NCBI GenBank assembly: GCA_010092885.1
Contig: JAADYX010000017.1
Span: 9,764 to 73,763, forward strand
Length of the DNA: 64,000 nucleotides
Origin: Chloroflexota bacterium
GTDB lineage: Bacteria > Chloroflexota > Anaerolineae > Aggregatilineales > UBA3940
Direction of reading: 5' to 3'
The notes under the pieces were generated by a model, which was given only the letters and a program-made list of their open reading frames with translations, made no database searches and had not been told where the DNA came from. Numbering within the stretch: position 1 is the first letter of the stretch; every line of letters begins with the position of its first letter. Position numbers and translations under genes: made by a program. Shown here piece after piece: positions 1 to 64,000 of this stretch.

Positions 1-624
1 CGGCGAGGCCTGCTGCGCTCAGGATTGGTGCTCCTGGCCGGTGTGCTGGGGTGGGGCACAGCCGAAACTATCGCACGGGCACGCGCCACCGAAGAGGAAC
101 CCCGGCGTCAGACAGGCTCACGCGGTATGGGATTGTATACTGGCAACGACTTCCCGATTACTGGCGAGTGGATCGATCCTGTGGATGTGAGCACATGGCG
201 CCTGCGTATCACCGGCGCTGTGGAAAACCCGATCACGATGACCTACGATCAGGTGCTCGCGCGGCAGGTGGACACCTGGGATGCCACGCTAGACTGCACG
301 CTCGGCTGGTATTCCACCCAGTTCTGGCATGGGGTACCGCTGCGCGATCTGCTTGAGGAGGCAGGTGTCGATCCGGGGGCGGTCGGGGTCACCCTGAAAG
401 CTGTTTCCGGCTATACAATGCCTTATCCGATGCACGAGACCGAGCATATCCTACTGTGCACTCACGTCGGTGATGAGGTGCTTGACCACCGCCATGGCTA
501 TCCGCTGCGCGCTGTTTCGCCCAACCGGCGCGGCTGGTTTTGGGTCAAGTGGCTGACCGAGGTGCGGGTCCATCGGGTGCTGCCTGACTTCTCAGCACTG
601 ATTGACCGGGTCGAGAACGCCTAA
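1..624 (+). CDS. Molybdopterin-dependent oxidoreductase (sulfite oxidase / MsrP-YedY fold), 5' end probably cut by window edge
   Basis: Frame is open from nt 1 with no stop before the TTG at 25. Molybdopterin-oxidoreductase-type signatures LDCTLGWYSTQFWHGVPLRDLL and GYPLRAVSPNRRGWFWVKWL. TAA stop at 622-624. Confidence 0.6.
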   Translation, partial: RRGLLRSGLVLLAGVLGWGTAETIARARATEEEPRRQTGSRGMGLYTGNDFPITGEWIDPVDVSTWRLRITGAVENPITMTYDQVLARQVDTWDATLDCTLGWYSTQFWHGVPLRDLLEEAGVDPGAVGVTLKAVSGYTMPYPMHETEHILLCTHVGDEVLDHRHGYPLRAVSPNRRGWFWVKWLTEVRVHRVLPDFSALIDRVENA

Positions 625-625
625 G

Positions 626-667
626 GCAAAAAGAACAACCGGGCAGCACCCTCGCCGCCGCCCGGTT
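626..667 (-). terminator. Intrinsic terminator after the PDZ-less protease gene, between convergent genes
   Basis: 8-bp stem AACCGGGC (637-644) / GCCCGGTT (660-667). On the minus strand it is followed by GTTCTTTTTG. Confidence 0.5.
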
Positions 668-698
668 GAACCGTAGGATGGGTCAGACTGTCGGGGGT

Positions 699-1313
699 TT
701 AGGCCGCCGCAGCCGTTTCGAGTACTTTTTCAACAAACCGCGTCACGATGTGCGCGGGAACCGCCAGCCCCACATTAGGGCCAGCCATCATGGTGTTGAT
801 GCCGATCAGCCGCCCGCTAACATCAACTAGTGGGCCGCCGGAATGTCCCGGGCGATAGTGGAGGCTAACCGCCACCCACTCCTGGCCGTTGTCTGGCCGT
901 TCGGGTAGATCCGCACCAACGCCGATCACCACACCAGACGTGACCGCTCCGAGCACACCCCATGGATGTCCGGCGCCAAAGACCACCGATCCAGTCCGGA
1001 TGTTGGCTGAATCGCCGGGTTCAATGGCCACCAGTCCTGCAGCGTCCACTTTGAGCAGGGCCAGATCGTAGTTGGTTGCCAGGCCGAGCACACGCGCGCG
1101 ATGCCGCGCATTGGTGGGCAGCCACACGTCGACATAGTCCTCACCACGAACCACATGCCCGTTGGTGACGATCAAACCATCTGTGCTCCACACTACACCG
1201 GAGCCCGCACCCCGCCGCCATCCGCGCCCTGAGCTGACCCGCACAAGCACCTGATGTGCACGTGCCACAGCTTGGGCCGAGTCGGCGTTGATGCGCTGTA
1301 GAATCTCGGACAT
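699..1313 (-). CDS. Trypsin-like S1C serine protease without PDZ domain
   Basis: Triad contexts TNGHVV, YDLALLKV, GHSGGPLV. About 205 aa, so no room for a PDZ domain. ATG at 1313 lies 4 nt after the upstream stop. An alternative TTG start at 1334 would overlap the upstream gene. Confidence 0.75.
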   Translation of the reverse strand: MSEILQRINADSAQAVARAHQVLVRVSSGRGWRRGAGSGVVWSTDGLIVTNGHVVRGEDYVDVWLPTNARHRARVLGLATNYDLALLKVDAAGLVAIEPGDSANIRTGSVVFGAGHPWGVLGAVTSGVVIGVGADLPERPDNGQEWVAVSLHYRPGHSGGPLVDVSGRLIGINTMMAGPNVGLAVPAHIVTRFVEKVLETAAAA

Positions 1314-1317
1314 ACTC

Positions 1318-2208
1318 CTATTCCTTGTCACCAATGGTCACCGCAGCCTCACGGATTTCGCCGCCGCGAATGATGGTTACAGGCACCTCAGTACCGATCT
1401 TGTCACCGCTTAGGGCCGACAACAGATCATCCATCTGGCGGACGGCCATACCGTCAAAGGTCACAATGGTGTCGCCCATCAACAGTTCGGCATGGGCTGC
1501 TGGGCTTCCTTTGGCAACGTTCATGATTAACAGCCCGGTCTCCTGATCGAGCTCCTGTTGGAGCTCCTCAGGCAGGCGCACGGGCTGCACACCCACGCCG
1601 AGATAACCCTGCCGCATACGGCCGTGCTGTACCAGTGTATCAGCCACACGGCTGATGGTATTGCCAGGCAAAGCCACACTCACGCCGCGGACAAGCGACG
1701 AAGTATTCATGCCGAGGGCATGCCCGTTTACATCGATCAGCGGACCACCGGAAAAGCCAGGGTACATGACCACATCGGTCTGCAGATAGCGTTCAATACT
1801 ACCGCCGCTGGGGGCACGCCAGGAATCGCCAAGCGCGCTGATGATGCCCAACGTTGCCTGAGGGCTGGTACCCGGGCGACCAACAGCCAGCACGATGTGC
1901 CCGATGCGGGCTGCATCCAGATCGGCCCAGGTCGCTGCGGTCAGGCCTTCAGCATGGGCCCGCAGGATAGCCAGATCGGTATGCGGATCGCGGCCGACCA
2001 AGTCTGCACTGACCCGTTCCCCATTTGGCAGACCAACCGTGATATCCTCATCACGTGTGACGACATGGTGCGCTGTTACGATCAGCCCATCGGCGGACCA
2101 GACAATGCCGGTCGCAGGCAGCCGCCGCCGCGCTTCCACACGTACAAGGCTCTGTGCGGCGTGCTCTACTGAGTCGGCCAGCGCATTTGAGAGTTCTTCC
2201 AATGCCAT
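1318..2208 (-). CDS. htrA: HtrA/DegP-family serine protease with C-terminal PDZ domain
   Basis: Triad contexts TAHHVV, TDLAILR, GFSGGPLI. PDZ-like C-terminus (GSPAAHAELLMGDTIVTFDG). ATG at 2208 is preceded by GGAGG with a 5-nt spacer. The ORF-track TTG at 2220 lies inside that SD. Confidence 0.85.
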   Translation of the reverse strand: MALEELSNALADSVEHAAQSLVRVEARRRLPATGIVWSADGLIVTAHHVVTRDEDITVGLPNGERVSADLVGRDPHTDLAILRAHAEGLTAATWADLDAARIGHIVLAVGRPGTSPQATLGIISALGDSWRAPSGGSIERYLQTDVVMYPGFSGGPLIDVNGHALGMNTSSLVRGVSVALPGNTISRVADTLVQHGRMRQGYLGVGVQPVRLPEELQQELDQETGLLIMNVAKGSPAAHAELLMGDTIVTFDGMAVRQMDDLLSALSGDKIGTEVPVTIIRGGEIREAAVTIGDKE

Positions 2209-2333
2209 TCTTTCCTCCAATACACATTAACGCTCTGGGATGTCTCATCTTACAGGTGGAGTATCGCATGGCTGGGCTATGAAGCCCTCATTCGTCCTGC
2301 GGGTTTGATCCTGCCAAAAAGGGTAGGCCGCCC

Positions 2334-2972
2334 TCAGAGAACGATCAGCCCGGCGCGAGTCGCGCGGACAACGGCCTCAGTGCGACTGCTAGCCGCCAAC
2401 TTGCCGAGGATCGCGTTGACATGGAACTTGACGGTATGCTCGCTGATGTTCAGCCGCCGCGCAATGGCCTTGTTCGGCAGACCTTCGGCCAGCAGCTGCA
2501 GGACTTCATGCTCGCGGGGAGTTAGTGCTTCGATTGGCGGTCCATCATCAGGGGCCTGTCCGGTTGGCATGAGGCCAGCTGTAAAAAGAGGGTCCAGCGC
2601 GACCAGGCCTGCTTCAGCCGCCTTGAGGGCCGCAGCCACCCGATCCGGACCGGCATCCCTCTGCAGCATGCCTCGCACACCCGCCGACCATACCTCGCTG
2701 GCGCCGTCCGTTTCATTGAGGAGCACAAGAACCGGCACCCCCCTTGCCTCCGGATCGCCCAGATCGTTGACCCCATCGCGCAGCAGATCCAGGGCTTCAT
2801 CGGAAGCGTCCCAGCCCAGATCCCACAAAACAACATCCGGTTGGAAAACATAAGCCTCGCCTGCCAGGTCAGCAGCCAACTGCCCGACGATCTCACAGTC
2901 GGTTTGTTCAGCAAGCAGGGCGGCCAAACCTGAACGGGCAAGGGGGTCGTTGGCAATGATGAGTACACGCAT
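2334..2972 (-). CDS. NarL/LuxR-family response regulator with degenerate receiver domain
   Basis: C-terminal LuxR HTH ([43 protein letters not shown]). N-terminal receiver starts at [10 protein letters not shown]. No histidine kinase gene nearby. Confidence 0.85.
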
Positions 2973-2980
2973 AGCCCAAC

Positions 2981-3020
2981 CATACAAAGGAAACGCGCCC
3001 CTGTGAAGACCAGAGACGCG
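2981..3020 (-). terminator. Intrinsic terminator after the dehydrogenase/aminotransferase operon
   Basis: Minus strand has a 10-bp stem CGCGTCTCTG / CAGGGGCGCG (two G-U pairs), a 7-nt loop, then TTTCCTTTGTATGG. Confidence 0.6.
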
Positions 3021-3043
3021 TTCTAACGTTATTTTGACGGCTG

Positions 3044-4015
3044 CTACTGGATTTGAGTAAGCACCTCGCGGTTGACGACATTACGATACTCGCCCATTGT
3101 CAACGCATCAAGCGTCTGGTTGGCGGCATCAAGCGCAACCGCCTCCTGTGCGTCAAGCGTGCTGGCCGCGATGTGCGGCGTGTGAATCACCTTCTCCAAG
3201 CCGAGCAACGGGTTGTCAGGATCGGGTGGTTCAGGCTCATAGACATCAAGCGCCGCCCCGGCTACCTGCCCGGATTGGATCGCTGCGGCAAGGTCTTCGG
3301 CCACGATGAGCGCCCCCCGTGCCGCGTTGATGATCCGCACGCCCCTCTTCATTGCTTCCAGCGCCCCCTTGTTGATCATGCCACGCGTTTCCTCATTGAG
3401 GGCCGGGTGTAGGCTGATGAAATCCGACCGGCGATACAGAGTTCCCAGGTCTACCAGCTCCACACCGATCTGAGCCGCTGTGCGGGCCATGTCGACCACG
3501 TCATAAACAAGCACATCCATACCGAAAGCAATGGCACGCACCGCCAGTGCCTGCCCAATGCGGCCGAAGCCCACAATCCCCAACGTCTTGCCTTTGAGCT
3601 CAATGCCCATAAAGGCCTTCCGATCCCAGCGGCCTTCCACCAGTGATTGATGAGCCTGCGGCAGGCTGCGGCACATAGCCAACATCAGGGCAAATGCGTG
3701 CTCAGCTGTGGAAACTGTATTGCCGTCCGGCGTGTTCATCACCACGACCCCGCGCCGTGTGGCCTCAGCCAAATCGATATTGTCCACACCCACCCCCGCC
3801 CGGGTGATCACCTTGAGGTTGGGTGCTGCATCAAACAACTCGACGTCGGCTGTGGTCCCACTGCGGATGATCATCGCGTCAGCGTTCCCTACGGCAGCCA
3901 GGGTATCTTCGCGGTTCATTTTGCCGGGAGCTTGCAGTGTGACACCTTCTGACTTGCGGATCAGATCGACGCACCGTTCGTGCAAATTGTCTGGAATGAG
4001 AATATGTACCACCAT
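3044..4015 (-). CDS. NAD-dependent D-2-hydroxyacid dehydrogenase (short, ACT-less 3-phosphoglycerate dehydrogenase-like)
   Basis: Rossmann motif [13 protein letters not shown]. Typical family C-terminus with [13 protein letters not shown] start/stop overlap with the upstream aminotransferase gene. Confidence 0.8.
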
Positions 4016-5097
4016 CAGCCTCCCAGGAACTCGTCGAAACCGGCGAGCACCTCTTCGATGGTATCCGGCTGTAGATCGCCCATATGCGCAATACGGAAAG
4101 TCTCACCCCTGATTTTGCCATAGCCCTTGTCGATCGCGAATCCGCGCTCTGCCATGAAAGCCTCCAGTTCGTGGACATCGATCCCACGGGTATTCGCCAC
4201 AGCAGTGATAGTTGGGGAGCGATAGCCCTCCTGCGCGAAGAAACCGAAGTCACGGCTTTCCACCCACGCGTGGGACATGTCCCGCATCTGCTTGTGGCGG
4301 GCCCAGCGTCCTTCCAGTCCTTCGCCCGCAAAGATGTCGTTGAGCTGTTTATCGGCAGCTTGCATCAGGCTGATGGGCGGTGTGGAAGGTGTGTTGCTGC
4401 GCTGGTAATACTTCTCAAGGCTGAGGAAGTCAAAGTAGTAGCCGCGGTTCTCGACCTGTTTGGCGCGTTCCAGAACACGTTCGCTGATAGTGCCAAACGC
4501 AACGCCAGGCGGTAGGGCAAAGGCCTTCTGTGATGAGGTCAGCGCGATATCAATACCCCACTCATCCACGAAGAGTTCAGCCCCCAGAAAGCCACTGACT
4601 GTATCGACCATGTAGAGCGTCTCCTCATAGCCGCTCACGACTTCGCCAATGGCCTGAATGGGATTGAGAACGCCAGTGCTGGTCTCATTGTGAACGACGC
4701 AGACCGCATCGTAGGTCTGTTCTTCCAGTGCATCGGCGATCATCTCTGGGGTGATGGCCTTGCCCCACTCCACTTCGACAACATCAACCTGTTTGCCGTT
4801 GGCCTTGCTGACCTTAGCCCAGCGTTCACTGAACGACCCACACACTGCGTGCAGCACACGCCGGTCGTCACGCACACAGTTGCGCGATGCCCCTTCCCAA
4901 AAACCCGTGCCAGATGACCCGACCACATAGACCCGGTTTTCGGTTTGGAACGCACGCTTGAGATTGACCTGTAAACGGTCGAACAGATCCGCGAACTCCT
5001 GAGAACGGTGCCCAAACATCCAGGCAGTTTGCGCCTCAAGAATTTCAGGGCGGACTTCAACCGGACCCGGCAGGATCAGGCGTTTGTGATTGCTCAT
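4015..5097 (-). CDS. Class V PLP aminotransferase (serine-glyoxylate / phosphoserine aminotransferase-like)
   Basis: PLP-lysine context TSSQKAFALPPG. 360 aa. Coupled to the hydroxyacid dehydrogenase gene. Confidence 0.8.
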   Translation of the reverse strand: MSNHKRLILPGPVEVRPEILEAQTAWMFGHRSQEFADLFDRLQVNLKRAFQTENRVYVVGSSGTGFWEGASRNCVRDDRRVLHAVCGSFSERWAKVSKANGKQVDVVEVEWGKAITPEMIADALEEQTYDAVCVVHNETSTGVLNPIQAIGEVVSGYEETLYMVDTVSGFLGAELFVDEWGIDIALTSSQKAFALPPGVAFGTISERVLERAKQVENRGYYFDFLSLEKYYQRSNTPSTPPISLMQAADKQLNDIFAGEGLEGRWARHKQMRDMSHAWVESRDFGFFAQEGYRSPTITAVANTRGIDVHELEAFMAERGFAIDKGYGKIRGETFRIAHMGDLQPDTIEEVLAGFDEFLGG

Positions 5098-5158
5098 TGG
5101 GAAGCCCCCTCTCGTTTGGCATTAACGCTGGTATTTTAACCAACCCCCTACCTCTTTT

Positions 5159-5830
5159 CTAAGCGACAGGTTCAGCAACCTCCGACATCTCATTCCGAGG
5201 GTTGTTCACCGCACGGCTGACCTCGTAAGCCGCCATCTTTTCAGCGGGGTAGGGCTCCAGCAAATGTTGGAGATCTTCAGGCCGGCGCTCATCGGGATCA
5301 AGCCAGAGATCGTAGGCACCACGCTGCATGACGACGGGCATCCGGTTGTGGATCGGTGCCACCAGATCGTTCGGTTGGGTGGTGATGATCGTGCAGGATA
5401 ACACCAGATCACCGCCCGGAGAGTGCCATGTTTCCCAAAGGCCGGCGAAGGCAAAAATGCTGCCATCCGCCATGCCAATGTGCATGGGGCGCTTGGCCTT
5501 TTGACCGGGCACTTTTTGCCATTCGTAGAACCCATCTGCCAGGACTAAACACCGCCGCCGCCGGAATGGTACGCGGAAGGAGGGTTTTTCAGCAAGCGTC
5601 TCGGCGCGCGCATTGATCATCCGGCTGCCGATTTTGGGGTCGTCGGCCCAATGCGGGATCAGCCCCCACACGAAGAAATCAAGCTCATCGGGCTGGTTGT
5701 TGGCAATGACAGCCACCGGCTGCGTGGGGGCAATATTGTACCGTGGTGACATATCCGTTGGAACCTTCACATCGGGGAAGGCCTGCTGGATCGCTCCCGG
5801 CGTGGCTTTTAACGTGAATCGACCGCACAT
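5159..5830 (-). CDS. SOS-response-associated peptidase (SRAP / YedK family, abasic-site DNA-protein crosslinking)
   Basis: The family needs Cys at position 2, and an in-frame MCGRFTL begins at 5830. Also has a downstream HNRMPVV motif. The longer ORF-track start at 5884 would bury the Cys. Confidence 0.85.
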   Translation of the reverse strand: MCGRFTLKATPGAIQQAFPDVKVPTDMSPRYNIAPTQPVAVIANNQPDELDFFVWGLIPHWADDPKIGSRMINARAETLAEKPSFRVPFRRRRCLVLADGFYEWQKVPGQKAKRPMHIGMADGSIFAFAGLWETWHSPGGDLVLSCTIITTQPNDLVAPIHNRMPVVMQRGAYDLWLDPDERRPEDLQHLLEPYPAEKMAAYEVSRAVNNPRNEMSEVAEPVA

Positions 5831-5920
5831 GGTATGTTCCTTTTTCTGCTGGTGTGACGTTTGATTCTCAGTGTACCGCAACAACGCGACGGGGAGAGGT
5901 TCTCAGCCGGATGGGGAGTA

Positions 5921-5929
5921 TGCTATAGT
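5921..5929 (+). promoter_or_regulatory. Extended -10 promoter element TGcTATAGT upstream of the R2lox-like gene
   Basis: TG at 5921-5922 and TATAGT at 5924-5929. GAGG SD at 5949-5952. ATGs at 5957 and 5960. Confidence 0.4.
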
Positions 5930-5956
5930 GTAGTGAAAATATCCCTATGAGGTGAC

Positions 5957-6877
5957 ATGATGGATGAGAGTCTTTCCGCGCGCGGCGCATTTGTGACTAC
6001 CACTCGCGGCCTGGACCGTTCTTCCCCGCCGATGCGCCTGTTTGAGAAAGCGAAGCGCTTCGGGGTGTGGAACCCAAGCACCCTCGACCTGACGCAGGAC
6101 AAACAGGATTGGGCCAACATGACCCCCGACGAACAGCGCCTGATCCTGCACCTGACCTCCCTGTTTCAGGGTGGTGAAGAGGCAGTCACGCTTGATCTGC
6201 TTCCGCTGATCATGACTATTGCGAGTGAGGGCCGCATTGAAGAAGAGATGTTTCTGACGACCTTCCTGTGGGAAGAAGCCAAGCACACGGACTTCTTCAG
6301 CCGGTTCCTTGAAGAGGTCACCGGTCAGGTCAATGAGGCGCTCTCCGCTTTCCACAGTGATCCCTACCGGGCCATTTTCTATGAGGCGCTGCCGGAGGCC
6401 CTGCAAGCACTTCGCTTCGACCAGTCGCCCAAAGCCCAGGTTCGTGCATCAGTTGTGTACAATATGATCGTCGAGGGCATGCTCGCTGAGACCGGTTACC
6501 ATGCGTACTTCCAAATGCTGGAACGCAACGATCTGATGCCCGGTTTGCGAGAAGGCATCCGGTTGCTCAAGCAGGATGAGTCGCGGCATATTGCGTACGG
6601 CATCTATCTGATCTCGCGGCTGGTGGTTGACGATGAAAACCTGTGGGCCTACGCTGCCGAGACGATGACAAACCACTCCATGCAGGCCATGGCGGTGGTG
6701 TCCGACATCTTTGCCCAATACGATCCTGTGCCCTTCGGCCTGCAAGAAAGCGAGTTTATGGGCTATGCCATGATGCAGTACCAGAAACGCTTTGCACGCA
6801 TTGAGAAGGCGCAGGGTTCCGGTATGGACGAACTGCGTCGCCTGACGAGTAAGGTGATCGACGAAGACGACGCATAA
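5957..6877 (+). CDS. R2-like ligand-binding oxidase / ribonucleotide reductase small-subunit-like ferritin-fold protein
   Basis: Di-metal carboxylate ligand pattern: EEAKH, VEGMLAETGY and DESRH (E...ExxH...E...ExxH). No class I RNR large subunit next to it. Confidence 0.7.
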   Translation: MMDESLSARGAFVTTTRGLDRSSPPMRLFEKAKRFGVWNPSTLDLTQDKQDWANMTPDEQRLILHLTSLFQGGEEAVTLDLLPLIMTIASEGRIEEEMFLTTFLWEEAKHTDFFSRFLEEVTGQVNEALSAFHSDPYRAIFYEALPEALQALRFDQSPKAQVRASVVYNMIVEGMLAETGYHAYFQMLERNDLMPGLREGIRLLKQDESRHIAYGIYLISRLVVDDENLWAYAAETMTNHSMQAMAVVSDIFAQYDPVPFGLQESEFMGYAMMQYQKRFARIEKAQGSGMDELRRLTSKVIDEDDA

Positions 6878-6883
6878 CGGAGG

Positions 6884-6910
6884 GTGGGCACGGACCGCGT
6901 GCCCACTTTT
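6884..6910 (+). terminator. Intrinsic terminator after the R2lox-like gene
   Basis: Perfect 8-bp stem GTGGGCAC (6884-6891) / GTGCCCAC (6899-6906), 7-nt loop, then TTTT. Confidence 0.6.
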
Positions 6911-8658
6911 CACCCAGCCGGTGAGGCCGCCCGCTTGATCTGCTGTACGTAGGCGAGAATATCCTGTGCGTTCTGCCGTGATGATCCTGTTTCCGCACCG
7001 AGCATTTGTGCCAACTCATCCACGCGTAGGTCGGGTTCCAACGGGTAGACATGTGTAAGCGTGCGGTCGCCGTCGGTCTGCTTCTCGACTTTGAAGTGCG
7101 CATCAGCGAAACCCGCCAGCTGGGGCAAGTGCGTGACCACCAACACTTGATGCGCATCCGACAGCGACCAGAGCTTCTGGCCAACAATTGCCCCGATGCG
7201 CCCGCCGATGCCTGTGTCGATCTCATCGAAGATCAAAGTCGGTGTATCATCCGCGTTGGAAAGCACCGTCTTGAGCGCCAGCATGATACGGGATGTCTCA
7301 CCACCGGATGCGATCTTGGCCATCGGCTTGAACGGTTCGCCTGGGTTGGGTGCCAGCATAAACTCGATGCGGTCGATGCCGGTCACATCAAAGGCCACCC
7401 GGTAGTCACCCACGGGCGCACCCTCCGGATCGTCCTGCTGCTCCACCGCTACACTGAAGCGCGCCCGGTCCATGCGCAGATCAGCCAGATGTTCCTCAAC
7501 AAGGCGTGACAGTTCAGCACCTGCCTCAGCACGCCGCGCAGAAAGGGCTGCGCCGGCCTCACCGATCTCAACAAGCAGACGGGCCTCCTCAGCCTCCAAT
7601 TCTGTGATGCGCTCGTCGCTGTTGCGGATCGTCTTCAATTCAGCTGCGGCATCCTGCGCGGCTTCGAGCAGGGCTTCCACAGAGGCTTCATCGTAGCGGC
7701 GCATCAGCGTCTTGATCAGGTCGATGCGTAATTCGACCTGCTGCAAGCGTACGGGATCAAACTCGATGTTATCCTGGTAGTCCGCGATCTGGCTGGCCAG
7801 TTCTTCGGCCTGAACAGATAGTTCCTCAGCCATATCAGCCATCGCCGTGGCTTCACCGTCTATCGCCGAAAGCTTGGCCAGCGCCCCCGCTGCATCTGCC
7901 AGCAGATCCAGGACGGACACACCTTCCTCAGAGGCGGCGACCAACGCTTGATAGGCATCACTCACCAATGCTGCGATCTGTTCGGCATTAGCCAGCAGCT
8001 TGCCCTCCTCTTGCAGGGTCTCAAGCTCGCCTTTCTTGAGGTCGGCTGCTGCGATCTCCTCAACTTTGAAGGACAGCATCTCCGCCCTTGCCTTGAGTGC
8101 TTCCTCGTTTTGGATCAGTTTGCGGCGCTCGACGCGCACCTTTTCGATCCGCCGCACCAGTTTGGCAAAGGCCGCACGGTCACCTTCCAGCGCAGCAAAC
8201 CGGTCGATGAGTTCAAGGTGCGTTTCTGGCTTGAGCAGGGAGAGATAGTCCCCCTGCCCGTGTATATCGACCAGTGCCTCACCGAGTTCCTGAATCACAG
8301 CGTTGGTGGTGGTGGTACCGTTGACACGGGCAACACTGCGCCCGGCCCGCTTGATCTCGCGGCTGATAATCACCATATCTGGCGACTCTGCCTCGATCTC
8401 TTCGCGTTCAAGTACGCTGCGCACATGGTCCTCAAGCAGCGGGTTGGTGATTGTGAACACACCTTCCACCATGGCAGATTTCGCACCCGCCCGGACGAAT
8501 GCTGTATCGGCACGTGCGCCCAGCAGCATGGAGACCGCATCCAGAATGATCGACTTTCCTGCGCCAGTTTCGCCCGTCAGCACGTTGAAGCCGGGCTCAA
8601 ACTGGAGCGTGAGGTGATCGATGATTGCAAAGTCCTTGATCGTGATTTCGCTCAGCAT
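6910..8658 (-). CDS. recN: DNA repair protein RecN
   Basis: N-terminus MLSEITIKDFAIIDHLTLQFEPGFNVLTGETGAGKSIILDA (Walker A). Long coiled-coil middle. C-terminal SGGETSRIMLALK signature and LIFDEIDTGIGG Walker B. Confidence 0.95.
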   Translation of the reverse strand: MLSEITIKDFAIIDHLTLQFEPGFNVLTGETGAGKSIILDAVSMLLGARADTAFVRAGAKSAMVEGVFTITNPLLEDHVRSVLEREEIEAESPDMVIISREIKRAGRSVARVNGTTTTNAVIQELGEALVDIHGQGDYLSLLKPETHLELIDRFAALEGDRAAFAKLVRRIEKVRVERRKLIQNEEALKARAEMLSFKVEEIAAADLKKGELETLQEEGKLLANAEQIAALVSDAYQALVAASEEGVSVLDLLADAAGALAKLSAIDGEATAMADMAEELSVQAEELASQIADYQDNIEFDPVRLQQVELRIDLIKTLMRRYDEASVEALLEAAQDAAAELKTIRNSDERITELEAEEARLLVEIGEAGAALSARRAEAGAELSRLVEEHLADLRMDRARFSVAVEQQDDPEGAPVGDYRVAFDVTGIDRIEFMLAPNPGEPFKPMAKIASGGETSRIMLALKTVLSNADDTPTLIFDEIDTGIGGRIGAIVGQKLWSLSDAHQVLVVTHLPQLAGFADAHFKVEKQTDGDRTLTHVYPLEPDLRVDELAQMLGAETGSSRQNAQDILAYVQQIKRAASPAG

Positions 8659-8665
8659 AGCGCCC

Positions 8666-9190
8666 TCACTTTCTGCCTATGCGCAGCCGTCCTACCGCAC
8701 CACTGACCGCCGCGAAAGAGAAAATCCCCCAACTGATGAGGCTGGGTGCACCCAATACCAGGCCAACAAGCGCACCCAGCCCGACTGCTCCACCCACGAT
8801 GGCATAGTTGTACTTGCTGCGTCGTTTGTTGACCGCCCGGTGGGCCAGATCCGCAATACCACCGCCAACCGCTGTCCCGACGAAGAAGGCCAGGATCCAT
8901 AAGAAGAAAAAGCCCAACGGGATCAGGCCGAGCAGGAACGTCGCCACGGCCATTAAGGGAGCTGCGATGGCAGTCTGGATGATCGGGTCGGTTGATTTCG
9001 CGTTGTAGTAGACCTTTTGCTGCCCCTGAATGCATTCCTTGCAGCGATACCCGACCGGGGTACGCACCGAACACTTGATGCACATGGGTCGTCCACAGCG
9101 ATTGCAGCGTAGAGTTGCTTCTGCCTTCGGGTGGACCGGGCAGTAGGTTGTCATAGTTTCGACTTGTGTGGCTGTTTCTTGTTCTATCAT
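8666..9190 (-). CDS. Membrane protein with N-terminal B-box-type zinc ribbon
   Basis: CPVHPKAEATLRCNRCGRPMCIKCSVRTPVGYRCKEC, followed by about four hydrophobic helices. ATG at 9190 is 2 nt after the nadK stop. The ORF-track TTG at 9199 overlaps nadK. Confidence 0.55.
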   Translation of the reverse strand: MIEQETATQVETMTTYCPVHPKAEATLRCNRCGRPMCIKCSVRTPVGYRCKECIQGQQKVYYNAKSTDPIIQTAIAAPLMAVATFLLGLIPLGFFFLWILAFFVGTAVGGGIADLAHRAVNKRRSKYNYAIVGGAVGLGALVGLVLGAPSLISWGIFSFAAVSGAVGRLRIGRK

Positions 9191-9192
9191 TG

Positions 9193-10041
9193 CTACCAAT
9201 CCACTGAATCACTTTGCTTGGGTTCAAGACGCTGGAGCAGGGCGTTGTAGAAGTAAGTCCGCTTGCCCAGCCTGACAAAATGGGCCTCGTGGTGGCTGGA
9301 GTGAACCTCCACCACATCGTCGGAGGCCAATTCAAACTCCACCTGTCCATCTACCGTCAAAAAGGCCCGTTGGTCCGTGCGTGTTTGGATCCGCACTGCC
9401 GCCCCCTCGGCCAGAATCACAGGGCGATCCAGCGTAAGGTGAGGCGCAATGGGCAGCACCAGGATGTTGCGCAGTTCCGGTTGTAGGATAGGGCCGCCGG
9501 CTGCCAGCGCGTAGGCGGTTGATCCGGTTGGTGTGCTGATGATGATGCCGTCTGCCACATACGTGGTGAAGCGCTCACCATCGATCTCAACGCGCAGACG
9601 GACCACCCGGGCCACAGCGCCACGGCTGATCACCACATCGTTGAGCGCCAGATAGCTGCCCAACTGCTCGCCCTGCCGGTATGCCATCGCGAGGAGCATC
9701 ATGCGTTTTTCGATCCAGTACTCACCCGCCAGGATCCGGGAGAACGGCTCCTGCCAGTCATCGATGGACAGCTCGGAGAGAAACCCCAAACGGCCCATGT
9801 TGATGCCAATAATCGGCGTTTGTGACCCCGCCGCCATCCGGGCAACACGCAGCATGGAGCCATCGCCGCCAATAGTCACGATCAGATCAGACTCAGTGAT
9901 ACGCCGGACCAGATCATTGTCTTCACGCGAGTCGGCTGCCCACGCAGCAACAGCATGGGTATCCAACCATGTACGTATATCAGACGCGATGTCCTGTGAT
10001 GCGTCTTTCTTTGGATGGTAAAGAACGCCCACTCGCTTCAT
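9193..10041 (-). CDS. nadK: NAD kinase
   Basis: GGDGSMLR motif (VTIGGDGSMLRVARM) and STPTGSTAYALAAGGPI. Start chosen at MKRVGVLYHP (ATG 10041). Confidence 0.9.
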   Translation of the reverse strand: MKRVGVLYHPKKDASQDIASDIRTWLDTHAVAAWAADSREDNDLVRRITESDLIVTIGGDGSMLRVARMAAGSQTPIIGINMGRLGFLSELSIDDWQEPFSRILAGEYWIEKRMMLLAMAYRQGEQLGSYLALNDVVISRGAVARVVRLRVEIDGERFTTYVADGIIISTPTGSTAYALAAGGPILQPELRNILVLPIAPHLTLDRPVILAEGAAVRIQTRTDQRAFLTVDGQVEFELASDDVVEVHSSHHEAHFVRLGKRTYFYNALLQRLEPKQSDSVDW

Positions 10042-10073
10042 ACGCTGCCCTGTCAATCCTGAAAGCCGCCACA

Positions 10074-10079
10074 ATTATA
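10074..10079 (-). promoter_or_regulatory. Candidate -10 hexamer (perfect TATAAT on minus strand) for the nadK-recN operon
   Basis: Plus strand ATTATA at 10074-10079, 33 nt upstream of the nadK ATG. No convincing -35. Confidence 0.3.
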
Positions 10080-10144
10080 CCTGAAAGATGGTCAGCGGCT
10101 CCATGCCACAATGATAGCACAGGCGTTCTAAGACGCCACTTTTT

Positions 10145-10174
10145 TCGACAGGCGACTCGATGACCTGCTATACT
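10145..10174 (+). promoter_or_regulatory. Promoter of the PD40 lipoprotein gene, probably giving a leaderless mRNA
   Basis: TCGACA (10145-10150), 18-nt spacer, extended -10 TGcTATACT (10166-10174). Only 8 nt (GCTCACCC, no SD) before ATG 10183. Confidence 0.4.
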
Positions 10175-10182
10175 GCTCACCC

Positions 10183-12300
10183 ATGAAAAAGATACTTGCC
10201 ATCACTGCCCTGCTGCTGCTGATCGGCTGCAACGGTACCACACCAGAGCCGACCGACCAGCCCGTAGTCGAGCCCACATCAGTGACACCCGCGCCTACCC
10301 CAACCGAGACCGCAGTCGCCACTGAGCCACAGCCCGCACCCGAGCCCACCGAGGCTCCACCCACACCCTTGCCAGCCGTTACGCCATGGCCATTGGCTGC
10401 CGATCTGTACTACCTGAACGATGTTGGCCAGATCTGGCGGCAGTCTTATCTGGGTGACGAGAGTGCGGTCGCGCGGATCACACCGCTTGACACATTTGTG
10501 AGCGATTTCCATGTGGCGCCCGGTGGTGATTGGGTGGCATATCGCAGTGAAGGCACCGTAATCCTGACGTCCGTTGATGGGCGTGCCGGGCAGGTCATCG
10601 CGCAGGACACGGGCGAACCACCGGGCAGCGGTCAGACTCTCGTCTGGTCACCAGATGGCAGCCGGGTGGCGTACACAACCAATGCCGGTTTCCAGATGTA
10701 TGATTTCGGGGCGGGCGGTGGATTCACGCCCATCGTATTCGATGCAGCAGAAGAGCCATTGGTCGACCTGCAGTGGTCAGTCGACTCGCGGTGGCTGCTC
10801 GTCACGCGGGTTGACGGGCGTTCGGCGCTCTACACGGCGGATCCGGGTCTGGGCTTGTGGGCAGAGCTTGATCAGCTCAACGGGGCGGTATGGCTGCCGG
10901 ACGGGCGGATCGCCTTTGCACCCCAAGGGGGTGGGCTGGCCCTCCTCGATCCGGGCGATCTCGGATCGCGTATCTTCCTCGTCCCTCCTCAGCGGACCAT
11001 CAGCCTGCCGACTCTGGCTCGGGATGGGCAGCTCCGCTTTTTTGTCCATGAAGGCGGACTTGAGACGCCGGGATTCTTACACATGGCCAATCCCTCCGAT
11101 TTAAGCTTCAGTCCGGAAAGCGCCTTCCCTGTGGAGCCTATGGGCTGGGCCTGGAATCCGACCGGAGACCGGCTTGTACGCATCGGCGACGACACCACCA
11201 TCCAACTGCTCAATCCGCTGAACGGTGCCCCGGCGTCCTTCACAGGTTCAGGCACCCCGCTGAGTTTGCGTTGGAGCGATCCACCCCTTGAGGCTGTCAC
11301 AGGAGCCGATCTGCCCACGGATCTTTTCTTCCTTGCCGGACAGGCAGGCATCGATCAGGTTTGGCGCCTGCCTGCAGATGGTGGTGCGGCTGAACCCCTT
11401 ACCAATGCCAACAGCGATGTGATCGATTACACGGTTTCGCGTGAGGGCACACAGATTCTCTACAGTAGTGATGGAGTCCTCTACAGGCAGCCGGTTGGGG
11501 TCGGTTCACCAGAAGACCTCATCACCCTGACAGAGGAGACAGCCGCAGCATCACCCAGTTGGAGCCCCGACGGCAGCCGTTTCGCCTACAGTGACGGCGG
11601 CATCTGGCTCTACGACCTGGAGACCGGGCAGCCGCGCCGTCTGCTGTTCGACCGGACCGAGATTATCACCGGCTCTGAGCGGCAGGTGGAGCGCTATCTC
11701 AGGCCGAGCTGGTCGCCGGATGGACGCTGGCTGCTGATCCAGGTGGCCTTTTTCGAAGGCTATGACCTGGCCCTGCTTGGTGTCCCCGAGCCCGGCCAGT
11801 TCACGCAGCCTATTCCACTGAATGCGTTTAACGCGTCAGCCATATGGCTGGATGATGGCAGGCTGGTCGTCTTTGGGCAGGGTGGGGTAGGCGGCGATCC
11901 GGAGGTGGCAGTCATCACTCCGCCTGAGACGTTTTCCGGGACCGCAGAGCGAAATCAGCTGGCAGCACTGCCCGTTCTGGATGCCACCCAACGGAACGAT
12001 GGCCTGCTGGCTCTTCTGCGGCTGCCTGCGCCCTTCGGCATCGGCCCCACGAGCGTTCGCCTGTTCACCACACCTGTTGATGGCAGCAGCCTGCCGGAAG
12101 CCCAAACCCGAGCATACGTGATCAACCGGCCGAATCTCGCGCCGGATGCCAGCACAGCTGCCGGGTTGGCAAACATTCGCTTCAACAGCGAAGGGCAGCG
12201 ATCCGGTCAGATCGAAATACTCGACCTTGACACAGGTGAGGCCGTGCTCATTGCTGATATCTTTGATGCGCGCGATCTCAGTTGGTTAGGGGAACCTTAG
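10183..12300 (+). CDS. Lipoprotein with TolB-like PD40/WD40 beta-propeller repeats
   Basis: Lipobox LLLIGC. Pro/Thr/Glu-rich linker. Repeated WSPDG motifs (LVWSPDGSRVAY, SWSPDGSRFAY, SWSPDGRWLL). Confidence 0.7.
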   Translation: MKKILAITALLLLIGCNGTTPEPTDQPVVEPTSVTPAPTPTETAVATEPQPAPEPTEAPPTPLPAVTPWPLAADLYYLNDVGQIWRQSYLGDESAVARITPLDTFVSDFHVAPGGDWVAYRSEGTVILTSVDGRAGQVIAQDTGEPPGSGQTLVWSPDGSRVAYTTNAGFQMYDFGAGGGFTPIVFDAAEEPLVDLQWSVDSRWLLVTRVDGRSALYTADPGLGLWAELDQLNGAVWLPDGRIAFAPQGGGLALLDPGDLGSRIFLVPPQRTISLPTLARDGQLRFFVHEGGLETPGFLHMANPSDLSFSPESAFPVEPMGWAWNPTGDRLVRIGDDTTIQLLNPLNGAPASFTGSGTPLSLRWSDPPLEAVTGADLPTDLFFLAGQAGIDQVWRLPADGGAAEPLTNANSDVIDYTVSREGTQILYSSDGVLYRQPVGVGSPEDLITLTEETAAASPSWSPDGSRFAYSDGGIWLYDLETGQPRRLLFDRTEIITGSERQVERYLRPSWSPDGRWLLIQVAFFEGYDLALLGVPEPGQFTQPIPLNAFNASAIWLDDGRLVVFGQGGVGGDPEVAVITPPETFSGTAERNQLAALPVLDATQRNDGLLALLRLPAPFGIGPTSVRLFTTPVDGSSLPEAQTRAYVINRPNLAPDASTAAGLANIRFNSEGQRSGQIEILDLDTGEAVLIADIFDARDLSWLGEP

Positions 12301-12352
12301 GCGCCTTGCCAACGTCCTGAGAGCAGACAAGCTCGACAGGAGGAAAAACGCC

Positions 12353-12901
12353 ATGGCTGAACTGCCCCCTAACGAACGCCCACCGCAGCAAGAGAACATC
12401 CCTTTACAGACCTTCTTGTGGGCAGCTGCGGGATTCATCATTCTCGCAGCCATCGCGGCTGGCGCTGTGATCGGCTTTGCGGGAGGAACTATCGTCAGCC
12501 TGAGGGTAACCGCTACACCTACAGTCACTGCCTTGCGCACACCGACGATAACGCCTTCCTCAACCCCCTGGCCTACCCCGGTGCCGCAGCAGCAGGGAGG
12601 CCAGAACAGCATCGAGGAGGCCAGGCTTGGCGTCTATTACCGCACGATCGCCACCCCTGACGATCAGGAGCGCTTCCAGCAGGAGGGGGGCGCGATGATC
12701 GTGCGTGTGATCAGTGGTGGCCCCGCCGATGATGCCCGGCTCGGATCGGGGGATATCATCGGGCAGGTAGGGGCCACACCACTCACCGGCGATGTGACCC
12801 TATCCAGCGCACTGTCCCGGTTCAGTGCGGGGCAGTCCATCAGCCTGCGGGTGATCATCGCCGGTGAGGAGAACATCGTCGAGGTCATCCTAGGGCGCTG
12901 A
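12353..12901 (+). CDS. Single-pass membrane protein with C-terminal PDZ domain
   Basis: AGGAGG SD. TM helix FLWAAAGFIILAAIAAGAVIGFA. Pro/Thr linker. PDZ-like GGAMIVRVISGGPADDARLGSGDIIGQVG. Confidence 0.65.
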   Translation: MAELPPNERPPQQENIPLQTFLWAAAGFIILAAIAAGAVIGFAGGTIVSLRVTATPTVTALRTPTITPSSTPWPTPVPQQQGGQNSIEEARLGVYYRTIATPDDQERFQQEGGAMIVRVISGGPADDARLGSGDIIGQVGATPLTGDVTLSSALSRFSAGQSISLRVIIAGEENIVEVILGR

Positions 12902-14953
12902 GCCACCCATGATGCGGCGGTCTTCCTCACGTGCAACCCGCTTGCCCTCTTCGACATTCACGCCAAGCAGCAGCACGATGCCGATGAGGAAAAAGAGGAT
13001 CAGACTGAGGACGCCCCAACGACTGTTGCCCAGCAGGAAGCCCGCCGCAGCGAAAACCAGCGGCCCAAACAGTGACGCGAACTTCTCCATGATGCTGAAC
13101 AGGCCGAAGAACTCGCCGCTCTTGGAAGCGGGGGACATCGCCGCATACAGGCTGCGGCTGAGCGCCTGACTGCCGCCCTGCACCATGGCAATCATCCAGG
13201 CGATGAACCAGAACTCAATCGTTGAGTCGAGGAAGAAGCCCCACACCGCGACCACTGCATACACGGTCAGTGCGAGGATGATCCCGTTTTTGGTGTCGAT
13301 GCGCTCCACCAACCGCCCGAACAGGGGCCGCCCCAACACAAAGGCCAGCAGCAGACTGAAAAGGTTCACACCGATGAGAACACCCAACAGCGGCAGGATC
13401 ACGCCGAAGCCTTCGGCGCGAGCCGGGGGCAGTACCGTCACCTCGCTCACTGAGATCAGGGTACCGCTGGCTGCCGGATCGGCCTCACCCGTATTCACAA
13501 TCTCTAGCCTGTGGGCACCGGGCTCTTCCGCGCTGAGTGTCACCGACTCGTTGTAACGAAGCGTATCGCTGTACGCGTTGATCTCGTCCACCACTTCGCC
13601 GTCAATACGCAGCTCCCAGATCCCATGGCCAGGCCCTGTCGAGTGAACAACGATGACCTCCTGACCGTTGAATGGCACCACGAGTGCCGCTTCTGCTTGT
13701 TCGGTCTGATAGTAGCTGGCATCTAACGGCTCCCCACCGAACGGATCGTTGAGAAAGCCCAACAGCCCCGCCGGACGGAGTTCCTCGCCGGGGATCAGTT
13801 CGGCATCCCAGGTGCCATCCAACACGATGAGTGCCTCTTCCCCAAGCAGATAGTTCCCTTCGCCCAGCTCTGTCGCTGTCGATTCATAGGGGGGCGGGGC
13901 TGCACCGCTCAGATCAACGGGCAGCAAAAAGCGGCCGCTGATCGCGACGATGGGCAGCAGGATCAAATTGAATACGATGAAAGCCAGGAAAATAGGGCGC
14001 CGCTGCTCCTGTGCATTGGCGATCCGCCCGAACACCAGACTGAATGGTACCCCGACAAACTGTACGAGCAGCAGCGCAAGGATTGTGTCGATCAGGCCGA
14101 AGCCAAGCTCCGTCGCGTAGATGGCCGCCACACCGATAATGGTGCCGATGCCATCGTTGTAGATGAGGAAGGCGATCAAATAGCGGAACAGTTCCCGGTA
14201 GCGGCTCAGATCGCGCAGTGTTTCGCCCAACCGAGCGAAACCCGCACTGACGACCGTTTCTCCCGGTTCAAGGGTTTCGGTGGCGGCGGGTGGCTCAGGC
14301 ACCGGATCCGTGATGGGGGTGCGCAGAAAGAGCGGAATGGTAAATATCAGCCACCAGACGGCCACACTCAGGAAGGATAGCCGCTCCCCGGCAAATTCGA
14401 ACCATTCCGGCAGCAGCTGGATCATGGCCACGTTGATCGCCAGCAGGACACCACCACCCAGGTATCCGATGGCGAAACCCAGGGCCGAAACGCGATCCTG
14501 ATCCTCTTCACGGGCGACGTGGGGCAGCAGGGCATCGTAGAACGTGATCGAGCCGTTGAACCCGATCCGGCCGATGATCGCGAAGGCCGACGCCATGATC
14601 CAGTCACCCGTGCCGACCAGCACCAACATCGCGGTGCCAATAATTCCAATCCCGGCGAAGATGGACAGGAAGAGTTTCTTGCCGCGCATGATATCCGAGA
14701 TGGTGCCCAGGATCGGTGACAGCACCGCGACAATCAACAGGGAAACACTCAGGCCCAGGCTCCAGTAGGCTGTTGCTGTCGCCGAACTCGGCAGCGTCGC
14801 CCCCGCCACACTGCTGAAGTACACCGGCAGCACGGCCGCCAGGATAGTCGTAGCAAAGGCCGAATTGGCCCAATCGTATAGAGTCCATGCACGGATACGT
14901 CGTTTGTACGTTCGCTCGTCAATGCTTTGAAAATGGGCTGAAGCAGTGGTCAT
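12890..14953 (-). CDS. MFS transporter (UMF1/Atg22-like) with a ~170-aa soluble insertion
   Basis: Multiple hydrophobic helices throughout. N-terminus RAWTLYDWANSAFATTI is typical of the UMF1 family. A beta-rich hydrophilic block at about aa 342-515 interrupts the helices. Confidence 0.7.
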   Translation of the reverse strand: MTTASAHFQSIDERTYKRRIRAWTLYDWANSAFATTILAAVLPVYFSSVAGATLPSSATATAYWSLGLSVSLLIVAVLSPILGTISDIMRGKKLFLSIFAGIGIIGTAMLVLVGTGDWIMASAFAIIGRIGFNGSITFYDALLPHVAREEDQDRVSALGFAIGYLGGGVLLAINVAMIQLLPEWFEFAGERLSFLSVAVWWLIFTIPLFLRTPITDPVPEPPAATETLEPGETVVSAGFARLGETLRDLSRYRELFRYLIAFLIYNDGIGTIIGVAAIYATELGFGLIDTILALLLVQFVGVPFSLVFGRIANAQEQRRPIFLAFIVFNLILLPIVAISGRFLLPVDLSGAAPPPYESTATELGEGNYLLGEEALIVLDGTWDAELIPGEELRPAGLLGFLNDPFGGEPLDASYYQTEQAEAALVVPFNGQEVIVVHSTGPGHGIWELRIDGEVVDEINAYSDTLRYNESVTLSAEEPGAHRLEIVNTGEADPAASGTLISVSEVTVLPPARAEGFGVILPLLGVLIGVNLFSLLLAFVLGRPLFGRLVERIDTKNGIILALTVYAVVAVWGFFLDSTIEFWFIAWMIAMVQGGSQALSRSLYAAMSPASKSGEFFGLFSIMEKFASLFGPLVFAAAGFLLGNSRWGVLSLILFFLIGIVLLLGVNVEEGKRVAREEDRRIMGGSAP

Positions 14954-15039
14954 GGTGAGGCCTCCTTTGGTCCGGCCCTATTATGGATGCAGGCCGTGGA
15001 ATACAAAAACCGTGACAATTTTCCTAACACGCTGGCCCG

Positions 15040-15048
15040 TGGTAACGT
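15040..15048 (+). promoter_or_regulatory. Candidate extended -10 element TGgTAACGT for the glycan operon
   Basis: TG at 15040-15041, TAACGT at 15043-15048, 8 nt without an SD before ATG 15057. An alternative -10-like TATTAT lies at 14979-14984. Confidence 0.25.
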
Positions 15049-15056
15049 TGCGCCTG

Positions 15057-16274
15057 ATGCGTGTTCTGATGCTCTCGACTTACGATCGGCTGGGTGGTGC
15101 GGCTATCGCGGCACGACGGCTGCATGACGGCCTGCGTGCGGCCGGGGTTGACTCCCTGATGCTGGTCCACGAAAAAACCGATCCCGATGCGAGCGTTATC
15201 TCCGCATACAGCAGACTCAACACAGTGGAGCGGTTCCGGTTGTCACAGTCGATACGCAGACATGGTGCGGCACTGGGCAGGTATCCGGAGCGCACCACAG
15301 CGGATTGGAGTATCAACCGCTGGGAGAACGGTCTGCGGACCGCTATTGAGAGTTTGCAGCCTGATATCCTGCATCTGCATTGGGTTGGCAATGGCTATAT
15401 GCCGCTCCAAACTCTCAGCAGGATAAGGGTGCCTGTGGTCTGGACGCTGCATGATATGTGGGCCTTCACCGGAGGATGCCACTATACGGATGGGTGCGAA
15501 CAGTACACCGACTCGTGTGGATGCTGTCCGCAGTTGGCATCGGATACCGTGCGCGATCTGAGCCGCAGCGGCTGGATGCTGAGGCAGCGCCATCTGCCAG
15601 TTGAACGGCTGACCGTTGCCTCCCCAAGCCGGTGGCTTGCGGACTGCGCACGCAAGAGCAGCCTGCTTGCCAAAGCCGTCATTGACGTTATTCCCAACGG
15701 CCTGAGCCTTGACCGGTTCCGTCCTTTTGACAGGTCACTGGCCCGCAGCGTATTTGGTTTGCCCCACGATACACCGCTCATCCTATTCGGCGCAGTCAAC
15801 AGCACATCCACGCCCCGTAAAGGCTATGTATACCTAAAGCAAATGCTGCTTGATCTGCCGGCTGGCGTGCACACTGTGGTGTTTGGCACGTTTGACGGTC
15901 TGGACCTTCCAAGTTCCACAACATCTGTTGGTGTATTGCGCGACGAGCACACAATGGCCCTGCTCTATGCCGCTGCCGATGTTTTTGTGGCACCCTCCAC
16001 GCAGGACAATTTACCCAACACCGTCATGGAAGCGCTGGCCTGCGGCACACCTGTCGTCGCTTTCCGGATTGGTGGTATGCCGGATTTGATCACCCACGGC
16101 CAAACAGGGTATCTGGCCCAACCGTTCGATACGACCGATCTCGCGGCGGGCGTGACGGCCTGTCTGGAAAATCCATCATGGGGGCAAGCCGGTCGCCGCG
16201 ATGCCGAAGCGCGATATGGCATCGATCATGCGGCTCGTCGTTATTTGGAACTGTATAGATCGCTGCTGCCATGA
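15057..16274 (+). CDS. GT-B fold glycosyltransferase (GT4-like)
   Basis: Start at MRVLMLSTYDRLGGAAIAARRL. C-terminal motif STQDNLPNTVMEALACGTPVVAFRIGGMPDLI. The upstream in-frame extension (14946) overlaps the divergent MFS gene. Confidence 0.8.
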   Translation: MRVLMLSTYDRLGGAAIAARRLHDGLRAAGVDSLMLVHEKTDPDASVISAYSRLNTVERFRLSQSIRRHGAALGRYPERTTADWSINRWENGLRTAIESLQPDILHLHWVGNGYMPLQTLSRIRVPVVWTLHDMWAFTGGCHYTDGCEQYTDSCGCCPQLASDTVRDLSRSGWMLRQRHLPVERLTVASPSRWLADCARKSSLLAKAVIDVIPNGLSLDRFRPFDRSLARSVFGLPHDTPLILFGAVNSTSTPRKGYVYLKQMLLDLPAGVHTVVFGTFDGLDLPSSTTSVGVLRDEHTMALLYAAADVFVAPSTQDNLPNTVMEALACGTPVVAFRIGGMPDLITHGQTGYLAQPFDTTDLAAGVTACLENPSWGQAGRRDAEARYGIDHAARRYLELYRSLLP

Positions 16275-17086
16275 CCCACCCCCCCAGTATCAGCCTGGTG
16301 ACACCGTCCTACAATCAAGGGGTCTATCTTGAGGAGACGATCCGTTCCGTGGTGGAGCAGGGCTATCCGGACTTGGAATACATCGTCATGGATGGCGGTT
16401 CAACCGACAACTCGCCAGCGATTATCAAGCGGCACGCTGACAGCATCGCCTACTGGGTCAGTGAACCAGACAACGGACAGGCCGACGCGATCAACCGGGG
16501 CTTGGAGCGATCAACGGGTGAGGTGATGGGCTGGCTGAACAGCGATGATCGCCTGATGCCAGGCGCACTCTCCCTTGTGGGCCTTATCTTCGCAGCCTAT
16601 CCGAGCGTGATGTGGATCACAGGGCGAAGCGCCATCATGGATGCACACGGGCGATTGGCGGCTATCGGGCCCCGCCGCGGCTTTTTCCGTCGCGCCATCC
16701 GGAATGGACGCTACCACAATCGTGGCTTTGGCTTCATCCAGCAGGAAGGCACATTCTGGCGGCGTGCTCTTTGGGAAAAGGCAGGCGGGCTTGACCCGAA
16801 ACGGTACTACACCGCAGATTTTGAACTTTGGCAGCGCTTTGCCGCCCATGCCGATCTGGTGATGGTCCAGTCCATCCTGGCGATGTTCCGGCAGCATGAC
16901 CAACAGAAGTCCGCTGACCAGTCAGGCTACTATGCTGAGATCGGTGTTTCCGGCCCGGCAGTTTCCCAACGCATGCGACGGTGGGTACTACATCCGATTG
17001 CAGCACGCTTCGCACCGCAGATCGTTTACGAAAGTGGCCGATGGCAGTTCAAGCCAGGCCGGTATTTTCGTCCAGGGTTGGGATGA
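16271..17086 (+). CDS. GT-A fold glycosyltransferase (GT2)
   Basis: SLVTPSYNQGVYLEETIRSVVEQGYPDLEYIVMDGGSTDNS. ATGA overlap with the upstream gene. Confidence 0.85.
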   Translation: MTHPPSISLVTPSYNQGVYLEETIRSVVEQGYPDLEYIVMDGGSTDNSPAIIKRHADSIAYWVSEPDNGQADAINRGLERSTGEVMGWLNSDDRLMPGALSLVGLIFAAYPSVMWITGRSAIMDAHGRLAAIGPRRGFFRRAIRNGRYHNRGFGFIQQEGTFWRRALWEKAGGLDPKRYYTADFELWQRFAAHADLVMVQSILAMFRQHDQQKSADQSGYYAEIGVSGPAVSQRMRRWVLHPIAARFAPQIVYESGRWQFKPGRYFRPGLG

Positions 17087-17118
17087 TACGGTATAGTCGC
17101 TGGTCGTGAGGGAGGGCT

Positions 17119-17943
17119 ATGTCTAGCTATGTGATCACCACGCAGAACATAACCAACAGTCGGCGCATCCGCCGCTTTCTGAGTCTGCTTTTCACCTTGG
17201 CCAGCCGCGACATCCGATCACGCTACCGGCGATCAGTACTCGGGCCAATCTGGAGTATCCTGCAGCCGCTTATCCTGATGGTAGTGTTCACGCTGCTGCG
17301 CAGCCTGACCGGTCTGCGTGAAGGTGGTGTGACAACCGACCTCATGTTGACCTATACGGTATTGGTACCGTGGCAGTTCTTCAGCAACAGCATCAATCGG
17401 GCCGGGCCAAGCGTCATCGGGAACGGGTCCATCATGCGGAAGATTCGCGTTCCGCGTGAGATGTTCCCTGTGGTTGGCGTCATGACGGCGGGCTTCGATT
17501 TTGCCATGTCAGCCCTTGTTCTCACCGGCATGGTGATCGCGCTGGGCGAACCGGTCAACCTCCTGGCATTGCTATGGCTGCCGGTGTTGATGATTATGTT
17601 GACGCTGCTTGCGCTGGGGGTCGGCATGATCATCGCTTCCTTTGGCGTATACCGGCGCGACTTCATCCTGGCGAGCGGTTTTTTCACCCAGATCTGGCTG
17701 TATGCCAGCCCGATCATCTATACGCTTGAAGAAGCCCAAGGGCAGCTTTCCGAGACGTGGCAAACCGTTTACCTTCTCAACCCGACCGTTGGCATCCTTG
17801 AAGGGTTTCGCAGTGTGCTTGCTGATGGCACTGCGCCGGATTTGGATCTGTTAGCGACATCCGTACCGGCAACACTTATCTTCTTCTTGCTCGGGTGGGG
17901 GATCTACCGATACATGTCACAGTATTTTGCGGATGTGCTATGA
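17119..17943 (+). CDS. wzm: ABC-2 type polysaccharide/teichoic-acid export permease (Wzm/TagG-like)
   Basis: N-terminal signature LASRDIRSRYRRSVLGPIWSILQPLILM followed by six hydrophobic helices. GGGAGGG SD. Confidence 0.85.
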   Translation: MSSYVITTQNITNSRRIRRFLSLLFTLASRDIRSRYRRSVLGPIWSILQPLILMVVFTLLRSLTGLREGGVTTDLMLTYTVLVPWQFFSNSINRAGPSVIGNGSIMRKIRVPREMFPVVGVMTAGFDFAMSALVLTGMVIALGEPVNLLALLWLPVLMIMLTLLALGVGMIIASFGVYRRDFILASGFFTQIWLYASPIIYTLEEAQGQLSETWQTVYLLNPTVGILEGFRSVLADGTAPDLDLLATSVPATLIFFLLGWGIYRYMSQYFADVL

Positions 17944-19151
17944 GCAGCAGCGCGATAGAAGTCAACAACGTGTGGAAGCGCTACGGTCTGCCCATCCCTG
18001 AGGGACTGCGCAAACCATTGAACCGTTTGTCTGGCAAGATCGCCATGCCGGATCAATGGGCTCTACAGGATGTCTCCTTCAAGGTGGAACGCGGCGACGC
18101 ACTCGGCATCATAGGGCGTAATGGGGCCGGTAAAAGCACCATGCTGAAGGTACTCGCCGGCGTGACCCCGGCCACCCGCGGCACGGTTCGGATGCATGGC
18201 ACAATCTTCCCTATGATCGAGCTGAATGCCGGCATCAACCCGGAGCTCACCGGGCGTGAGAACATCTACCTGCTAGGCACCATCATGGGTTTTACGACGC
18301 AGGAGATCAGCGACCGGTATGATGTCATCGCCGACTTCACCGAGCTGGAAGAATGGCTTGAAAAGCCGGTCTGGCAGTATTCAAGCGGCATGAAAGCACG
18401 TCTCGGCTTTGGTGTCGCGATGAACATTGACGCCCAAATCCTGCTGATTGATGAAGTGTTGGCTGTAGGCGACCTACCGTTTAAGAAGAAATGCTACAAC
18501 CGGTTGGAAGCACTGACCAACGAAGGAGCAGCTGTTGTCTTTGTATCGCACAACATCCGGCAGGTGGAACGTTTATGCGACCACGTGATCTACCTGAAAA
18601 AGGGGGAGATCATTCTGGCTGGCGATTCACAGACTGTCTGCCAGGAATACAACATCCGGGCTGTGCGCGAGTATCAAGAAACGATCTCAGAAGAACTGAG
18701 TGATGGGGCGGTCATCCGGTCCAGTGGTGAGATGGAACTGGTTCGTGTCGAAACGCTTGATCTGACAGGTCGGGTTACGGAAACATTCAACCCTGGCGAT
18801 CCATTCAAGATCCGCATCTGCTACGACGCGCACGAGCGCATAGAAAACCCCATTATTGGGGCGAACATCATGACCAGCGAGATGATCAAGCTGACGAACT
18901 TTCAGATCGTCCCCTCTATGGTTGAACAGCCATTTTATGCTCTAGAGGGCGAAGGGGTCATCGAGTTCACAATTCCACACATGCCGTTCAACCCGGATTG
19001 CTACACTGTTGGGGTCACTATCCGCAGTGAGAACGGACGGCGCATTATCAGTGGGCAGAGCCTGGCCACCTTCTGTGTTGAATATGATCCGGATTACGCT
19101 ACGCGGTTAGGTCTTGTGCATCTTGACTTCTCATGGGATCTGAACCCTTGA
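17940..19151 (+). CDS. wzt: ABC export ATPase (Wzt/TagH-like) with C-terminal glycan-recognition (Wzt_C-like) domain
   Basis: Walker A GRNGAGKST, signature YSSGMKARLGF, Walker B ILLIDEVLAVGD. An extra ~150-aa beta-rich C-terminus at 18702-19148. ATGA overlap with wzm. Confidence 0.85.
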   Translation: MSSSAIEVNNVWKRYGLPIPEGLRKPLNRLSGKIAMPDQWALQDVSFKVERGDALGIIGRNGAGKSTMLKVLAGVTPATRGTVRMHGTIFPMIELNAGINPELTGRENIYLLGTIMGFTTQEISDRYDVIADFTELEEWLEKPVWQYSSGMKARLGFGVAMNIDAQILLIDEVLAVGDLPFKKKCYNRLEALTNEGAAVVFVSHNIRQVERLCDHVIYLKKGEIILAGDSQTVCQEYNIRAVREYQETISEELSDGAVIRSSGEMELVRVETLDLTGRVTETFNPGDPFKIRICYDAHERIENPIIGANIMTSEMIKLTNFQIVPSMVEQPFYALEGEGVIEFTIPHMPFNPDCYTVGVTIRSENGRRIISGQSLATFCVEYDPDYATRLGLVHLDFSWDLNP

Positions 19152-20089
19152 GCGACAGGTATCTGTTTGTATTGCATCATCCGCGTTCAGGCTCCACGCT
19201 GCTGCAGGTGATGCTGACCAGCCATCCGTCAATCAGCGTGGCACCGGAGTCACGTGCTTTCGTAAAGCTGATACGACACCTTCCTGTCACCCGGCCACTC
19301 GAGGCCAGTGAGGTTGCAAGAGCACAGCGCTTTATAACCGAAGACACCAAGCTAAATGCCTGGAATATTGATCTTGGGGACTATTTTTCGCGTGTGGCAG
19401 AGTACCAGCCCGGGATCACGGTACGGGAGATGCTGCATGATATGTTGGCTGTTTATCGTCGTGCTGTTTCGCCGGGGGCCACTATTATCGGCATCAAGCG
19501 CGAGCCACTCATCGAACTAACCGATGAGTTGAGCACATTGTTTCCAGGCTGCCAGTTCATCTACACGTACCGAGATCCACGTGCCGCCTCAGCTTCTGCT
19601 CTAAAGCACCTCGAGAAGGTGCATAGTCTGGAAGAAGCCAGCCTAAAGTGGTGGTGGTGGATGCGAAGGGGATCGAAACATCGAAGAACCTATCAGGGCA
19701 GATGGTTCGACGTGTGCTACGAAGAACTGGTCACTACACCAGAAAAGGTAGCCCGCGCGATATGCGCCTACCTTGGAGTTGATTATTCTGACACTATGCT
19801 GAGACACCATGAATTCAACGCGAATTTTGAACTGGTTGCCTCCGGATATGAAGATATGCACACTCATACGATGCAGCCGATCAGCGCGACACATATAGAC
19901 AAATGGCGGCAAGAACTCTCGCACGAGGACATTGCCACCGTGGAGGCAATAGCAGGACCTCAAATGCGCCAGCGCGGCTATATGCCCGAGGGCTCCATTT
20001 CGTTTGCCAAACACCTCAAGGCCGCTTGGATGCGCTACAAGTATCGCAGGTCCTGGCAGACTCGGAATTTTAGGACTGCCAATGCGTGA
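19133..20089 (+). CDS. PAPS-type sulfotransferase (class 1/3-like)
   Basis: 5'-PSB-like loop FVLHHPRSGSTLLQVML and 3'-PB-like YTYRDPRAASAS. Overlaps the wzt stop. Confidence 0.7.
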   Translation: MGSEPLSDRYLFVLHHPRSGSTLLQVMLTSHPSISVAPESRAFVKLIRHLPVTRPLEASEVARAQRFITEDTKLNAWNIDLGDYFSRVAEYQPGITVREMLHDMLAVYRRAVSPGATIIGIKREPLIELTDELSTLFPGCQFIYTYRDPRAASASALKHLEKVHSLEEASLKWWWWMRRGSKHRRTYQGRWFDVCYEELVTTPEKVARAICAYLGVDYSDTMLRHHEFNANFELVASGYEDMHTHTMQPISATHIDKWRQELSHEDIATVEAIAGPQMRQRGYMPEGSISFAKHLKAAWMRYKYRRSWQTRNFRTANA

Positions 20090-20978
20090 CGACACCCTCA
20101 TCGTCCTCAGACAAAGCGGTGAACGCACACGCTTTGCCTCACGCGAGTCGGCTTTGATGCAGGTTCCTGAAGCGCAGGTCGTTACCGTCAGTGAAGCGCC
20201 CTTTACCCGGACATTGCGCCGGGCATATGAAGTCGGTCTGGAGCGTGGTTTCCGCTGGACTCTCTGCCTCGACGCTGATGTCATCCTGAGGCCGGGCGGT
20301 TTGGATACGCTTGTTCAGGCTGCTGAACAGTACGATGATACGCTGTTCGTCCTGCAGGGTTTGTGTTGGGATAAGTTCTTCGGGGGGCCTAAATCCACCC
20401 CGCCGTATCTTTATCGCACCAAACATCTGGAAGTCGCTATACCGCTGATCCCGGGTGACGATGAGGTTAAACGCCCTGAGTCCAATACCAACGGACAGAT
20501 GGCCGCCAAAGGATACCTGCGCGAACAGATTGATGCTGTGATCGGCCTGCATGGCCACGAACAGTTTTATAGGGACGTATTCCGGGTCTGTTTTTCACAC
20601 GCGATCAAGCATTCGCGGTACATGGCCGCCCTCCAACCGATGTGGAAACGCAATGCTCGGGAAGATCCCGATTTTCTGATCGCGCTGTGGGGGGCGCAGA
20701 CCGGCGACCTGTTCAAGACCGGCGTGGCTCTGGATAGACGCACGTTCGCCCAACTACATGAGGTGCTGCCCATGTTCGGTATGGCAGAGAAAGAAGACGG
20801 GCCGTTTCCTTTTGATGTTGAAGCCGTGGGTGAGATGCTCGACAAGCACACACCACCCCCCGAATACTACGAATTTCTGCAGATCCTCGACAATGTTGGG
20901 CAGCCGCCTGGTGTGTTGCACCATGTCGGCTCTTTTGTTCAAAAGCTCGGTAACCGCATTCAAGGTCTGGCGAAGTAG
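20082..20978 (+). CDS. Putative GT-A fold (nucleotide-diphospho-sugar) transferase, family unclear
   Basis: Start at MRDDTLIVL (ATG 20082). DxD-like CLDADVIL. No stronger motif recognised. Confidence 0.4.
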   Translation: MRDDTLIVLRQSGERTRFASRESALMQVPEAQVVTVSEAPFTRTLRRAYEVGLERGFRWTLCLDADVILRPGGLDTLVQAAEQYDDTLFVLQGLCWDKFFGGPKSTPPYLYRTKHLEVAIPLIPGDDEVKRPESNTNGQMAAKGYLREQIDAVIGLHGHEQFYRDVFRVCFSHAIKHSRYMAALQPMWKRNAREDPDFLIALWGAQTGDLFKTGVALDRRTFAQLHEVLPMFGMAEKEDGPFPFDVEAVGEMLDKHTPPPEYYEFLQILDNVGQPPGVLHHVGSFVQKLGNRIQGLAK

Positions 20979-21844
20979 TGTTTTCTCCGATTGTCTTTTG
21001 CGTGGGGCTGCAGCGTTCCGGCACAACAGCGCTGTCGCGGTTTTTGGAAGAACATCCCCAAATCCAACAACCACCCAATCGGGGTGACAAGCGCGAGTGC
21101 AACCAGCCGTGCTGGGGTCCCCTCAATGCTGTCGTTCAGCGCAAAGGTGTACACATCGTTGAACCGGACGATCTTTCTTTGGTTCAGATGGTATCGCTTA
21201 AGCTGCGCATCTATCGCGAGCTGCGTCCGGGCCGCACCTTTTTCATCAAGACACCCAAAAACTGCGTCCGCATTCGGATGTTGAAACACATCTTTCCCAG
21301 CTCACGTATTGTCTTCATCAAACGCGACCCCCGATCCATCCTCCGTTCATGGTGGGCCAGCAAGGGCTATCATCACCTCACCTCAGGCTATTACCAGCAT
21401 CCGTATTATCGCAAGCAGTCCGACGGTCTGTACTACTGGCAACCACCCCCACTCCAAGATGCTGACGTGAGCGGCTGGTCCTACCCTCGGATCCAGAAAA
21501 GACTGCGCTCGATCACAGGTGACACGCGGTGGTGGGACACAGCCGAAGCCTTTGAGTATCGGATGTACCAGTTGGATGGGGCATTGGCCTATCATCTGGA
21601 TCATCGAGCAGAGATTCCAGTGGACGACTACCTGGAGCTTAGCTACGATGACCTCTGTGAACGCCCAGAAGGTGAATTGGAGAAACTCTATGAGTTTATG
21701 GGAGTCACCAAGCTGAACATTGAACACGCTGAGACATTCTTCTCCTCACAGGATTACAAATTCACCTTGATAGATGAGCGCTACCAACAACAGGCGGAAG
21801 ACTTCCTCAAGCCTGTCGGGGAGAGGATGGGCTATTCATGGTGA
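20978..21844 (+). CDS. PAPS-type sulfotransferase (class 1/3-like), second copy
   Basis: VFCVGLQRSGTTALSRFLEEHP (5'-PSB-like) and IVFIKRDPRSILRSWW (3'-PB-like). GTG start overlaps the upstream TAG by 1 nt. Confidence 0.7.
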   Translation: MFSPIVFCVGLQRSGTTALSRFLEEHPQIQQPPNRGDKRECNQPCWGPLNAVVQRKGVHIVEPDDLSLVQMVSLKLRIYRELRPGRTFFIKTPKNCVRIRMLKHIFPSSRIVFIKRDPRSILRSWWASKGYHHLTSGYYQHPYYRKQSDGLYYWQPPPLQDADVSGWSYPRIQKRLRSITGDTRWWDTAEAFEYRMYQLDGALAYHLDHRAEIPVDDYLELSYDDLCERPEGELEKLYEFMGVTKLNIEHAETFFSSQDYKFTLIDERYQQQAEDFLKPVGERMGYSW

Positions 21845-22866
21845 CCTGGTTGACAGCGCTAAAACAAAGCATCCCGGCATGGCTGCAAACATTGTATGAT
21901 CGGCCCGGCTTTATCAGGTTCAGTCGGGAAGGAAACATCATTGAGCCGACAGAACGCACAGGCCTGGGAGCAAGCGCACTCGCCCTCAAAGTAGCCTACC
22001 AGATCGATTGGTGGCCCCAGCTGGACCAAGCCACGCGCACCGGCTGGTGTGGTCACCTGCGCGGCTTTCAACGCAGGAGAACAGGGTTTTTCGAAGGTCA
22101 GGCTGTGCTGCGAACGGCGGACCGCAATGCCGGACTGTTCAAAAAGAACATCGGCGTGCGCCTGGCAGAGACCCGACAGGCGGTTAGCGCCCTGCTGGGC
22201 GTTGGAGAGCGACCGGAGCATCCCGTCAGCAAGGTACCGGCTCCGGGTGCGGCGCTGCAACGCACGCTTGAGTCGTATAACTGGCACAAGCTGCCTTGGC
22301 ACGCAGGGAGCCAAACCAGCCACCATGTGTACTTCCACCGGCTAAATGGCAATGAAGAAGCCGTCCAACAAATCCTCAGCTTTCTGGATGATCTGCAGGA
22401 TCCAAATACCGGATCGTGGCATCGCGGTGATCCTTCACCTACTCAGAAAGTCAATGCAGCCATGAAGATCCTGACCGCTTATGCGTTGTTGGAACACCCC
22501 TTCCGCTATCCGGAGAAGCTGATCGACCTGGCACTCAGCCACACCGATCACAGCCGGCATGCCTGCAACAGCATAGACACTCTGTACGTCATGCATCAAG
22601 CTTCGGCCTATACCGATCATCGCAGCGATGCGATCGCCCTCCACGCTGAACAGTTCCTTGAGAGCGTGAAGGCCCATCGCAAGCCCGACGGAGCATTTTC
22701 ATACTACCCGGACCGGGCGAACGACCGCTATTATGGTGCCGATGTCTCTCAAGGATTGGTCGAGAGTGATATTCATGGCACCCATCTGCTGGTTTGGGCC
22801 GTTACCCTCAGCGCGCGTGTACTTGGCTTTGCCGACGAACTCGGCTGGCGCATACCTGTGACCTGA
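21838..22866 (+). CDS. Hypothetical protein, possibly alpha/alpha-toroid (prenyltransferase/terpene-cyclase-repeat-like) fold
   Basis: No catalytic motif recognised. Repeated DPNTGSW / KPDGAFSYY-type turns resemble toroid-repeat proteins. Translationally coupled on both sides. Confidence 0.35.
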   Translation: MVTWLTALKQSIPAWLQTLYDRPGFIRFSREGNIIEPTERTGLGASALALKVAYQIDWWPQLDQATRTGWCGHLRGFQRRRTGFFEGQAVLRTADRNAGLFKKNIGVRLAETRQAVSALLGVGERPEHPVSKVPAPGAALQRTLESYNWHKLPWHAGSQTSHHVYFHRLNGNEEAVQQILSFLDDLQDPNTGSWHRGDPSPTQKVNAAMKILTAYALLEHPFRYPEKLIDLALSHTDHSRHACNSIDTLYVMHQASAYTDHRSDAIALHAEQFLESVKAHRKPDGAFSYYPDRANDRYYGADVSQGLVESDIHGTHLLVWAVTLSARVLGFADELGWRIPVT

Positions 22867-22869
22867 CCC

Positions 22870-23883
22870 ATGCGCATTGGGTGGTTCACGAACAACCGTT
22901 CTCGGGACTATAATCGCGTATCCGCTTCCATCTGGATTCGCTGCTACCAGCTGCTCGACTATCTGGAACAGTTGGGGATCCACAGTGTGCTGGATGATCC
23001 CGAAGCCGAAATCGATATTGCGGTATTCGTGCGCTGGCAGGATGATGATGCATTGAGCCTCGCCCGGCGGCTGCGCGGTCGGGGGGTCAAGATCGTCTAT
23101 GATTTGGTTGTGAACTACTTCGACGAGACAGACCATGCGGACTTCACCGAACGCGAGACAAACCCGGTCGAGCGGTACCACGTGGAGGAGGCTCTGCACA
23201 TGGCGGCAGCTGCCGACGCGATAACATGTGCCTCGCCGTTTATAGCCGCCCGTGCATCGCAGGTGCACCCGCATGCCGTCGCCATCAGCGACTCGATAGA
23301 CACACGTCACTTCAACCGCCGCAAAATGCCCTGGAGCTTTTTCAGGCCGCGGCTGCGCGCCATTTGGAGCGGGTCGGAAGCCAAAGTCTACGAGATGGCT
23401 CCTATCCTCGATGTGCTGCGCCGTCATCAATTGGGCCTCACGCTGGTCACACAAACTGACAGGCATGGTACGCCGCCCCCCCTCAAGGATGCACGCGGAC
23501 AAGCCTATCCGTATCGTTTCCGACCCTGGCGCTATGAAACCTTTCCCCGTACAATCCTGCGCGGGGAGGTCTGTGTGGTCCACCGCGAGTTGGATAATCC
23601 CTACAACAAAGGGCACAGTCTGTTTAAGATAGGCGTCTTTATGGCACAGGGCATTCCCGTGATCGCGTCGCCTGTACCCTCCTACCGGCAGGTGCTTGGG
23701 GATCCGGGGGCGGGCATGCTCTGCGAAACACTCGATGATTGGGACGACGCGCTGAGCCTGATCACTGGTAACCGCCGGATTTTGCAGCAGTGGTCTGCTG
23801 AAGCACGGCGACGCATAGAGCCGTTTACAACGGCGCGGATTGTCGAGCAGTATACGGCGCTTTTCAACACGTTGAAGGGGTAA
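22870..23883 (+). CDS. GT-B fold glycosyltransferase (GT4/GT1-like)
   Basis: C-terminal half KGHSLFKIGVFMAQGIPVIASPVPSYRQVLG resembles the GT-B donor-binding motif. Confidence 0.6.
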   Translation: MRIGWFTNNRSRDYNRVSASIWIRCYQLLDYLEQLGIHSVLDDPEAEIDIAVFVRWQDDDALSLARRLRGRGVKIVYDLVVNYFDETDHADFTERETNPVERYHVEEALHMAAAADAITCASPFIAARASQVHPHAVAISDSIDTRHFNRRKMPWSFFRPRLRAIWSGSEAKVYEMAPILDVLRRHQLGLTLVTQTDRHGTPPPLKDARGQAYPYRFRPWRYETFPRTILRGEVCVVHRELDNPYNKGHSLFKIGVFMAQGIPVIASPVPSYRQVLGDPGAGMLCETLDDWDDALSLITGNRRILQQWSAEARRRIEPFTTARIVEQYTALFNTLKG

Positions 23884-23887
23884 TGGA

Positions 23888-24988
23888 ATGCGGATCACGC
23901 TGTTTTTCACACGGGGCATGTCGTTCAAGGCCTGGGTGCAAACCGGCATGGTCACGCGTGAAGTTGCGCTCTACCGTCGCCTGCTTGAACATGGTATTGA
24001 TGTGGATTTTGTGACCTATGGCAACCGGGAAGATGTGCAGCTTGCCGCTGAGTACGCACCCGGTGTCCGTGTCTTATGTAATCGCTGGCGGCTGCCGGAC
24101 AGACTGTATCAACGCTATATCCACTATCTTCACGCACCTGCCTTCTGGCAGACGGATCTCATCAAAACCAACCAGATAATTGGAGGGCGTGAGGCACTGC
24201 AAACCGCACACCGCTGGCGAAAACCGGTCATCGCGCGTTGTGGCTACATGCATTCCGACTTCGTAGCACGCAAACGAGGGGCGCAATCCGAGCGTGTGGC
24301 CCGCGCGAAACGGATCGAGGAGCACGTCTTCAGCACGGCAGATGCTGCTGTGGTGACAACACCGGCCATGGCCGCCGACATTCGGGCCCGCATCCCAAAT
24401 ACGCCGGTTTATGTGATACCAAATTATGTCGAAACAGAGCGGTTCAAACCGCTGTCGGGCATCGAGCAAACGCATGATATCGTTTTTGTGGGGCGTCTGG
24501 ACCCGCAGAAGAATGTCGTTGCGCTGCTGGAGGCGATAGAACAAACAGGAGTGACAGCACGCATTATAGGGGATGGCTCCCTGGCTGCTGACCTGAAGGC
24601 GCGGTTCGGCGACGTCAACGGTCGTGTTGTGTGGTGCGGGCAGGTCCCTAATGAACAACTCCCGCGTATGATGCAGGAAGCACGGCTGGTATTGCTCCCC
24701 TCTCGCTATGAGGGGCACCCCAAAGTGCTGATCGAAGGCATGGCTGCGGGTATGCCAGTCATCGGCGGAGACTCGCGTGGTATCCGCGAGATTATCACCC
24801 ACGGGGAGAACGGCTGGCTGACCGCTGTTGACTCCGCGAGCATAGCCGGAGCCATCACAACACTTCTCGCCGATGCTGCCCTCAGACAACGGCTCGGCGA
24901 AAATGCGCGCAGCTTTGTGCTCCAACATTATGCACTGGATCGCATTGTTCAACAGGAGATCGACGTATATAGGGCCGTGCTGTCATGA
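23888..24988 (+). CDS. GT-B fold glycosyltransferase (GT4)
   Basis: PSRYEGHPKVLIEGMAAGMPVIGGDSRGIREIITHGENGWL (E-x7-E region). Confidence 0.85.
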   Translation: MRITLFFTRGMSFKAWVQTGMVTREVALYRRLLEHGIDVDFVTYGNREDVQLAAEYAPGVRVLCNRWRLPDRLYQRYIHYLHAPAFWQTDLIKTNQIIGGREALQTAHRWRKPVIARCGYMHSDFVARKRGAQSERVARAKRIEEHVFSTADAAVVTTPAMAADIRARIPNTPVYVIPNYVETERFKPLSGIEQTHDIVFVGRLDPQKNVVALLEAIEQTGVTARIIGDGSLAADLKARFGDVNGRVVWCGQVPNEQLPRMMQEARLVLLPSRYEGHPKVLIEGMAAGMPVIGGDSRGIREIITHGENGWLTAVDSASIAGAITTLLADAALRQRLGENARSFVLQHYALDRIVQQEIDVYRAVLS

Positions 24989-26004
24989 CTACCCGTGTCA
25001 GTGTCCTGATGAGCGTTCACAATAATGGGCCTTATCTGCGCAAAGCAGTGGAGAGCATTCTCAACCAGACACTGCGCGACTTCGAGTTCATCATCATCGA
25101 TGATGGCTCGACAGACGAAACCCCCCACATCCTGGATTCCTATGATGACCCTCGTATAATCCGCCTGCACAACGAGACTCCGCAGCGGCTGGCAGCGGCA
25201 CTCAATCAGGGGTTGAAGGTAGCCCGTAGTCCCTACATCGCGCGGATGGATGGCGATGATATCGCCCTGCCGGAACGGCTGGAAAAACAGGCTGCCTTCC
25301 TCGATGCTCACCCCGACCATGGCGTTGTAGGCACACAGGCCCGCATCATTGACCTTCAGGACCGTGACCAGGGTCCATTTCTGGATTACCCTAGGCCGTC
25401 CAGTCTGGTAGCCTGGCATATCCTCACCGGGAACCCACTGATCCACCCGAGCACCTTTATGCGTACTGATGTGCTCCGGTCGGTGGGCGGATACGATCCA
25501 GCTTACCCGGTGGCACAAGATCAGGCCTTGTGGACGCGCCTGTTATTTGTCACCCGTCTGGCCAATTTGCCGGATACGCTGCTTTTGTACCGGCGCCACC
25601 CGGACGCGGCTTCACAGGTCCACAATCACCATCAGCGGGATATCCTTTACACGGTGCGCACGCGCGCAGCCAGCCGGCTTCTGGGGCGCGACGTCGATCC
25701 CCAAGCGCTTCGGCGCATTCGGGTGTCCTCCGCACGGGGTGTCGAACGGTTTACACGCGCAGACGCAGAGGCCAGCATCGATCTCCTCCTGCATCTGTTT
25801 GAGGCCATGGATCCATTCTTCCTTTCAGATGAGAAAAGTATCGTTCGGCAGGAGATGATCAGCCAGATCGCCCGTCTCAGCTGGCGTGTACCGCCCGGCT
25901 TGCTCAACCCTGAGCAGGCACGCCGCACTTACTGGCAGCAGATCGCTCCGGCTTGGCTGCGGCAGATCAGGCACTGGAAGGATCGCCGCCATGCCACGCG
26001 TTAG
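24985..26004 (+). CDS. GT-A fold glycosyltransferase (GT2)
   Basis: VSVLMSVHNNGPYLRKAVESILNQTLRDFEFIIIDDGSTDET and MDGDDIALPERL (DxD). Confidence 0.85.
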   Translation: MTTRVSVLMSVHNNGPYLRKAVESILNQTLRDFEFIIIDDGSTDETPHILDSYDDPRIIRLHNETPQRLAAALNQGLKVARSPYIARMDGDDIALPERLEKQAAFLDAHPDHGVVGTQARIIDLQDRDQGPFLDYPRPSSLVAWHILTGNPLIHPSTFMRTDVLRSVGGYDPAYPVAQDQALWTRLLFVTRLANLPDTLLLYRRHPDAASQVHNHHQRDILYTVRTRAASRLLGRDVDPQALRRIRVSSARGVERFTRADAEASIDLLLHLFEAMDPFFLSDEKSIVRQEMISQIARLSWRVPPGLLNPEQARRTYWQQIAPAWLRQIRHWKDRRHATR

Positions 26005-26941
26005 CTTGCTGATGGCCACGGTCGACAACGGGGCCCTGATGGCGCGCTCTGTGGACAGCCTGTTGGCCCAAACCTACTCTGATTTTGAACTCATCTTTAT
26101 CGGGAGCAATCCGCCTGCCGGGTCATCTATCCGGTTGAACACGGTAGAGACAGGCACATTCCGCGAGGGGCTTGCTGCTGCTACCGGTGAGGTGGTTGGA
26201 TGGGTGCGAGCCGGTGATGCCTTCTCTCCCAACCGCCTGAGCCTACAGCTCGCGGCCATGGACGCCAACCCCCAGATTGGGGTCGTAGGAACGTTCACAA
26301 ACCTGTTGGATGCCTCTGGCCGGACCGCTGACATACTGAGGACTGAGACCCATCACAATCTGATCGCATGGTCCCTCCCTTTTGTCGCGGAGCCGTTAGT
26401 TTCCGTCACAACAGCGCTCATGCAGCGCGCACTCGTAGAACAGCTCAACGGCACCGAGTTAGATGACGCCCAACTAGGCTGGCATCTGCTGCCACAGACA
26501 CAGTTTATGGTTCTACCAGAAGCGCTCTGTTCAAGTCGGGGTGGTCACCTGGGAGCCGATGCAAATGCCCGGCTGGCTGTGCTCGAAGCCCTTCTGGATC
26601 AGCCTCTTGATCAAGAAGGGCGGTGGTTGGTCCAAACTGGTGAAGTCTCGCCCGGGTTGAAGGTACAGCAGGCAGAATTGGTCACTGGCCTCATTCTTGC
26701 TACATTTGAAGCTATGGATGCGCAAGGATTTTTCATCGACGAGAACCGGGGCATGCTGCGGGCCGCACTGATCGAACGGTTGGTGCAGGCCGCCCAGAAC
26801 ACAACTGTCTATGATCAGCTCATTGCGGATGGCGATAACAGGCTGCTGGCTCTGCGCTTCTGGCAGCGACGGCTGCCCGATCCGTGGTGGCGACTGCCTT
26901 TTTGGTTGCTCCATCCTATGTATGCCATGCGGAGACACTAA
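25991..26941 (+). CDS. GT2-like paralogue with degenerate acidic motifs
   Basis: Aligns by eye with the preceding GT2, but DFEFIIIDDGSTDET becomes DFELIFIGSNPPAGS and MDGDDIALPERL becomes RAGDAFSPNRL. Start at MPRVSLLMATV (ATG 25991). Confidence 0.55.
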   Translation: MPRVSLLMATVDNGALMARSVDSLLAQTYSDFELIFIGSNPPAGSSIRLNTVETGTFREGLAAATGEVVGWVRAGDAFSPNRLSLQLAAMDANPQIGVVGTFTNLLDASGRTADILRTETHHNLIAWSLPFVAEPLVSVTTALMQRALVEQLNGTELDDAQLGWHLLPQTQFMVLPEALCSSRGGHLGADANARLAVLEALLDQPLDQEGRWLVQTGEVSPGLKVQQAELVTGLILATFEAMDAQGFFIDENRGMLRAALIERLVQAAQNTTVYDQLIADGDNRLLALRFWQRRLPDPWWRLPFWLLHPMYAMRRH

Positions 26942-26944
26942 GCT

Positions 26945-28069
26945 GTGCGTATTCTATTCTTCACTGACAAGCTGACTCGTGGCGGCGCCGAAAAGCAAAT
27001 CGCGCAGCTTGCCCAGCCTCTACACGCAGCCGGACACACGATCTGCGTGATGACCATTCGACCCGAGGGATACTGGGCAGACTGGCTTAAACTGCAGGGC
27101 ATCCGCGTGGAACAACAGGATCTGGTGCTCTGGCACGAAGGGCGTGCTCGCTCCCTGCTGAAGATCGCACGGTTGGCCCTGGCTTTCCGCCGGTTCCGTC
27201 CCGATGTGGTGATCAGCAACAAGTACCATAACTCGATCTGGGCGATGCTGGCCGGCAGGCTGGCAGGCGTTCGGCTGCGGATCGCGTACCGGGTGGCCCT
27301 CTCATATGAGCAGCAGAATCTCCCTGCTCGACTGCGCCGGTTTTCCTACGATGCAACATCAGCCTTTGTCGGAAACAGCAAGGCTGTTATCGATAGCTTG
27401 GTCCAACGCGAGGGTGTTCCACAGGAACGCTGCCGCGTGATTTACCAGGCTGTCGAGACACCAACAGTGGATCCAGCCGATGGCGACGCCTTTCGGACCG
27501 AGTACGATATCCCCCCCGATGTAACCGTCATTGGTCTGCTGGCCAACCTGCATCCCATCAAGAACCATAGTATGCTCATCCGGGCGGTGGCCATGCTGTG
27601 CAGCGACTATCCGGATGTATGGAGTGTGTTCGCCGGGAACACGGATCAGGATCAGGCCTATACGCAGCACCTCAGGGCGGAGATTGAAACGCATGGTCTT
27701 GCGGACCGGGTTGTCCTAACCGGGCGTCTGAGTGATACACGCGGCTTTCTGGCTGCTATCGACATCGGTGTACTGTGTTCCCATGCCGAAGGGTTTAGCA
27801 ACGCCCTTCTTGAGTATATGGCGTATGGCAAGGTACCGGTTGCCACAGCAGTCGGTGGCAACCCGGAAGCCATAACGCACCGCGAGACAGGCTTTCTCAT
27901 TCCGCCAAACGATGACAAAGCTCTGGCCGAAACCCTTGCTGTACTGTTGAGCGATGACCGCCAGCGAGCACAAATCGGGCAGCAGGCGCGGCAGTATGTC
28001 GAAAAGACGTTCACAGCAGCACGTGAATATGAGCAATGGGCGACACTATTGGAGGTGCACAATGGCTGA
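26945..28069 (+). CDS. GT-B fold glycosyltransferase (GT4)
   Basis: GTG start, MRILFFTDKLTRGGAEKQ. CSHAEGFSNALLEYMAYGKVPVATAVGGNPEAITHRETGFL. Confidence 0.85.
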   Translation: MRILFFTDKLTRGGAEKQIAQLAQPLHAAGHTICVMTIRPEGYWADWLKLQGIRVEQQDLVLWHEGRARSLLKIARLALAFRRFRPDVVISNKYHNSIWAMLAGRLAGVRLRIAYRVALSYEQQNLPARLRRFSYDATSAFVGNSKAVIDSLVQREGVPQERCRVIYQAVETPTVDPADGDAFRTEYDIPPDVTVIGLLANLHPIKNHSMLIRAVAMLCSDYPDVWSVFAGNTDQDQAYTQHLRAEIETHGLADRVVLTGRLSDTRGFLAAIDIGVLCSHAEGFSNALLEYMAYGKVPVATAVGGNPEAITHRETGFLIPPNDDKALAETLAVLLSDDRQRAQIGQQARQYVEKTFTAAREYEQWATLLEVHNG

Positions 28070-28994
28070 GCTCGATATTATGGTATGCGCCTTTAACGAG
28101 GAAGAGAATCTGCCACGCCTGCTCAAGAGTTTGCAGGAGCAAACCGTATTGCCCGACCGGTTTCGCGTTGTACTGGTAGACAACAACTCGACTGATGATA
28201 CTGTCGCAGTGGCACAATCCTTTAAGGACAGTCTGCATATCGACATCTTCACTGAGCCACGTTCTGGGAAGAACTATGCGTGCAATACGGGTCTGGCGCA
28301 GTGCACAACACCTTATATTGCCTGCACAGATGCAGATGTGAAAGTTGAGACCGATTGGGTGGAGAAGATCCTTGCAATAGCCGAGCAGGATAGGCCACAC
28401 GCATTTTGTGGCCCTTACCGCCCTTACCATATTCAGGAACCACCTGAGTGGTACCGGCCAACATACAACAGCAAGGACCTTGGCGCTGAACCCCGTGATC
28501 TGCGGGAAAACGAATTTGTCAGTGGACCCAACATGGTGTGGCGGCGTGACGTTCTGGAACAGATTGACGGTTTCCGTGTGGATGTTGGCCTCGTAAAGCG
28601 AGGGTTGGCACGCGGTGACGAAACCAATGTGCAGGTGCGGGCTCAGCGTGAGATCCCTGGCTTTGTCTGTCGATGGTATCCAGAATTGGTGGTGTACCAT
28701 CTAACGCGTCCGGAGACTTACTCCTTATGGTATTGGACGCGCCGGATGCTGGCAATGGGCTATACACAGCATCAGGTCAACGAAAAGCGGCCAGAAGATG
28801 TGAGCAGCCTGCGTGCTGCTGCGCGTGCTCTTCGAGAGGCAGCACGCTATCTATACGACACGACGATAGGCACTCTACGCCGTGACCGCGACCGTTATCC
28901 TTATCCCCAGAACTACTACTACGAACACACGATGAAGCACCTATGGGAGCTGGGCGGACATCTGGCCCAGGTGACCAACCATGCTGCTCGATAA
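28062..28994 (+). CDS. GT-A fold glycosyltransferase (GT2)
   Basis: LDIMVCAFNEEENLPRLLKSLQEQTVLPDRFRVVLVDNNSTDDT and CTDADVKV (DxD). ATG 28062 overlaps the upstream gene by 8 nt. Confidence 0.85.
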   Translation: MAELDIMVCAFNEEENLPRLLKSLQEQTVLPDRFRVVLVDNNSTDDTVAVAQSFKDSLHIDIFTEPRSGKNYACNTGLAQCTTPYIACTDADVKVETDWVEKILAIAEQDRPHAFCGPYRPYHIQEPPEWYRPTYNSKDLGAEPRDLRENEFVSGPNMVWRRDVLEQIDGFRVDVGLVKRGLARGDETNVQVRAQREIPGFVCRWYPELVVYHLTRPETYSLWYWTRRMLAMGYTQHQVNEKRPEDVSSLRAAARALREAARYLYDTTIGTLRRDRDRYPYPQNYYYEHTMKHLWELGGHLAQVTNHAAR

Positions 28995-29745
28995 GATCCG
29001 CGAACGAGCTGACCGGGTCAGGCATTGGTGGTTGGCACGCGGCTACCGGCTGCCCGGCGGATACCGGCGTATCTATCACTACCACATCCGTAAGACAGCC
29101 GGAACCAGTGTGAATTTCATGTTCTATGGTCTGCGGGGAGAGAAACCCTACGATGTACACCAACGAATGGTCGACAGTCGGGGCAGATACACAGTCAGCG
29201 GCGGGTTGATCTTCAACGCGTGGCGCCCCGATCTTGCCCAGCGCGGACACTATTTCTACGCCTCGTCACATGCTCCAGCCTACAACCTCGCTCTACCAAC
29301 GGACACCTTCACGCTGACCTGTTTCCGCGATCCGCAGAAGCGCTTGATCTCGTTTTACAAAATGCTCGCGGCCTACCGGCGTGATAATGTGCAGCACCCC
29401 GTGATGGGTCAATACGGTCACCATCTGCAAGGGGGATTTGCCTCCTTTGTGCGTACACTGCCTGCTGAACGCATCAATGATCTGACGGCCATGTTTTCCC
29501 CCACGCTTGATCCGGATGAGGCCTTCGAGCGAGTCGCCGCGTGTTCCTGCATCCTTTTCGTGGAGGATCTGGAAGCCGGTGTGGCTGAATTGGCCCATAC
29601 GCTGGATCTGCCGCTTCAATTCCGCCATTCACGCCGTTCGCGCTATGAGTTCACTGAAGGCACCGATGAGGCCTTAAGCATTCTGCAAGACCGGCAGGCC
29701 CCGGATCGCGAACTGTATGCACGGGTGAAAGCTGCCTATGGCTGA
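28981..29745 (+). CDS. Sulfotransferase (family-2-like, HxxKTxGTS class)
   Basis: YHYHIRKTAGTSVNFMF (PAPS 5'-phosphosulfate loop of the family-2 type) and LTCFRDPQKRLISFY. Confidence 0.65.
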   Translation: MLLDKIRERADRVRHWWLARGYRLPGGYRRIYHYHIRKTAGTSVNFMFYGLRGEKPYDVHQRMVDSRGRYTVSGGLIFNAWRPDLAQRGHYFYASSHAPAYNLALPTDTFTLTCFRDPQKRLISFYKMLAAYRRDNVQHPVMGQYGHHLQGGFASFVRTLPAERINDLTAMFSPTLDPDEAFERVAACSCILFVEDLEAGVAELAHTLDLPLQFRHSRRSRYEFTEGTDEALSILQDRQAPDRELYARVKAAYG

Positions 29746-30769
29746 GCCGCGTGTTACGTTCGGCATCCTCGTTTTGAACGGTGAACCGTTCACCCGGTAT
29801 ACATTGCGCAGCCTTTACCCCTTCGCGCATGAGATCATCGTGGTAGAGGGCGCAACCCCTGCCGCGGCTAACATTGCCACCGCAGACGGCCACAGTCGCG
29901 ATGGTACATTGGATGTACTTCAGCGCTTCAAGGCGCAGGAGGACCCGGATGACAAACTTCAGTTAGTCATCCGCGATGGCTTTTGGTCGGAAAAAGACGA
30001 GATGTCACAGGCATATGCACGACGCGCAACCGGTAACTATCTGTGGCAGGTTGATATCGATGAGTTCTACCGGCCTGAGGACATGCGCCACATCCTGGCC
30101 ATGCTCGCTGCCGATCCGACGATTACTGCGATGTCCTTCAAACAGCTTACTTTTTGGGGTGCGCCTGACATTGTGGTGGACAGCTGGTTCCTACAGCGTG
30201 GCGCGGATGTCTATCACCGGTTGTTCAAATGGGCGCCGGGCTACACGTACGCCACCCATAGACCGCCGACTGCGCTGGACGAACGGGGTCACGATCTGCG
30301 CACCCAGCACTGGATCAGTGCGGATACGCTTGCTGGGCAGGGGATCTACCTCTATCACTACTCGCTGCTGTTTCCCAAGCAGGTGATCGAAAAGTGCGAT
30401 TACTATGCCCATGTCGATTGGACTGAGCGCAGTCAAGCGTTGGATTGGGCCGAGAATGCCTACCTCCATCTGAAGCAGCCTTTCCGGGTGCACAATGTGT
30501 ATGAGACCCCGGGTTGGCTAGAGCGCTACTCAGGGCCGCATCCAGCGCAGATCGAGGCGCTGTGGGCCGATATCCGGAGGGGTGATGTAACGGTCGAAAC
30601 CCGTGCGATGGATGATGTCGACCGGCTGCTGAGCCGCTGGTGGTATCGTCTGGGGCGGGCCATTCTGAAGCGTACCCAGCGCATCGACCAGCTCTTGCGA
30701 AGCGTGTGGCATCTGCTTGGTGCGCCGGTGCGCCTGGTCAACCGTCTTCGTCGAGCCGCAGCAGAATAG
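29738..30769 (+). CDS. GT2-like glycosyltransferase (divergent)
   Basis: VTFGILVLNGEPFTRYTLRSLYPFAHEIIVVEGA...SRDGTLDVL and WQVDIDEFY (DxD-like). Last gene of the operon. Its 3' end overlaps the convergent TPR gene by 32 nt. Confidence 0.55.
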   Translation: MAEPRVTFGILVLNGEPFTRYTLRSLYPFAHEIIVVEGATPAAANIATADGHSRDGTLDVLQRFKAQEDPDDKLQLVIRDGFWSEKDEMSQAYARRATGNYLWQVDIDEFYRPEDMRHILAMLAADPTITAMSFKQLTFWGAPDIVVDSWFLQRGADVYHRLFKWAPGYTYATHRPPTALDERGHDLRTQHWISADTLAGQGIYLYHYSLLFPKQVIEKCDYYAHVDWTERSQALDWAENAYLHLKQPFRVHNVYETPGWLERYSGPHPAQIEALWADIRRGDVTVETRAMDDVDRLLSRWWYRLGRAILKRTQRIDQLLRSVWHLLGAPVRLVNRLRRAAAE

Positions 30770-32507
30770 TACGGGCACGGCTCACTGACCCGATCGTCCA
30801 CAGGGGGCGGTCAACAAGTGCATCAGGGTCAGCAAACACCTCATCGCGGCGAATGGCTTCCTGGTAAGCACGTTCGGCCTCATCACGTAGAAAGTTGGCG
30901 TCCAGGCAGATAGCCAGCAGCGCGTATGTGTCTCCCTCCTCCAGATCGCCGTTGACAGCACCTGTGGCAGCTTCCAGCGCGTCAGCGTATTGACCCAGGT
31001 CATAGAGGGCGAAGCCCATCCGGTAGAACAGCAGCGGATTGCCCGCTCCGAGCACGATGGCCTGCCGGTAGTCCCGCACAGCCCCCACCATAGCACGGAT
31101 GTTGTGACGGCTCCAGGCACGGTTGGCATATACCTCCGCTGTCTCGACACCCAACCGAATCGCATCGTCATAGGCCACCGACGCCTCACGGTACGCCTCA
31201 CCAGCCAACAGCACATCACCGATGACCGCGTAGGCACGGCCTGCCTCCGGATCAAGGATAAGCACTTCCTCAGCCAGGCGTTGTGCTTCACGCAGATCGT
31301 TTTGCTCCAACCGGATCTCCGCCTGCTCAAGCAGTGGTTGTGCATTCTCGGGGGCGAGGTCAGCAGCCTCGCCAAATACATCGTAGGCTTCTGCCAGCTC
31401 GCCGGCGCGCCGCAGTGCCAAGCCCCTCGCGATGTACAACTGAGGATCGTCAGGCCGCAGCACAATCAGATCCGCGTACACACGGGCACTGTCTTGGGGC
31501 CGCTCCAACTGATCATAGGCAAACGCGAGATTATGAAGGGCATCCGGCAGGTTGGGGGCCATTTGGGCGGCGGCTTGTAGGTCGGGCAAGGCAGTGGCCA
31601 GCTCATCGCGGTTGATATACGCTCGCAGTGTGAGCACAGCTGGTGTCTCACCCAACGATTCCTCAACTGCTTGTAGGGTCGCCACACCGAAGACCGCCTG
31701 GTTGAAGTCTAACAGAGGAGTTTCGACTCCCAACCCGACCGCCTGCTCATATGCCGCCAGGGCGGCATTGGCATCGCCCAGCCGGAAATACACATTTCCC
31801 CGACCAACTATGGAAGCGGCGAGATCCGGACTGCGGCGGATCGATTGGCTGTACAGTTCCAGCGCGGTCGTGAGCTCACCTTCCGCGGCGGCCAGGCGAG
31901 CCAATGTGAAATCATACAACGCGAATGCCGTTGAAGGCACTTCCCCCGGTCGCCTGGCCGCCTCAATACGTAGGGCACGTACCTGCTCACGGGATTGTGT
32001 CACCTGTCCGTCCCGCAGCAGTAGTAAAGCAACGAGATAGCGAGCGGCCTCATCTGGAGTGCCCGGCAGGGGAGTGATCAATGGGGCATCGATCTCCCAT
32101 GGCACAGGCGGCTGATCCAGCCGCAGCAGCGGCGGCTCACCGGCAACAGCCGTCACCAGATAGCTGCCAGGGTCTACCTCTCGCAGTGAGAAATGCGCTC
32201 GCGGATCATCCTCAAGGACGACGGCTTCATCGGCCATGCCGGCTGCCGCCAGAGCCTCCCGCACGGATTCGATCAGGTGCGTGTCGGTCGCAATGATGTA
32301 GGCCGCGCCCCCAGCTGGATCCGGTGTTGCCGTTGGCGGAGGAGTGGGTGAGGGTAGTGGTGAAGCCGGGATCAGGGTGGGCCGCGGCGTGACGGTGGGA
32401 CCAAAAGCAGGCCGTTCCTGCACCGCTTGTGAAAGCAGCAAACCGGCTGCCACCAGACTGGCAATCAGAAAGAGGGCCGCCAAAGCCGGGATCTGTCGCT
32501 GGTTCAT
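30738..32507 (-). CDS. Membrane-anchored TPR-repeat protein
   Basis: N-terminal TM IPALAALFLIASLVAAGLLL. Pro-rich linker. Many 34-aa Ala/Tyr/Leu repeats. ATGA overlap with the upstream transporter-fusion gene. Confidence 0.75.
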   Translation of the reverse strand: MNQRQIPALAALFLIASLVAAGLLLSQAVQERPAFGPTVTPRPTLIPASPLPSPTPPPTATPDPAGGAAYIIATDTHLIESVREALAAAGMADEAVVLEDDPRAHFSLREVDPGSYLVTAVAGEPPLLRLDQPPVPWEIDAPLITPLPGTPDEAARYLVALLLLRDGQVTQSREQVRALRIEAARRPGEVPSTAFALYDFTLARLAAAEGELTTALELYSQSIRRSPDLAASIVGRGNVYFRLGDANAALAAYEQAVGLGVETPLLDFNQAVFGVATLQAVEESLGETPAVLTLRAYINRDELATALPDLQAAAQMAPNLPDALHNLAFAYDQLERPQDSARVYADLIVLRPDDPQLYIARGLALRRAGELAEAYDVFGEAADLAPENAQPLLEQAEIRLEQNDLREAQRLAEEVLILDPEAGRAYAVIGDVLLAGEAYREASVAYDDAIRLGVETAEVYANRAWSRHNIRAMVGAVRDYRQAIVLGAGNPLLFYRMGFALYDLGQYADALEAATGAVNGDLEEGDTYALLAICLDANFLRDEAERAYQEAIRRDEVFADPDALVDRPLWTIGSVSRARTILLRLDEDG

Positions 32508-35500
32508 TCGTTTTGTTGTAACCGGATGCCTTCTACGACGAACAACCGCACCATAATGTCGCGCTGTACGTTGGCATTGAGCTGGTCTTCCAAAGCGAGG
32601 ATGTCAGCATTTTCGACCTCGCCGGAGACATAGACCGTGCCCTCAATTTCAATGGACTGCAATCCGAATTGGAATTGGATGTCCACCAGCTCGACATCAT
32701 CGCCCCATTCCTGGATTGTTTCTGTGATGATGGTCTCACTGGCACTGCGGATGCTGTCCTGCCGGACTTGATTGTAGAGGATGAGGCCCAGCGGAATGCT
32801 GATGATCAGCAGGATAATCAGCGAGAAGCGCAGACCCTGCTGCAGCTGCCGCTGACGGTTTTCGCGCTCCGGAGGGCGGACACCCAGCAGTAGGAAGATG
32901 AAGGCCGCTGCCACAATAATCGAGAAGAGGTTGGTTGTAAACAGCAGCAGCGCGCCCAACGCCAGTTCAATACGGCCCAATGCTATCCCGATGCCAATCG
33001 TGCAGATCGGTGGCATCAACGCGGCCGCAATCGCGACGCCGGGCAGTGCCTCACCTACCTCACGCCGTCCTATTGCATATGCTCCCGCCGCCCCGGAAAT
33101 CAGGGCGACGAGCATATCCAATAGGGTGGGCTGCGTGCGGGCCAGAACCTCCGGGGTGGCAGAGGCCAACGGTGAGATCAACGTGAGGAGGATGGCAAAG
33201 AACACCGATGCCAGCAGACCCTGCAGGGTTGCCGTCAGACCCTTGCGAAACGTCTTGATATCGCCCCGGGTGATGCCGATCCCAGCAGCCACAATGGGGC
33301 TCATCAGTGGGGCGACGAGCATTGCGCCGATGATCACCGCAGCACTGTTAAGCAGCAGCCCCAAAGTTGCGATCATGGCGGAAAGGAAGATGAGCACAAA
33401 GTAGTTCACGCTGGGCAGCGCTGCCGACCGCATCCGCTCAACGAGATCGACCTGCTCATCCATGGTGAGCGTGGGCAGCAGATCCGAGACGGACTCAAAC
33501 GTGCGGCGTGTGACCATACTGCCGAATCCAGTGAAGTGCCGGACAAGGGCGACCGGCTTGCCAGACCGGCGGGCAACCTGCAGTTGGAGCTCCCCAAAGA
33601 TGTGACGCTCAATGATGCCAGAGCGCGTCTCACTGGCTCCCATCAGGATCACATCATGGTCTTCAGCCACTTCCAGAATGCCCTCAATGGGACTGTCCGC
33701 CCGCTGGACACGGGGCACAAGCCGCTCATCGCGCTCGAGCTGGGATGTGATCTGGCTGAGGGCCTCTTCGCCTCGTGCGACATCGCTGCTTGTCGCGCGC
33801 TCACGGACGACATTCAGAAGGGTAACCTCACCGCCGTTCTCTGCTGTCAGTGACAATCCCAGATCAGCAGCAACCGGTGCGTGCGGCCCACCTGCCACCG
33901 GCACGAGTGCGCGCCGGGGACTTTCGTGCCAGTCACCATGGAGAATCACCACGTCGCAGGGTGCATTTTCCAGAATCTCCTCCAGCAGAGCACCCATCTT
34001 CTCACTGAGCTCCTGCTCCGGGCCACCATGCCACCCCATGACCACAAGCGATGCATTTTCCTCATTGATGGTATCGATGATGCCCTGCGCCGTCCGCCGT
34101 GAAAGTCGGGTAACGCCTTCAACCGGCACACCATAGGTCTGGGCATCCTGAAGCGACTGGTTCAATACACTGAGGCTGGCTTCCGCTTCGGAGCGGGCTG
34201 AGGTGAGCGCTTCATCCTCCGGCACGGGGATCACCTGCACAATTGTCAGATGCCCGTTGTATGCGCGGGCTGCCTCTGCGGCGAAACGTACCAGTCCGCT
34301 GGCTGTAGCCGGGTTGGCGACAGGCACGATAACCGGGTACGTGGAGGTGACATTGAGCAGCTCGTCCTGGAACACCGTCACGCCGAGCTGCTGCTCGCGC
34401 ATCTGCTCGCGCCCGTACTGCAAATACATCAATCCGCTGAGTGCGAGCCATCCGATCCCAATGAGCAGCGCATCAAAAGAGAGGGCGAAATACAACAGGA
34501 ATACGATCGCAGCTCCCGTCGCCTGGATGCTCGGCCACAGCGGTAGGATCACACTCCGGTTGGCGGCGCGCTTCTGCCGGGCGAGAAAAACAGCCGTGAT
34601 GTTCACGATCAGCTGCAAAGTCAGGATCACAAAGGCAGCGATCTTTGCCAGCAGAACCGGATCATTAATCAAGGAGGCACCCGCCGCAAGCAGGGCCATC
34701 AGCGCGAGCAGGCGTCCCGGGGTGGCCAGACGCTTGTCACGCTTGAGCACCCAGCGCGCAAAACAGCCGTCAATGCCGATCTGCTGAAGTTGGCGCAGAC
34801 TGACCTCACTGAAGACATGCAGCAGCACCAGCATCATACCGATTGAGAAAGCGAGGAACACCTGGCGGCCTGCTCCGGGCAGAACCGTTTCTGCGATACC
34901 GGGCAGCGAACGCGCCGGGATGAGCGACCACACGACAAGTGCGGCGGCACCGGTGGCTAACAAACCGCCCATCGTGTTGATGGCACGCTCACTGGGGGAG
35001 GGGGCTCGCAGCCCTTGCAAGGATGAGGTTGTCTCCAAGATCCACATGCTGGCGACAGCAATGCCAATCGCCTCAAAAAACCGTCCCCCGCCGGAGATGA
35101 GCTCGGTGCGTTCAAGCTCGCCGAAAACAAACTGACCTACCAGCAGCGACACGGTCACCAGGATCAACACGATCAGGACGATGACCAACAGATAGCTGAA
35201 CTGCCATGCCGGGCGCACCCGCAGGAACAACAGCATGAGAAGGACAGTCACCACAACGGCGGCAATCACGCCTGCGCTGAGGGCCGTATCGACATAGAGG
35301 TTGGCCAAGCGGACCACATGCTGGCCGATGCTGGTCGCGATCAGGCCGGAGACCGCCGCCCATCCCAGCAGGTACAGCCACCCGGAAAGAAACGATACAT
35401 TGTTGCGCTCTACCGCTTTGATGATCCGATAGCTGCCGCCGCCTGGCAGCATCCAGCTGCGAATCTCAATGTGACTGAGGAGTGTGGGAAGGAAAAGAAA

Positions 35501-35680
35501 CCCAACGGAGAGGTAGACCCATCCGGTGTTCTGACCGGCTGGGCCAGTTAGCGAGTCGTAGAGACTCAGCAGACCGATAACCAACCAGAGGCCCGCGCCC
35601 AAGACAAGCTGACGCGCCCCTCCTAACTGAAAGCTGCGCCGCAGCGAAACCGGCGCGTTAATCGTTGACTCGTCGCTCAC
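32504..35680 (-). CDS. Fusion protein: APC-family permease + two universal stress protein (USP) domains + DUF389 membrane domain
   Basis: aa ~25-425: APC-like (PGGGGSYRIIKAV...FLSGWLYLLGW, about 12 helices). aa ~447-716: two USP-like modules (YPVIVPVANP...LVVMGWHG; ALVPVAGGPH...VILMGASE). aa ~755-1058: DUF389-like (AVIIGAMLVAPLMSPIVAAGIGI). GTG start with GGGAGG SD. Confidence 0.75.
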   Translation of the reverse strand: MSDESTINAPVSLRRSFQLGGARQLVLGAGLWLVIGLLSLYDSLTGPAGQNTGWVYLSVGFLFLPTLLSHIEIRSWMLPGGGSYRIIKAVERNNVSFLSGWLYLLGWAAVSGLIATSIGQHVVRLANLYVDTALSAGVIAAVVVTVLLMLLFLRVRPAWQFSYLLVIVLIVLILVTVSLLVGQFVFGELERTELISGGGRFFEAIGIAVASMWILETTSSLQGLRAPSPSERAINTMGGLLATGAAALVVWSLIPARSLPGIAETVLPGAGRQVFLAFSIGMMLVLLHVFSEVSLRQLQQIGIDGCFARWVLKRDKRLATPGRLLALMALLAAGASLINDPVLLAKIAAFVILTLQLIVNITAVFLARQKRAANRSVILPLWPSIQATGAAIVFLLYFALSFDALLIGIGWLALSGLMYLQYGREQMREQQLGVTVFQDELLNVTSTYPVIVPVANPATASGLVRFAAEAARAYNGHLTIVQVIPVPEDEALTSARSEAEASLSVLNQSLQDAQTYGVPVEGVTRLSRRTAQGIIDTINEENASLVVMGWHGGPEQELSEKMGALLEEILENAPCDVVILHGDWHESPRRALVPVAGGPHAPVAADLGLSLTAENGGEVTLLNVVRERATSSDVARGEEALSQITSQLERDERLVPRVQRADSPIEGILEVAEDHDVILMGASETRSGIIERHIFGELQLQVARRSGKPVALVRHFTGFGSMVTRRTFESVSDLLPTLTMDEQVDLVERMRSAALPSVNYFVLIFLSAMIATLGLLLNSAAVIIGAMLVAPLMSPIVAAGIGITRGDIKTFRKGLTATLQGLLASVFFAILLTLISPLASATPEVLARTQPTLLDMLVALISGAAGAYAIGRREVGEALPGVAIAAALMPPICTIGIGIALGRIELALGALLLFTTNLFSIIVAAAFIFLLLGVRPPERENRQRQLQQGLRFSLIILLIISIPLGLILYNQVRQDSIRSASETIITETIQEWGDDVELVDIQFQFGLQSIEIEGTVYVSGEVENADILALEDQLNANVQRDIMVRLFVVEGIRLQQNE

Positions 35681-35705
35681 AGCACCTGCCTCCCAGTTCG
35701 CCTAA

Positions 35706-35734
35706 ACATTACAGTATCGGATAAGTCCTGTCAA
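35706..35734 (-). promoter_or_regulatory. Sigma-70-type promoter of the permease-USP-DUF389 gene
   Basis: Minus strand TTGACA (35729-35734), exactly 17 nt, TAATGT (35706-35711). The SD and GTG start follow within about 25 nt. Confidence 0.5.
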
Positions 35735-35741
35735 AACCAGC

Positions 35742-35771
35742 TTGACTTGGCTCAAAGCCTCATGGTAAGAT
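35742..35771 (+). promoter_or_regulatory. Divergent promoter toward the roadblock gene and pyrG
   Basis: TTGACT (35742-35747), 18-nt spacer, extended -10 TGgTAAGAT (35763-35771). Confidence 0.4.
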
Positions 35772-35949
35772 TCACGCGGTCTTTGCCATCCATTGTCCCC
35801 GTGTATTTCTTACTGTATGGATCGGGGCTATGTATGGTACACTATCCACTATGAAGCATTGGGGGCGCACAGCCGCGCTTCCTGTGAAACTCCCTTTGAC
35901 AGATGACTACCATCCCACGCAGGTGGGCAAAAAAAGGAGTTCAGGTCCG

Positions 35950-36310
35950 ATGGCGAAATCGCGCACAGAAATGATGGAAGAGCGTCTGCGCAGTCTGGCG
36001 CAGACAGAAGGCATCGAGGCTTCGGCGGTGGTCAGTATCGACGGTCTGACCATGGCTTCCGCCCTGCCAGCAAACGTGGAGGAGGACCGGGTCTCCGCGA
36101 TGTCTGCCGCGATGCTGTCACTCGGTGAGCGTATCGCCAGTGAGTTGGGCCGTGGTATGCTGGAGCAGGTGTATATTCAGGGCGGTCAGGGCAGTGTGCT
36201 CGTCATGGCAGTAGGTGAAGAAGCTGTCCTCACTGTGATGACAACCAAAGAAGCCCGCCTTGGTCTGGTTCTGCTTGATATGCGCCGCGCATCCGAAGAG
36301 CTGGCAAAAC

Positions 36311-36318
<8 letters not shown>
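35950..36318 (+). CDS. Roadblock/LC7 (MglB-like) domain protein
   Basis: 122 aa from MAKSRTEMMEERLRSL, with EGIEASAVVSIDGLTMAS...GSVLVMAVGEEAVLTVM typical of the family. AAGGAG lies 11 nt upstream. Longer starts (35830, 35851) are possible. Confidence 0.6.
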
Positions 36319-38484
<2,166 letters not shown>

Positions 38485-38504
<20 letters not shown>

Positions 38505-39834
38505 AAACAGCCGGCAGCAGAGCCGGTGTATGCTCCGCGACGATCGCTGGGGTCAAGCCACCCGCTTCACAGATCGCCTTGTATAGTTCGCCACTCGGCC
38601 GCATCTGGCGTTCCTGTGTCTCAAAATCGACCTCAAACAGGCCGAAACTGAACGCTGGATCGTAGCCCTCGGTCCATTCGAAGTTGTCAACCAGACTCCA
38701 GAAGTAATAGCCATAGACCGGAATCTCTTCCTGCATGGTCCGCCACAGCTCGTGCAAATGGGTGACAATAAAACCAGGGCGGTGCTCGTCGGCCTGATCA
38801 GGGATGCCATTCTCGGTGATGATCAGTGGCAGACGATACTTGTTCCATAGGTGGCGGAGCGTGAGTGAAAGCCCTGGCGGATGGATCTCGCCCCAATCGC
38901 CCGGTCCTTTCAGAATGCCCGGTCGGGTGCCGAGTTCCATGAACATCGCCCGCCCGCCGAAGAGCTTGGTCCGGATCCGGTAGCGCTGGTAGTAGTTCAC
39001 CCCCAGCCAGTCGACTGTGTTGCGGACCTCGGGTATGCGGATAGCACGCCTGCCGGGCACGCGCAGCACACCATCAATAACGCTGGAGAGAAAAAGCCGG
39101 TTGAACAACAGCCGAACCAGCCACGCTGCGACCCAGTCGTTGGGCATCCATAAGCGGTGTGGCTCCCAGATGATCATGTGCTTGGCAAAACCCACAAAAG
39201 CCTTCTCCACCTGGTCGTGGATAATGTGGTAGGCTGCCCCGTGAGCCCTGGCAATGTTGACACCTGCCCGGATCGCCGCGTTGAGATCCCGCTTGCCGGG
39301 CCGCCACCGGCCAAGGGCGTAGGTCTGGCCGATCATTACCATGGGCTCATTGATGGTGCACCACATCGGCGTGAGGTCACCCAATGCGGAGACGATCTTG
39401 TGAGCATAAGACGCAAACCAATCAACTGCTTCCGGGTTCTCCCACCCGCCGCGCTCCACCATCCACAGCGGATTGGTGAAGTGGTGCAGCGTGATCATCG
39501 GTTCAATGCCGCGATCGACCAGACCCTGAATCATCTCACGATAGCGCGCGATAGCTGCCTCATCCCAGACGCCGGGTTTGGGCTCCACACGACTCCACTC
39601 GATGGAGAGCCGGTGTGCGTTGAGCCCCAGATCGGCCATCCGGTCGAAGTCCTCTTCGGCCCGGTTCCACCAATCACAGGCCAGCCCGGCAGACTGGTCA
39701 TGATAGATATACCCGCCTTCCTGAGCAGCCAGCCACCAATCGTTATTGGTGAGGTTGCCCTCCACCTGATATGAGGAGGTCGCGGTACCCCACCGGAAGG
39801 CCTGAGGGAAAATAAGGGATGCATCTGGGTTCAT
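38485..39834 (-). CDS. GH1 family beta-glucosidase
   Basis: Acid/base TINEPMV and nucleophile LIITENGIPD. N-terminus FPQAFRWGTATSSYQVEG. Start at ATG 39834, because the longer start at 39972 would overlap the divergent GT28 gene. Confidence 0.9.
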
Positions 39835-39924
39835 AAATGCTACACTCTGGGTGAACTCACTATCGATTGTGTCGAAAAGTTTAGTCTTCTCACAATCGTC
39901 TTGCAACCTCAATAGGGTGCTGTT

Positions 39925-41049
39925 ATGAAAATGAACATCCTGATTCTGACCAGCGATGCCGGTTTTGGGCACCGAAAAGCCGCAGAGGCTTTAGCGGTCG
40001 TATTCCAGCAGACGTATGCTGATGAGGTCGAGGTAACAATAGCCAACCCTTTTGACGACGATGAAGTGCCCGACATCGTCCGCAACCTTGAGAGTGGCTA
40101 TGACGAGATGGTCACTGAAGACCCAACCTTCTACCAACTCGCCTATGCCGCTACCGACGCGCCTGTTGTGGCCCAACTCATGCAGCAGATCTCCACGACG
40201 GTGCTGCTGCAAACCATGCGCAAAGTCATCCGAGCCCACCAACCTGATGCGATCATCACCACCTACCCAGCCTATATACAGGCCGCAATCCGCGCGAGAG
40301 ACGAGCTCAATTCCAATGCGCCTGTCGCTGTAGTGGTCACCGATCTAATCACGGTGCACAGTCTATGGTTCCATAAGCGTGCCGACCTGACTTTCGTGCC
40401 GACCGGACATGTGATGAAACAAGCCAAAGAGCAGGGGCTCAAGCCCAACCAGCTGATGTTGAGCGGGCTGCCGGTGCATCCTGACGTGGTCACCGAGGAG
40501 CGCGATAAAGCAGAACTACGCCGCGATCTCAATTGGGAGGTCGACATGGATACGATCCTGGTAGTCGGCTCAACACGTGCCCGGCAGACGGCCAATATCG
40601 CACGCCTGCTTGACCAGTCCGGTTTGGAGATTCAGGTAGCAGCGATAGCCGGTGGTGACCAGGAGTTGAAGGAACGATTGGACTCAATAGCATGGCGCGG
40701 GTGTGTGCATGTCTACGGTTTCGTCGACAACATGCCAGAGATGATGCACGCTGCCGATATGATCGCCTGTAAGGCCGGCGGGCTGATAGTCACTGAGTCG
40801 CTGGCTGTCGGGCTGCCTTTGATTCTCTACCAGGCGCTGCCCGGCCAGGAAGTGGGCAATGTGCGTTATGTTGTAGAAAGCGGGGCAGGGGCCTGGTCAC
40901 CGGGGCCCATTGGTGTGCTGACCACAGCGTATGCGTGGCTGACAGGTGACAAAGCTGAGCTCAAGAAGTTCCGTGCAGCCGCGCGTCGGGTGGGCAAACC
41001 ACGTGCCGCATTTGACATCGCGGACCGCGTGATGAAAGCGATCAGATGA
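39925..41049 (+). CDS. GT28 diacylglycerol glycosyltransferase (MGDG synthase / UgtP-like)
   Basis: MKMNILILTSDAGFGHRKAAEAL N-terminus. C-terminal ACKAGGLIVTESLAVGLPLILYQALPGQEVGN. Confidence 0.75.
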   Translation: MKMNILILTSDAGFGHRKAAEALAVVFQQTYADEVEVTIANPFDDDEVPDIVRNLESGYDEMVTEDPTFYQLAYAATDAPVVAQLMQQISTTVLLQTMRKVIRAHQPDAIITTYPAYIQAAIRARDELNSNAPVAVVVTDLITVHSLWFHKRADLTFVPTGHVMKQAKEQGLKPNQLMLSGLPVHPDVVTEERDKAELRRDLNWEVDMDTILVVGSTRARQTANIARLLDQSGLEIQVAAIAGGDQELKERLDSIAWRGCVHVYGFVDNMPEMMHAADMIACKAGGLIVTESLAVGLPLILYQALPGQEVGNVRYVVESGAGAWSPGPIGVLTTAYAWLTGDKAELKKFRAAARRVGKPRAAFDIADRVMKAIR

Positions 41050-41405
41050 CTTGTTGCCACCATACAGAATTTGATGTAGCATCTATGTTGGTTTATAGGA
41101 TGCGTTAGCTTAAACGCAAATACACCACTCTTACTAGGAACACCACCGATCAAGATGGAAACTCCCCTTTCTGGCATATCTTTCTTAGCTTTTGGCTACC
41201 ACCAGGCCAGCCAATGCCTGATCACAAGGTAGTACAGTGCCCAACCTGTGGGTACTGTTCACGGCAGCGATGCTGTGCACGCAGCATTGAAGAGTAAGGA
41301 GGACATGTATAGAAATCCATTGTGATAACTGTCCTGAATCTGTGACATACCGGTTTCACACTACCAACCTTTTAACTTCACTACTTAACCAAATGAGGGA
41401 GAAAA

Positions 41406-44400
41406 ATGCCCCCCAAGTTTAAGACACCTGTCCTGATCGCAGCGATTCTGATTGCCTTCTTCGGCTTCACCGCTGCTGCCCAGGCCCGTGATGGTGCCCC
41501 GGCCCTGCCGACGCCCGCGGGTGGCGAACCGACAGTTGTGGATGCAACTCGCCTTGCAGAGGAAAACAACAACGGTCACTACATGATCGAGCTGGTCGGG
41601 GCCCCGGCCGCACAGGTCTATGCGGATGCAATCGCCGCAGGCCTGCTGAACAGTGACGTGACCGCCGCAACACAGGATCACATCGCTTCCTTGGAAGTGA
41701 CACAGGCCCGTGTTGCCAGTGAGATCACCAACATTGGCGCGACGGTACTGTACTCTCTGCAGCGCGTGAACAACAGTATCGCGATCATCGTCGACTCCCC
41801 GCAGCAGCTCGAACAGATCCAGCGCCTGCCGGAAGTCAACCGTATCTATCCGATCACGCTGCACACGCTTGACAATGTTACCAGCGTGCCGTTTATCGGT
41901 TCTGCGTTGGTTTGGGAGAACCTTGGCTATACTGGTGAGGATATGTCCATCGGCATCATCGATACCGGCATTGACTATCTGCACCTCGGCTTTAATGGGA
42001 CGCAGGACTATGCCAACCAGACCGACCCCACCTTAATCACGGATACACCCTTCCCGGCAGGCCGTGTCGTAGGCGGTACCGACTTCGTCGGCGACAGCTA
42101 TAATGCTAGTGACCCTGCCAATGACATTCCCATGCCGGACCCCGACCCGACTGACTGCAATGGTCACGGTTCACACGTGGCTGGTACAGCCGCTGGTAAC
42201 GGCGTATATGAGGATATCGCCGGTGATTACTTCGCCTGGACCGGTCCCTATAACACCGACCTCTACGGCGCCTTGAACGCTCTGCCGCCTGGTGCGGAAT
42301 GGGTTATTGGCCCGGGTGTTGCTCCTGAGGCCGACCTGTGGGCTCTGAAGGTCTTCGGCTGTGGGGGTTCGACTGCCGTGACCTCCCTGGCTATCGAGTA
42401 CTCCACCGACCCGAACGGCGACGGTGACTTCAGCGACCATCTCGATGTGATCAACATGTCTTTGGGCGCTGCTTACGGCGGTCAGGATGATGACAGCGTT
42501 ATCGCCAGCGACAACGCTGCGCTGATCGGCGTGAGCGTGGTTGCTTCCGCAGGCAACTCGGGTGACGTGAACTTCATCACGGGCAGCCCCGGCTCGTCTG
42601 CCCGCACCGTCAGCACCGCCAGCTCCTATGACAGTGGCGAGTCGGCCATTGGTTTCACCTTCGGTGGCACGACCTATCCGGCTATCCCGGCTGGTTTCGG
42701 CCCGGCAATCACGAGTGCAATCTCTGACCCAATCGAGGTTCCCTCTGGTGCAGCCACCGGTTGCAGTGCCAGCGACTTCACCGGCTTCACAGCGGGTAAC
42801 ATCGCACTGATCGACCGTGGCGCCTGTGCTTTCACAACTAAAGTTCTAAACGCTGAAGCTGCAGGTGCAAGCGCGGCAATCGTAACCAACGTCACCACCA
42901 ACATCCCGATCAGCATGGGCGGCAACGCGCCGTTCCCAACCATCCCATCTGTGATGATCTCTGGTGATGCAGGCGATGTGGTTAAGGCTGGGCTCCCCGG
43001 CTCAGGCACTATTGATCCGGGCAATCCCGTCCCGCTGACCGATACACTGAGCGGCTTCTCTTCACGTGGGCCGGCCCGCGTTGACGACACGATCATGATG
43101 AAGCCCGATATCGCGGCACCTGGCTCGAACATCACCTCCGTTCTGACTGGCTATACCGTTGGCAACGGCTGGGAACCGCTGACCATCAGTGGTACCTCCA
43201 TGGCAGCACCGCACATCGCCGGTACGATGGCGCTGCTGCGTCAGGCCTATCCGGATCTGACCCCCGAGCAGCTCAAGGCCTTGGCCATGAACACCGCCCA
43301 GAGCCCGATCGAGCTGTGGGTTGAGTTCCCAAACCTGCTGGTCGGTAATGCACGTGCGGGTGCGCACCGCGTAAACCACATCAATGCCTTCCAGGCAGAC
43401 GCGATTGCCTATGGTACTGAAATGGGTGGTGCGGTCACGCTGAGCTACGACATCGACCCGATCGGTGCCTCCGATTTCTACGGCTACTTTGACACGGGCA
43501 CGCAGGCTCAGTGGCTGACCATTGAGAACCTGAGCGGCAGCCCGATCACCTTCACCAAATCGGTTCTGCCGATTGTGGACTGGGCAGGCATCACGCCGGA
43601 CTTCAGCGGTACCATCACCGTTCCGGCCAACAGCTCCGTCAACATCCCGGCTCCGGTTGACTACGATTCCGAGATGCTCTACAAGAACTGTGATCCGGCA
43701 CTGGTCACCCCGCCGACTGCTGGTCGCCACTGCTTGGCTGAGGAAAATGGCTTCCTTATCCTGACCTACGGTGGCCAGGAGCTGTGGGTGCCCTACTACG
43801 TGCACGCGGATGTCCACTCTGAGATGTACGCGACTGCCTCAACCGTTTACACCAACGGCGACGGCTCTGCAACCATCTTCTCCGATGGCCTTGAGCTCGA
43901 CCTGTCTAGCCTGGCCACTGATTTTTATGAGTTCCAGACCAGCTACGTCACAGCTTTCGAGCTCGTAGGGGCAGACAACAACGAGGCGTTCTCCTCGAAC
44001 ATGTCCAACAACGCTGACCTGGCCCATCTGGGTATCAACACACCTGGCGACGGTACCGCGTTCTTCGGCATCAATACCTACGGTGAGTGGTCCACTCCGG
44101 ATGAAGTTGAGTTCGACATCTACATCGACCTCGACCAGGACGGCATTGAAGACCTCATCTTGCTCAACTGCAGCGGCGGCGACGATGTATTCAACGTCTG
44201 CTTTGTTGACCTCGCCGGTCTCTACGCGGCTCCGGGCTCGCTGCTGAGCTTTGGGGATCTCGTGAACGTCTTTGACTCTGAAATTGACACGCGCGTCTTC
44301 CGTAACGACGTAATGTTCTTGCCGTTCGATATGACGCTGTACGACATCCCTGCGATCTTCGGCAGCGATCCGGCCTTCGATATGTGGGTTGTGACCTTCA

Positions 44401-45101
44401 GCCGCGACTTCACCGGTGCTGTGGACTGTGTTCCGTCCTGCGATGGCAGTCTGTCCTTCACAGTGGACAACTACCTCGCTCCGGACACGACTGTTCCGTT
44501 GCTCTCGCCGGACTTTGCTGATCCGACGCCGATCCCGGTTGACACCGTTGGTGACGCACAGATCCTGCTGCTGCACCATCACAACCCGACCGGCGCTCGC
44601 GCTGAGGTTGTCAATGTGATTGACGGCTTTGGCGGCGGCGTTGAGCTGCTCCTCAACGGCAGCTTTGAGACGGACGATAACTGGTCAACGTTTGGTGATG
44701 CTGTCCTACAGGGCATTGGCGCCAATGCCTTTGACGGCACACGCGCTGCCCTGGTTGGTCAGAGCGACGCCGAGACCAATGACCTTGTCCGGCAGACGCT
44801 GACTGGCCTACCTGGAGGCGCAGGGGATATCCTCCGCCTGACCTACTATATCGGTGGGCAGAACGTTCCAGGTAGTACCGCAATGGGTGCACAAGTCAGG
44901 TTGTACAGTGGTGGTAGCCCGGTTCAGACTGCGAACTGCCTGAGCAGCGAAAGTGGCACCTTCAACTGGACACAGGTGACCTGTGAAATCAATGCCAACG
45001 CAGCCTTCGACGAACTCGAACTGAATCTAGGTTGGCAGGACCCGACCGGTTCAAGCCTCATCGGCTTCGACGGCGTGTCCGTAGTCTGGTTCGACAACTA
45101 A
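41406..45101 (+). CDS. Secreted S8 subtilisin-like serine protease with PA domain and ~590-aa C-terminal extension
   Basis: Signal peptide. Triad contexts IGIIDTGID (Asp ~41961), HGSHVAGTAAG (His ~42165), SGTSMAAPHIAG (Ser ~43197). PA-domain insert NIALIDRGACAFTTKVLNAEAAGA. GAGGGAG SD. Confidence 0.9.
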   Translation: MPPKFKTPVLIAAILIAFFGFTAAAQARDGAPALPTPAGGEPTVVDATRLAEENNNGHYMIELVGAPAAQVYADAIAAGLLNSDVTAATQDHIASLEVTQARVASEITNIGATVLYSLQRVNNSIAIIVDSPQQLEQIQRLPEVNRIYPITLHTLDNVTSVPFIGSALVWENLGYTGEDMSIGIIDTGIDYLHLGFNGTQDYANQTDPTLITDTPFPAGRVVGGTDFVGDSYNASDPANDIPMPDPDPTDCNGHGSHVAGTAAGNGVYEDIAGDYFAWTGPYNTDLYGALNALPPGAEWVIGPGVAPEADLWALKVFGCGGSTAVTSLAIEYSTDPNGDGDFSDHLDVINMSLGAAYGGQDDDSVIASDNAALIGVSVVASAGNSGDVNFITGSPGSSARTVSTASSYDSGESAIGFTFGGTTYPAIPAGFGPAITSAISDPIEVPSGAATGCSASDFTGFTAGNIALIDRGACAFTTKVLNAEAAGASAAIVTNVTTNIPISMGGNAPFPTIPSVMISGDAGDVVKAGLPGSGTIDPGNPVPLTDTLSGFSSRGPARVDDTIMMKPDIAAPGSNITSVLTGYTVGNGWEPLTISGTSMAAPHIAGTMALLRQAYPDLTPEQLKALAMNTAQSPIELWVEFPNLLVGNARAGAHRVNHINAFQADAIAYGTEMGGAVTLSYDIDPIGASDFYGYFDTGTQAQWLTIENLSGSPITFTKSVLPIVDWAGITPDFSGTITVPANSSVNIPAPVDYDSEMLYKNCDPALVTPPTAGRHCLAEENGFLILTYGGQELWVPYYVHADVHSEMYATASTVYTNGDGSATIFSDGLELDLSSLATDFYEFQTSYVTAFELVGADNNEAFSSNMSNNADLAHLGINTPGDGTAFFGINTYGEWSTPDEVEFDIYIDLDQDGIEDLILLNCSGGDDVFNVCFVDLAGLYAAPGSLLSFGDLVNVFDSEIDTRVFRNDVMFLPFDMTLYDIPAIFGSDPAFDMWVVTFSRDFTGAVDCVPSCDGSLSFTVDNYLAPDTTVPLLSPDFADPTPIPVDTVGDAQILLLHHHNPTGARAEVVNVIDGFGGGVELLLNGSFETDDNWSTFGDAVLQGIGANAFDGTRAALVGQSDAETNDLVRQTLTGLPGGAGDILRLTYYIGGQNVPGSTAMGAQVRLYSGGSPVQTANCLSSESGTFNWTQVTCEINANAAFDELELNLGWQDPTGSSLIGFDGVSVVWFDN

Positions 45102-45132
45102 TCGATCTGACCGGGTCTACCGGTTAGCATAT

Positions 45133-45166
45133 GGGAGCATCACCCTGGTGGTGCTCCCTTTCTATT
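45133..45166 (+). terminator. Intrinsic terminator after the S8 protease gene
   Basis: 11-bp stem GGGAGCATCAC / GTGGTGCTCCC (one G-U pair), 4-nt loop, followed by TTTCTATT. Confidence 0.65.
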
Positions 45167-45214
45167 GGTACTAAACGCAAGCTTGTAGAAAGAAAGCAAA
45201 AAAAGAGTCTTCGT

Positions 45215-45796
45215 ATGAACCGAATCGCGATCACCCTTGCGCTCCTGATGCTGGCAGCCTGTTCGACACCGGAACCCACGGGCGTTGAGTCGTTTTTACC
45301 CTATCCGGACGATGCGCAGGGCTTCATCACTGAACAGCCTGACTTCCCGCCCACGTTTGAACAGGAGGCGTGGACGGCGATCATGATACCGGATCTGGGT
45401 ATGGCGGTTACGGTTCCTGCCGGCTGGGAACTGCGCGGCGAGCTCAATGCCTACCGGATCGGCCCCGCAGATGGGGCTGATGCCCTACAGATCGGAGTGG
45501 CCAACACAATTGATGCGTTCTCCTTGGAAGAGGTGGAGATCGATCTACGCACACAACTGGAAGGCAGCGGCATCACAGATATTGACTACGAGCAAACCAC
45601 AATCTCCTTGAACCCCATGGTCATCGTGCGCGCTGACAATATCGGTGCCTGCCAATACACCTACATTCCGGTGTTTCGCCAACAGGTTGTTGGTGTGCGC
45701 TTCGCGCCTGGCCTGTGCGATCCGGAGGACAACCGCCTGAACGAAGGGGGCTTTGCTATCCTGCGATCCATTGTCTTCACACTGCCCACGGAGTGA
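45215..45796 (+). CDS. Lipoprotein of unknown function
   Basis: Start at MNRIAITLALLMLAACS (lipobox LAAC). The longer ORF-track start would include the terminator hairpin. Confidence 0.5.
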   Translation: MNRIAITLALLMLAACSTPEPTGVESFLPYPDDAQGFITEQPDFPPTFEQEAWTAIMIPDLGMAVTVPAGWELRGELNAYRIGPADGADALQIGVANTIDAFSLEEVEIDLRTQLEGSGITDIDYEQTTISLNPMVIVRADNIGACQYTYIPVFRQQVVGVRFAPGLCDPEDNRLNEGGFAILRSIVFTLPTE

Positions 45797-45799
45797 CCG

Positions 45800-46540
45800 G
45801 TGCTGCGCTCTGCTTTGGTCATAGTCGCCCATCCGGACGATGAAACCATGCTGATGGGCGGTGTGCTTGCACTGCTGGCCTCTCAAGGTGTTGAACTCCA
45901 CATTGCCTGTGCAACACGGGGTGAGGGCGGTGAACTCGGCGAACCGCCTGCGGCCACCCGTGCGACGCTCGGCTCCACCCGTGAACAGGAACTTCGATGT
46001 GCTGCCAAACAGCTCGGGGCGAAGCATGTGACCCTGCTCGGGTACATCGATCCGCTCATCGGACCGGAGGATGAACTGTTCGCGTTTAGTGCTGACTTCG
46101 GTGCATTTGTCGATCAGATCATGGCGTTGGCTCGATCCGCCGAGGCACAGCTCATCCTGACCCACGGCAGCGATGGTGAATATGGCCATCCAGCACACGC
46201 ATTGTGCCATCTGGCTGCCCTCCAAGCAGCCCAGCGGCTTGATCTGCTGCTCTACAGCGCGGCAGCACACGTCCCCACCATCGAAGACCGGCTGTGGAAC
46301 ACCAGCGATCCGGCGCATATCGTGTTGGATATCCGCCCCTGGCTGGATATCAAGGAGGCTGCTGCCCTCTGCCATGCATCGCAGCACGCTCTCTTTAAGC
46401 GGCGGCGTCAACTGAAAACCGTGCGCGGCGCACTGCGTGCCGTTGAAGCATTTCATCGCCACCACCCGCCGCCCGTTGACGAGCATCCCAACGATCACTT
46501 TGCTCAGCTGCTGAGAGCCGCAGGCGGCGGGTCACCGTAA
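45800..46540 (+). CDS. PIG-L / LmbE-family N-acetylglucosaminyl deacetylase
   Basis: ALVIVAHPDDETMLMGG motif and later HPAH. GTG start 4 nt after the upstream stop. Confidence 0.8.
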   Translation: MLRSALVIVAHPDDETMLMGGVLALLASQGVELHIACATRGEGGELGEPPAATRATLGSTREQELRCAAKQLGAKHVTLLGYIDPLIGPEDELFAFSADFGAFVDQIMALARSAEAQLILTHGSDGEYGHPAHALCHLAALQAAQRLDLLLYSAAAHVPTIEDRLWNTSDPAHIVLDIRPWLDIKEAAALCHASQHALFKRRRQLKTVRGALRAVEAFHRHHPPPVDEHPNDHFAQLLRAAGGGSP

Positions 46541-46605
46541 GCTTGCCAGCTCTGCGGGTTGGCGCTACGCTCCGCATATAACGCTGATTTGCTCCATGGG
46601 ACAAT

Positions 46606-47274
46606 ATGAAGCGCATCGCAATCATAGCAGTCGTAGTAGTATTCCTCGCATCTCCGACGCGCGCTGCTGAGATATTCATCTTGCCTTTCACCGATCCACC
46701 TGGGCCAAGCACATGGTACGTTGTTCAGTTCTATGGCAACACGCAAGGTGCCTATCGCAACCGGGTGAACTGGTATCAGGCAGGGCAGGGGCTGCATTTC
46801 GGGGTCGATTTTGCCGCCCGCTGTGGTACGCCTGTTGTCGCTGTCGGTGAGGGTGAGATTGTCGGCATCGACGATCTGAAACGCGGCGCCGGACCACACA
46901 ATCTGCTCATCGAACACCCGAACGGGTATGTATCCCTATATGGCCATCTGCTGGAAGCGCCACAGCTGTACATTGGCCAGACGGTTGAGCAGGGACAGGT
47001 GGTCGGCCTGTCGGGCGATCCGGACGGGTCATGCACCTCACGACCTCATCTTCACCTGGAGATCCGCAGTGTGGGATACGGCTATGCGTACAACCCGCTT
47101 GATTTCATTGAGGCCGATTGGGACTCGCTGGCGCTGTTCGGTCCGTCCAGCGGCTTTCAACGTGATTTGAACGCGCCGCACCGGTGGCAAACGCTGGCTG
47201 ACCAACCGAGTGTGGATTTCTGGGGGCCGATGCTCAACGAGTACGACCGGCCTTGGCCTCCGTCTGGATGGTGA
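46606..47274 (+). CDS. Secreted M23 (LytM-type) metallopeptidase, copy 1
   Basis: Signal peptide. HxxxD (GLHFGVDF) and HxH (PHLHLEI) zinc motifs. Confidence 0.8.
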   Translation: MKRIAIIAVVVVFLASPTRAAEIFILPFTDPPGPSTWYVVQFYGNTQGAYRNRVNWYQAGQGLHFGVDFAARCGTPVVAVGEGEIVGIDDLKRGAGPHNLLIEHPNGYVSLYGHLLEAPQLYIGQTVEQGQVVGLSGDPDGSCTSRPHLHLEIRSVGYGYAYNPLDFIEADWDSLALFGPSSGFQRDLNAPHRWQTLADQPSVDFWGPMLNEYDRPWPPSGW

Positions 47275-47278
47275 TACT

Positions 47279-48406
47279 ATGCGTCTGACAGCTGTTGTAC
47301 TCACCGGGTTGGTCCTGGCGGCCTGTGCTGTGCCGCCCCCGCCCCCAACCGTAGCTGAAGCTCCATCGCTCGAGCCACCAACGGCTGAACCGACCGCACA
47401 ACCCGCCGCTGTTGACCCGACCACACCGCCTCTGCTCCCAACTCCGACACCGTTTGCGCCAGTGCTCAGCCAGTTGACCGAATCCGGCTGCTGTACGGAA
47501 CCGATCTGGTCGCCGGACGGTCAACAGGTGCGCTTCATCGACCAGCCCGCCGATGAACCAGTTGGCATTTACGGCATCGATATCGACACCAGGAACCTCG
47601 AATTGGTCAGCCAACAAGTGGGTGTGCTCAGCCCGGACGGTCGCATCCTGGCCTATCTCAACGAAGACGATGAGACGACCCTCCGCGATCTGGAAACGGA
47701 CGAAGAATGGCTCGTGCCCAGTGACGGACGAGGTGTGCTCTTTTCGCCGGATATGCAGCGCATTGCCTGGTCCATCTCGACGATCTCTGGCGGCTTTGAC
47801 GAACGCCAGACGATCGTGCTCGCCTCCGATCTACGCGGTGAGGCTGCTCAGGAGATCATTCGGGTGACAGGCGGCGGACTGCTCGGCTGGTTGGATGGCA
47901 GCCGCATGCTGATCTACGGGCAGGAGCCCGGCGAGGCGGAACGAAGCCTTTTCGTCTACCACATAGAAGGTGACGAGCGCACCAACCTGGTGACCGGGCA
48001 GCGCATCCGTGCAGTGAGCATCGCACCGGGCGGTGAATGGGTCTTCTATGCCATTGCCCTCAACCCGGATGGCGATACTTCGCAGGAGGGCTTTTGGGTG
48101 TCGAGCACAACGGGTGGGCCACAGTACCGGCTGGATATCGTTGGCAGCGCCCAATGGCGTGACGAGCATCGGCTGCTGGTCATCCCGTTGGAATTGGATG
48201 CGCCCAGCCACCGGCTGTGGCAGTTCAATGCGGCAACAGGCCAATCAAGCATCCTCACCGATGGCATCGACACGCCTTTCCGGGTGATGGCGAACAACTG
48301 GCGTGTGGCCCCAACCGGCGATCGGATCGTCTTTTTGAATGCTGCCGATGAAGCACTCTGGCTGCTGGAATTGGGCCCGATCGGCCTGGAGGAGGACGCA
48401 CAGTGA
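47279..48406 (+). CDS. Lipoprotein with PD40/TolB-like beta-propeller repeats
   Basis: Start at MRLTAVVLTGLVLAACA (lipobox). Pro-rich linker. IWSPDGQQVRFI, LSPDGRILAY, FSPDMQRIAWS. Confidence 0.65.
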   Translation: MRLTAVVLTGLVLAACAVPPPPPTVAEAPSLEPPTAEPTAQPAAVDPTTPPLLPTPTPFAPVLSQLTESGCCTEPIWSPDGQQVRFIDQPADEPVGIYGIDIDTRNLELVSQQVGVLSPDGRILAYLNEDDETTLRDLETDEEWLVPSDGRGVLFSPDMQRIAWSISTISGGFDERQTIVLASDLRGEAAQEIIRVTGGGLLGWLDGSRMLIYGQEPGEAERSLFVYHIEGDERTNLVTGQRIRAVSIAPGGEWVFYAIALNPDGDTSQEGFWVSSTTGGPQYRLDIVGSAQWRDEHRLLVIPLELDAPSHRLWQFNAATGQSSILTDGIDTPFRVMANNWRVAPTGDRIVFLNAADEALWLLELGPIGLEEDAQ

Positions 48407-49104
48407 TCAAACGCGCCGCAGCGATCCTGGTCAGTACGCTTGCCATTCTGGCGGTCACACCGACCGTGCTGGCTCAAACCCCGCCAGGGGATCCGCCTTT
48501 TCGTCTGCCTTTTGCCGAAAATCCCGGCCCGAGCACATGGTATATAGTACAGCACTATGGCAGCACGCGGACGGCCTATGTACGGCGCACGGTATGGTAT
48601 GGCAGCGGCCAGGGGCTGCACTTCGGGGTGGACTTTTCCGCCCGCTGCGGTACCGAAGTGGTCGCCATTGGCGATGGCAGTATTCTCAAGGTGGATGCAC
48701 CGGAACATGGTGCGGGGCCACACAACCTGTTGATCCTGCACGACAACGGTTTTGTGTCGCTGTATGGGCATCTGCGTGACCGGCCCCGTTTTGCACCGTT
48801 CACGCGGGTCGAGCAGGGTCAGGTAATCGGGGTCACAGGCGATCCGGATCTGACGTGTTCCTCAAGGCCACATTTGCACCTTGAGATCCGCGACCGCAGT
48901 CTGTTCTATGCCTACAATCCGGTAGACTTCATCGATGCCGACTGGGATTCATTGGCGCTGTTTGGGCCGTCAAGTGGGTTTCAGCGCGACCTGAGCGATC
49001 CGGGCCGCTGGCAGACTCTCCATGACCAACCAGCCGTGCAGTTCGGTGCCCCCCTGCTCAATGACTTCCGCACACCCTGGCCTCCGGATCGCTCCGGCTG
49101 GTGA
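48403..49104 (+). CDS. Secreted M23 (LytM-type) metallopeptidase, copy 2
   Basis: Colinear paralogue of 46606-47274 (GLHFGVDFSARCGT, PHLHLEIR, DWDSLALFGPSSGFQRDL shared). GTGA overlap with the upstream gene. Confidence 0.8.
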   Translation: MIKRAAAILVSTLAILAVTPTVLAQTPPGDPPFRLPFAENPGPSTWYIVQHYGSTRTAYVRRTVWYGSGQGLHFGVDFSARCGTEVVAIGDGSILKVDAPEHGAGPHNLLILHDNGFVSLYGHLRDRPRFAPFTRVEQGQVIGVTGDPDLTCSSRPHLHLEIRDRSLFYAYNPVDFIDADWDSLALFGPSSGFQRDLSDPGRWQTLHDQPAVQFGAPLLNDFRTPWPPDRSGW

Positions 49105-49109
49105 CGGGA

Positions 49110-50030
49110 TCAGAAGAGTGGCATCTGGGCCGGTTCGTCAGGGGGCGGTTGAACAGGCAGCGCGGCGATCTGCGCCGATAGTGCATCCCAGTCAACGGTC
49201 TGCGGCTCGATGGGCAGGGCTCCCTGGGCGATGAGGGCCTCACAGCCGACATCGCCGCCGCTGACCGCATACACCGCACGACCCTGCTTGCGCGCCCGGC
49301 GGGCAGTCGCCAGGCTGCCGCTGTCCTCGCCGGCTTCTACCACGATGATCGCCCGGCTCAGCCCGCTGGTGATCCGGTTGCGGGCCAGCAGCCGCCGCGC
49401 GCTCACCCCGGCATCGGGTGGCAGTTCGGAAAGAATAGCCCCCGCGCCTTGAATATCGCGGGCCAGTTGGCTGTTCTGCGGCGGGTACAGGTTGAGCAGG
49501 CCGCACCCCAGCACGGCGAGGGTTCGCCCTTCGTGAGCCTCTAATGCCCCTTGGTGCGCCGCCGCATCGATACCGAGGGCTAGACCACTGACCACCGCCC
49601 AGCCACGTGCAGCGAGCTCGTAGGCCGCCAGCCGGGCAAATTCCGCACCGGCCGAACCAGGCCAACGTGTGCCCACAATGCCCACCGCGCGCCAGTCCAA
49701 CGGCTGGAGCGTGCCCTGAGTGAACAACACAGGCGGTGCATCCGGGATGAGCAGCAGGTTCGATGGATAGCGATCTGTATCCTCAAACGTCACGATGTGA
49801 ATGTTGTGGTAGCTGCATCGCGAGAGGGCAGCCGCTGCGGCATCCATATCGACGTTGGCAATTGAGGCTGCCGTGCGGGGGCCAATACCCGGAATGCGCA
49901 GCAGATCCTGGTAGGATGCCTCAAATATCGCCTCAATGCTCGCATAGCGACGCAGGAGCTGTCGCAATGCTGCACCCCCGGCCCGCGTTTTAGTCGCCAG
50001 AGCGACCCAGTGCAGCTCGCTCACAGACAT
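49110..50030 (-). CDS. dprA: DNA-processing protein DprA (Smf)
   Basis: GIVGTRWPGSAGAEFARLAAYELAARGWAVVSGLALGIDAAAHQGAL and SGSLATARRARKQGRAVYAV. Start taken at MSVSELHW (ATG 50030). Confidence 0.85.
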   Translation of the reverse strand: MSVSELHWVALATKTRAGGAALRQLLRRYASIEAIFEASYQDLLRIPGIGPRTAASIANVDMDAAAAALSRCSYHNIHIVTFEDTDRYPSNLLLIPDAPPVLFTQGTLQPLDWRAVGIVGTRWPGSAGAEFARLAAYELAARGWAVVSGLALGIDAAAHQGALEAHEGRTLAVLGCGLLNLYPPQNSQLARDIQGAGAILSELPPDAGVSARRLLARNRITSGLSRAIIVVEAGEDSGSLATARRARKQGRAVYAVSGGDVGCEALIAQGALPIEPQTVDWDALSAQIAALPVQPPPDEPAQMPLF

Positions 50031-50472
50031 TTTCCATAGTGAGGAAGACCACCGGCTCCGGCCCAGAACCGAGATCCAGATGTATCCGCCGTGTTTCGAC
50101 AAAACCCAGCCGCCGGTACAGGGCCAAAGCGCGCGGGTTGGATAACGCCGCTCCGATCTCGACCTCATGGAGGTTCAGGGCACAGGCCTGTTCCAACAGA
50201 TGCTCGATCAGGGCTGAGCCGATGCCGTGACCCCGCCAATCCTCATTCACGACCAGGTCGCCGATCTCACTGCGACGTCCCCAACGCGCCAGCACACCAT
50301 AAGCGATGGGCGTGTCGTTCTCATCGACAGCCACAACGCCCCAGGCCAACCCTCGTTCACCGCGTGAGATAACGTCAATAAGGCGAGTCTCCACATCAAA
50401 CTGTGACATATCGGGCCAGCACCGCCACTGAAGGGCGGTGGCATCGTCACGCCGCACCGGTCGGATTCTCAT
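49990..50472 (-). CDS. GNAT-family N-acetyltransferase
   Basis: Acetyl-CoA motif A VNEDWRGHGIGSALIEHL. 160 aa. ATGA-type overlap with the queA stop. Confidence 0.75.
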   Translation of the reverse strand: MRIRPVRRDDATALQWRCWPDMSQFDVETRLIDVISRGERGLAWGVVAVDENDTPIAYGVLARWGRRSEIGDLVVNEDWRGHGIGSALIEHLLEQACALNLHEVEIGAALSNPRALALYRRLGFVETRRIHLDLGSGPEPVVFLTMENVCERAALGRSGD

Positions 50473-51527
50473 CGGATGAACATCGCATCGCCGAACGAGT
50501 AGAAGCGGTAGCCGGCATCCCGTGCCTGCGCATACGCACTGAGGATCATCGCACGGGTGGCGAACGCGCTGACCAGCATCAGCAGGGTGGACTTCGGTAG
50601 ATGGAAGTTGGTGATCAGTCCATCTACCACGCGGAACGAGTAGCCAGGGCGGATGAACAGGTCCGTGCTGCCTTCCACAGCGATGACGGGTCGCCAGGGG
50701 CAGAAGTCGCCCCTATCCGCATAGGGGTCCTCGATCCCGGCGCTTTTCAGCGCGGCGGTTTCCAGCACACGCACGCTGGTTGTGCCGACTGCGATCACAC
50801 GTCCGCCGCCAAGCTTGGCTTCATTGATGATGCGGGCGTTGTGATCGTCCAGCCAGATACGCTCGCTGTGCATCTTGTGGTCTTCGATAGTCGCCTCGGC
50901 CACTGGCTGGAAGGTATCCAATCCAACATGCAGCGTACAGAATGCCAGCTTCACCCCCGCTGATTTGAGTGCGAGCAGCAGGTCTCCTGTGAAATGGAGC
51001 CCCGCAGTCGGAGCCGCTGCTGACCCCGAGTCGCGCGCATACACCGTTTGATACCGCTCCGGGTCGTCAAGCGGCTCGTGGATATACGGCGGCAGGGGGA
51101 CCTGCCCGAGCTCGTCAAGGACATCATCAAGCGGCCGGTCGAATTGAAGGACACGCTCCGCCTGCTCACCCACTTCGATGACTTCTGCGGCCATCTCATC
51201 GAAGACCAGCCGCGTACCAACTGTTACCCCTTTACCTCCGATCAGTCCATGCCAGGTCCGTGGGTCACGCGGGTGCAGCAGCAGAAACTCAACCTTGCCA
51301 CCGGTTTCTGCTTTTTGACCCACCAGCCGGGCGGGGATCACCCGGGTTTGGTTGAGCACCAGCACATCGCCAGGGCGCAGATACTCGCCGATCTGGTTGA
51401 AGTGAGTGTGTTCCAGTGTGCCATCCGCTCGATTGAGCACCAACAACCGCGAGGCATCACGCGGCTCAATCGGGGTCTGGGCTATCTGTTCCGGTGGCAG
51501 CTCATAGTCAAAATCGCTGAGTTGCAT
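50469..51527 (-). CDS. queA: S-adenosylmethionine:tRNA ribosyltransferase-isomerase
   Basis: MQLSDFDYELPPEQIAQTPIEPRDASRLLVL N-terminus. AAPTAGLHFT and GDAMFI near the C-terminus. Confidence 0.95.
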   Translation of the reverse strand: MQLSDFDYELPPEQIAQTPIEPRDASRLLVLNRADGTLEHTHFNQIGEYLRPGDVLVLNQTRVIPARLVGQKAETGGKVEFLLLHPRDPRTWHGLIGGKGVTVGTRLVFDEMAAEVIEVGEQAERVLQFDRPLDDVLDELGQVPLPPYIHEPLDDPERYQTVYARDSGSAAAPTAGLHFTGDLLLALKSAGVKLAFCTLHVGLDTFQPVAEATIEDHKMHSERIWLDDHNARIINEAKLGGGRVIAVGTTSVRVLETAALKSAGIEDPYADRGDFCPWRPVIAVEGSTDLFIRPGYSFRVVDGLITNFHLPKSTLLMLVSAFATRAMILSAYAQARDAGYRFYSFGDAMFIR

Positions 51528-51537
51528 ACCAGTTCTC

Positions 51538-51786
51538 CTACCGGTTCAAAACCCGGATCACCAGGTTGAGGATGACAGTCAATACAATACTCAATACCAG
51601 TGAGGTCGCCAATGGCACAAAACACGAGAAACGCCCGTCCGGCGACTGAATGCGGATATCGCCTGGGAGCTGCCCCAGCTGGTCAAGGCCGGGGATCCGG
51701 CTGGCCAACAGCAGGAATCCACCGACCACCAGAATAATCACCCCAGCGATCAACAGGGCTCGCCCGCTTGTTTCAAGGTCAAACAC
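51538..51786 (-). CDS. DUF2905-family small membrane protein
   Basis: 82 aa, two helices flanking LPGDIRIQSPDGRFSCFVPL, which is typical of the family. Confidence 0.65.
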   Translation of the reverse strand: MFDLETSGRALLIAGVIILVVGGFLLLASRIPGLDQLGQLPGDIRIQSPDGRFSCFVPLATSLVLSIVLTVILNLVIRVLNR

Positions 51787-51791
51787 GAGTA

Positions 51792-52535
51792 TCAGTTCCT
51801 ATGAACCATCCATATATTCGGTTCTGTGTATACCGCCTGACCGGCTTCCCGATCAACCTCCAATGGTGCCAATGCGCCCGGAATCACATAGTGGCCAGTA
51901 AAGGGTAGGGCCATGTGCAGCCATTCCTCCCATTGGGACCTGCTGGCTGCAATGATCTTGCTGCGGCGCGCCACTCCCGCCACAAACCCTCCCACCCGCT
52001 CATGGACACGCAGCCACGGATCGAAATACTGGCCGTCGTCGCGTCGCCACGCTGCATACTGTGTAATGTCCATCAGAGGGTAGCGTGGTTTGAGCATCGG
52101 GCGCAGGGGGATCACAGTGGCGGGAAAGCCCATCTTCGCCCCCATGCTTTTCAGGGCAAGCAGGACTTCCGTACTCAACCCCTGCCCCTGCAGCGATCCA
52201 TCAATCCCGATGAAGAAAGCGCAGTGTAGGGTGGGCTCGCGCTCCGCCTCTCGATCTACAAAACCCTGCGAGATGGCCCAATCCCAGCCTTCATCGGGCA
52301 GCGTGCCCCACTCTGACCCTTGCCAGGCAACCGGTATGCTGCTGCCCATGCCCATCAGGCGGCCTGTGTCGTCCACGAGGGCGAGTTGGTACTCGGGGAA
52401 GTCGGTGAAAAGCCGATCCCAATAGGCTTTGGCTGCTTCACTGTGGAGCATGTACACAGGCCATACGGACTGGATCAGTGCCTGCATACCGGTGGCCAGA
52501 GACGAATCCTGCGCAACGGTGGTCACTCTTGGCAC
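51792..52535 (-). CDS. Hypothetical protein, GNAT-like acyltransferase fold suspected
   Basis: Possible motif A IDGSLQGQGLSTEVLLAL. GTG start directly after the ruvB stop. Weak assignment. Confidence 0.45.
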   Translation of the reverse strand: MPRVTTVAQDSSLATGMQALIQSVWPVYMLHSEAAKAYWDRLFTDFPEYQLALVDDTGRLMGMGSSIPVAWQGSEWGTLPDEGWDWAISQGFVDREAEREPTLHCAFFIGIDGSLQGQGLSTEVLLALKSMGAKMGFPATVIPLRPMLKPRYPLMDITQYAAWRRDDGQYFDPWLRVHERVGGFVAGVARRSKIIAASRSQWEEWLHMALPFTGHYVIPGALAPLEVDREAGQAVYTEPNIWMVHRN

Positions 52536-53588
52536 TTACAGCAGCCTCAGCTGGTCGTCACGATTATCCTGGTAGCCGAGGTGATCGTAGGCCAGTGCGG
52601 TCGCTACCCGACCACGCGGGGTCCGGTCGATAAAACCCAGTTGCAGCAGATAGGGCTCATAGACATCCATGATGGTGTCGGTCTCCTCGCTGATGGCGGC
52701 GGCAATCGTATCGAGGCCAACGGGCCCGCCGCCGAACTTCTCAATCACAGCGCTCAAATAGCGACGGTCCCCCTCATCCAGGCCCAGCACATCGATGCCG
52801 CGCAGGGCAAGCCCTTCGTGAGCCACCTGTGCCGTGATGACACCGTCAGCGCGGACATCAGCATAATCGCGGACGCGGCGCAGCAGTCGAAGGGCCACAC
52901 GAGGTGTTCCGCGTGACCGGCGTGCGATCTCCTCTTTGCCGTCCTGCGTAATGGCAGCATTGAGCATATCAGCCGCCCGCCCGATGATGTGGGCCAGCGC
53001 TTCCTCACTGTAGAAGTCCATCCGGTAGATGGCCCCAAAGCGGGCACGCAGTGGTGCAGTCAACAGGCCAAGACGTGTTGTCGCTCCGATCACTGTGAAG
53101 CGCGGCAGCTTTAACCGCACGTTGCGAGCGGTCGGCCCCTTGCCGATGATAATATCCAGCGCGAAATCCTCCATGGCCGGGTAAAGGATCTCTTCCACAG
53201 CACGGCCCAAACGGTGGATCTCATCGATGAATAGGATGTCGCCCTTGCGCAGGTTTGTGAGGATCGAGGCCAGTTCGCCCGCCCTTTCGATAGCTGGGCC
53301 CGCCGTCACACGGATATTGACACCCATCTCGTGAGCCATGACATGGCTCAGGGATGTCTTGCCCAACCCGGGTGGGCCGTAGAAGAGGATGTGGTCGATG
53401 GCTTCTTCGCGCGCCTTGGCCGCCTCGATCAGAATGCGCAGATTCTCAACGAGCGTTTCCTGCCCGTAGATATCGTCAAGTGACCGGGGGCGCAGCGCCG
53501 CATCGATCTTGCGCGGCTCGTCGCGTTTGCGCCCGCCGGAAACATCGCGTTCGTCATTATTGTTGTCTTCATCGTAGTCGTCTGTCAT
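52536..53588 (-). CDS. ruvB: Holliday junction branch-migration helicase RuvB
   Basis: Walker [10 protein letters not shown], Walker [11 protein letters not shown], sensor [18 protein letters not shown]. Start at MTDDYDED (ATG 53588). Confidence 0.95.
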
Positions 53589-53626
53589 ACTTCGCTCCGC
53601 AGCAGATTGTAACGTATGTGACTGAT

Positions 53627-54307
53627 ATGGATGCATTGCAAAATCACCAGCGCCGCTACCTGTTCATCACCGTTTTCATGTCGGGGATGTGCGTACTGGC
53701 CCTTGAACTGAGCGCCTCGCGACTGCTTGGCAAGGCCTTTGGCACGGGCAATACTGTGTGGGCGAGCGTCATCGGCCTGACTCTGCTCTTTCTGACCCTG
53801 GGCTATTTTCTTGGCGGCTGGCTTGCTGACCGCTTCCCCAACCAGCGCACATTCTACACCGTGATCTGCTGGGGGGCTTTTGCCGGTGGGGCCATCCCTT
53901 TTCTGGCGATGCCGCTGCTGCCCGCAGTCGTACGGCTGGTTGCGCCCACCGAGCAGGTTGTGCTGCTGGGTTCTGTCGCCACGATGTTTATCCTGTTGGC
54001 CGCGCCCGTCACGCTGTTAGGCACTGTGGCACCCTTTGCCGTCCGGCTCGCGATTGACACCACTGATCACGCCGGACGGGTCGCAGGCGCATTGTACGCC
54101 GTTTCCACCATCGGCAGTATTCTTGGCAGCCTGCTGCCCTCGCTTGTGTTCATTTCAGCGGTCGGGACCAACCTCACTATTCTGCTGTTCAGCGCCCTGC
54201 TGTTGACCACAGGCCTGATCGGCCTGCTGATCAGTGCCCGGCAGCGCGCGTTTCATCTCAGCTGGATGCCGGTTGTGCTGGCTCTGCTGGCCGTGTTCGT
54301 CCTTTAA
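53627..54307 (+). CDS. Polytopic membrane protein resembling the N-terminal membrane module of fused MFS/spermidine-synthase proteins (no catalytic domain)
   Basis: [48 protein letters not shown], then about six more helices. The protein ends after the membrane part. Confidence 0.5.
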
Positions 54308-54317
54308 GGAGACCGTC

Positions 54318-55034
54318 ATGACTGATACCACTTTAACACAACCCCACATCGAGATCCCGGCGTGGGTGATGAGTGCACTCAGCGTGTTTGTGATTGTTGC
54401 CCTGCCTGTCCTGTTGGTTTTGATCAACGCCCGCCTGCTGATGACGGATGCCTACCTCAACTTCGCTTACAATTCGGGTATCGTGCCACCAGATCAGTAT
54501 CGCTACCCACCGCTCAGCCGTGAAGAAAGCGCACCGCTCGCACTGGCCTATTTGTTCAACGATGAGGATATTGATTTCCTCGGCGATCAGACATTCTCCA
54601 CCGGCGAGCCCCTGTACAACGAGCGCGAGCTTTCCCATATGGTTGATGTAAAGGTTGTCACACAGGGGTTGGTGCGTTTCGGATTCATCCTGCTCGGTTT
54701 GACTATCCTCGCTGGAACCACGATAGCGTTTGGTGATCCAAAGCAGCTGCTGATTGCCCTACGCAGCGGCAGCTTCCTGACGGCCGGGCTCATCGCGAGC
54801 GGCCTGTTCGCCGTAGGGACTTCGTTCAACTGGCTGTTTACACAGTTCCACAACCTCTTTTTTGAGGAAGGCACCTGGCTGTTTCTTCTCTCCGATACGC
54901 TGATCCGGCTGTTCCCCATTGAGTTTTGGGCACTCGCCTTCGGCTTGATGTTTGGCTTCGCATTGATCGAAGCGGCGGTCATCGGTGGGTTATCGTGGTG
55001 GGGCCTGCGGCATGCTACAATGCAGCCCGAATAG
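54318..55034 (+). CDS. TIGR01906/DUF1461-family integral membrane protein (Lit-like)
   Basis: N-terminal helix, a periplasmic-side segment containing LYNERELSHMVDVKVV, then three C-terminal helices. Family assigned from memory of this motif. Confidence 0.5.
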   Translation: MTDTTLTQPHIEIPAWVMSALSVFVIVALPVLLVLINARLLMTDAYLNFAYNSGIVPPDQYRYPPLSREESAPLALAYLFNDEDIDFLGDQTFSTGEPLYNERELSHMVDVKVVTQGLVRFGFILLGLTILAGTTIAFGDPKQLLIALRSGSFLTAGLIASGLFAVGTSFNWLFTQFHNLFFEEGTWLFLLSDTLIRLFPIEFWALAFGLMFGFALIEAAVIGGLSWWGLRHATMQPE

Positions 55035-55059
55035 CCCACGATGAGCAAGGGGAGCGCAC

Positions 55060-56586
55060 GTGTACCGACCTGTTTTGCTTATGATCCTGGATGGCTGGGG
55101 CCTGCGGACTCGCCGCGCAGGCAATGCGGTCGCCCTAGCTGAGACACCCAACTACGATCGCTGGCTGGCCGAACTTGAACGCACCGTTGTAGACGCCTCC
55201 GAGGAGTTCGTCGGCCTGATTGAAGGGCAGATGGGCAATTCCGAGGTCGGGCACCTGAATTTGGGCGCGGGTCGTATCGTTTTCCAGGATATCTCGCGCA
55301 TCAACAATGCCATCAAGGACAGCTCCTTTTACGATAAAGATCCGCTGCATGCCGCCGTCAATCATCTTGGGGATGGCAACCATCTACACATGATCGGCCT
55401 GTTGGGGCCGGGCGGCGTACACGCGCTGGACGAACACCTCTTCGCCCTGCTGCGGTTCGCCAAGAGCCATGACATCACGCCTGTGCTGCATGTGATCACC
55501 GATGGCCGCGATACTGCTCCCGACAGTGGCATTGAATTCCTCACCACCCTGCAGGAAACGGTAGCGGCTGAGAGCCTGAACATGACCATCGCGACCGTGA
55601 GTGGACGCTACTATACAATGGACCGCGACAAGCGCTGGGACCGGACCGCCAAGGCCTACAATGCCATGGTTAACCGCGAGGGCAACGCCGCCGAAACCGC
55701 CGAGTCGGCTGTTAGACAGTCCTATCAGCAGGAGGTGTTTGACGAATTCATCGTGCCGACTGTCATCGGTGACGATGATGCGCTGGCGATCCAACCCGGT
55801 GACTCGCTGATCTTCTTCAACTTCCGTGCAGACCGCATGCGGCAGATCGTGCGCATGTTCACCCATGATGACTTTGAGGATCGCCCGGACGTCGGTTTTG
55901 TCGAAAATCTGCACATCGCGACGATGACCGAGTACGCTGACGACCTGCCCACCGATGTGCTCTTCCCCATGGAGATCGTGGACAAGCCGCTGGCTGAGGT
56001 ATTGGCCGACCATGGATTGACACAATTCCATATCGCCGAGACGGAGAAGTATCCGCATGTAACATACTTCTTCAACGGGCGGCAAGAGGAACCGTTTGAA
56101 GGTGAAAGCCGCGAGATCATCCCTTCGCCGAAGGTAGCCACCTATGATCTCCAACCGGAGATGAGCGCTCCTGCGGTCACCGAGACCATCCTCAAGCGGA
56201 TCGCTGAGCATGACGACGACTTCCTGCTGATTAACTTCGCCAATCCGGATATGGTGGGCCATACCGGGGATCTGCAAGCAGCCCGTAAAGCCGTGGAGAC
56301 CGTAGATGCGTGTGCAAGCCGGGTGGTACAGGCCATTGTTGATCGAGGTGGGGTGGCAATCGTCACCGCAGACCATGGCAACTGTGAGACGATGATCAAC
56401 CCTGCGACGGGCAAACCGCATACCTATCACACCACGAATCCGGTTGCCCTGTTTGTCATCGGCACAGACCTCTTCACACTGAAGTCCCGCGGCAAACTGG
56501 CTGATGTTGCGCCCACCATCCTTGACCTGTTGGGTATTGACAAGCCATCACAGATGACGGGCAATTCGCTGCTCAAGCATGACTGA
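55060..56586 (+). CDS. gpmI: 2,3-bisphosphoglycerate-independent phosphoglycerate mutase
   Basis: GTG start. LMILDGWG, MGNSEVGHLNLGAGR (catalytic Ser), ADHGNCE. Confidence 0.95.
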   Translation: MYRPVLLMILDGWGLRTRRAGNAVALAETPNYDRWLAELERTVVDASEEFVGLIEGQMGNSEVGHLNLGAGRIVFQDISRINNAIKDSSFYDKDPLHAAVNHLGDGNHLHMIGLLGPGGVHALDEHLFALLRFAKSHDITPVLHVITDGRDTAPDSGIEFLTTLQETVAAESLNMTIATVSGRYYTMDRDKRWDRTAKAYNAMVNREGNAAETAESAVRQSYQQEVFDEFIVPTVIGDDDALAIQPGDSLIFFNFRADRMRQIVRMFTHDDFEDRPDVGFVENLHIATMTEYADDLPTDVLFPMEIVDKPLAEVLADHGLTQFHIAETEKYPHVTYFFNGRQEEPFEGESREIIPSPKVATYDLQPEMSAPAVTETILKRIAEHDDDFLLINFANPDMVGHTGDLQAARKAVETVDACASRVVQAIVDRGGVAIVTADHGNCETMINPATGKPHTYHTTNPVALFVIGTDLFTLKSRGKLADVAPTILDLLGIDKPSQMTGNSLLKHD

Positions 56587-57835
56587 CAACGATCTCTTCA
56601 AGTGGCTGACGCCGGGCATAGGCATTAAGCGCTGGCTCGGCCTCATCCTCGCGGGTGCGGTTTTTCTCGGCATGGCAGCGGCAGGGCTGGTGATCGCGTT
56701 TTACCGGTCCAGACCGGCTGCACTGTGGGCATATATGGTCTGGCTTGCCGAACTTCCCCTTTGGCTGCTGATCGCGATACTCGGTGCAGCTGGCGTCCTA
56801 ATGGTGATCGTGGGTGTGGTCCGCATCAACCGGTCTATTCTGGAGCCACTGCAGGTCGAGATGCCCAACCTGTTGGACGCTATGGTTGAAAGACGCCAGC
56901 GCAAACAGGGTCCGCGCATTGTGGCTATCGGGGGTGGGACTGGCTTGCCCACCCTGCTGCGTGGCCTGAAGACCTATACGACCAACATCACTGCCGTGGT
57001 GACTGTGGCCGATGACGGCGGCAGTTCCGGGCGCCTGCGCCGGGATATGGGCGTGCTGCCACCGGGAGACTTCCGCAACAATATCGCTGCCCTGGCCAAG
57101 GATGAAGGCCTGCTTACACAGCTTTTCCAATACCGGTTTGGGGAAGGCGGGCTGGAAGGTCACAGCTTCGGCAATCTGTTTATCACTGCGATGAGTGAGG
57201 TCACCGGGAGCTTCGAGTCAGCGCTGGAGGAGAGCAGCAAGGTACTCGCCGTTCGTGGGCAGGTGCTGCCTTCAACTCTGGCCAATGTCACCCTGACCGC
57301 CGTGATGCGCCAGAGCGAGCACGAGGGAACGACGTTCGTGGTGGGTGAGTCGCGCATCCCGGAAGAGAATGGGCGCATCGAACGGGTGGCCTTACAACCA
57401 GACGATATCCGGGCCTATCCGGGTTCGGTACGTGCCATCCTCAACGCAGACCTTATCGTGTTCGGGCCGGGCAGTTTGTTCACCAGCATCCTGCCGAATC
57501 TGCTGGTGAATGATATCTCGGAAGCGGTGCGGGCCAGCAAAGCGGTCAAGGTGTATGTATGCAATGTTGCTACCCAACCCGGCGAAACCGACGGTTTCAC
57601 AGTGATGGACCACGTACGCGCCATTGAACAACATGTTGGCGACGACCTGTTTGATGTGGTCATCGCCAACAATGAGTTCCCGCCAACCAAGGCGACGTAT
57701 GTACAGCCGAATGGCAGCCTCGCACCGTCTACCCGGATCGTCACCACCCCGTTGGTGGATGAGGCAAAGCCCTGGCGTCACGATCCGGAAAAGCTGGCCC
57801 GTGCGCTAATGGCGCTTATCGGACCGCAGAGTTAA
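56579..57835 (+). CDS. yvcK: YvcK/CofD-family gluconeogenesis factor with N-terminal membrane helices
   Basis: IVAIGGGTGLPTLLRGLK and TVADDGGSSGRLR motifs. Two N-terminal hydrophobic helices. Overlaps the gpmI stop by 8 nt. Confidence 0.85.
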   Translation: MTDNDLFKWLTPGIGIKRWLGLILAGAVFLGMAAAGLVIAFYRSRPAALWAYMVWLAELPLWLLIAILGAAGVLMVIVGVVRINRSILEPLQVEMPNLLDAMVERRQRKQGPRIVAIGGGTGLPTLLRGLKTYTTNITAVVTVADDGGSSGRLRRDMGVLPPGDFRNNIAALAKDEGLLTQLFQYRFGEGGLEGHSFGNLFITAMSEVTGSFESALEESSKVLAVRGQVLPSTLANVTLTAVMRQSEHEGTTFVVGESRIPEENGRIERVALQPDDIRAYPGSVRAILNADLIVFGPGSLFTSILPNLLVNDISEAVRASKAVKVYVCNVATQPGETDGFTVMDHVRAIEQHVGDDLFDVVIANNEFPPTKATYVQPNGSLAPSTRIVTTPLVDEAKPWRHDPEKLARALMALIGPQS

Positions 57836-59826
57836 TCCTTCAGCAGCACCACGTCATCAACCACATACTGTCCGTTGTTGATGGAAGCGCCCAACTTGAT
57901 ATTCAACGTGTCGTAGTCAAACGTGGTTGTAAACGGGCAGGTTACCTGCGTCATGGGTGTGGTACCTGTGATGTTGAAGGTGCACAGCTGCGTGCCGATC
58001 TCATCAGTCACATTGTTGGACCATGCCGCGAGTACACCCTGTACAGATGAGCCGAAGACCCCTTCACTGCTGACCCAGTACGTCAGGGTATAGCTGTCGC
58101 CCGCCACACCGGCGATCACCGGGATGGTTTGCTCAACGGCTTCAATCACGCCTGTGCTCTCAAACACCATGACACATGTTCCATCAACCGGACTCGGCGC
58201 GTCGCAGTCTGTATCACTCACGAAGAGGAACTGCGATGCTTCAACATCGATCCGCACGCGCCCGATCTGGTTCCAGTCGTCAAATCCGTCCTCAAAGCTA
58301 GCATTGCGCATCAGGTTGCCGGTGAAGGTCACTGTCCACGTGAACACGGTCGAGTCCGATGCGTTCTTGTCATCGGTAGCGGTTACCACAACCTCGTAAA
58401 CACCCCCAGCGTCGGCTTCCAGAACGCCGCTGATCAGCCCTGTGTTCTCGTCAATCAATACCCCTTCTGGCAGATTGTCTGCTGAATACAACAGGGGGTC
58501 ATCATCGGGGTCAACGGCCTCAACCTGAAAACTGACCGCGTCGCCCTCCGCATCGGTGCGGTCTGGCAGCGGTGTGACCACCGGACTGCGGTTGACCGGA
58601 TTCACGATCCAGCTGAAGGTGCCCGTCGTCGTGCGAGCGGGTGCGCCATCGTCGGTGACAGTGATCTCAACAGAGTAGATACCTGCTGTGTCAAACCCCA
58701 AATCCCCTGTGATCAGGCCGGTGTCCGGATCAATAGTGAGCCCGGCAGGCAAACCTGAAGCCGCGAAAGCAAGATCATCATCTTCCGGATCGGTGGCGGT
58801 AACCAGCACAGCGATGCCTGTGTCGCCCTCATTGTTCTCCTGGTCAACCAACGGATCAAGCACCGGGGCTTCGTTGGTACCATCCACCATGAAGTACTCG
58901 AAGGCGTAGTCGATTGTATCCTCCGGATCAGCGTTGCGATGGCTGCCAAACACGCCCGCAAAACTGACCGGGCCTGTGGTGCCGTCGGGCAGGGTCACAC
59001 CGGCGAAGTATCCATCTGAGACGATGACAGAGTCATTGGCTGGTGTATCGGAGTCGACAATCTGTGTGAAGGTTGTGCCGTCAAGACTGTAGAAGCCGGT
59101 TGCTCGCCCAGTGGCCGGATCAATAACCATGCGCAGCGTGATCACCTGTGTATTGATGGCATCACTGATGGTAGCCGTATCAATGCTGAAATAAGTCAGA
59201 TCAGCCCCGATACGGCGCTCGCTGCTCAGTTCGACCTTGGCTGCCGAATTGCCGGAGCCATCATATGACTCGCCCGTCTTGATGATCACAAGCTTGACGT
59301 AGTTGTCCTCGTCAGCACCGACCCACAAGCCACCCTGCTGGGAGTTGTTCGTGCCCGGGGCCATATCCGGCATCACGATTTGGGTTTCCACCACCAGCGG
59401 AATGCTTGGGTCAACAGCCACACCTAACCCGTTTACCAACGAGTTGCCTGCCGGATCGAGCGCGAGGTCGCGGATCTGAAGGCCTTTCGTGCTGGTGATC
59501 ACGAGATCGCCGCCGCTGATACTCAACTTCTCGGATGCAAAGCCCGGCACCTGGGGGTCATCAGGTGTGGGATAGTCCGGCACACCAGTTGGGTTTGAGG
59601 GCGGATCGACCATCGTGAAGCCTGTATCTGTGATCTCAGCTACCGGGGCATCCGGCCCTTCCCACTCAACTGTGTAAGGCAGTTCCACCGGAAGCTGATC
59701 GCAAGTCAGCACGGAGTATGGATAGCATGAGTCCGGTGCGGCCTGACCACGCAGCGTCAGGATGCCTGCCAGAAACACGAGCATTGCTACCGGAATTGTC
59801 GTAATAAGACGGCGAGGAGTAGTCAT
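57832..59826 (-). CDS. Secreted multidomain surface protein: LamG/ConA-like region, two cadherin-like Ig repeats, C-terminal jelly-roll (CBM-like) module
   Basis: Signal/anchor helix ITTIPVAMLVFLAGILTL. Tandem repeats (see repeat feature). The C-terminal ~160 aa begin NASFEDGFDDWNQIG. Confidence 0.7.
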   Translation of the reverse strand: MTTPRRLITTIPVAMLVFLAGILTLRGQAAPDSCYPYSVLTCDQLPVELPYTVEWEGPDAPVAEITDTGFTMVDPPSNPTGVPDYPTPDDPQVPGFASEKLSISGGDLVITSTKGLQIRDLALDPAGNSLVNGLGVAVDPSIPLVVETQIVMPDMAPGTNNSQQGGLWVGADEDNYVKLVIIKTGESYDGSGNSAAKVELSSERRIGADLTYFSIDTATISDAINTQVITLRMVIDPATGRATGFYSLDGTTFTQIVDSDTPANDSVIVSDGYFAGVTLPDGTTGPVSFAGVFGSHRNADPEDTIDYAFEYFMVDGTNEAPVLDPLVDQENNEGDTGIAVLVTATDPEDDDLAFAASGLPAGLTIDPDTGLITGDLGFDTAGIYSVEITVTDDGAPARTTTGTFSWIVNPVNRSPVVTPLPDRTDAEGDAVSFQVEAVDPDDDPLLYSADNLPEGVLIDENTGLISGVLEADAGGVYEVVVTATDDKNASDSTVFTWTVTFTGNLMRNASFEDGFDDWNQIGRVRIDVEASQFLFVSDTDCDAPSPVDGTCVMVFESTGVIEAVEQTIPVIAGVAGDSYTLTYWVSSEGVFGSSVQGVLAAWSNNVTDEIGTQLCTFNITGTTPMTQVTCPFTTTFDYDTLNIKLGASINNGQYVVDDVVLLKD
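58324..58875 (-). repeat. Two tandem ~92-aa cadherin-like / putative-Ig domain repeats inside the surface protein gene
   Basis: Repeat 1 (58597-58875) and repeat 2 (58324-58596) share N-x-x-PV..PL.D....EGD....V.A.DP.DD.L.(F/Y).A..LP.G..ID..TGLI.G.L..D..G.Y.V...(V/A)TDD. Confidence 0.6.
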
Positions 59827-59919
59827 GGTGTGCCCCTGTTACACAATTGTTATCTAGTTCAATACTATAGATCTTCAGAAATAAAAGCCAGACCCCATGG
59901 CGAATTTTGGGCGAAAGAA

Positions 59920-59936
59920 TCATGAAAATTTCATGA
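59920..59936. promoter_or_regulatory. Perfect 8-1-8 inverted repeat TCATGAAA-A-TTTCATGA, candidate operator upstream of the gap promoter
   Basis: Read directly from the sequence. Its centre at 59928 lies about 43 nt upstream of the -10 hexamer at 59971. Confidence 0.35.
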
Positions 59937-59967
59937 AGGCCACTGTGCCAATTTTAGAGGTGTCATC

Positions 59968-59976
59968 TGGTATAAT
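59968..59976 (+). promoter_or_regulatory. Consensus extended -10 promoter TGgTATAAT of the gap-pgk operon
   Basis: TG at 59968-59969, TATAAT at 59971-59976. AGGAG SD at 60008-60012. ATG at 60018. Confidence 0.5.
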
Positions 59977-60017
59977 AGGGTTGGACCCTCACACACGAAC
60001 AACTCACAGGAGTGAAT

Positions 60018-61034
60018 ATGACTATCAAAGTTGGTGTGAACGGCTTCGGGCGCATCGGGCGTCAGGTCGTGAAGATCATGAAGATGCACTACGATAACGA
60101 TTTCGACATCGTGGCCTTTAACGATCTTGGCAATCTTGAAACGATGGCTCATCTGTTCAAATATGATACGGTCTATGGCTCTTACAAAGGATCGGTTGAA
60201 GTTACCGACAGCGGTCTGGTGATCGACGGTGACGAGATCAAAGCTCTTTCTGAGCGTGACCCGGCTCAGCTGGGGTGGGGCGATCTGGGTGTGGACCTTG
60301 TGATTGAGTCCACGGGACTGTTCCGCTCGCGCGATGATGCCGCCAAGCATCTGGAAGCCGGTGCAAAGAAGGTCATCATCAGTGCCCCCGGCAAGAACCC
60401 CGATCTGACAGTGGTGCTCGGCGTCAACGAAGACGACTACAAAGCCGACGAGCACGACGTCGTATCCAACGCCAGCTGCACCACCAACGCGCTGGCCCCC
60501 GTGGCGAAAGTCCTACAGGATGCGTTCGGCATCAACCGCGGGGTACTCAACACCATTCACTCAATCACCAGCACACAGAACCTGGTCGACGGCCCCCACA
60601 AGGACCTGCGCCGTGCGCGTTCTGCCTACGAGAATATCATCCCGACCTCAACCGGCGCGGCGAAGGCTGTCGGTCTTGTCCTGCCTGAGCTGGAAGGTCG
60701 CTTTGACGGTTTCGCGCTGCGTGTGCCTACACCAACGGTCTCCGTGGTGGACTTCGTAGCCCTGCTCGAACAGGATGTCACGACGGACGCACTCCACGAG
60801 GCGTTTACGACCGCAGCCAACGGCCCGATGGAAGGCATTCTTAAGGTCAACACCGAGCCGCTCGTCAGTTCTGACCTGATCGGCAGCATGCATTCAAGCA
60901 TCGTGGATGCCGAATTCACGTTCGCGGTCGGCGGTGAAGGGCCTATGGTCAAGGTTGTGGCCTGGTATGACAACGAATGGGGTTATTCGGTACGCACCGT
61001 CGATCTGGCCAAGTTCATGGGAGACAAACTCTAA
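60018..61034 (+). CDS. gap: Glyceraldehyde-3-phosphate dehydrogenase
   Basis: [15 protein letters not shown], catalytic [17 protein letters not shown]. Confidence 0.95.
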
Positions 61035-61038
61035 CACG

Positions 61039-62229
61039 ATGGACAAGAAAACTATTCGCGATGTGGATCTGACCGATCAGCGTGTGCTCGTCCGGGTGGA
61101 TTTTAACGTGCCACTTGACGATGGCACCGTCACGGATGACAACCGTATCCGGGCTGCGGTGCCCACCATACGCGCCATCCTTGATGAAAAGCCGCGGGCT
61201 GTCATCCTGATGTCTCACCTTGGGCGTCCGAAAGGCGAACGTAAGCCCGAGCTCTCGCTTAAGCCGGTAGCCCCTGTTCTGCAAGACCTGCTCGGCGAAG
61301 AGGTGCATTTCGTCGAAGACACCATCGGCGATCAGGCCAAGCAGGCCATCGAGGAACTGCCGCGCGGTGGAGTGCTCCTGCTGGAAAACACTCGCTTCTA
61401 TCCGGGTGAGAAGAAAAATGATCCGGACTTCTCAGCACAGCTGGCCGAGCTCGGCGATATCTTCGTCAATGATGCTTTTGGCTCATCGCACCGGGCACAT
61501 GCCAGTGTGGTCGGTGTAGCTGACCACATGGCTGCGGTCGGCGGGCTGCTCATGGAAAAAGAGATCGAGTTTCTCAACAATGCCCTCGCTGACCCGGGCA
61601 GACCGTATGTCGCCATTCTTGGCGGTGCGAAGATCTCTGACAAGATCGGTGTCATCGAGCGTCTGTTGGAAACCGCTGATCTCATCCTGATCGGCGGCGG
61701 GATGGCCAACACCTTTTTCGCCGCGCAGGATATCCCCGTTGCGGAGTCACTGGTGGAGGAAGACGCAGTCGATACAGCCAAACAGCTAATGGAGCAGGGC
61801 CTTGACAAGCTGGTGCTGCCCACGGATGCTGTGATCGCTGATGCGTTCGAGGCTGATGCCAACAGCAGAACCATCGATGTGATGGACGGCGGTGTGCCAG
61901 ACGGGTGGCGCATCCTTGATATCGGTGAGGCGACAATAGCCCTGTTCAACGAGAAGCTTCAGGGGGCGCAGACTGTCGCGTGGAACGGCCCGATGGGCGT
62001 CTTTGAGCTGGAGCCTTTCGCAAAAGGCACATTCGCGGTAGCCCAAACCTGCGCTGAGCTGGCACAGGCCGGCGCGACCGTTGTCATCGGCGGCGGGGAC
62101 TCGGCCAGTGCAGTACGCGAAGCCGGACTTTCTGACAAAGTCACACACGTGAGCACAGGCGGTGGGGCCAGCCTCGAGCTGATGGAAGGCAAAGAGCTGC
62201 CTGGCCTGGCGGCTCTCAACGACAAGTAA
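61039..62229 (+). CDS. pgk: Phosphoglycerate kinase
   Basis: Start at [26 protein letters not shown], 4 nt after the gap stop. [27 protein letters not shown]. Confidence 0.95.
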
Positions 62230-62238
62230 TCCGTCAGA

Positions 62239-62264
62239 GGGGGCCGGGTCACCGGTCCCCTTTT
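62239..62264 (+). terminator. Intrinsic terminator directly after pgk
   Basis: 9-bp stem GGGGGCCGG / CCGGTCCCC (one G-U pair), loop GTCA, then TTTT. Confidence 0.65.
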
Positions 62265-62281
62265 GGTTCCCCTTGGGTGAC

Positions 62282-62290
62282 TGGTATACT
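62282..62290 (+). promoter_or_regulatory. Extended -10 promoter TGgTATACT for the kinase-tpiA unit
   Basis: TG at 62282-62283, TATACT at 62285-62290. GGAGG at 62298-62302. ATG at 62310. Confidence 0.45.
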
Positions 62291-62309
62291 CACAGGCGGA
62301 GGAACCTCA

Positions 62310-63473
62310 ATGAGCTATGAACCCGGCCAGTATATCGGCCCCTATCGAATTAGTGAACAACTGGGTCAGGGGGGTATGGCATCGGTCTATAAGGCCTACC
62401 ATGAACGCCTCGACCGCTATGTGGCCCTTAAAGTCCTGCATCCGGCCCTTAAGCAGGAAGAGAACTTCGCTGCCCGCTTCCTGCGAGAAGCCCAGATGAT
62501 TGCCAAGCTGGATCATCCGAACATCGTCACTGTGTATGACTATGACGAGTACGGTCACGATCCCTACCTGGTAATGCGCTACATTGACGGGCAGACACTC
62601 AAGGGGTGGTTGAAGCGGCAAACACCCGACGTTGACCAGATCACGGATATCGTGATGAGTGTGGGGGGTGCGCTCTCCTACGCGCACAAACATGGCATCC
62701 TGCACCGCGATATCAAACCCTCGAACATCATGATTGATCGTGACAGCCGTATCTACCTGACCGACTTCGGTCTGGCCCGCATGGTCACCGCCTCGGAGAG
62801 CACACTTTCACGCGATATGATGCTCGGCACGCCGCAGTATATCTCCCCTGAACAGGCTATGGGTGATCGCAACCTTGACGAGCGCACCGACATTTACTCG
62901 CTGGGCGTGGTCATCTACGAGCTGATTGTCGGGCGGGTGCCATTCAATGCGGATACACCGTTCGCCATTGTGCATGACCATATCTTTACGCCGCTGCCCA
63001 GCCCGACATTGGTCAACCCGGAGGTGCCGCCTTCCATTGAGCAGTTTCTGGTAAAGGCGCTGGCCAAGAAACGCGAGGAACGCCATGCTTCAGTAGACAG
63101 TTTGCTGGAGCACTTCCAACAGGCCGTAAACGAAGCCGGGCGTGACGCGATCTATGCCGCGTCGCAGGTCGCCCCTGCACCGATCCCGATGAGGCGGCAG
63201 GCCGCGCCGGATGTGGGCGAAGCAGAGATGATGTATGCTCCCGAGCCCGACTATTACGACGAGTCAGCCCCCGGCTACGAATCCGCCTCGGTGCGTATAA
63301 CAAACAGCCGCCAGCGGCGGCCGGGCCTGTGGGCGCTGGTTGGTTTGGTACTGCTCATCATCACCCTGATCGGCGGTGGCTACTACTTCTTCACTGTGAT
63401 CAGTGGTGAAATTGACGCGGTCCGGTCCCTTCAAGAAGGGTCGCACCGTATCGTCGAAACACACACCCTCTAA
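62310..63473 (+). CDS. Hanks-type Ser/Thr protein kinase with one C-terminal TM helix and a ~27-aa tail
   Basis: GQGGMASVYKA, VALKVL, HRDIKPSNIM, DFGLA, GTPQYISPE. TM LWALVGLVLLIITLIGGGYYFF. No PASTA or other sensor domain. Confidence 0.9.
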   Translation: MSYEPGQYIGPYRISEQLGQGGMASVYKAYHERLDRYVALKVLHPALKQEENFAARFLREAQMIAKLDHPNIVTVYDYDEYGHDPYLVMRYIDGQTLKGWLKRQTPDVDQITDIVMSVGGALSYAHKHGILHRDIKPSNIMIDRDSRIYLTDFGLARMVTASESTLSRDMMLGTPQYISPEQAMGDRNLDERTDIYSLGVVIYELIVGRVPFNADTPFAIVHDHIFTPLPSPTLVNPEVPPSIEQFLVKALAKKREERHASVDSLLEHFQQAVNEAGRDAIYAASQVAPAPIPMRRQAAPDVGEAEMMYAPEPDYYDESAPGYESASVRITNSRQRRPGLWALVGLVLLIITLIGGGYYFFTVISGEIDAVRSLQEGSHRIVETHTL

Positions 63474-63490
63474 ACGCAAGGAGAACGCCA

Positions 63491-64000
63491 ATGCCTACGC
63501 CCTTCCTCGCTGGCAACTGGAAAATGAACAAGACCATCGACGAAGCTCTCGCTTTTGTTGAAGCAGTCAAAGGACCGCTTGAAGCCATCGACGCAGTGGA
63601 CTACGGGATCTGTGCACCGTTCACAGCGCTGGCCCCTCTGCACGATGCTGTGGCCGGTACACGGATCAAGCTGGGCGCACAGAATATGTATTGGGAAGAG
63701 TCCGGCGCGTTCACCGGTGAGATCTCGCCCCTGATGCTCAAAGGCCTGTGTGAGAACGTCGTTATTGGCCATTCGGAGAGGCGTCAGTACTTCGGGGAAA
63801 CCGATGAGACGGTCAACCGGAAGATCAAAGCCGCGCTGGAGCATGGCTTGCAACCCATCGTGTGCGTGGGTGAGAATCTTGAGCAGAACGAGGCAGAACA
63901 AACTGAAGAGGTTGTCAGCACACAGGTGCGCGGGGCCTTTGCCGATCTCAGAGAGGATCAGGTGCGCGATATTGTCATCGCCTATGAGCCCATCTGGGCG
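63491..64000 (+). CDS. tpiA: Triosephosphate isomerase (3' end beyond window)
   Basis: MPTPFLAGNWKMNKT, VIGHSERR, and IAYEPIWA at the window edge. AAGGAG SD. Starts 17 nt after the kinase stop. The frame is open to nt 64000. Confidence 0.9.
   Translation, partial: MPTPFLAGNWKMNKTIDEALAFVEAVKGPLEAIDAVDYGICAPFTALAPLHDAVAGTRIKLGAQNMYWEESGAFTGEISPLMLKGLCENVVIGHSERRQYFGETDETVNRKIKAALEHGLQPIVCVGENLEQNEAEQTEEVVSTQVRGAFADLREDQVRDIVIAYEPIWA

What the first reader, a model, noticed from the sequence alone, without database searches (positions are those of the whole stretch)
15057..30769. 16-gene translationally coupled glycan operon with a Wzm/Wzt exporter and three sulfotransferases: candidate sulfated surface-polymer pathway
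Seen in sequence: 16 same-strand genes, and 14 of the 15 junctions overlap or are separated by 4 nt or less. They encode ten GT-A/GT-B glycosyltransferase-like proteins, an ABC-2 permease, its ATPase, one unknown protein and three sulfotransferase-like proteins. The sulfotransferases fall into two motif classes: HHPRSGST...YRDPR and LQRSGTT...KRDPR, versus HIRKTAGTS...FRDPQKRLISFY. Established: these loops are the PAPS 5'-phosphosulfate and 3'-phosphate binding signatures, and Wzm/Wzt export lipid-linked polymers assembled in the cytoplasm. Inference: the product is a multiply sulfated heteroglycan, possibly a phosphate-free polyanionic wall polymer playing a teichoic-acid-like role. As far as I know, few bacterial sulfated glycans have a defined gene cluster. 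The window contains no priming phosphoglycosyltransferase, PAPS synthesis genes or nucleotide-sugar genes.
Basis: partly seen in the sequence, partly recalled or inferred. Interest (0 to 1): 0.8.

Follow-up and report, generated by a model that had tools for sequence, protein, structure and literature searches.

The report
Sulfotransferase-bearing Wzm/Wzt glycan operon, Anaerolineae
A 16-gene operon in an uncultured Anaerolineae (Chloroflexota) bacterium most likely builds a surface sugar chain, adds sulfate to it inside the cell and exports it through an ABC transporter; it is a rare variant of a common, mostly unstudied cluster type that normally carries methyltransferases instead of sulfotransferases.

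Summary
There are 16 co-directional genes at 15057-30769. Fourteen of the 15 junctions overlap or are 4 nt or less apart. The genes encode Wzm, a Wzt with a C-terminal carbohydrate-binding domain (CBD), three sulfotransferases with intact PAPS motifs, ten glycosyltransferase-like proteins and one unknown protein.

New here:
- The unknown protein, g8, is a confidently modelled (alpha/alpha)6 toroid. It belongs to a widespread family without a Pfam model that sits in glycosyltransferase clusters of bacteria and archaea.
- g6 has a GT-A fold and also no Pfam model. Elsewhere its domain is fused to sulfotransferase, methyltransferase, radical-SAM or GT4 domains.
- The backbone wzm-wzt-X-g8-g9-g10-g11 recurs in other uncultured bacteria, and there X is usually a SAM methyltransferase. 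In one locus the methyltransferase is fused to the Wzt CBD.
- Sulfotransferases replace methyltransferases only rarely: here, in L004, L093 and L101.

Best reading: a lipid-linked glycan is sulfated in the cytoplasm and then exported by Wzm/Wzt. The g5-g6-g7 module sits where related systems carry their capping enzyme, so it may form a sulfated chain-end cap. That step is inferred from gene position only.

The proposed teichoic-acid-like wall role has no support. No genes for PAPS synthesis, priming, ligation or nucleotide-sugar synthesis lie in the window. I rate it a new variant of a known kind, of moderate interest.

The parts
15057..16274 (+). g1: GT4 (GT-B) glycosyltransferase, first gene of the operon. 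About 100 nt of intergenic DNA separates it from the divergent MFS gene.
   Evidence: Pfam Glyco_trans_1_4 80 bits, Glyco_transf_4 48 bits. The N-terminus MRVLMLS begins at ATG 15057.
16271..17086 (+). g2: GT2 (GT-A) glycosyltransferase
   Evidence: Pfam Glycos_transf_2 84.9 bits. ATGA overlap with g1.
17119..17943 (+). g3: Wzm, the ABC-2 permease
   Evidence: Pfam ABC2_membrane 62.4 bits. The only protein of the operon with clear membrane segments. 45% identical to the Wzm of L006.
17940..19151 (+). g4: Wzt, the ABC ATPase with a C-terminal carbohydrate-binding domain (residues about 255-403)
   Evidence: Pfam ABC_tran 72.8 bits and Wzt_C 55.8 bits, cut-off 30.4. Best solved relative is full-length A. 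aeolicus Wzt (8dku/7k2t), E 3e-59.
19133..20089 (+). g5: Sulfotransfer_3-class sulfotransferase, overlapping the stop codon of wzt. It sits at the position where related clusters carry a methyltransferase.
   Evidence: Pfam PF13469 96.1 bits. Motifs HHPRSGST, GIK and YRDPR...S are conserved across relatives. A g5-like gene sits directly after wzt in L093. The C-terminal tail is basic.
20082..20978 (+). g6: GT-A-fold transferase of a large family with no Pfam model. Carries a DxD motif (LDADV, residues 63-67).
   Evidence: No Pfam, NCBIfam or PDB sequence hit. 1007 representative relatives. AlphaFold pLDDT 93.4; Foldseek matches SpsA, A64R, Fringe, IspD and KdsB. Domain fusions to ST, MT, radical-SAM and GT4 domains.
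20978..21844 (+). g7: Sulfotransfer_3-class sulfotransferase of a very rare subfamily
   Evidence: Pfam PF13469 93.4 bits. Only 3 clusters found in the 5.8-billion-protein search. In L002 the g7 homologue is followed by a g6 homologue. The ST domain of the ST-g6 fusion P0112 resembles g7.
21838..22866 (+). g8: (alpha/alpha)6-toroid protein of unknown function, a conserved partner of g10-like and g11-like glycosyltransferases
   Evidence: No Pfam hit. 90 relatives. AlphaFold pLDDT 96.2. Foldseek gives only fold-level matches, TM 0.43-0.49. All 80 GTDB loci scanned hold BLAST matches to other genes of this operon, nearly all glycosyltransferases.
22870..23883 (+). g9: divergent GT-B (GT4-like) glycosyltransferase
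   Evidence: Pfam sub-threshold, 16 bits. hhalign of the g9 family against GT4: 99.2%, E 3e-19. Orthologues in L006 (41%) and L013 (46%).
23888..24988 (+). g10: GT4 glycosyltransferase, part of the conserved backbone
   Evidence: Pfam Glycos_transf_1 114 bits. Orthologues at 43-48% identity in L006 and L013. g10-like genes occur in 47 of 80 g8 loci.
24985..26004 (+). g11: GT2 glycosyltransferase, part of the conserved backbone. Motifs DDGSTD and DGDD are intact.
   Evidence: Pfam Glycos_transf_2 122.8 bits. g11-like genes occur in 53 of 80 g8 loci. Motifs located.
25991..26941 (+). g12: GT2 paralogue of g11 that lacks both acidic motifs, so it is probably not catalytic
   Evidence: Pfam 34.8 bits, partial match. 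hhalign 99.5% to GT2. GSNPPAG replaces DDGSTD and RAGD replaces DGDD.
26945..28069 (+). g13: GT4 glycosyltransferase
   Evidence: Pfam Glycos_transf_1 120.7 bits, Glyco_transf_4 65.9 bits.
28062..28994 (+). g14: GT2 glycosyltransferase
   Evidence: Pfam Glycos_transf_2 107.8 bits. GC is low, 0.537.
28981..29745 (+). g15: Sulfotransfer_2-class sulfotransferase (the class of animal carbohydrate sulfotransferases)
   Evidence: Pfam PF03567 26.1 bits, cut-off 22, E 1e-5. Motifs HIRKTAGTS and FRDPQKRLISFY. No PDB or NCBIfam match.
29738..30769 (+). g16: divergent GT-A (GT2-like) glycosyltransferase with a basic amphipathic C-terminus; last gene of the operon
   Evidence: Pfam sub-threshold, 21.2 bits. 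hhalign 94.5% to GT2. DIDE motif. Its end overlaps the convergent TPR gene by 32 nt.

Best explanation
The operon encodes an ABC-transporter-dependent (Wzm/Wzt) pathway for a sulfated surface glycan in an uncultured Anaerolineae bacterium.

Proposed course:
1. A priming enzyme encoded elsewhere starts the chain on a polyprenyl-phosphate carrier at the cytoplasmic face of the membrane.
2. Soluble or peripheral glycosyltransferases (g1, g2, g9-g11, g13, g14, g16; g12 is probably non-catalytic) extend it. The g8-g9-g10-g11 block is a backbone shared with many related clusters.
3. Three cytoplasmic PAPS-dependent sulfotransferases (g5, g7, g15) add sulfate esters before export.
4. The g5-g6-g7 module lies directly after wzt. 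Related clusters carry a SAM methyltransferase at that position, and E. coli O9a carries the terminator WbdD there (E. coli gene order from my own knowledge). I therefore propose that g6 adds a terminal sugar and that g5 and/or g7 sulfate it.
5. This would make a sulfated non-reducing-end cap that stops elongation and is read by the Wzt carbohydrate-binding domain, which licenses export through Wzm. g15 adds further sulfate, on the chain or on the cap.

Shown: gene content, family membership, predicted cytoplasmic location, and the swapping of modules between relatives.
Inferred: sulfation of a glycan, and all steps of order.
Speculative: the cap role (about 0.35) and the final acceptor, which is unknown (protein, lipid or wall).

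The confidence of 0.6 refers to the core claim: a glycan sulfated in the cytoplasm and exported by Wzm/Wzt.
For: - Family assignments and intact PAPS motifs for g5, g7 and g15.
- Wzm plus a Wzt carrying Wzt_C. The best solved relative is the CBD-bearing A. aeolicus Wzt.
- Wzt proteins that contain a CBD need a chain-end cap. Known caps are methyl, methyl-phosphate and Kdo (PMC9445017).
- No enzyme of the operon has a clear membrane segment or signal sequence; g2 has one borderline internal hydrophobic stretch.
- Tight translational coupling links the sulfotransferases to the glycosyltransferases and the exporter.
- The scaffold wzm-wzt-X-g8-g9-g10-g11 is conserved. In L006, X is a SAM methyltransferase plus a B12 radical-SAM protein. 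In L013, from an Anaerolineae genome, three methyltransferases stand where this window has three sulfotransferases.
- Of 40 related metagenomic wzt loci with 3 kb or more of downstream sequence, 26 have a methyltransferase within 6 kb and only 2 have a sulfotransferase.
- In L104 the methyltransferase is fused to the C-terminus of the Wzt CBD.
- A sulfotransferase directly follows wzt in L093 and L101 as well.
- g6-type domains occur fused to a g7-like sulfotransferase (P0112) and to methyltransferase, radical-SAM and GT4 domains. In L002 a g7 homologue is adjacent to a g6 homologue.
- Another Anaerolineae MAG (L004) has a Wzt 54% identical to g4, encoded beside five sulfotransferase-like genes.
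- A distant g5 relative (P0012) lies beside an ATP-sulfurylase/APS-kinase fusion, a CysQ-like gene and a Poly_export gene.
- g5 and g7 give weak matches to the Nod-factor carbohydrate sulfotransferase NoeE.
Against: - There is no biochemical evidence of any kind.
- The window has no PAPS-synthesis genes, and the rest of the genome could not be read.
- No priming enzyme, ligase or acceptor is known.
- The closest solved structures to g5 and g7 are protein-tyrosine sulfotransferases and polyketide sulfotransferases, not carbohydrate enzymes.
- g15 is only just above its Pfam cut-off.
- The cap idea rests on gene position and analogy only. The CBDs of sulfotransferase-associated Wzt proteins do not group together: L004 is 44% identical to the g4 CBD, but L093, L101 and L104 are 22-25%, the same as the methyltransferase loci.
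- The second-closest CBD (L006, 36%) belongs to a methyltransferase cluster.
- Many methyltransferase-type relatives carry 3-5 methyltransferases interleaved with glycosyltransferases. That suggests decoration along the chain, not only a cap.
- g6 could be a cytidylyltransferase-like enzyme rather than a glycosyltransferase.
Confidence: 0.6

Rival explanations
1. Sulfation occurs along the repeating units, giving a multiply sulfated, polyanionic heteropolymer that is attached to the wall and does the job of teichoic acids without phosphate. The Wzt CBD recognises some other, unsulfated feature.
For: - There are three sulfotransferases of two classes, and one of them (g15) lies far from wzt.
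- The relative L004 has five sulfotransferase-like genes.
- Methyltransferase-type relatives interleave several methyltransferases with glycosyltransferases, which looks like decoration along the chain.
- CBD sequence does not covary with the presence of a sulfotransferase.
Against: - No LCP ligase, TagO/A/B/F-like gene or other wall-linkage gene lies in the 64 kb.
- TagH models score far below their cut-offs.
- Nothing here bears on a physiological role like that of teichoic acids.
- Ten mostly single-domain glycosyltransferases and a CBD-bearing Wzt fit a capped glycan of defined length at least as well as a long polyanion.
Confidence: 0.2
2. The product is not a polymer. It is a sulfated oligosaccharide of defined length on a protein (as in S-layer or other protein O-glycosylation in Gram-positive-type bacteria) or on a glycolipid. 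It is exported by Wzm/Wzt and transferred by an enzyme encoded elsewhere.
For: - Ten separate glycosyltransferase-like genes rather than a few multi-domain polymerases.
- No ligase or polymer-attachment gene in the window.
- An MGDG-synthase-like glycolipid glycosyltransferase and a PIG-L deacetylase lie 9-15 kb downstream.
- From my own knowledge: the S-layer glycan clusters of Geobacillus and Paenibacillus use Wzm/Wzt with a CBD and a methyl cap.
Against: - No oligosaccharyltransferase and no S-layer gene was found in the window.
- The glycolipid genes are separated from the operon by housekeeping genes.
- The tools used here cannot tell a polymer from an oligosaccharide.
Confidence: 0.2
3. 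The sulfotransferases act on something other than the glycan, such as a protein tyrosine, a lipid or a small molecule, or they are inactive or lack a PAPS supply. The exported glycan would then be unsulfated.
For: - The best solved relatives of g5 and g7 are tyrosylprotein sulfotransferases and the CurM/OLS sulfotransferases.
- Some g5 relatives are fused to TPR domains, which hints at protein substrates, and a TPR gene abuts the operon.
- No PAPS genes lie in the window.
- In Aeromonas salmonicida, a sulfotransferase-domain gene next to wzt has no matching sulfate in the known O-antigen (PMC4483657).
Against: - The sulfotransferases are translationally coupled inside a glycosyltransferase and exporter operon.
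- Sulfotransferase-g6 (GT-A) fusions and sulfotransferase/g6 adjacency occur elsewhere.
- PAPS motifs are intact in all three proteins.
- Among solved structures, g5 and g7 match almost only TPST and polyketide (CurM/OLS-type) sulfotransferases, so that resemblance carries little information.
- g5 and g7 give weak NoeE (carbohydrate sulfotransferase) matches.
Confidence: 0.1

Closest known systems
ABC-transporter-dependent O-polysaccharide systems with a CBD-bearing Wzt and a chain-end cap (E. coli O8/O9a with WbdD; Aquifex aeolicus WzmWzt with a 3-O-methyl cap; Klebsiella O12 / Raoultella with a Kdo cap)
   Same: - Wzm plus a Wzt carrying a Wzt_C domain. The best solved relative is A. aeolicus Wzt.
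- All assembly enzymes are cytoplasmic or peripheral.
- A modifying-enzyme gene lies directly after wzt, as wbdD does in O9a (my own knowledge).
- The published rule is that Wzt proteins with a CBD export capped chains (PMC9445017).
   Different: - The modifying enzymes here are sulfotransferases. No sulfate cap has been described; the known caps are methyl, methyl-phosphate and Kdo.
- The host is an Anaerolineae bacterium, so the glycan is probably not an LPS O-antigen.
- There is no WbdD-like coiled-coil ruler, no WaaL ligase and no priming enzyme in the window.
Uncharacterised cluster family 'wzm-wzt(CBD)-methyltransferase-g8-GT4-GT2' in environmental bacteria
   Same: - Orthologous Wzm (45%), Wzt (47%), g8 (52%), g9 (41-46%), g10 (43-48%) and g11 (40-46%).
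- The same gene order.
   Different: - Those clusters carry one to five SAM methyltransferases, sometimes with a B12 radical-SAM enzyme. In L104 the methyltransferase is fused to Wzt.
- This window has no methyltransferase and three sulfotransferases plus g6.
- That cluster family has not itself been studied experimentally, as far as I could find.
Sulfated capsular polysaccharide clusters of marine Gammaproteobacteria (Cobetia marina KMM 1449, Vibrio sp. KMM 8419) and the synechan (xss) cluster of Synechocystis
   Same: Sulfotransferase genes are embedded with glycosyltransferases and an exporter. In Cobetia the exporter is also an ABC transporter (PMC11766843).
   Different: - Cobetia uses KpsMTED, a group-3 capsule exporter, with a Kdo-lipid primer. 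Its cluster contains its own PAPS-synthesis genes and nucleotide-sugar genes.
- Synechan uses Wzx/Wzy (my own knowledge).
- None of these has a CBD-bearing Wzt.
- This window has no PAPS genes or nucleotide-sugar genes.
Rhizobial carbohydrate sulfotransferases (NodH, NoeE, LpsS) with the NodIJ ABC-2 exporter
   Same: - PAPS-dependent sulfation of a lipid-linked or lipo-oligosaccharide in the cytoplasm, followed by export through an ABC-2 transporter.
- g5 and g7 give weak NoeE matches. g4 matches NodI models at E 1e-28.
   Different: - The matches are far below the equivalog cut-offs (38 against 500 bits).
- Nod factors are chito-oligosaccharides made by NodC, not by ten glycosyltransferases.
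- NodI has no CBD.

Membership tests
PAPS-dependent sulfotransferases, Sulfotransfer_3/Sulfotransfer_1 type (g5, g7) | Profile score above the curated family threshold | tested here: met
   PF13469: 96.1 bits (g5) and 93.4 bits (g7), cut-off 27. PF00685: 37 and 41 bits, cut-off 22.
PAPS-dependent sulfotransferases, Sulfotransfer_3/Sulfotransfer_1 type (g5, g7) | 5'-phosphosulfate-binding loop (xRSG[ST]T) and 3'-phosphate-binding motif (RDPR...S) | tested here: met
   g5: PRSGST 17-22, RDPRAASAS 147-155. g7: QRSGTT 12-17, RDPRSILRS 116-124. R18, G20, S21, K122, R147, D148, R150 and S155 are invariant in the alignment of 8 relatives.
PAPS-dependent sulfotransferases, Sulfotransfer_3/Sulfotransfer_1 type (g5, g7) | Demonstrated PAPS binding and sulfotransfer, and identity of the acceptor | not testable with these tools
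   This needs enzymology. Solved relatives are only TPST and CurM/OLS, so they say nothing about the acceptor.
Sulfotransfer_2 (carbohydrate sulfotransferase type) for g15 | Profile score above threshold, plus the PK(T/S)xGTS and RDPxxRxxSxY motifs | tested here: met
   PF03567: 26.1 bits against a cut-off of 22, E 1e-5, covering residues 31-223. This is marginal. Motifs RKTAGTS 37-43 and RDPQKRLISFY 116-126 are present. There is no PDB or NCBIfam support.
Wzm/Wzt ABC-transporter-dependent glycan export, CBD-dependent (capped) subtype | ABC-2 permease, plus an ATPase with a C-terminal Wzt_C carbohydrate-binding domain | tested here: met
   g3: PF01061 62.4 bits. g4: PF00005 72.8 bits and PF14524 55.8 bits, cut-off 30.4. 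The alignment to A. aeolicus Wzt extends into the CBD.
Wzm/Wzt ABC-transporter-dependent glycan export, CBD-dependent (capped) subtype | A dedicated chain-terminating (capping) enzyme whose product the CBD binds | tested here: inconclusive
   The candidate is g5-g6-g7. Support is positional: a methyltransferase sits at this site in relatives, L104 has a Wzt-CBD-methyltransferase fusion, and a sulfotransferase follows wzt in L093 and L101. Against this, CBD sequence does not covary with sulfotransferase presence.
Wzm/Wzt ABC-transporter-dependent glycan export, CBD-dependent (capped) subtype | Polyprenyl-phosphate priming transferase (WecA/WbaP type) and a ligase or acceptor step | tested here: not met
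   Neither is found among the ORFs of 180 aa or more in the 64-kb window. They may be encoded elsewhere in the genome, which could not be read.
Teichoic-acid-like anionic wall polymer pathway | TagO/TagA linkage-unit enzymes, a TagB/TagF-type primase or polymerase, TagGH, and an LCP ligase to peptidoglycan | tested here: not met
   Only the generic ABC-2 exporter resemblance is present. The TagH NCBIfam models score 188 bits against a cut-off of 538, and 170 against 320. No LCP or Tag-type gene lies in the window.
GT-A glycosyltransferases (g6) | GT-A Rossmann-like fold with a DxD motif after the central strand | tested here: inconclusive
   The AlphaFold model (pLDDT 93.4) matches the GT-A enzymes SpsA, A64R and Fringe at E about 1e-5. 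It matches the cytidylyltransferases IspD and KdsB equally well. D64-x-D66 is invariant in 50 relatives. hhalign to the operon's GT2 proteins is not significant, 14%.

The most novel reading that the evidence does not exclude
A sulfate ester on the non-reducing terminal sugar acts as the chain-terminating, export-licensing cap that a Wzt carbohydrate-binding domain reads. The cap would be made by a sulfotransferase / GT-A / sulfotransferase module (g5-g6-g7) that has replaced the usual methyltransferase. This would be a fourth chemical class of cap, after methyl, methyl-phosphate and Kdo. It would also be the first evidence that cap modules are swapped as cassettes on a conserved glycan backbone, in a phylum (Chloroflexota) whose envelope glycans are almost unknown.
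Probability: 0.3. Interest if true: 0.7.

Novelty: new variant of a known kind. Interest (0 to 1): 0.5.

Why it matters
- Bacterial sulfated glycans with an assigned gene cluster are few. The ones I found are from Gammaproteobacteria and cyanobacteria.
- This locus would extend them to Anaerolineae and to the CBD-dependent Wzm/Wzt route. In that route the chemistry of the cap controls chain length and export.
- The methyltransferase-for-sulfotransferase swap on a conserved backbone gives a natural paired comparison (this window against L013 and L006). It can be used to ask how Wzt CBDs recognise caps and whether cap modules can be exchanged.
- The operon is compact at 15.7 kb, which makes it a candidate for heterologous production of sulfated glycans, provided the host supplies PAPS and a primer.
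- Two large families without a Pfam model (g8 and g6) gain a structural class and a consistent genomic context.

Tried and rejected
- GTDB genome scan with the g7 alignment: 89 pattern matches but no true relative. The source species is not among the representative genomes, so synteny in named relatives had to come from other queries.
- Metagenome scan with g5 plus P0005: no relatives found. The 8-sequence g5 alignment was too divergent to use.
- The 76,945-bp source contig could not be retrieved. The 13 kb beyond the window and the rest of the genome, including any PAPS genes, therefore remain unread.
- PDB profile search with the g6 family: nothing even at E 10.
- PDB sequence search with g15: nothing meaningful.
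- The promoter and terminator scan gave counts within the range expected by chance, so it says nothing about operon boundaries.
- Rfam and tRNA scans of the window were empty.
- I tested whether sulfotransferase-associated Wzt CBDs form their own group. They do not.
- I considered reading Arg362 and the ENGRR loop of g4 as a sulfate pocket, because they align with His350 and the trap loop of A. aeolicus Wzt. I rejected this as evidence, because the methyltransferase-associated L006 is also basic at those positions.
- Literature searches for Anaerolineae or Chloroflexi sulfotransferase clusters and for the run SRR6462991 found nothing relevant. One study reported that its two Chloroflexi MAGs lacked PF13469.
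- Rejected: a prophage or defence-island origin. The flanks are housekeeping genes (recN, NAD kinase, pyrG, ruvB, gap, pgk).

Full report
**1. What is in the sequence**

The region 15057-30769 holds 16 open reading frames on the + strand. With the most plausible starts, eleven junctions overlap by 1-19 nt (ATGA- or GTGA-type overlaps are frequent). Three junctions have gaps of 3-4 nt. Only g2/g3 has a real spacer, 32 nt, which carries a GGGAGGG Shine-Dalgarno sequence.

The operon is bounded upstream by a divergent ATG22/MFS transporter gene (12890-14953, - strand). Downstream it is bounded by a convergent TPR gene (30738-32507, - strand) that overlaps the end of g16 by 32 nt. A consensus scan for promoters and terminators found no more sites than shuffled sequence gives.

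The rest of the window is housekeeping: recN, NAD kinase, pyrG, ruvB, queA, dprA, gap, pgk, iPGM, CofD, a large subtilase and M23 peptidases. It contains no PAPS-synthesis gene, no priming phosphoglycosyltransferase, no nucleotide-sugar gene, no LCP protein and no Wzy_C ligase. There is no tRNA and no Rfam match.

**2. Source**

Proteins identical to g7 and g8 are annotated in NCBI as coming from a 'Chloroflexi/Chloroflexota bacterium' MAG (locus tag GYB64_01130, contig of 76,945 bp). A second MAG of the same species, GCA_050331055.1, is labelled Anaerolineae. It carries g4-g10 at 99.7% DNA identity in the same order. The species is not among the GTDB representative genomes that were searched.

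**3. Family assignments**

Firm assignments from Pfam:

| Gene | Family | Score |
|---|---|---|
| g3 | ABC2_membrane (Wzm) | 62.4 bits |
| g4 | ABC_tran + Wzt_C | Wzt_C 55.8 bits, cut-off 30.4 |
| g5, g7 | Sulfotransfer_3 | 96 and 93 bits |
| g15 | Sulfotransfer_2 | 26.1 bits, cut-off 22 |
| g1, g10, g13 | GT4 | above cut-off |
| g2, g11, g14 | GT2 | above cut-off |
| g12 | GT2 | 34.8 bits, partial |

- The best solved relative of g4 is the full-length Wzt of Aquifex aeolicus, which carries a CBD (E 3e-59).
- g9 and g16 fall below the Pfam threshold. Profile-profile comparison ties them to GT4 (99.2%) and GT2 (94.5%).
- g12 is a paralogue of g11. It has lost both acidic motifs: GSNPPAG stands for DDGSTD, and RAGD for DGDD. 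It is probably a non-catalytic partner.
- All three sulfotransferases carry both PAPS-binding motifs. In g5 the key residues are invariant across eight relatives.
- Apart from Wzm, no protein of the operon has a clear membrane segment. g2 has one borderline internal hydrophobic stretch (residues 95-117). Several proteins end in basic amphipathic tails (g5, g11, g12, g16), as peripheral membrane enzymes often do.

**4. The two proteins with no Pfam match**

*g8.* It belongs to a family of roughly 360-residue proteins found in Anaerolineae, Desulfobacterales, Nitrospirae, Magnetococcales, Planctomycetes, Bacteroidota, many CPR lineages, and Asgard and DPANN archaea.
- An AlphaFold model built from 46 sequences is very confident (pLDDT 96.2) and shows an (alpha/alpha)6 toroid.
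- The PDB holds no close match. The best hits have E about 1e-3 and TM 0.43-0.49. They mix polysaccharide lyase, GH76, GH88, cellobiose 2-epimerase, squalene-hopene cyclase and prenyltransferase beta subunits. Only the fold class can be stated.
- All 80 GTDB loci scanned hold BLAST matches to other genes of this operon, nearly all glycosyltransferases. In 47 and 53 of them there are g10-like GT4 and g11-like GT2 genes, often directly downstream. A sulfotransferase is almost never present.

*g6.* It belongs to a large family: 1007 representative proteins at E 1e-3 or better.
- Invariant residues are R10, E14-R15-T16, D64-x-D66, P132, H157 and Q161; D158, E160, R131 and E133 are nearly invariant.
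- Its model (pLDDT 93.4) has a GT-A / nucleotide-diphospho-sugar transferase fold. It matches SpsA, PBCV-1 A64R and Fringe, and equally the cytidylyltransferases IspD and KdsB.
- In other proteins the g6 domain is fused to a sulfotransferase whose motifs resemble g7 (P0112), to a SAM methyltransferase (P0247), to a B12 radical-SAM domain plus GT2 (P0162), or to GT4 domains.
- In L002 a g7 homologue (57% identity) is followed by a g6 homologue (35%).
- These fusions and adjacencies link g6 functionally to a glycan-modifying enzyme.

**5. Relatives of the cluster**

Three comparisons carry the argument.

(a) *L006/L007* (JGI metagenome). The order is wzm (45% identity), wzt with CBD (47%), a SAM methyltransferase, a B12 radical-SAM protein, g8 (52%), a GT1, g9 (41%), g10 (43%), a methyltransferase, g11 (40%), then further GT2 genes.

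(b) *L013* (an uncultured Anaerolineae genome). The order is wzm, wzt, methyltransferase, g8 (43%), g9 (46%), methyltransferase, g10 (48%), methyltransferase, g11 (46%). It has three methyltransferases where this window has three sulfotransferases.

(c) *A scan of metagenomes with a Wzt alignment* returned 80 loci.
- Forty have at least 3 kb of sequence downstream of wzt. Of these, 26 have a methyltransferase within 6 kb, 2 have a sulfotransferase, and 12 have neither.
- A sulfotransferase directly follows wzt in L093 (g5-like, overlapping the wzt stop codon, PF13469 E 1.5e-30). The same is true of L101 (Sulfotransfer_1 E 1e-25, then a polysaccharide deacetylase, then a second sulfotransferase-like gene).
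- In L104 the methyltransferase is fused to the C-terminus of the Wzt CBD, giving one 620-residue protein.

In addition, another Anaerolineae MAG (L004, GCA_016931725.1) has a Wzt 54% identical to g4, a GT2 38% identical to g11, and five sulfotransferase-like genes.

The window is therefore a rare sulfotransferase variant of a common, essentially unstudied cluster family that normally carries methyltransferases. Lower GC in g4, g5, g7 and g14 (0.53-0.54, against 0.56-0.59 for the other genes of the operon and 0.56-0.62 for the flanking genes sampled) is consistent with later acquisition of those parts, but does not prove it.

**6. How it most likely works**

In studied systems, a Wzt with a CBD exports only chains whose non-reducing end has been capped. 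The cap stops elongation and is bound by the CBD. Known caps are methyl, methyl-phosphate and Kdo (PMC9445017; WbdD in PMC3482155).

Here the enzymes are cytoplasmic, PAPS is a cytoplasmic cofactor, and the sulfotransferases are translationally coupled to the glycosyltransferases and the exporter. Sulfation of the lipid-linked glycan before export is the straightforward reading (confidence about 0.6-0.65).

The g5-g6-g7 module occupies the position held by the methyltransferase in relatives. That methyltransferase is physically fused to the CBD in L104. The same position is held by wbdD in E. coli O9a (my own knowledge). I therefore propose that g6 adds a terminal residue and that g5 and/or g7 sulfate it to form the cap, with g15 adding further sulfate.

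This step is an inference from position and fusion patterns (about 0.3-0.35). Four points count against it:
- The CBDs of sulfotransferase-associated Wzt proteins do not cluster together.
- The second-closest CBD to g4 belongs to a methyltransferase cluster.
- Methyltransferase-type relatives often have several methyltransferases interleaved with glycosyltransferases, which looks like decoration along the chain.
- The acceptor, the primer and the PAPS supply are all unknown.

**7. Rival readings**

This is possible, but the teichoic-acid analogy has no support in the window.
- A sulfated oligosaccharide of defined length on a protein or a lipid. This is equally compatible with the data.
- Sulfation of a non-glycan substrate. 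This is suggested only by the TPST and CurM matches in the PDB. It is weakened by the operon context, by the sulfotransferase-GT-A fusions, and by a distant g5 relative that lies beside a PAPS synthase, a CysQ-like gene and a polysaccharide export gene.
- A cautionary precedent exists. In Aeromonas salmonicida, a sulfotransferase-domain gene lies next to wzt, yet no sulfate is known in its O-antigen (PMC4483657).

**8. Novelty and score**

Sulfated capsule clusters are published for Cobetia and for Vibrio, and the synechan cluster for cyanobacteria (PMC11766843, PMC11641403, PMC13125312). The Cobetia cluster carries a KpsMT ABC exporter and its own PAPS-synthesis genes. A sulfotransferase inside a polysaccharide cluster is therefore not new in kind.

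What differs here is the CBD-dependent Wzm/Wzt route, the Anaerolineae host, and the clear methyltransferase-to-sulfotransferase swap on a conserved backbone. I found no paper describing this, within the limits of the held library.

I rate it a new variant of a known kind, with interest 0.5. The sulfate-cap reading, if shown, would deserve about 0.7.

Noticed in passing
window 21838-22866 (g8); loci L010-L089: g8 defines a widespread family with no Pfam model, of about 360 residues. It is predicted with very high confidence to be an (alpha/alpha)6 toroid and has no close solved homologue. It occurs in many bacterial phyla, in CPR lineages, and in Asgard and DPANN archaea. All 80 loci scanned also hold matches to the operon's glycosyltransferases, often with g8 directly upstream of a GT4-GT2 pair.
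   Followed up: partly
window 20082-20978 (g6); proteins P0112, P0128, P0136, P0162, P0206, P0227, P0247: The g6 domain (GT-A fold, no Pfam model, about 1000 representative relatives) is a recurrent fusion partner. It is found fused to sulfotransferase, SAM methyltransferase, B12 radical-SAM plus GT2, and GT4 domains. This pattern is typical of the multi-domain terminator or polymerase enzymes of ABC-dependent pathways.
   Followed up: partly
L104 2880-4742: A single 620-residue protein combines ABC_tran, the Wzt_C carbohydrate-binding domain and a SAM methyltransferase. The exporter ATPase is thus fused to a likely capping enzyme.
   Followed up: no
L101 41-4308: wzt is followed by a Sulfotransfer_1 gene, a polysaccharide deacetylase and a second sulfotransferase-like gene. 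This arrangement recalls the N-deacetylase/N-sulfotransferase logic of heparan sulfate.
   Followed up: no
L004 (GCA_016931725.1, JAFGEG010000636.1) 90-8812: An Anaerolineae MAG cluster has a Wzt with a CBD (54% identical to g4), one GT2 and five sulfotransferase-like genes: three of Sulfotransfer_3 type and two of Gal-3-O-sulfotransferase / Sulfotransfer_2 type. It also has two unknown genes.
   Followed up: partly
window 25991-26941 (g12): This GT2 paralogue of g11 has lost both the DDGSTD and the DxD acidic motifs. It is probably a non-catalytic partner or scaffold.
   Followed up: partly
window 17940-21844 and 28062-28994: GC is lower in g4, g5, g7 and g14 (0.53-0.54) than in the rest of the operon and its flanks (0.56-0.62). 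This is consistent with later acquisition of the exporter and sulfotransferase parts.
   Followed up: no
window-wide, e.g. 10183-12300, 41406-45101, 6910-8658, 60907-62229: The flanking housekeeping and secreted proteins are strongly acidic (for example, the subtilase has 147 D+E against 32 K+R). This hints at a marine or saline-adapted organism. The operon's enzymes are charge-balanced.
   Followed up: no
window 30738-32507 (- strand): A TPR protein with an N-terminal membrane segment converges on the operon and overlaps g16 by 32 nt. TPR proteins also occur inside a related cluster (L010) and fused to g5-like sulfotransferases (P0017, P0019, P0020).
   Followed up: no
window 32504-35680 (- strand): An unusual 1058-residue fusion protein combines an amino-acid-permease-like membrane domain, two universal stress protein domains and DUF389.
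   Followed up: no
window 38485-41049 and 45800-46540: A GH1 glycosidase, an MGDG-synthase-like (GT28) glycolipid glycosyltransferase and a PIG-L-family deacetylase lie 8-15 kb downstream of the operon. They may relate to glycolipid or anchor synthesis, but housekeeping genes separate them from it.
   Followed up: no
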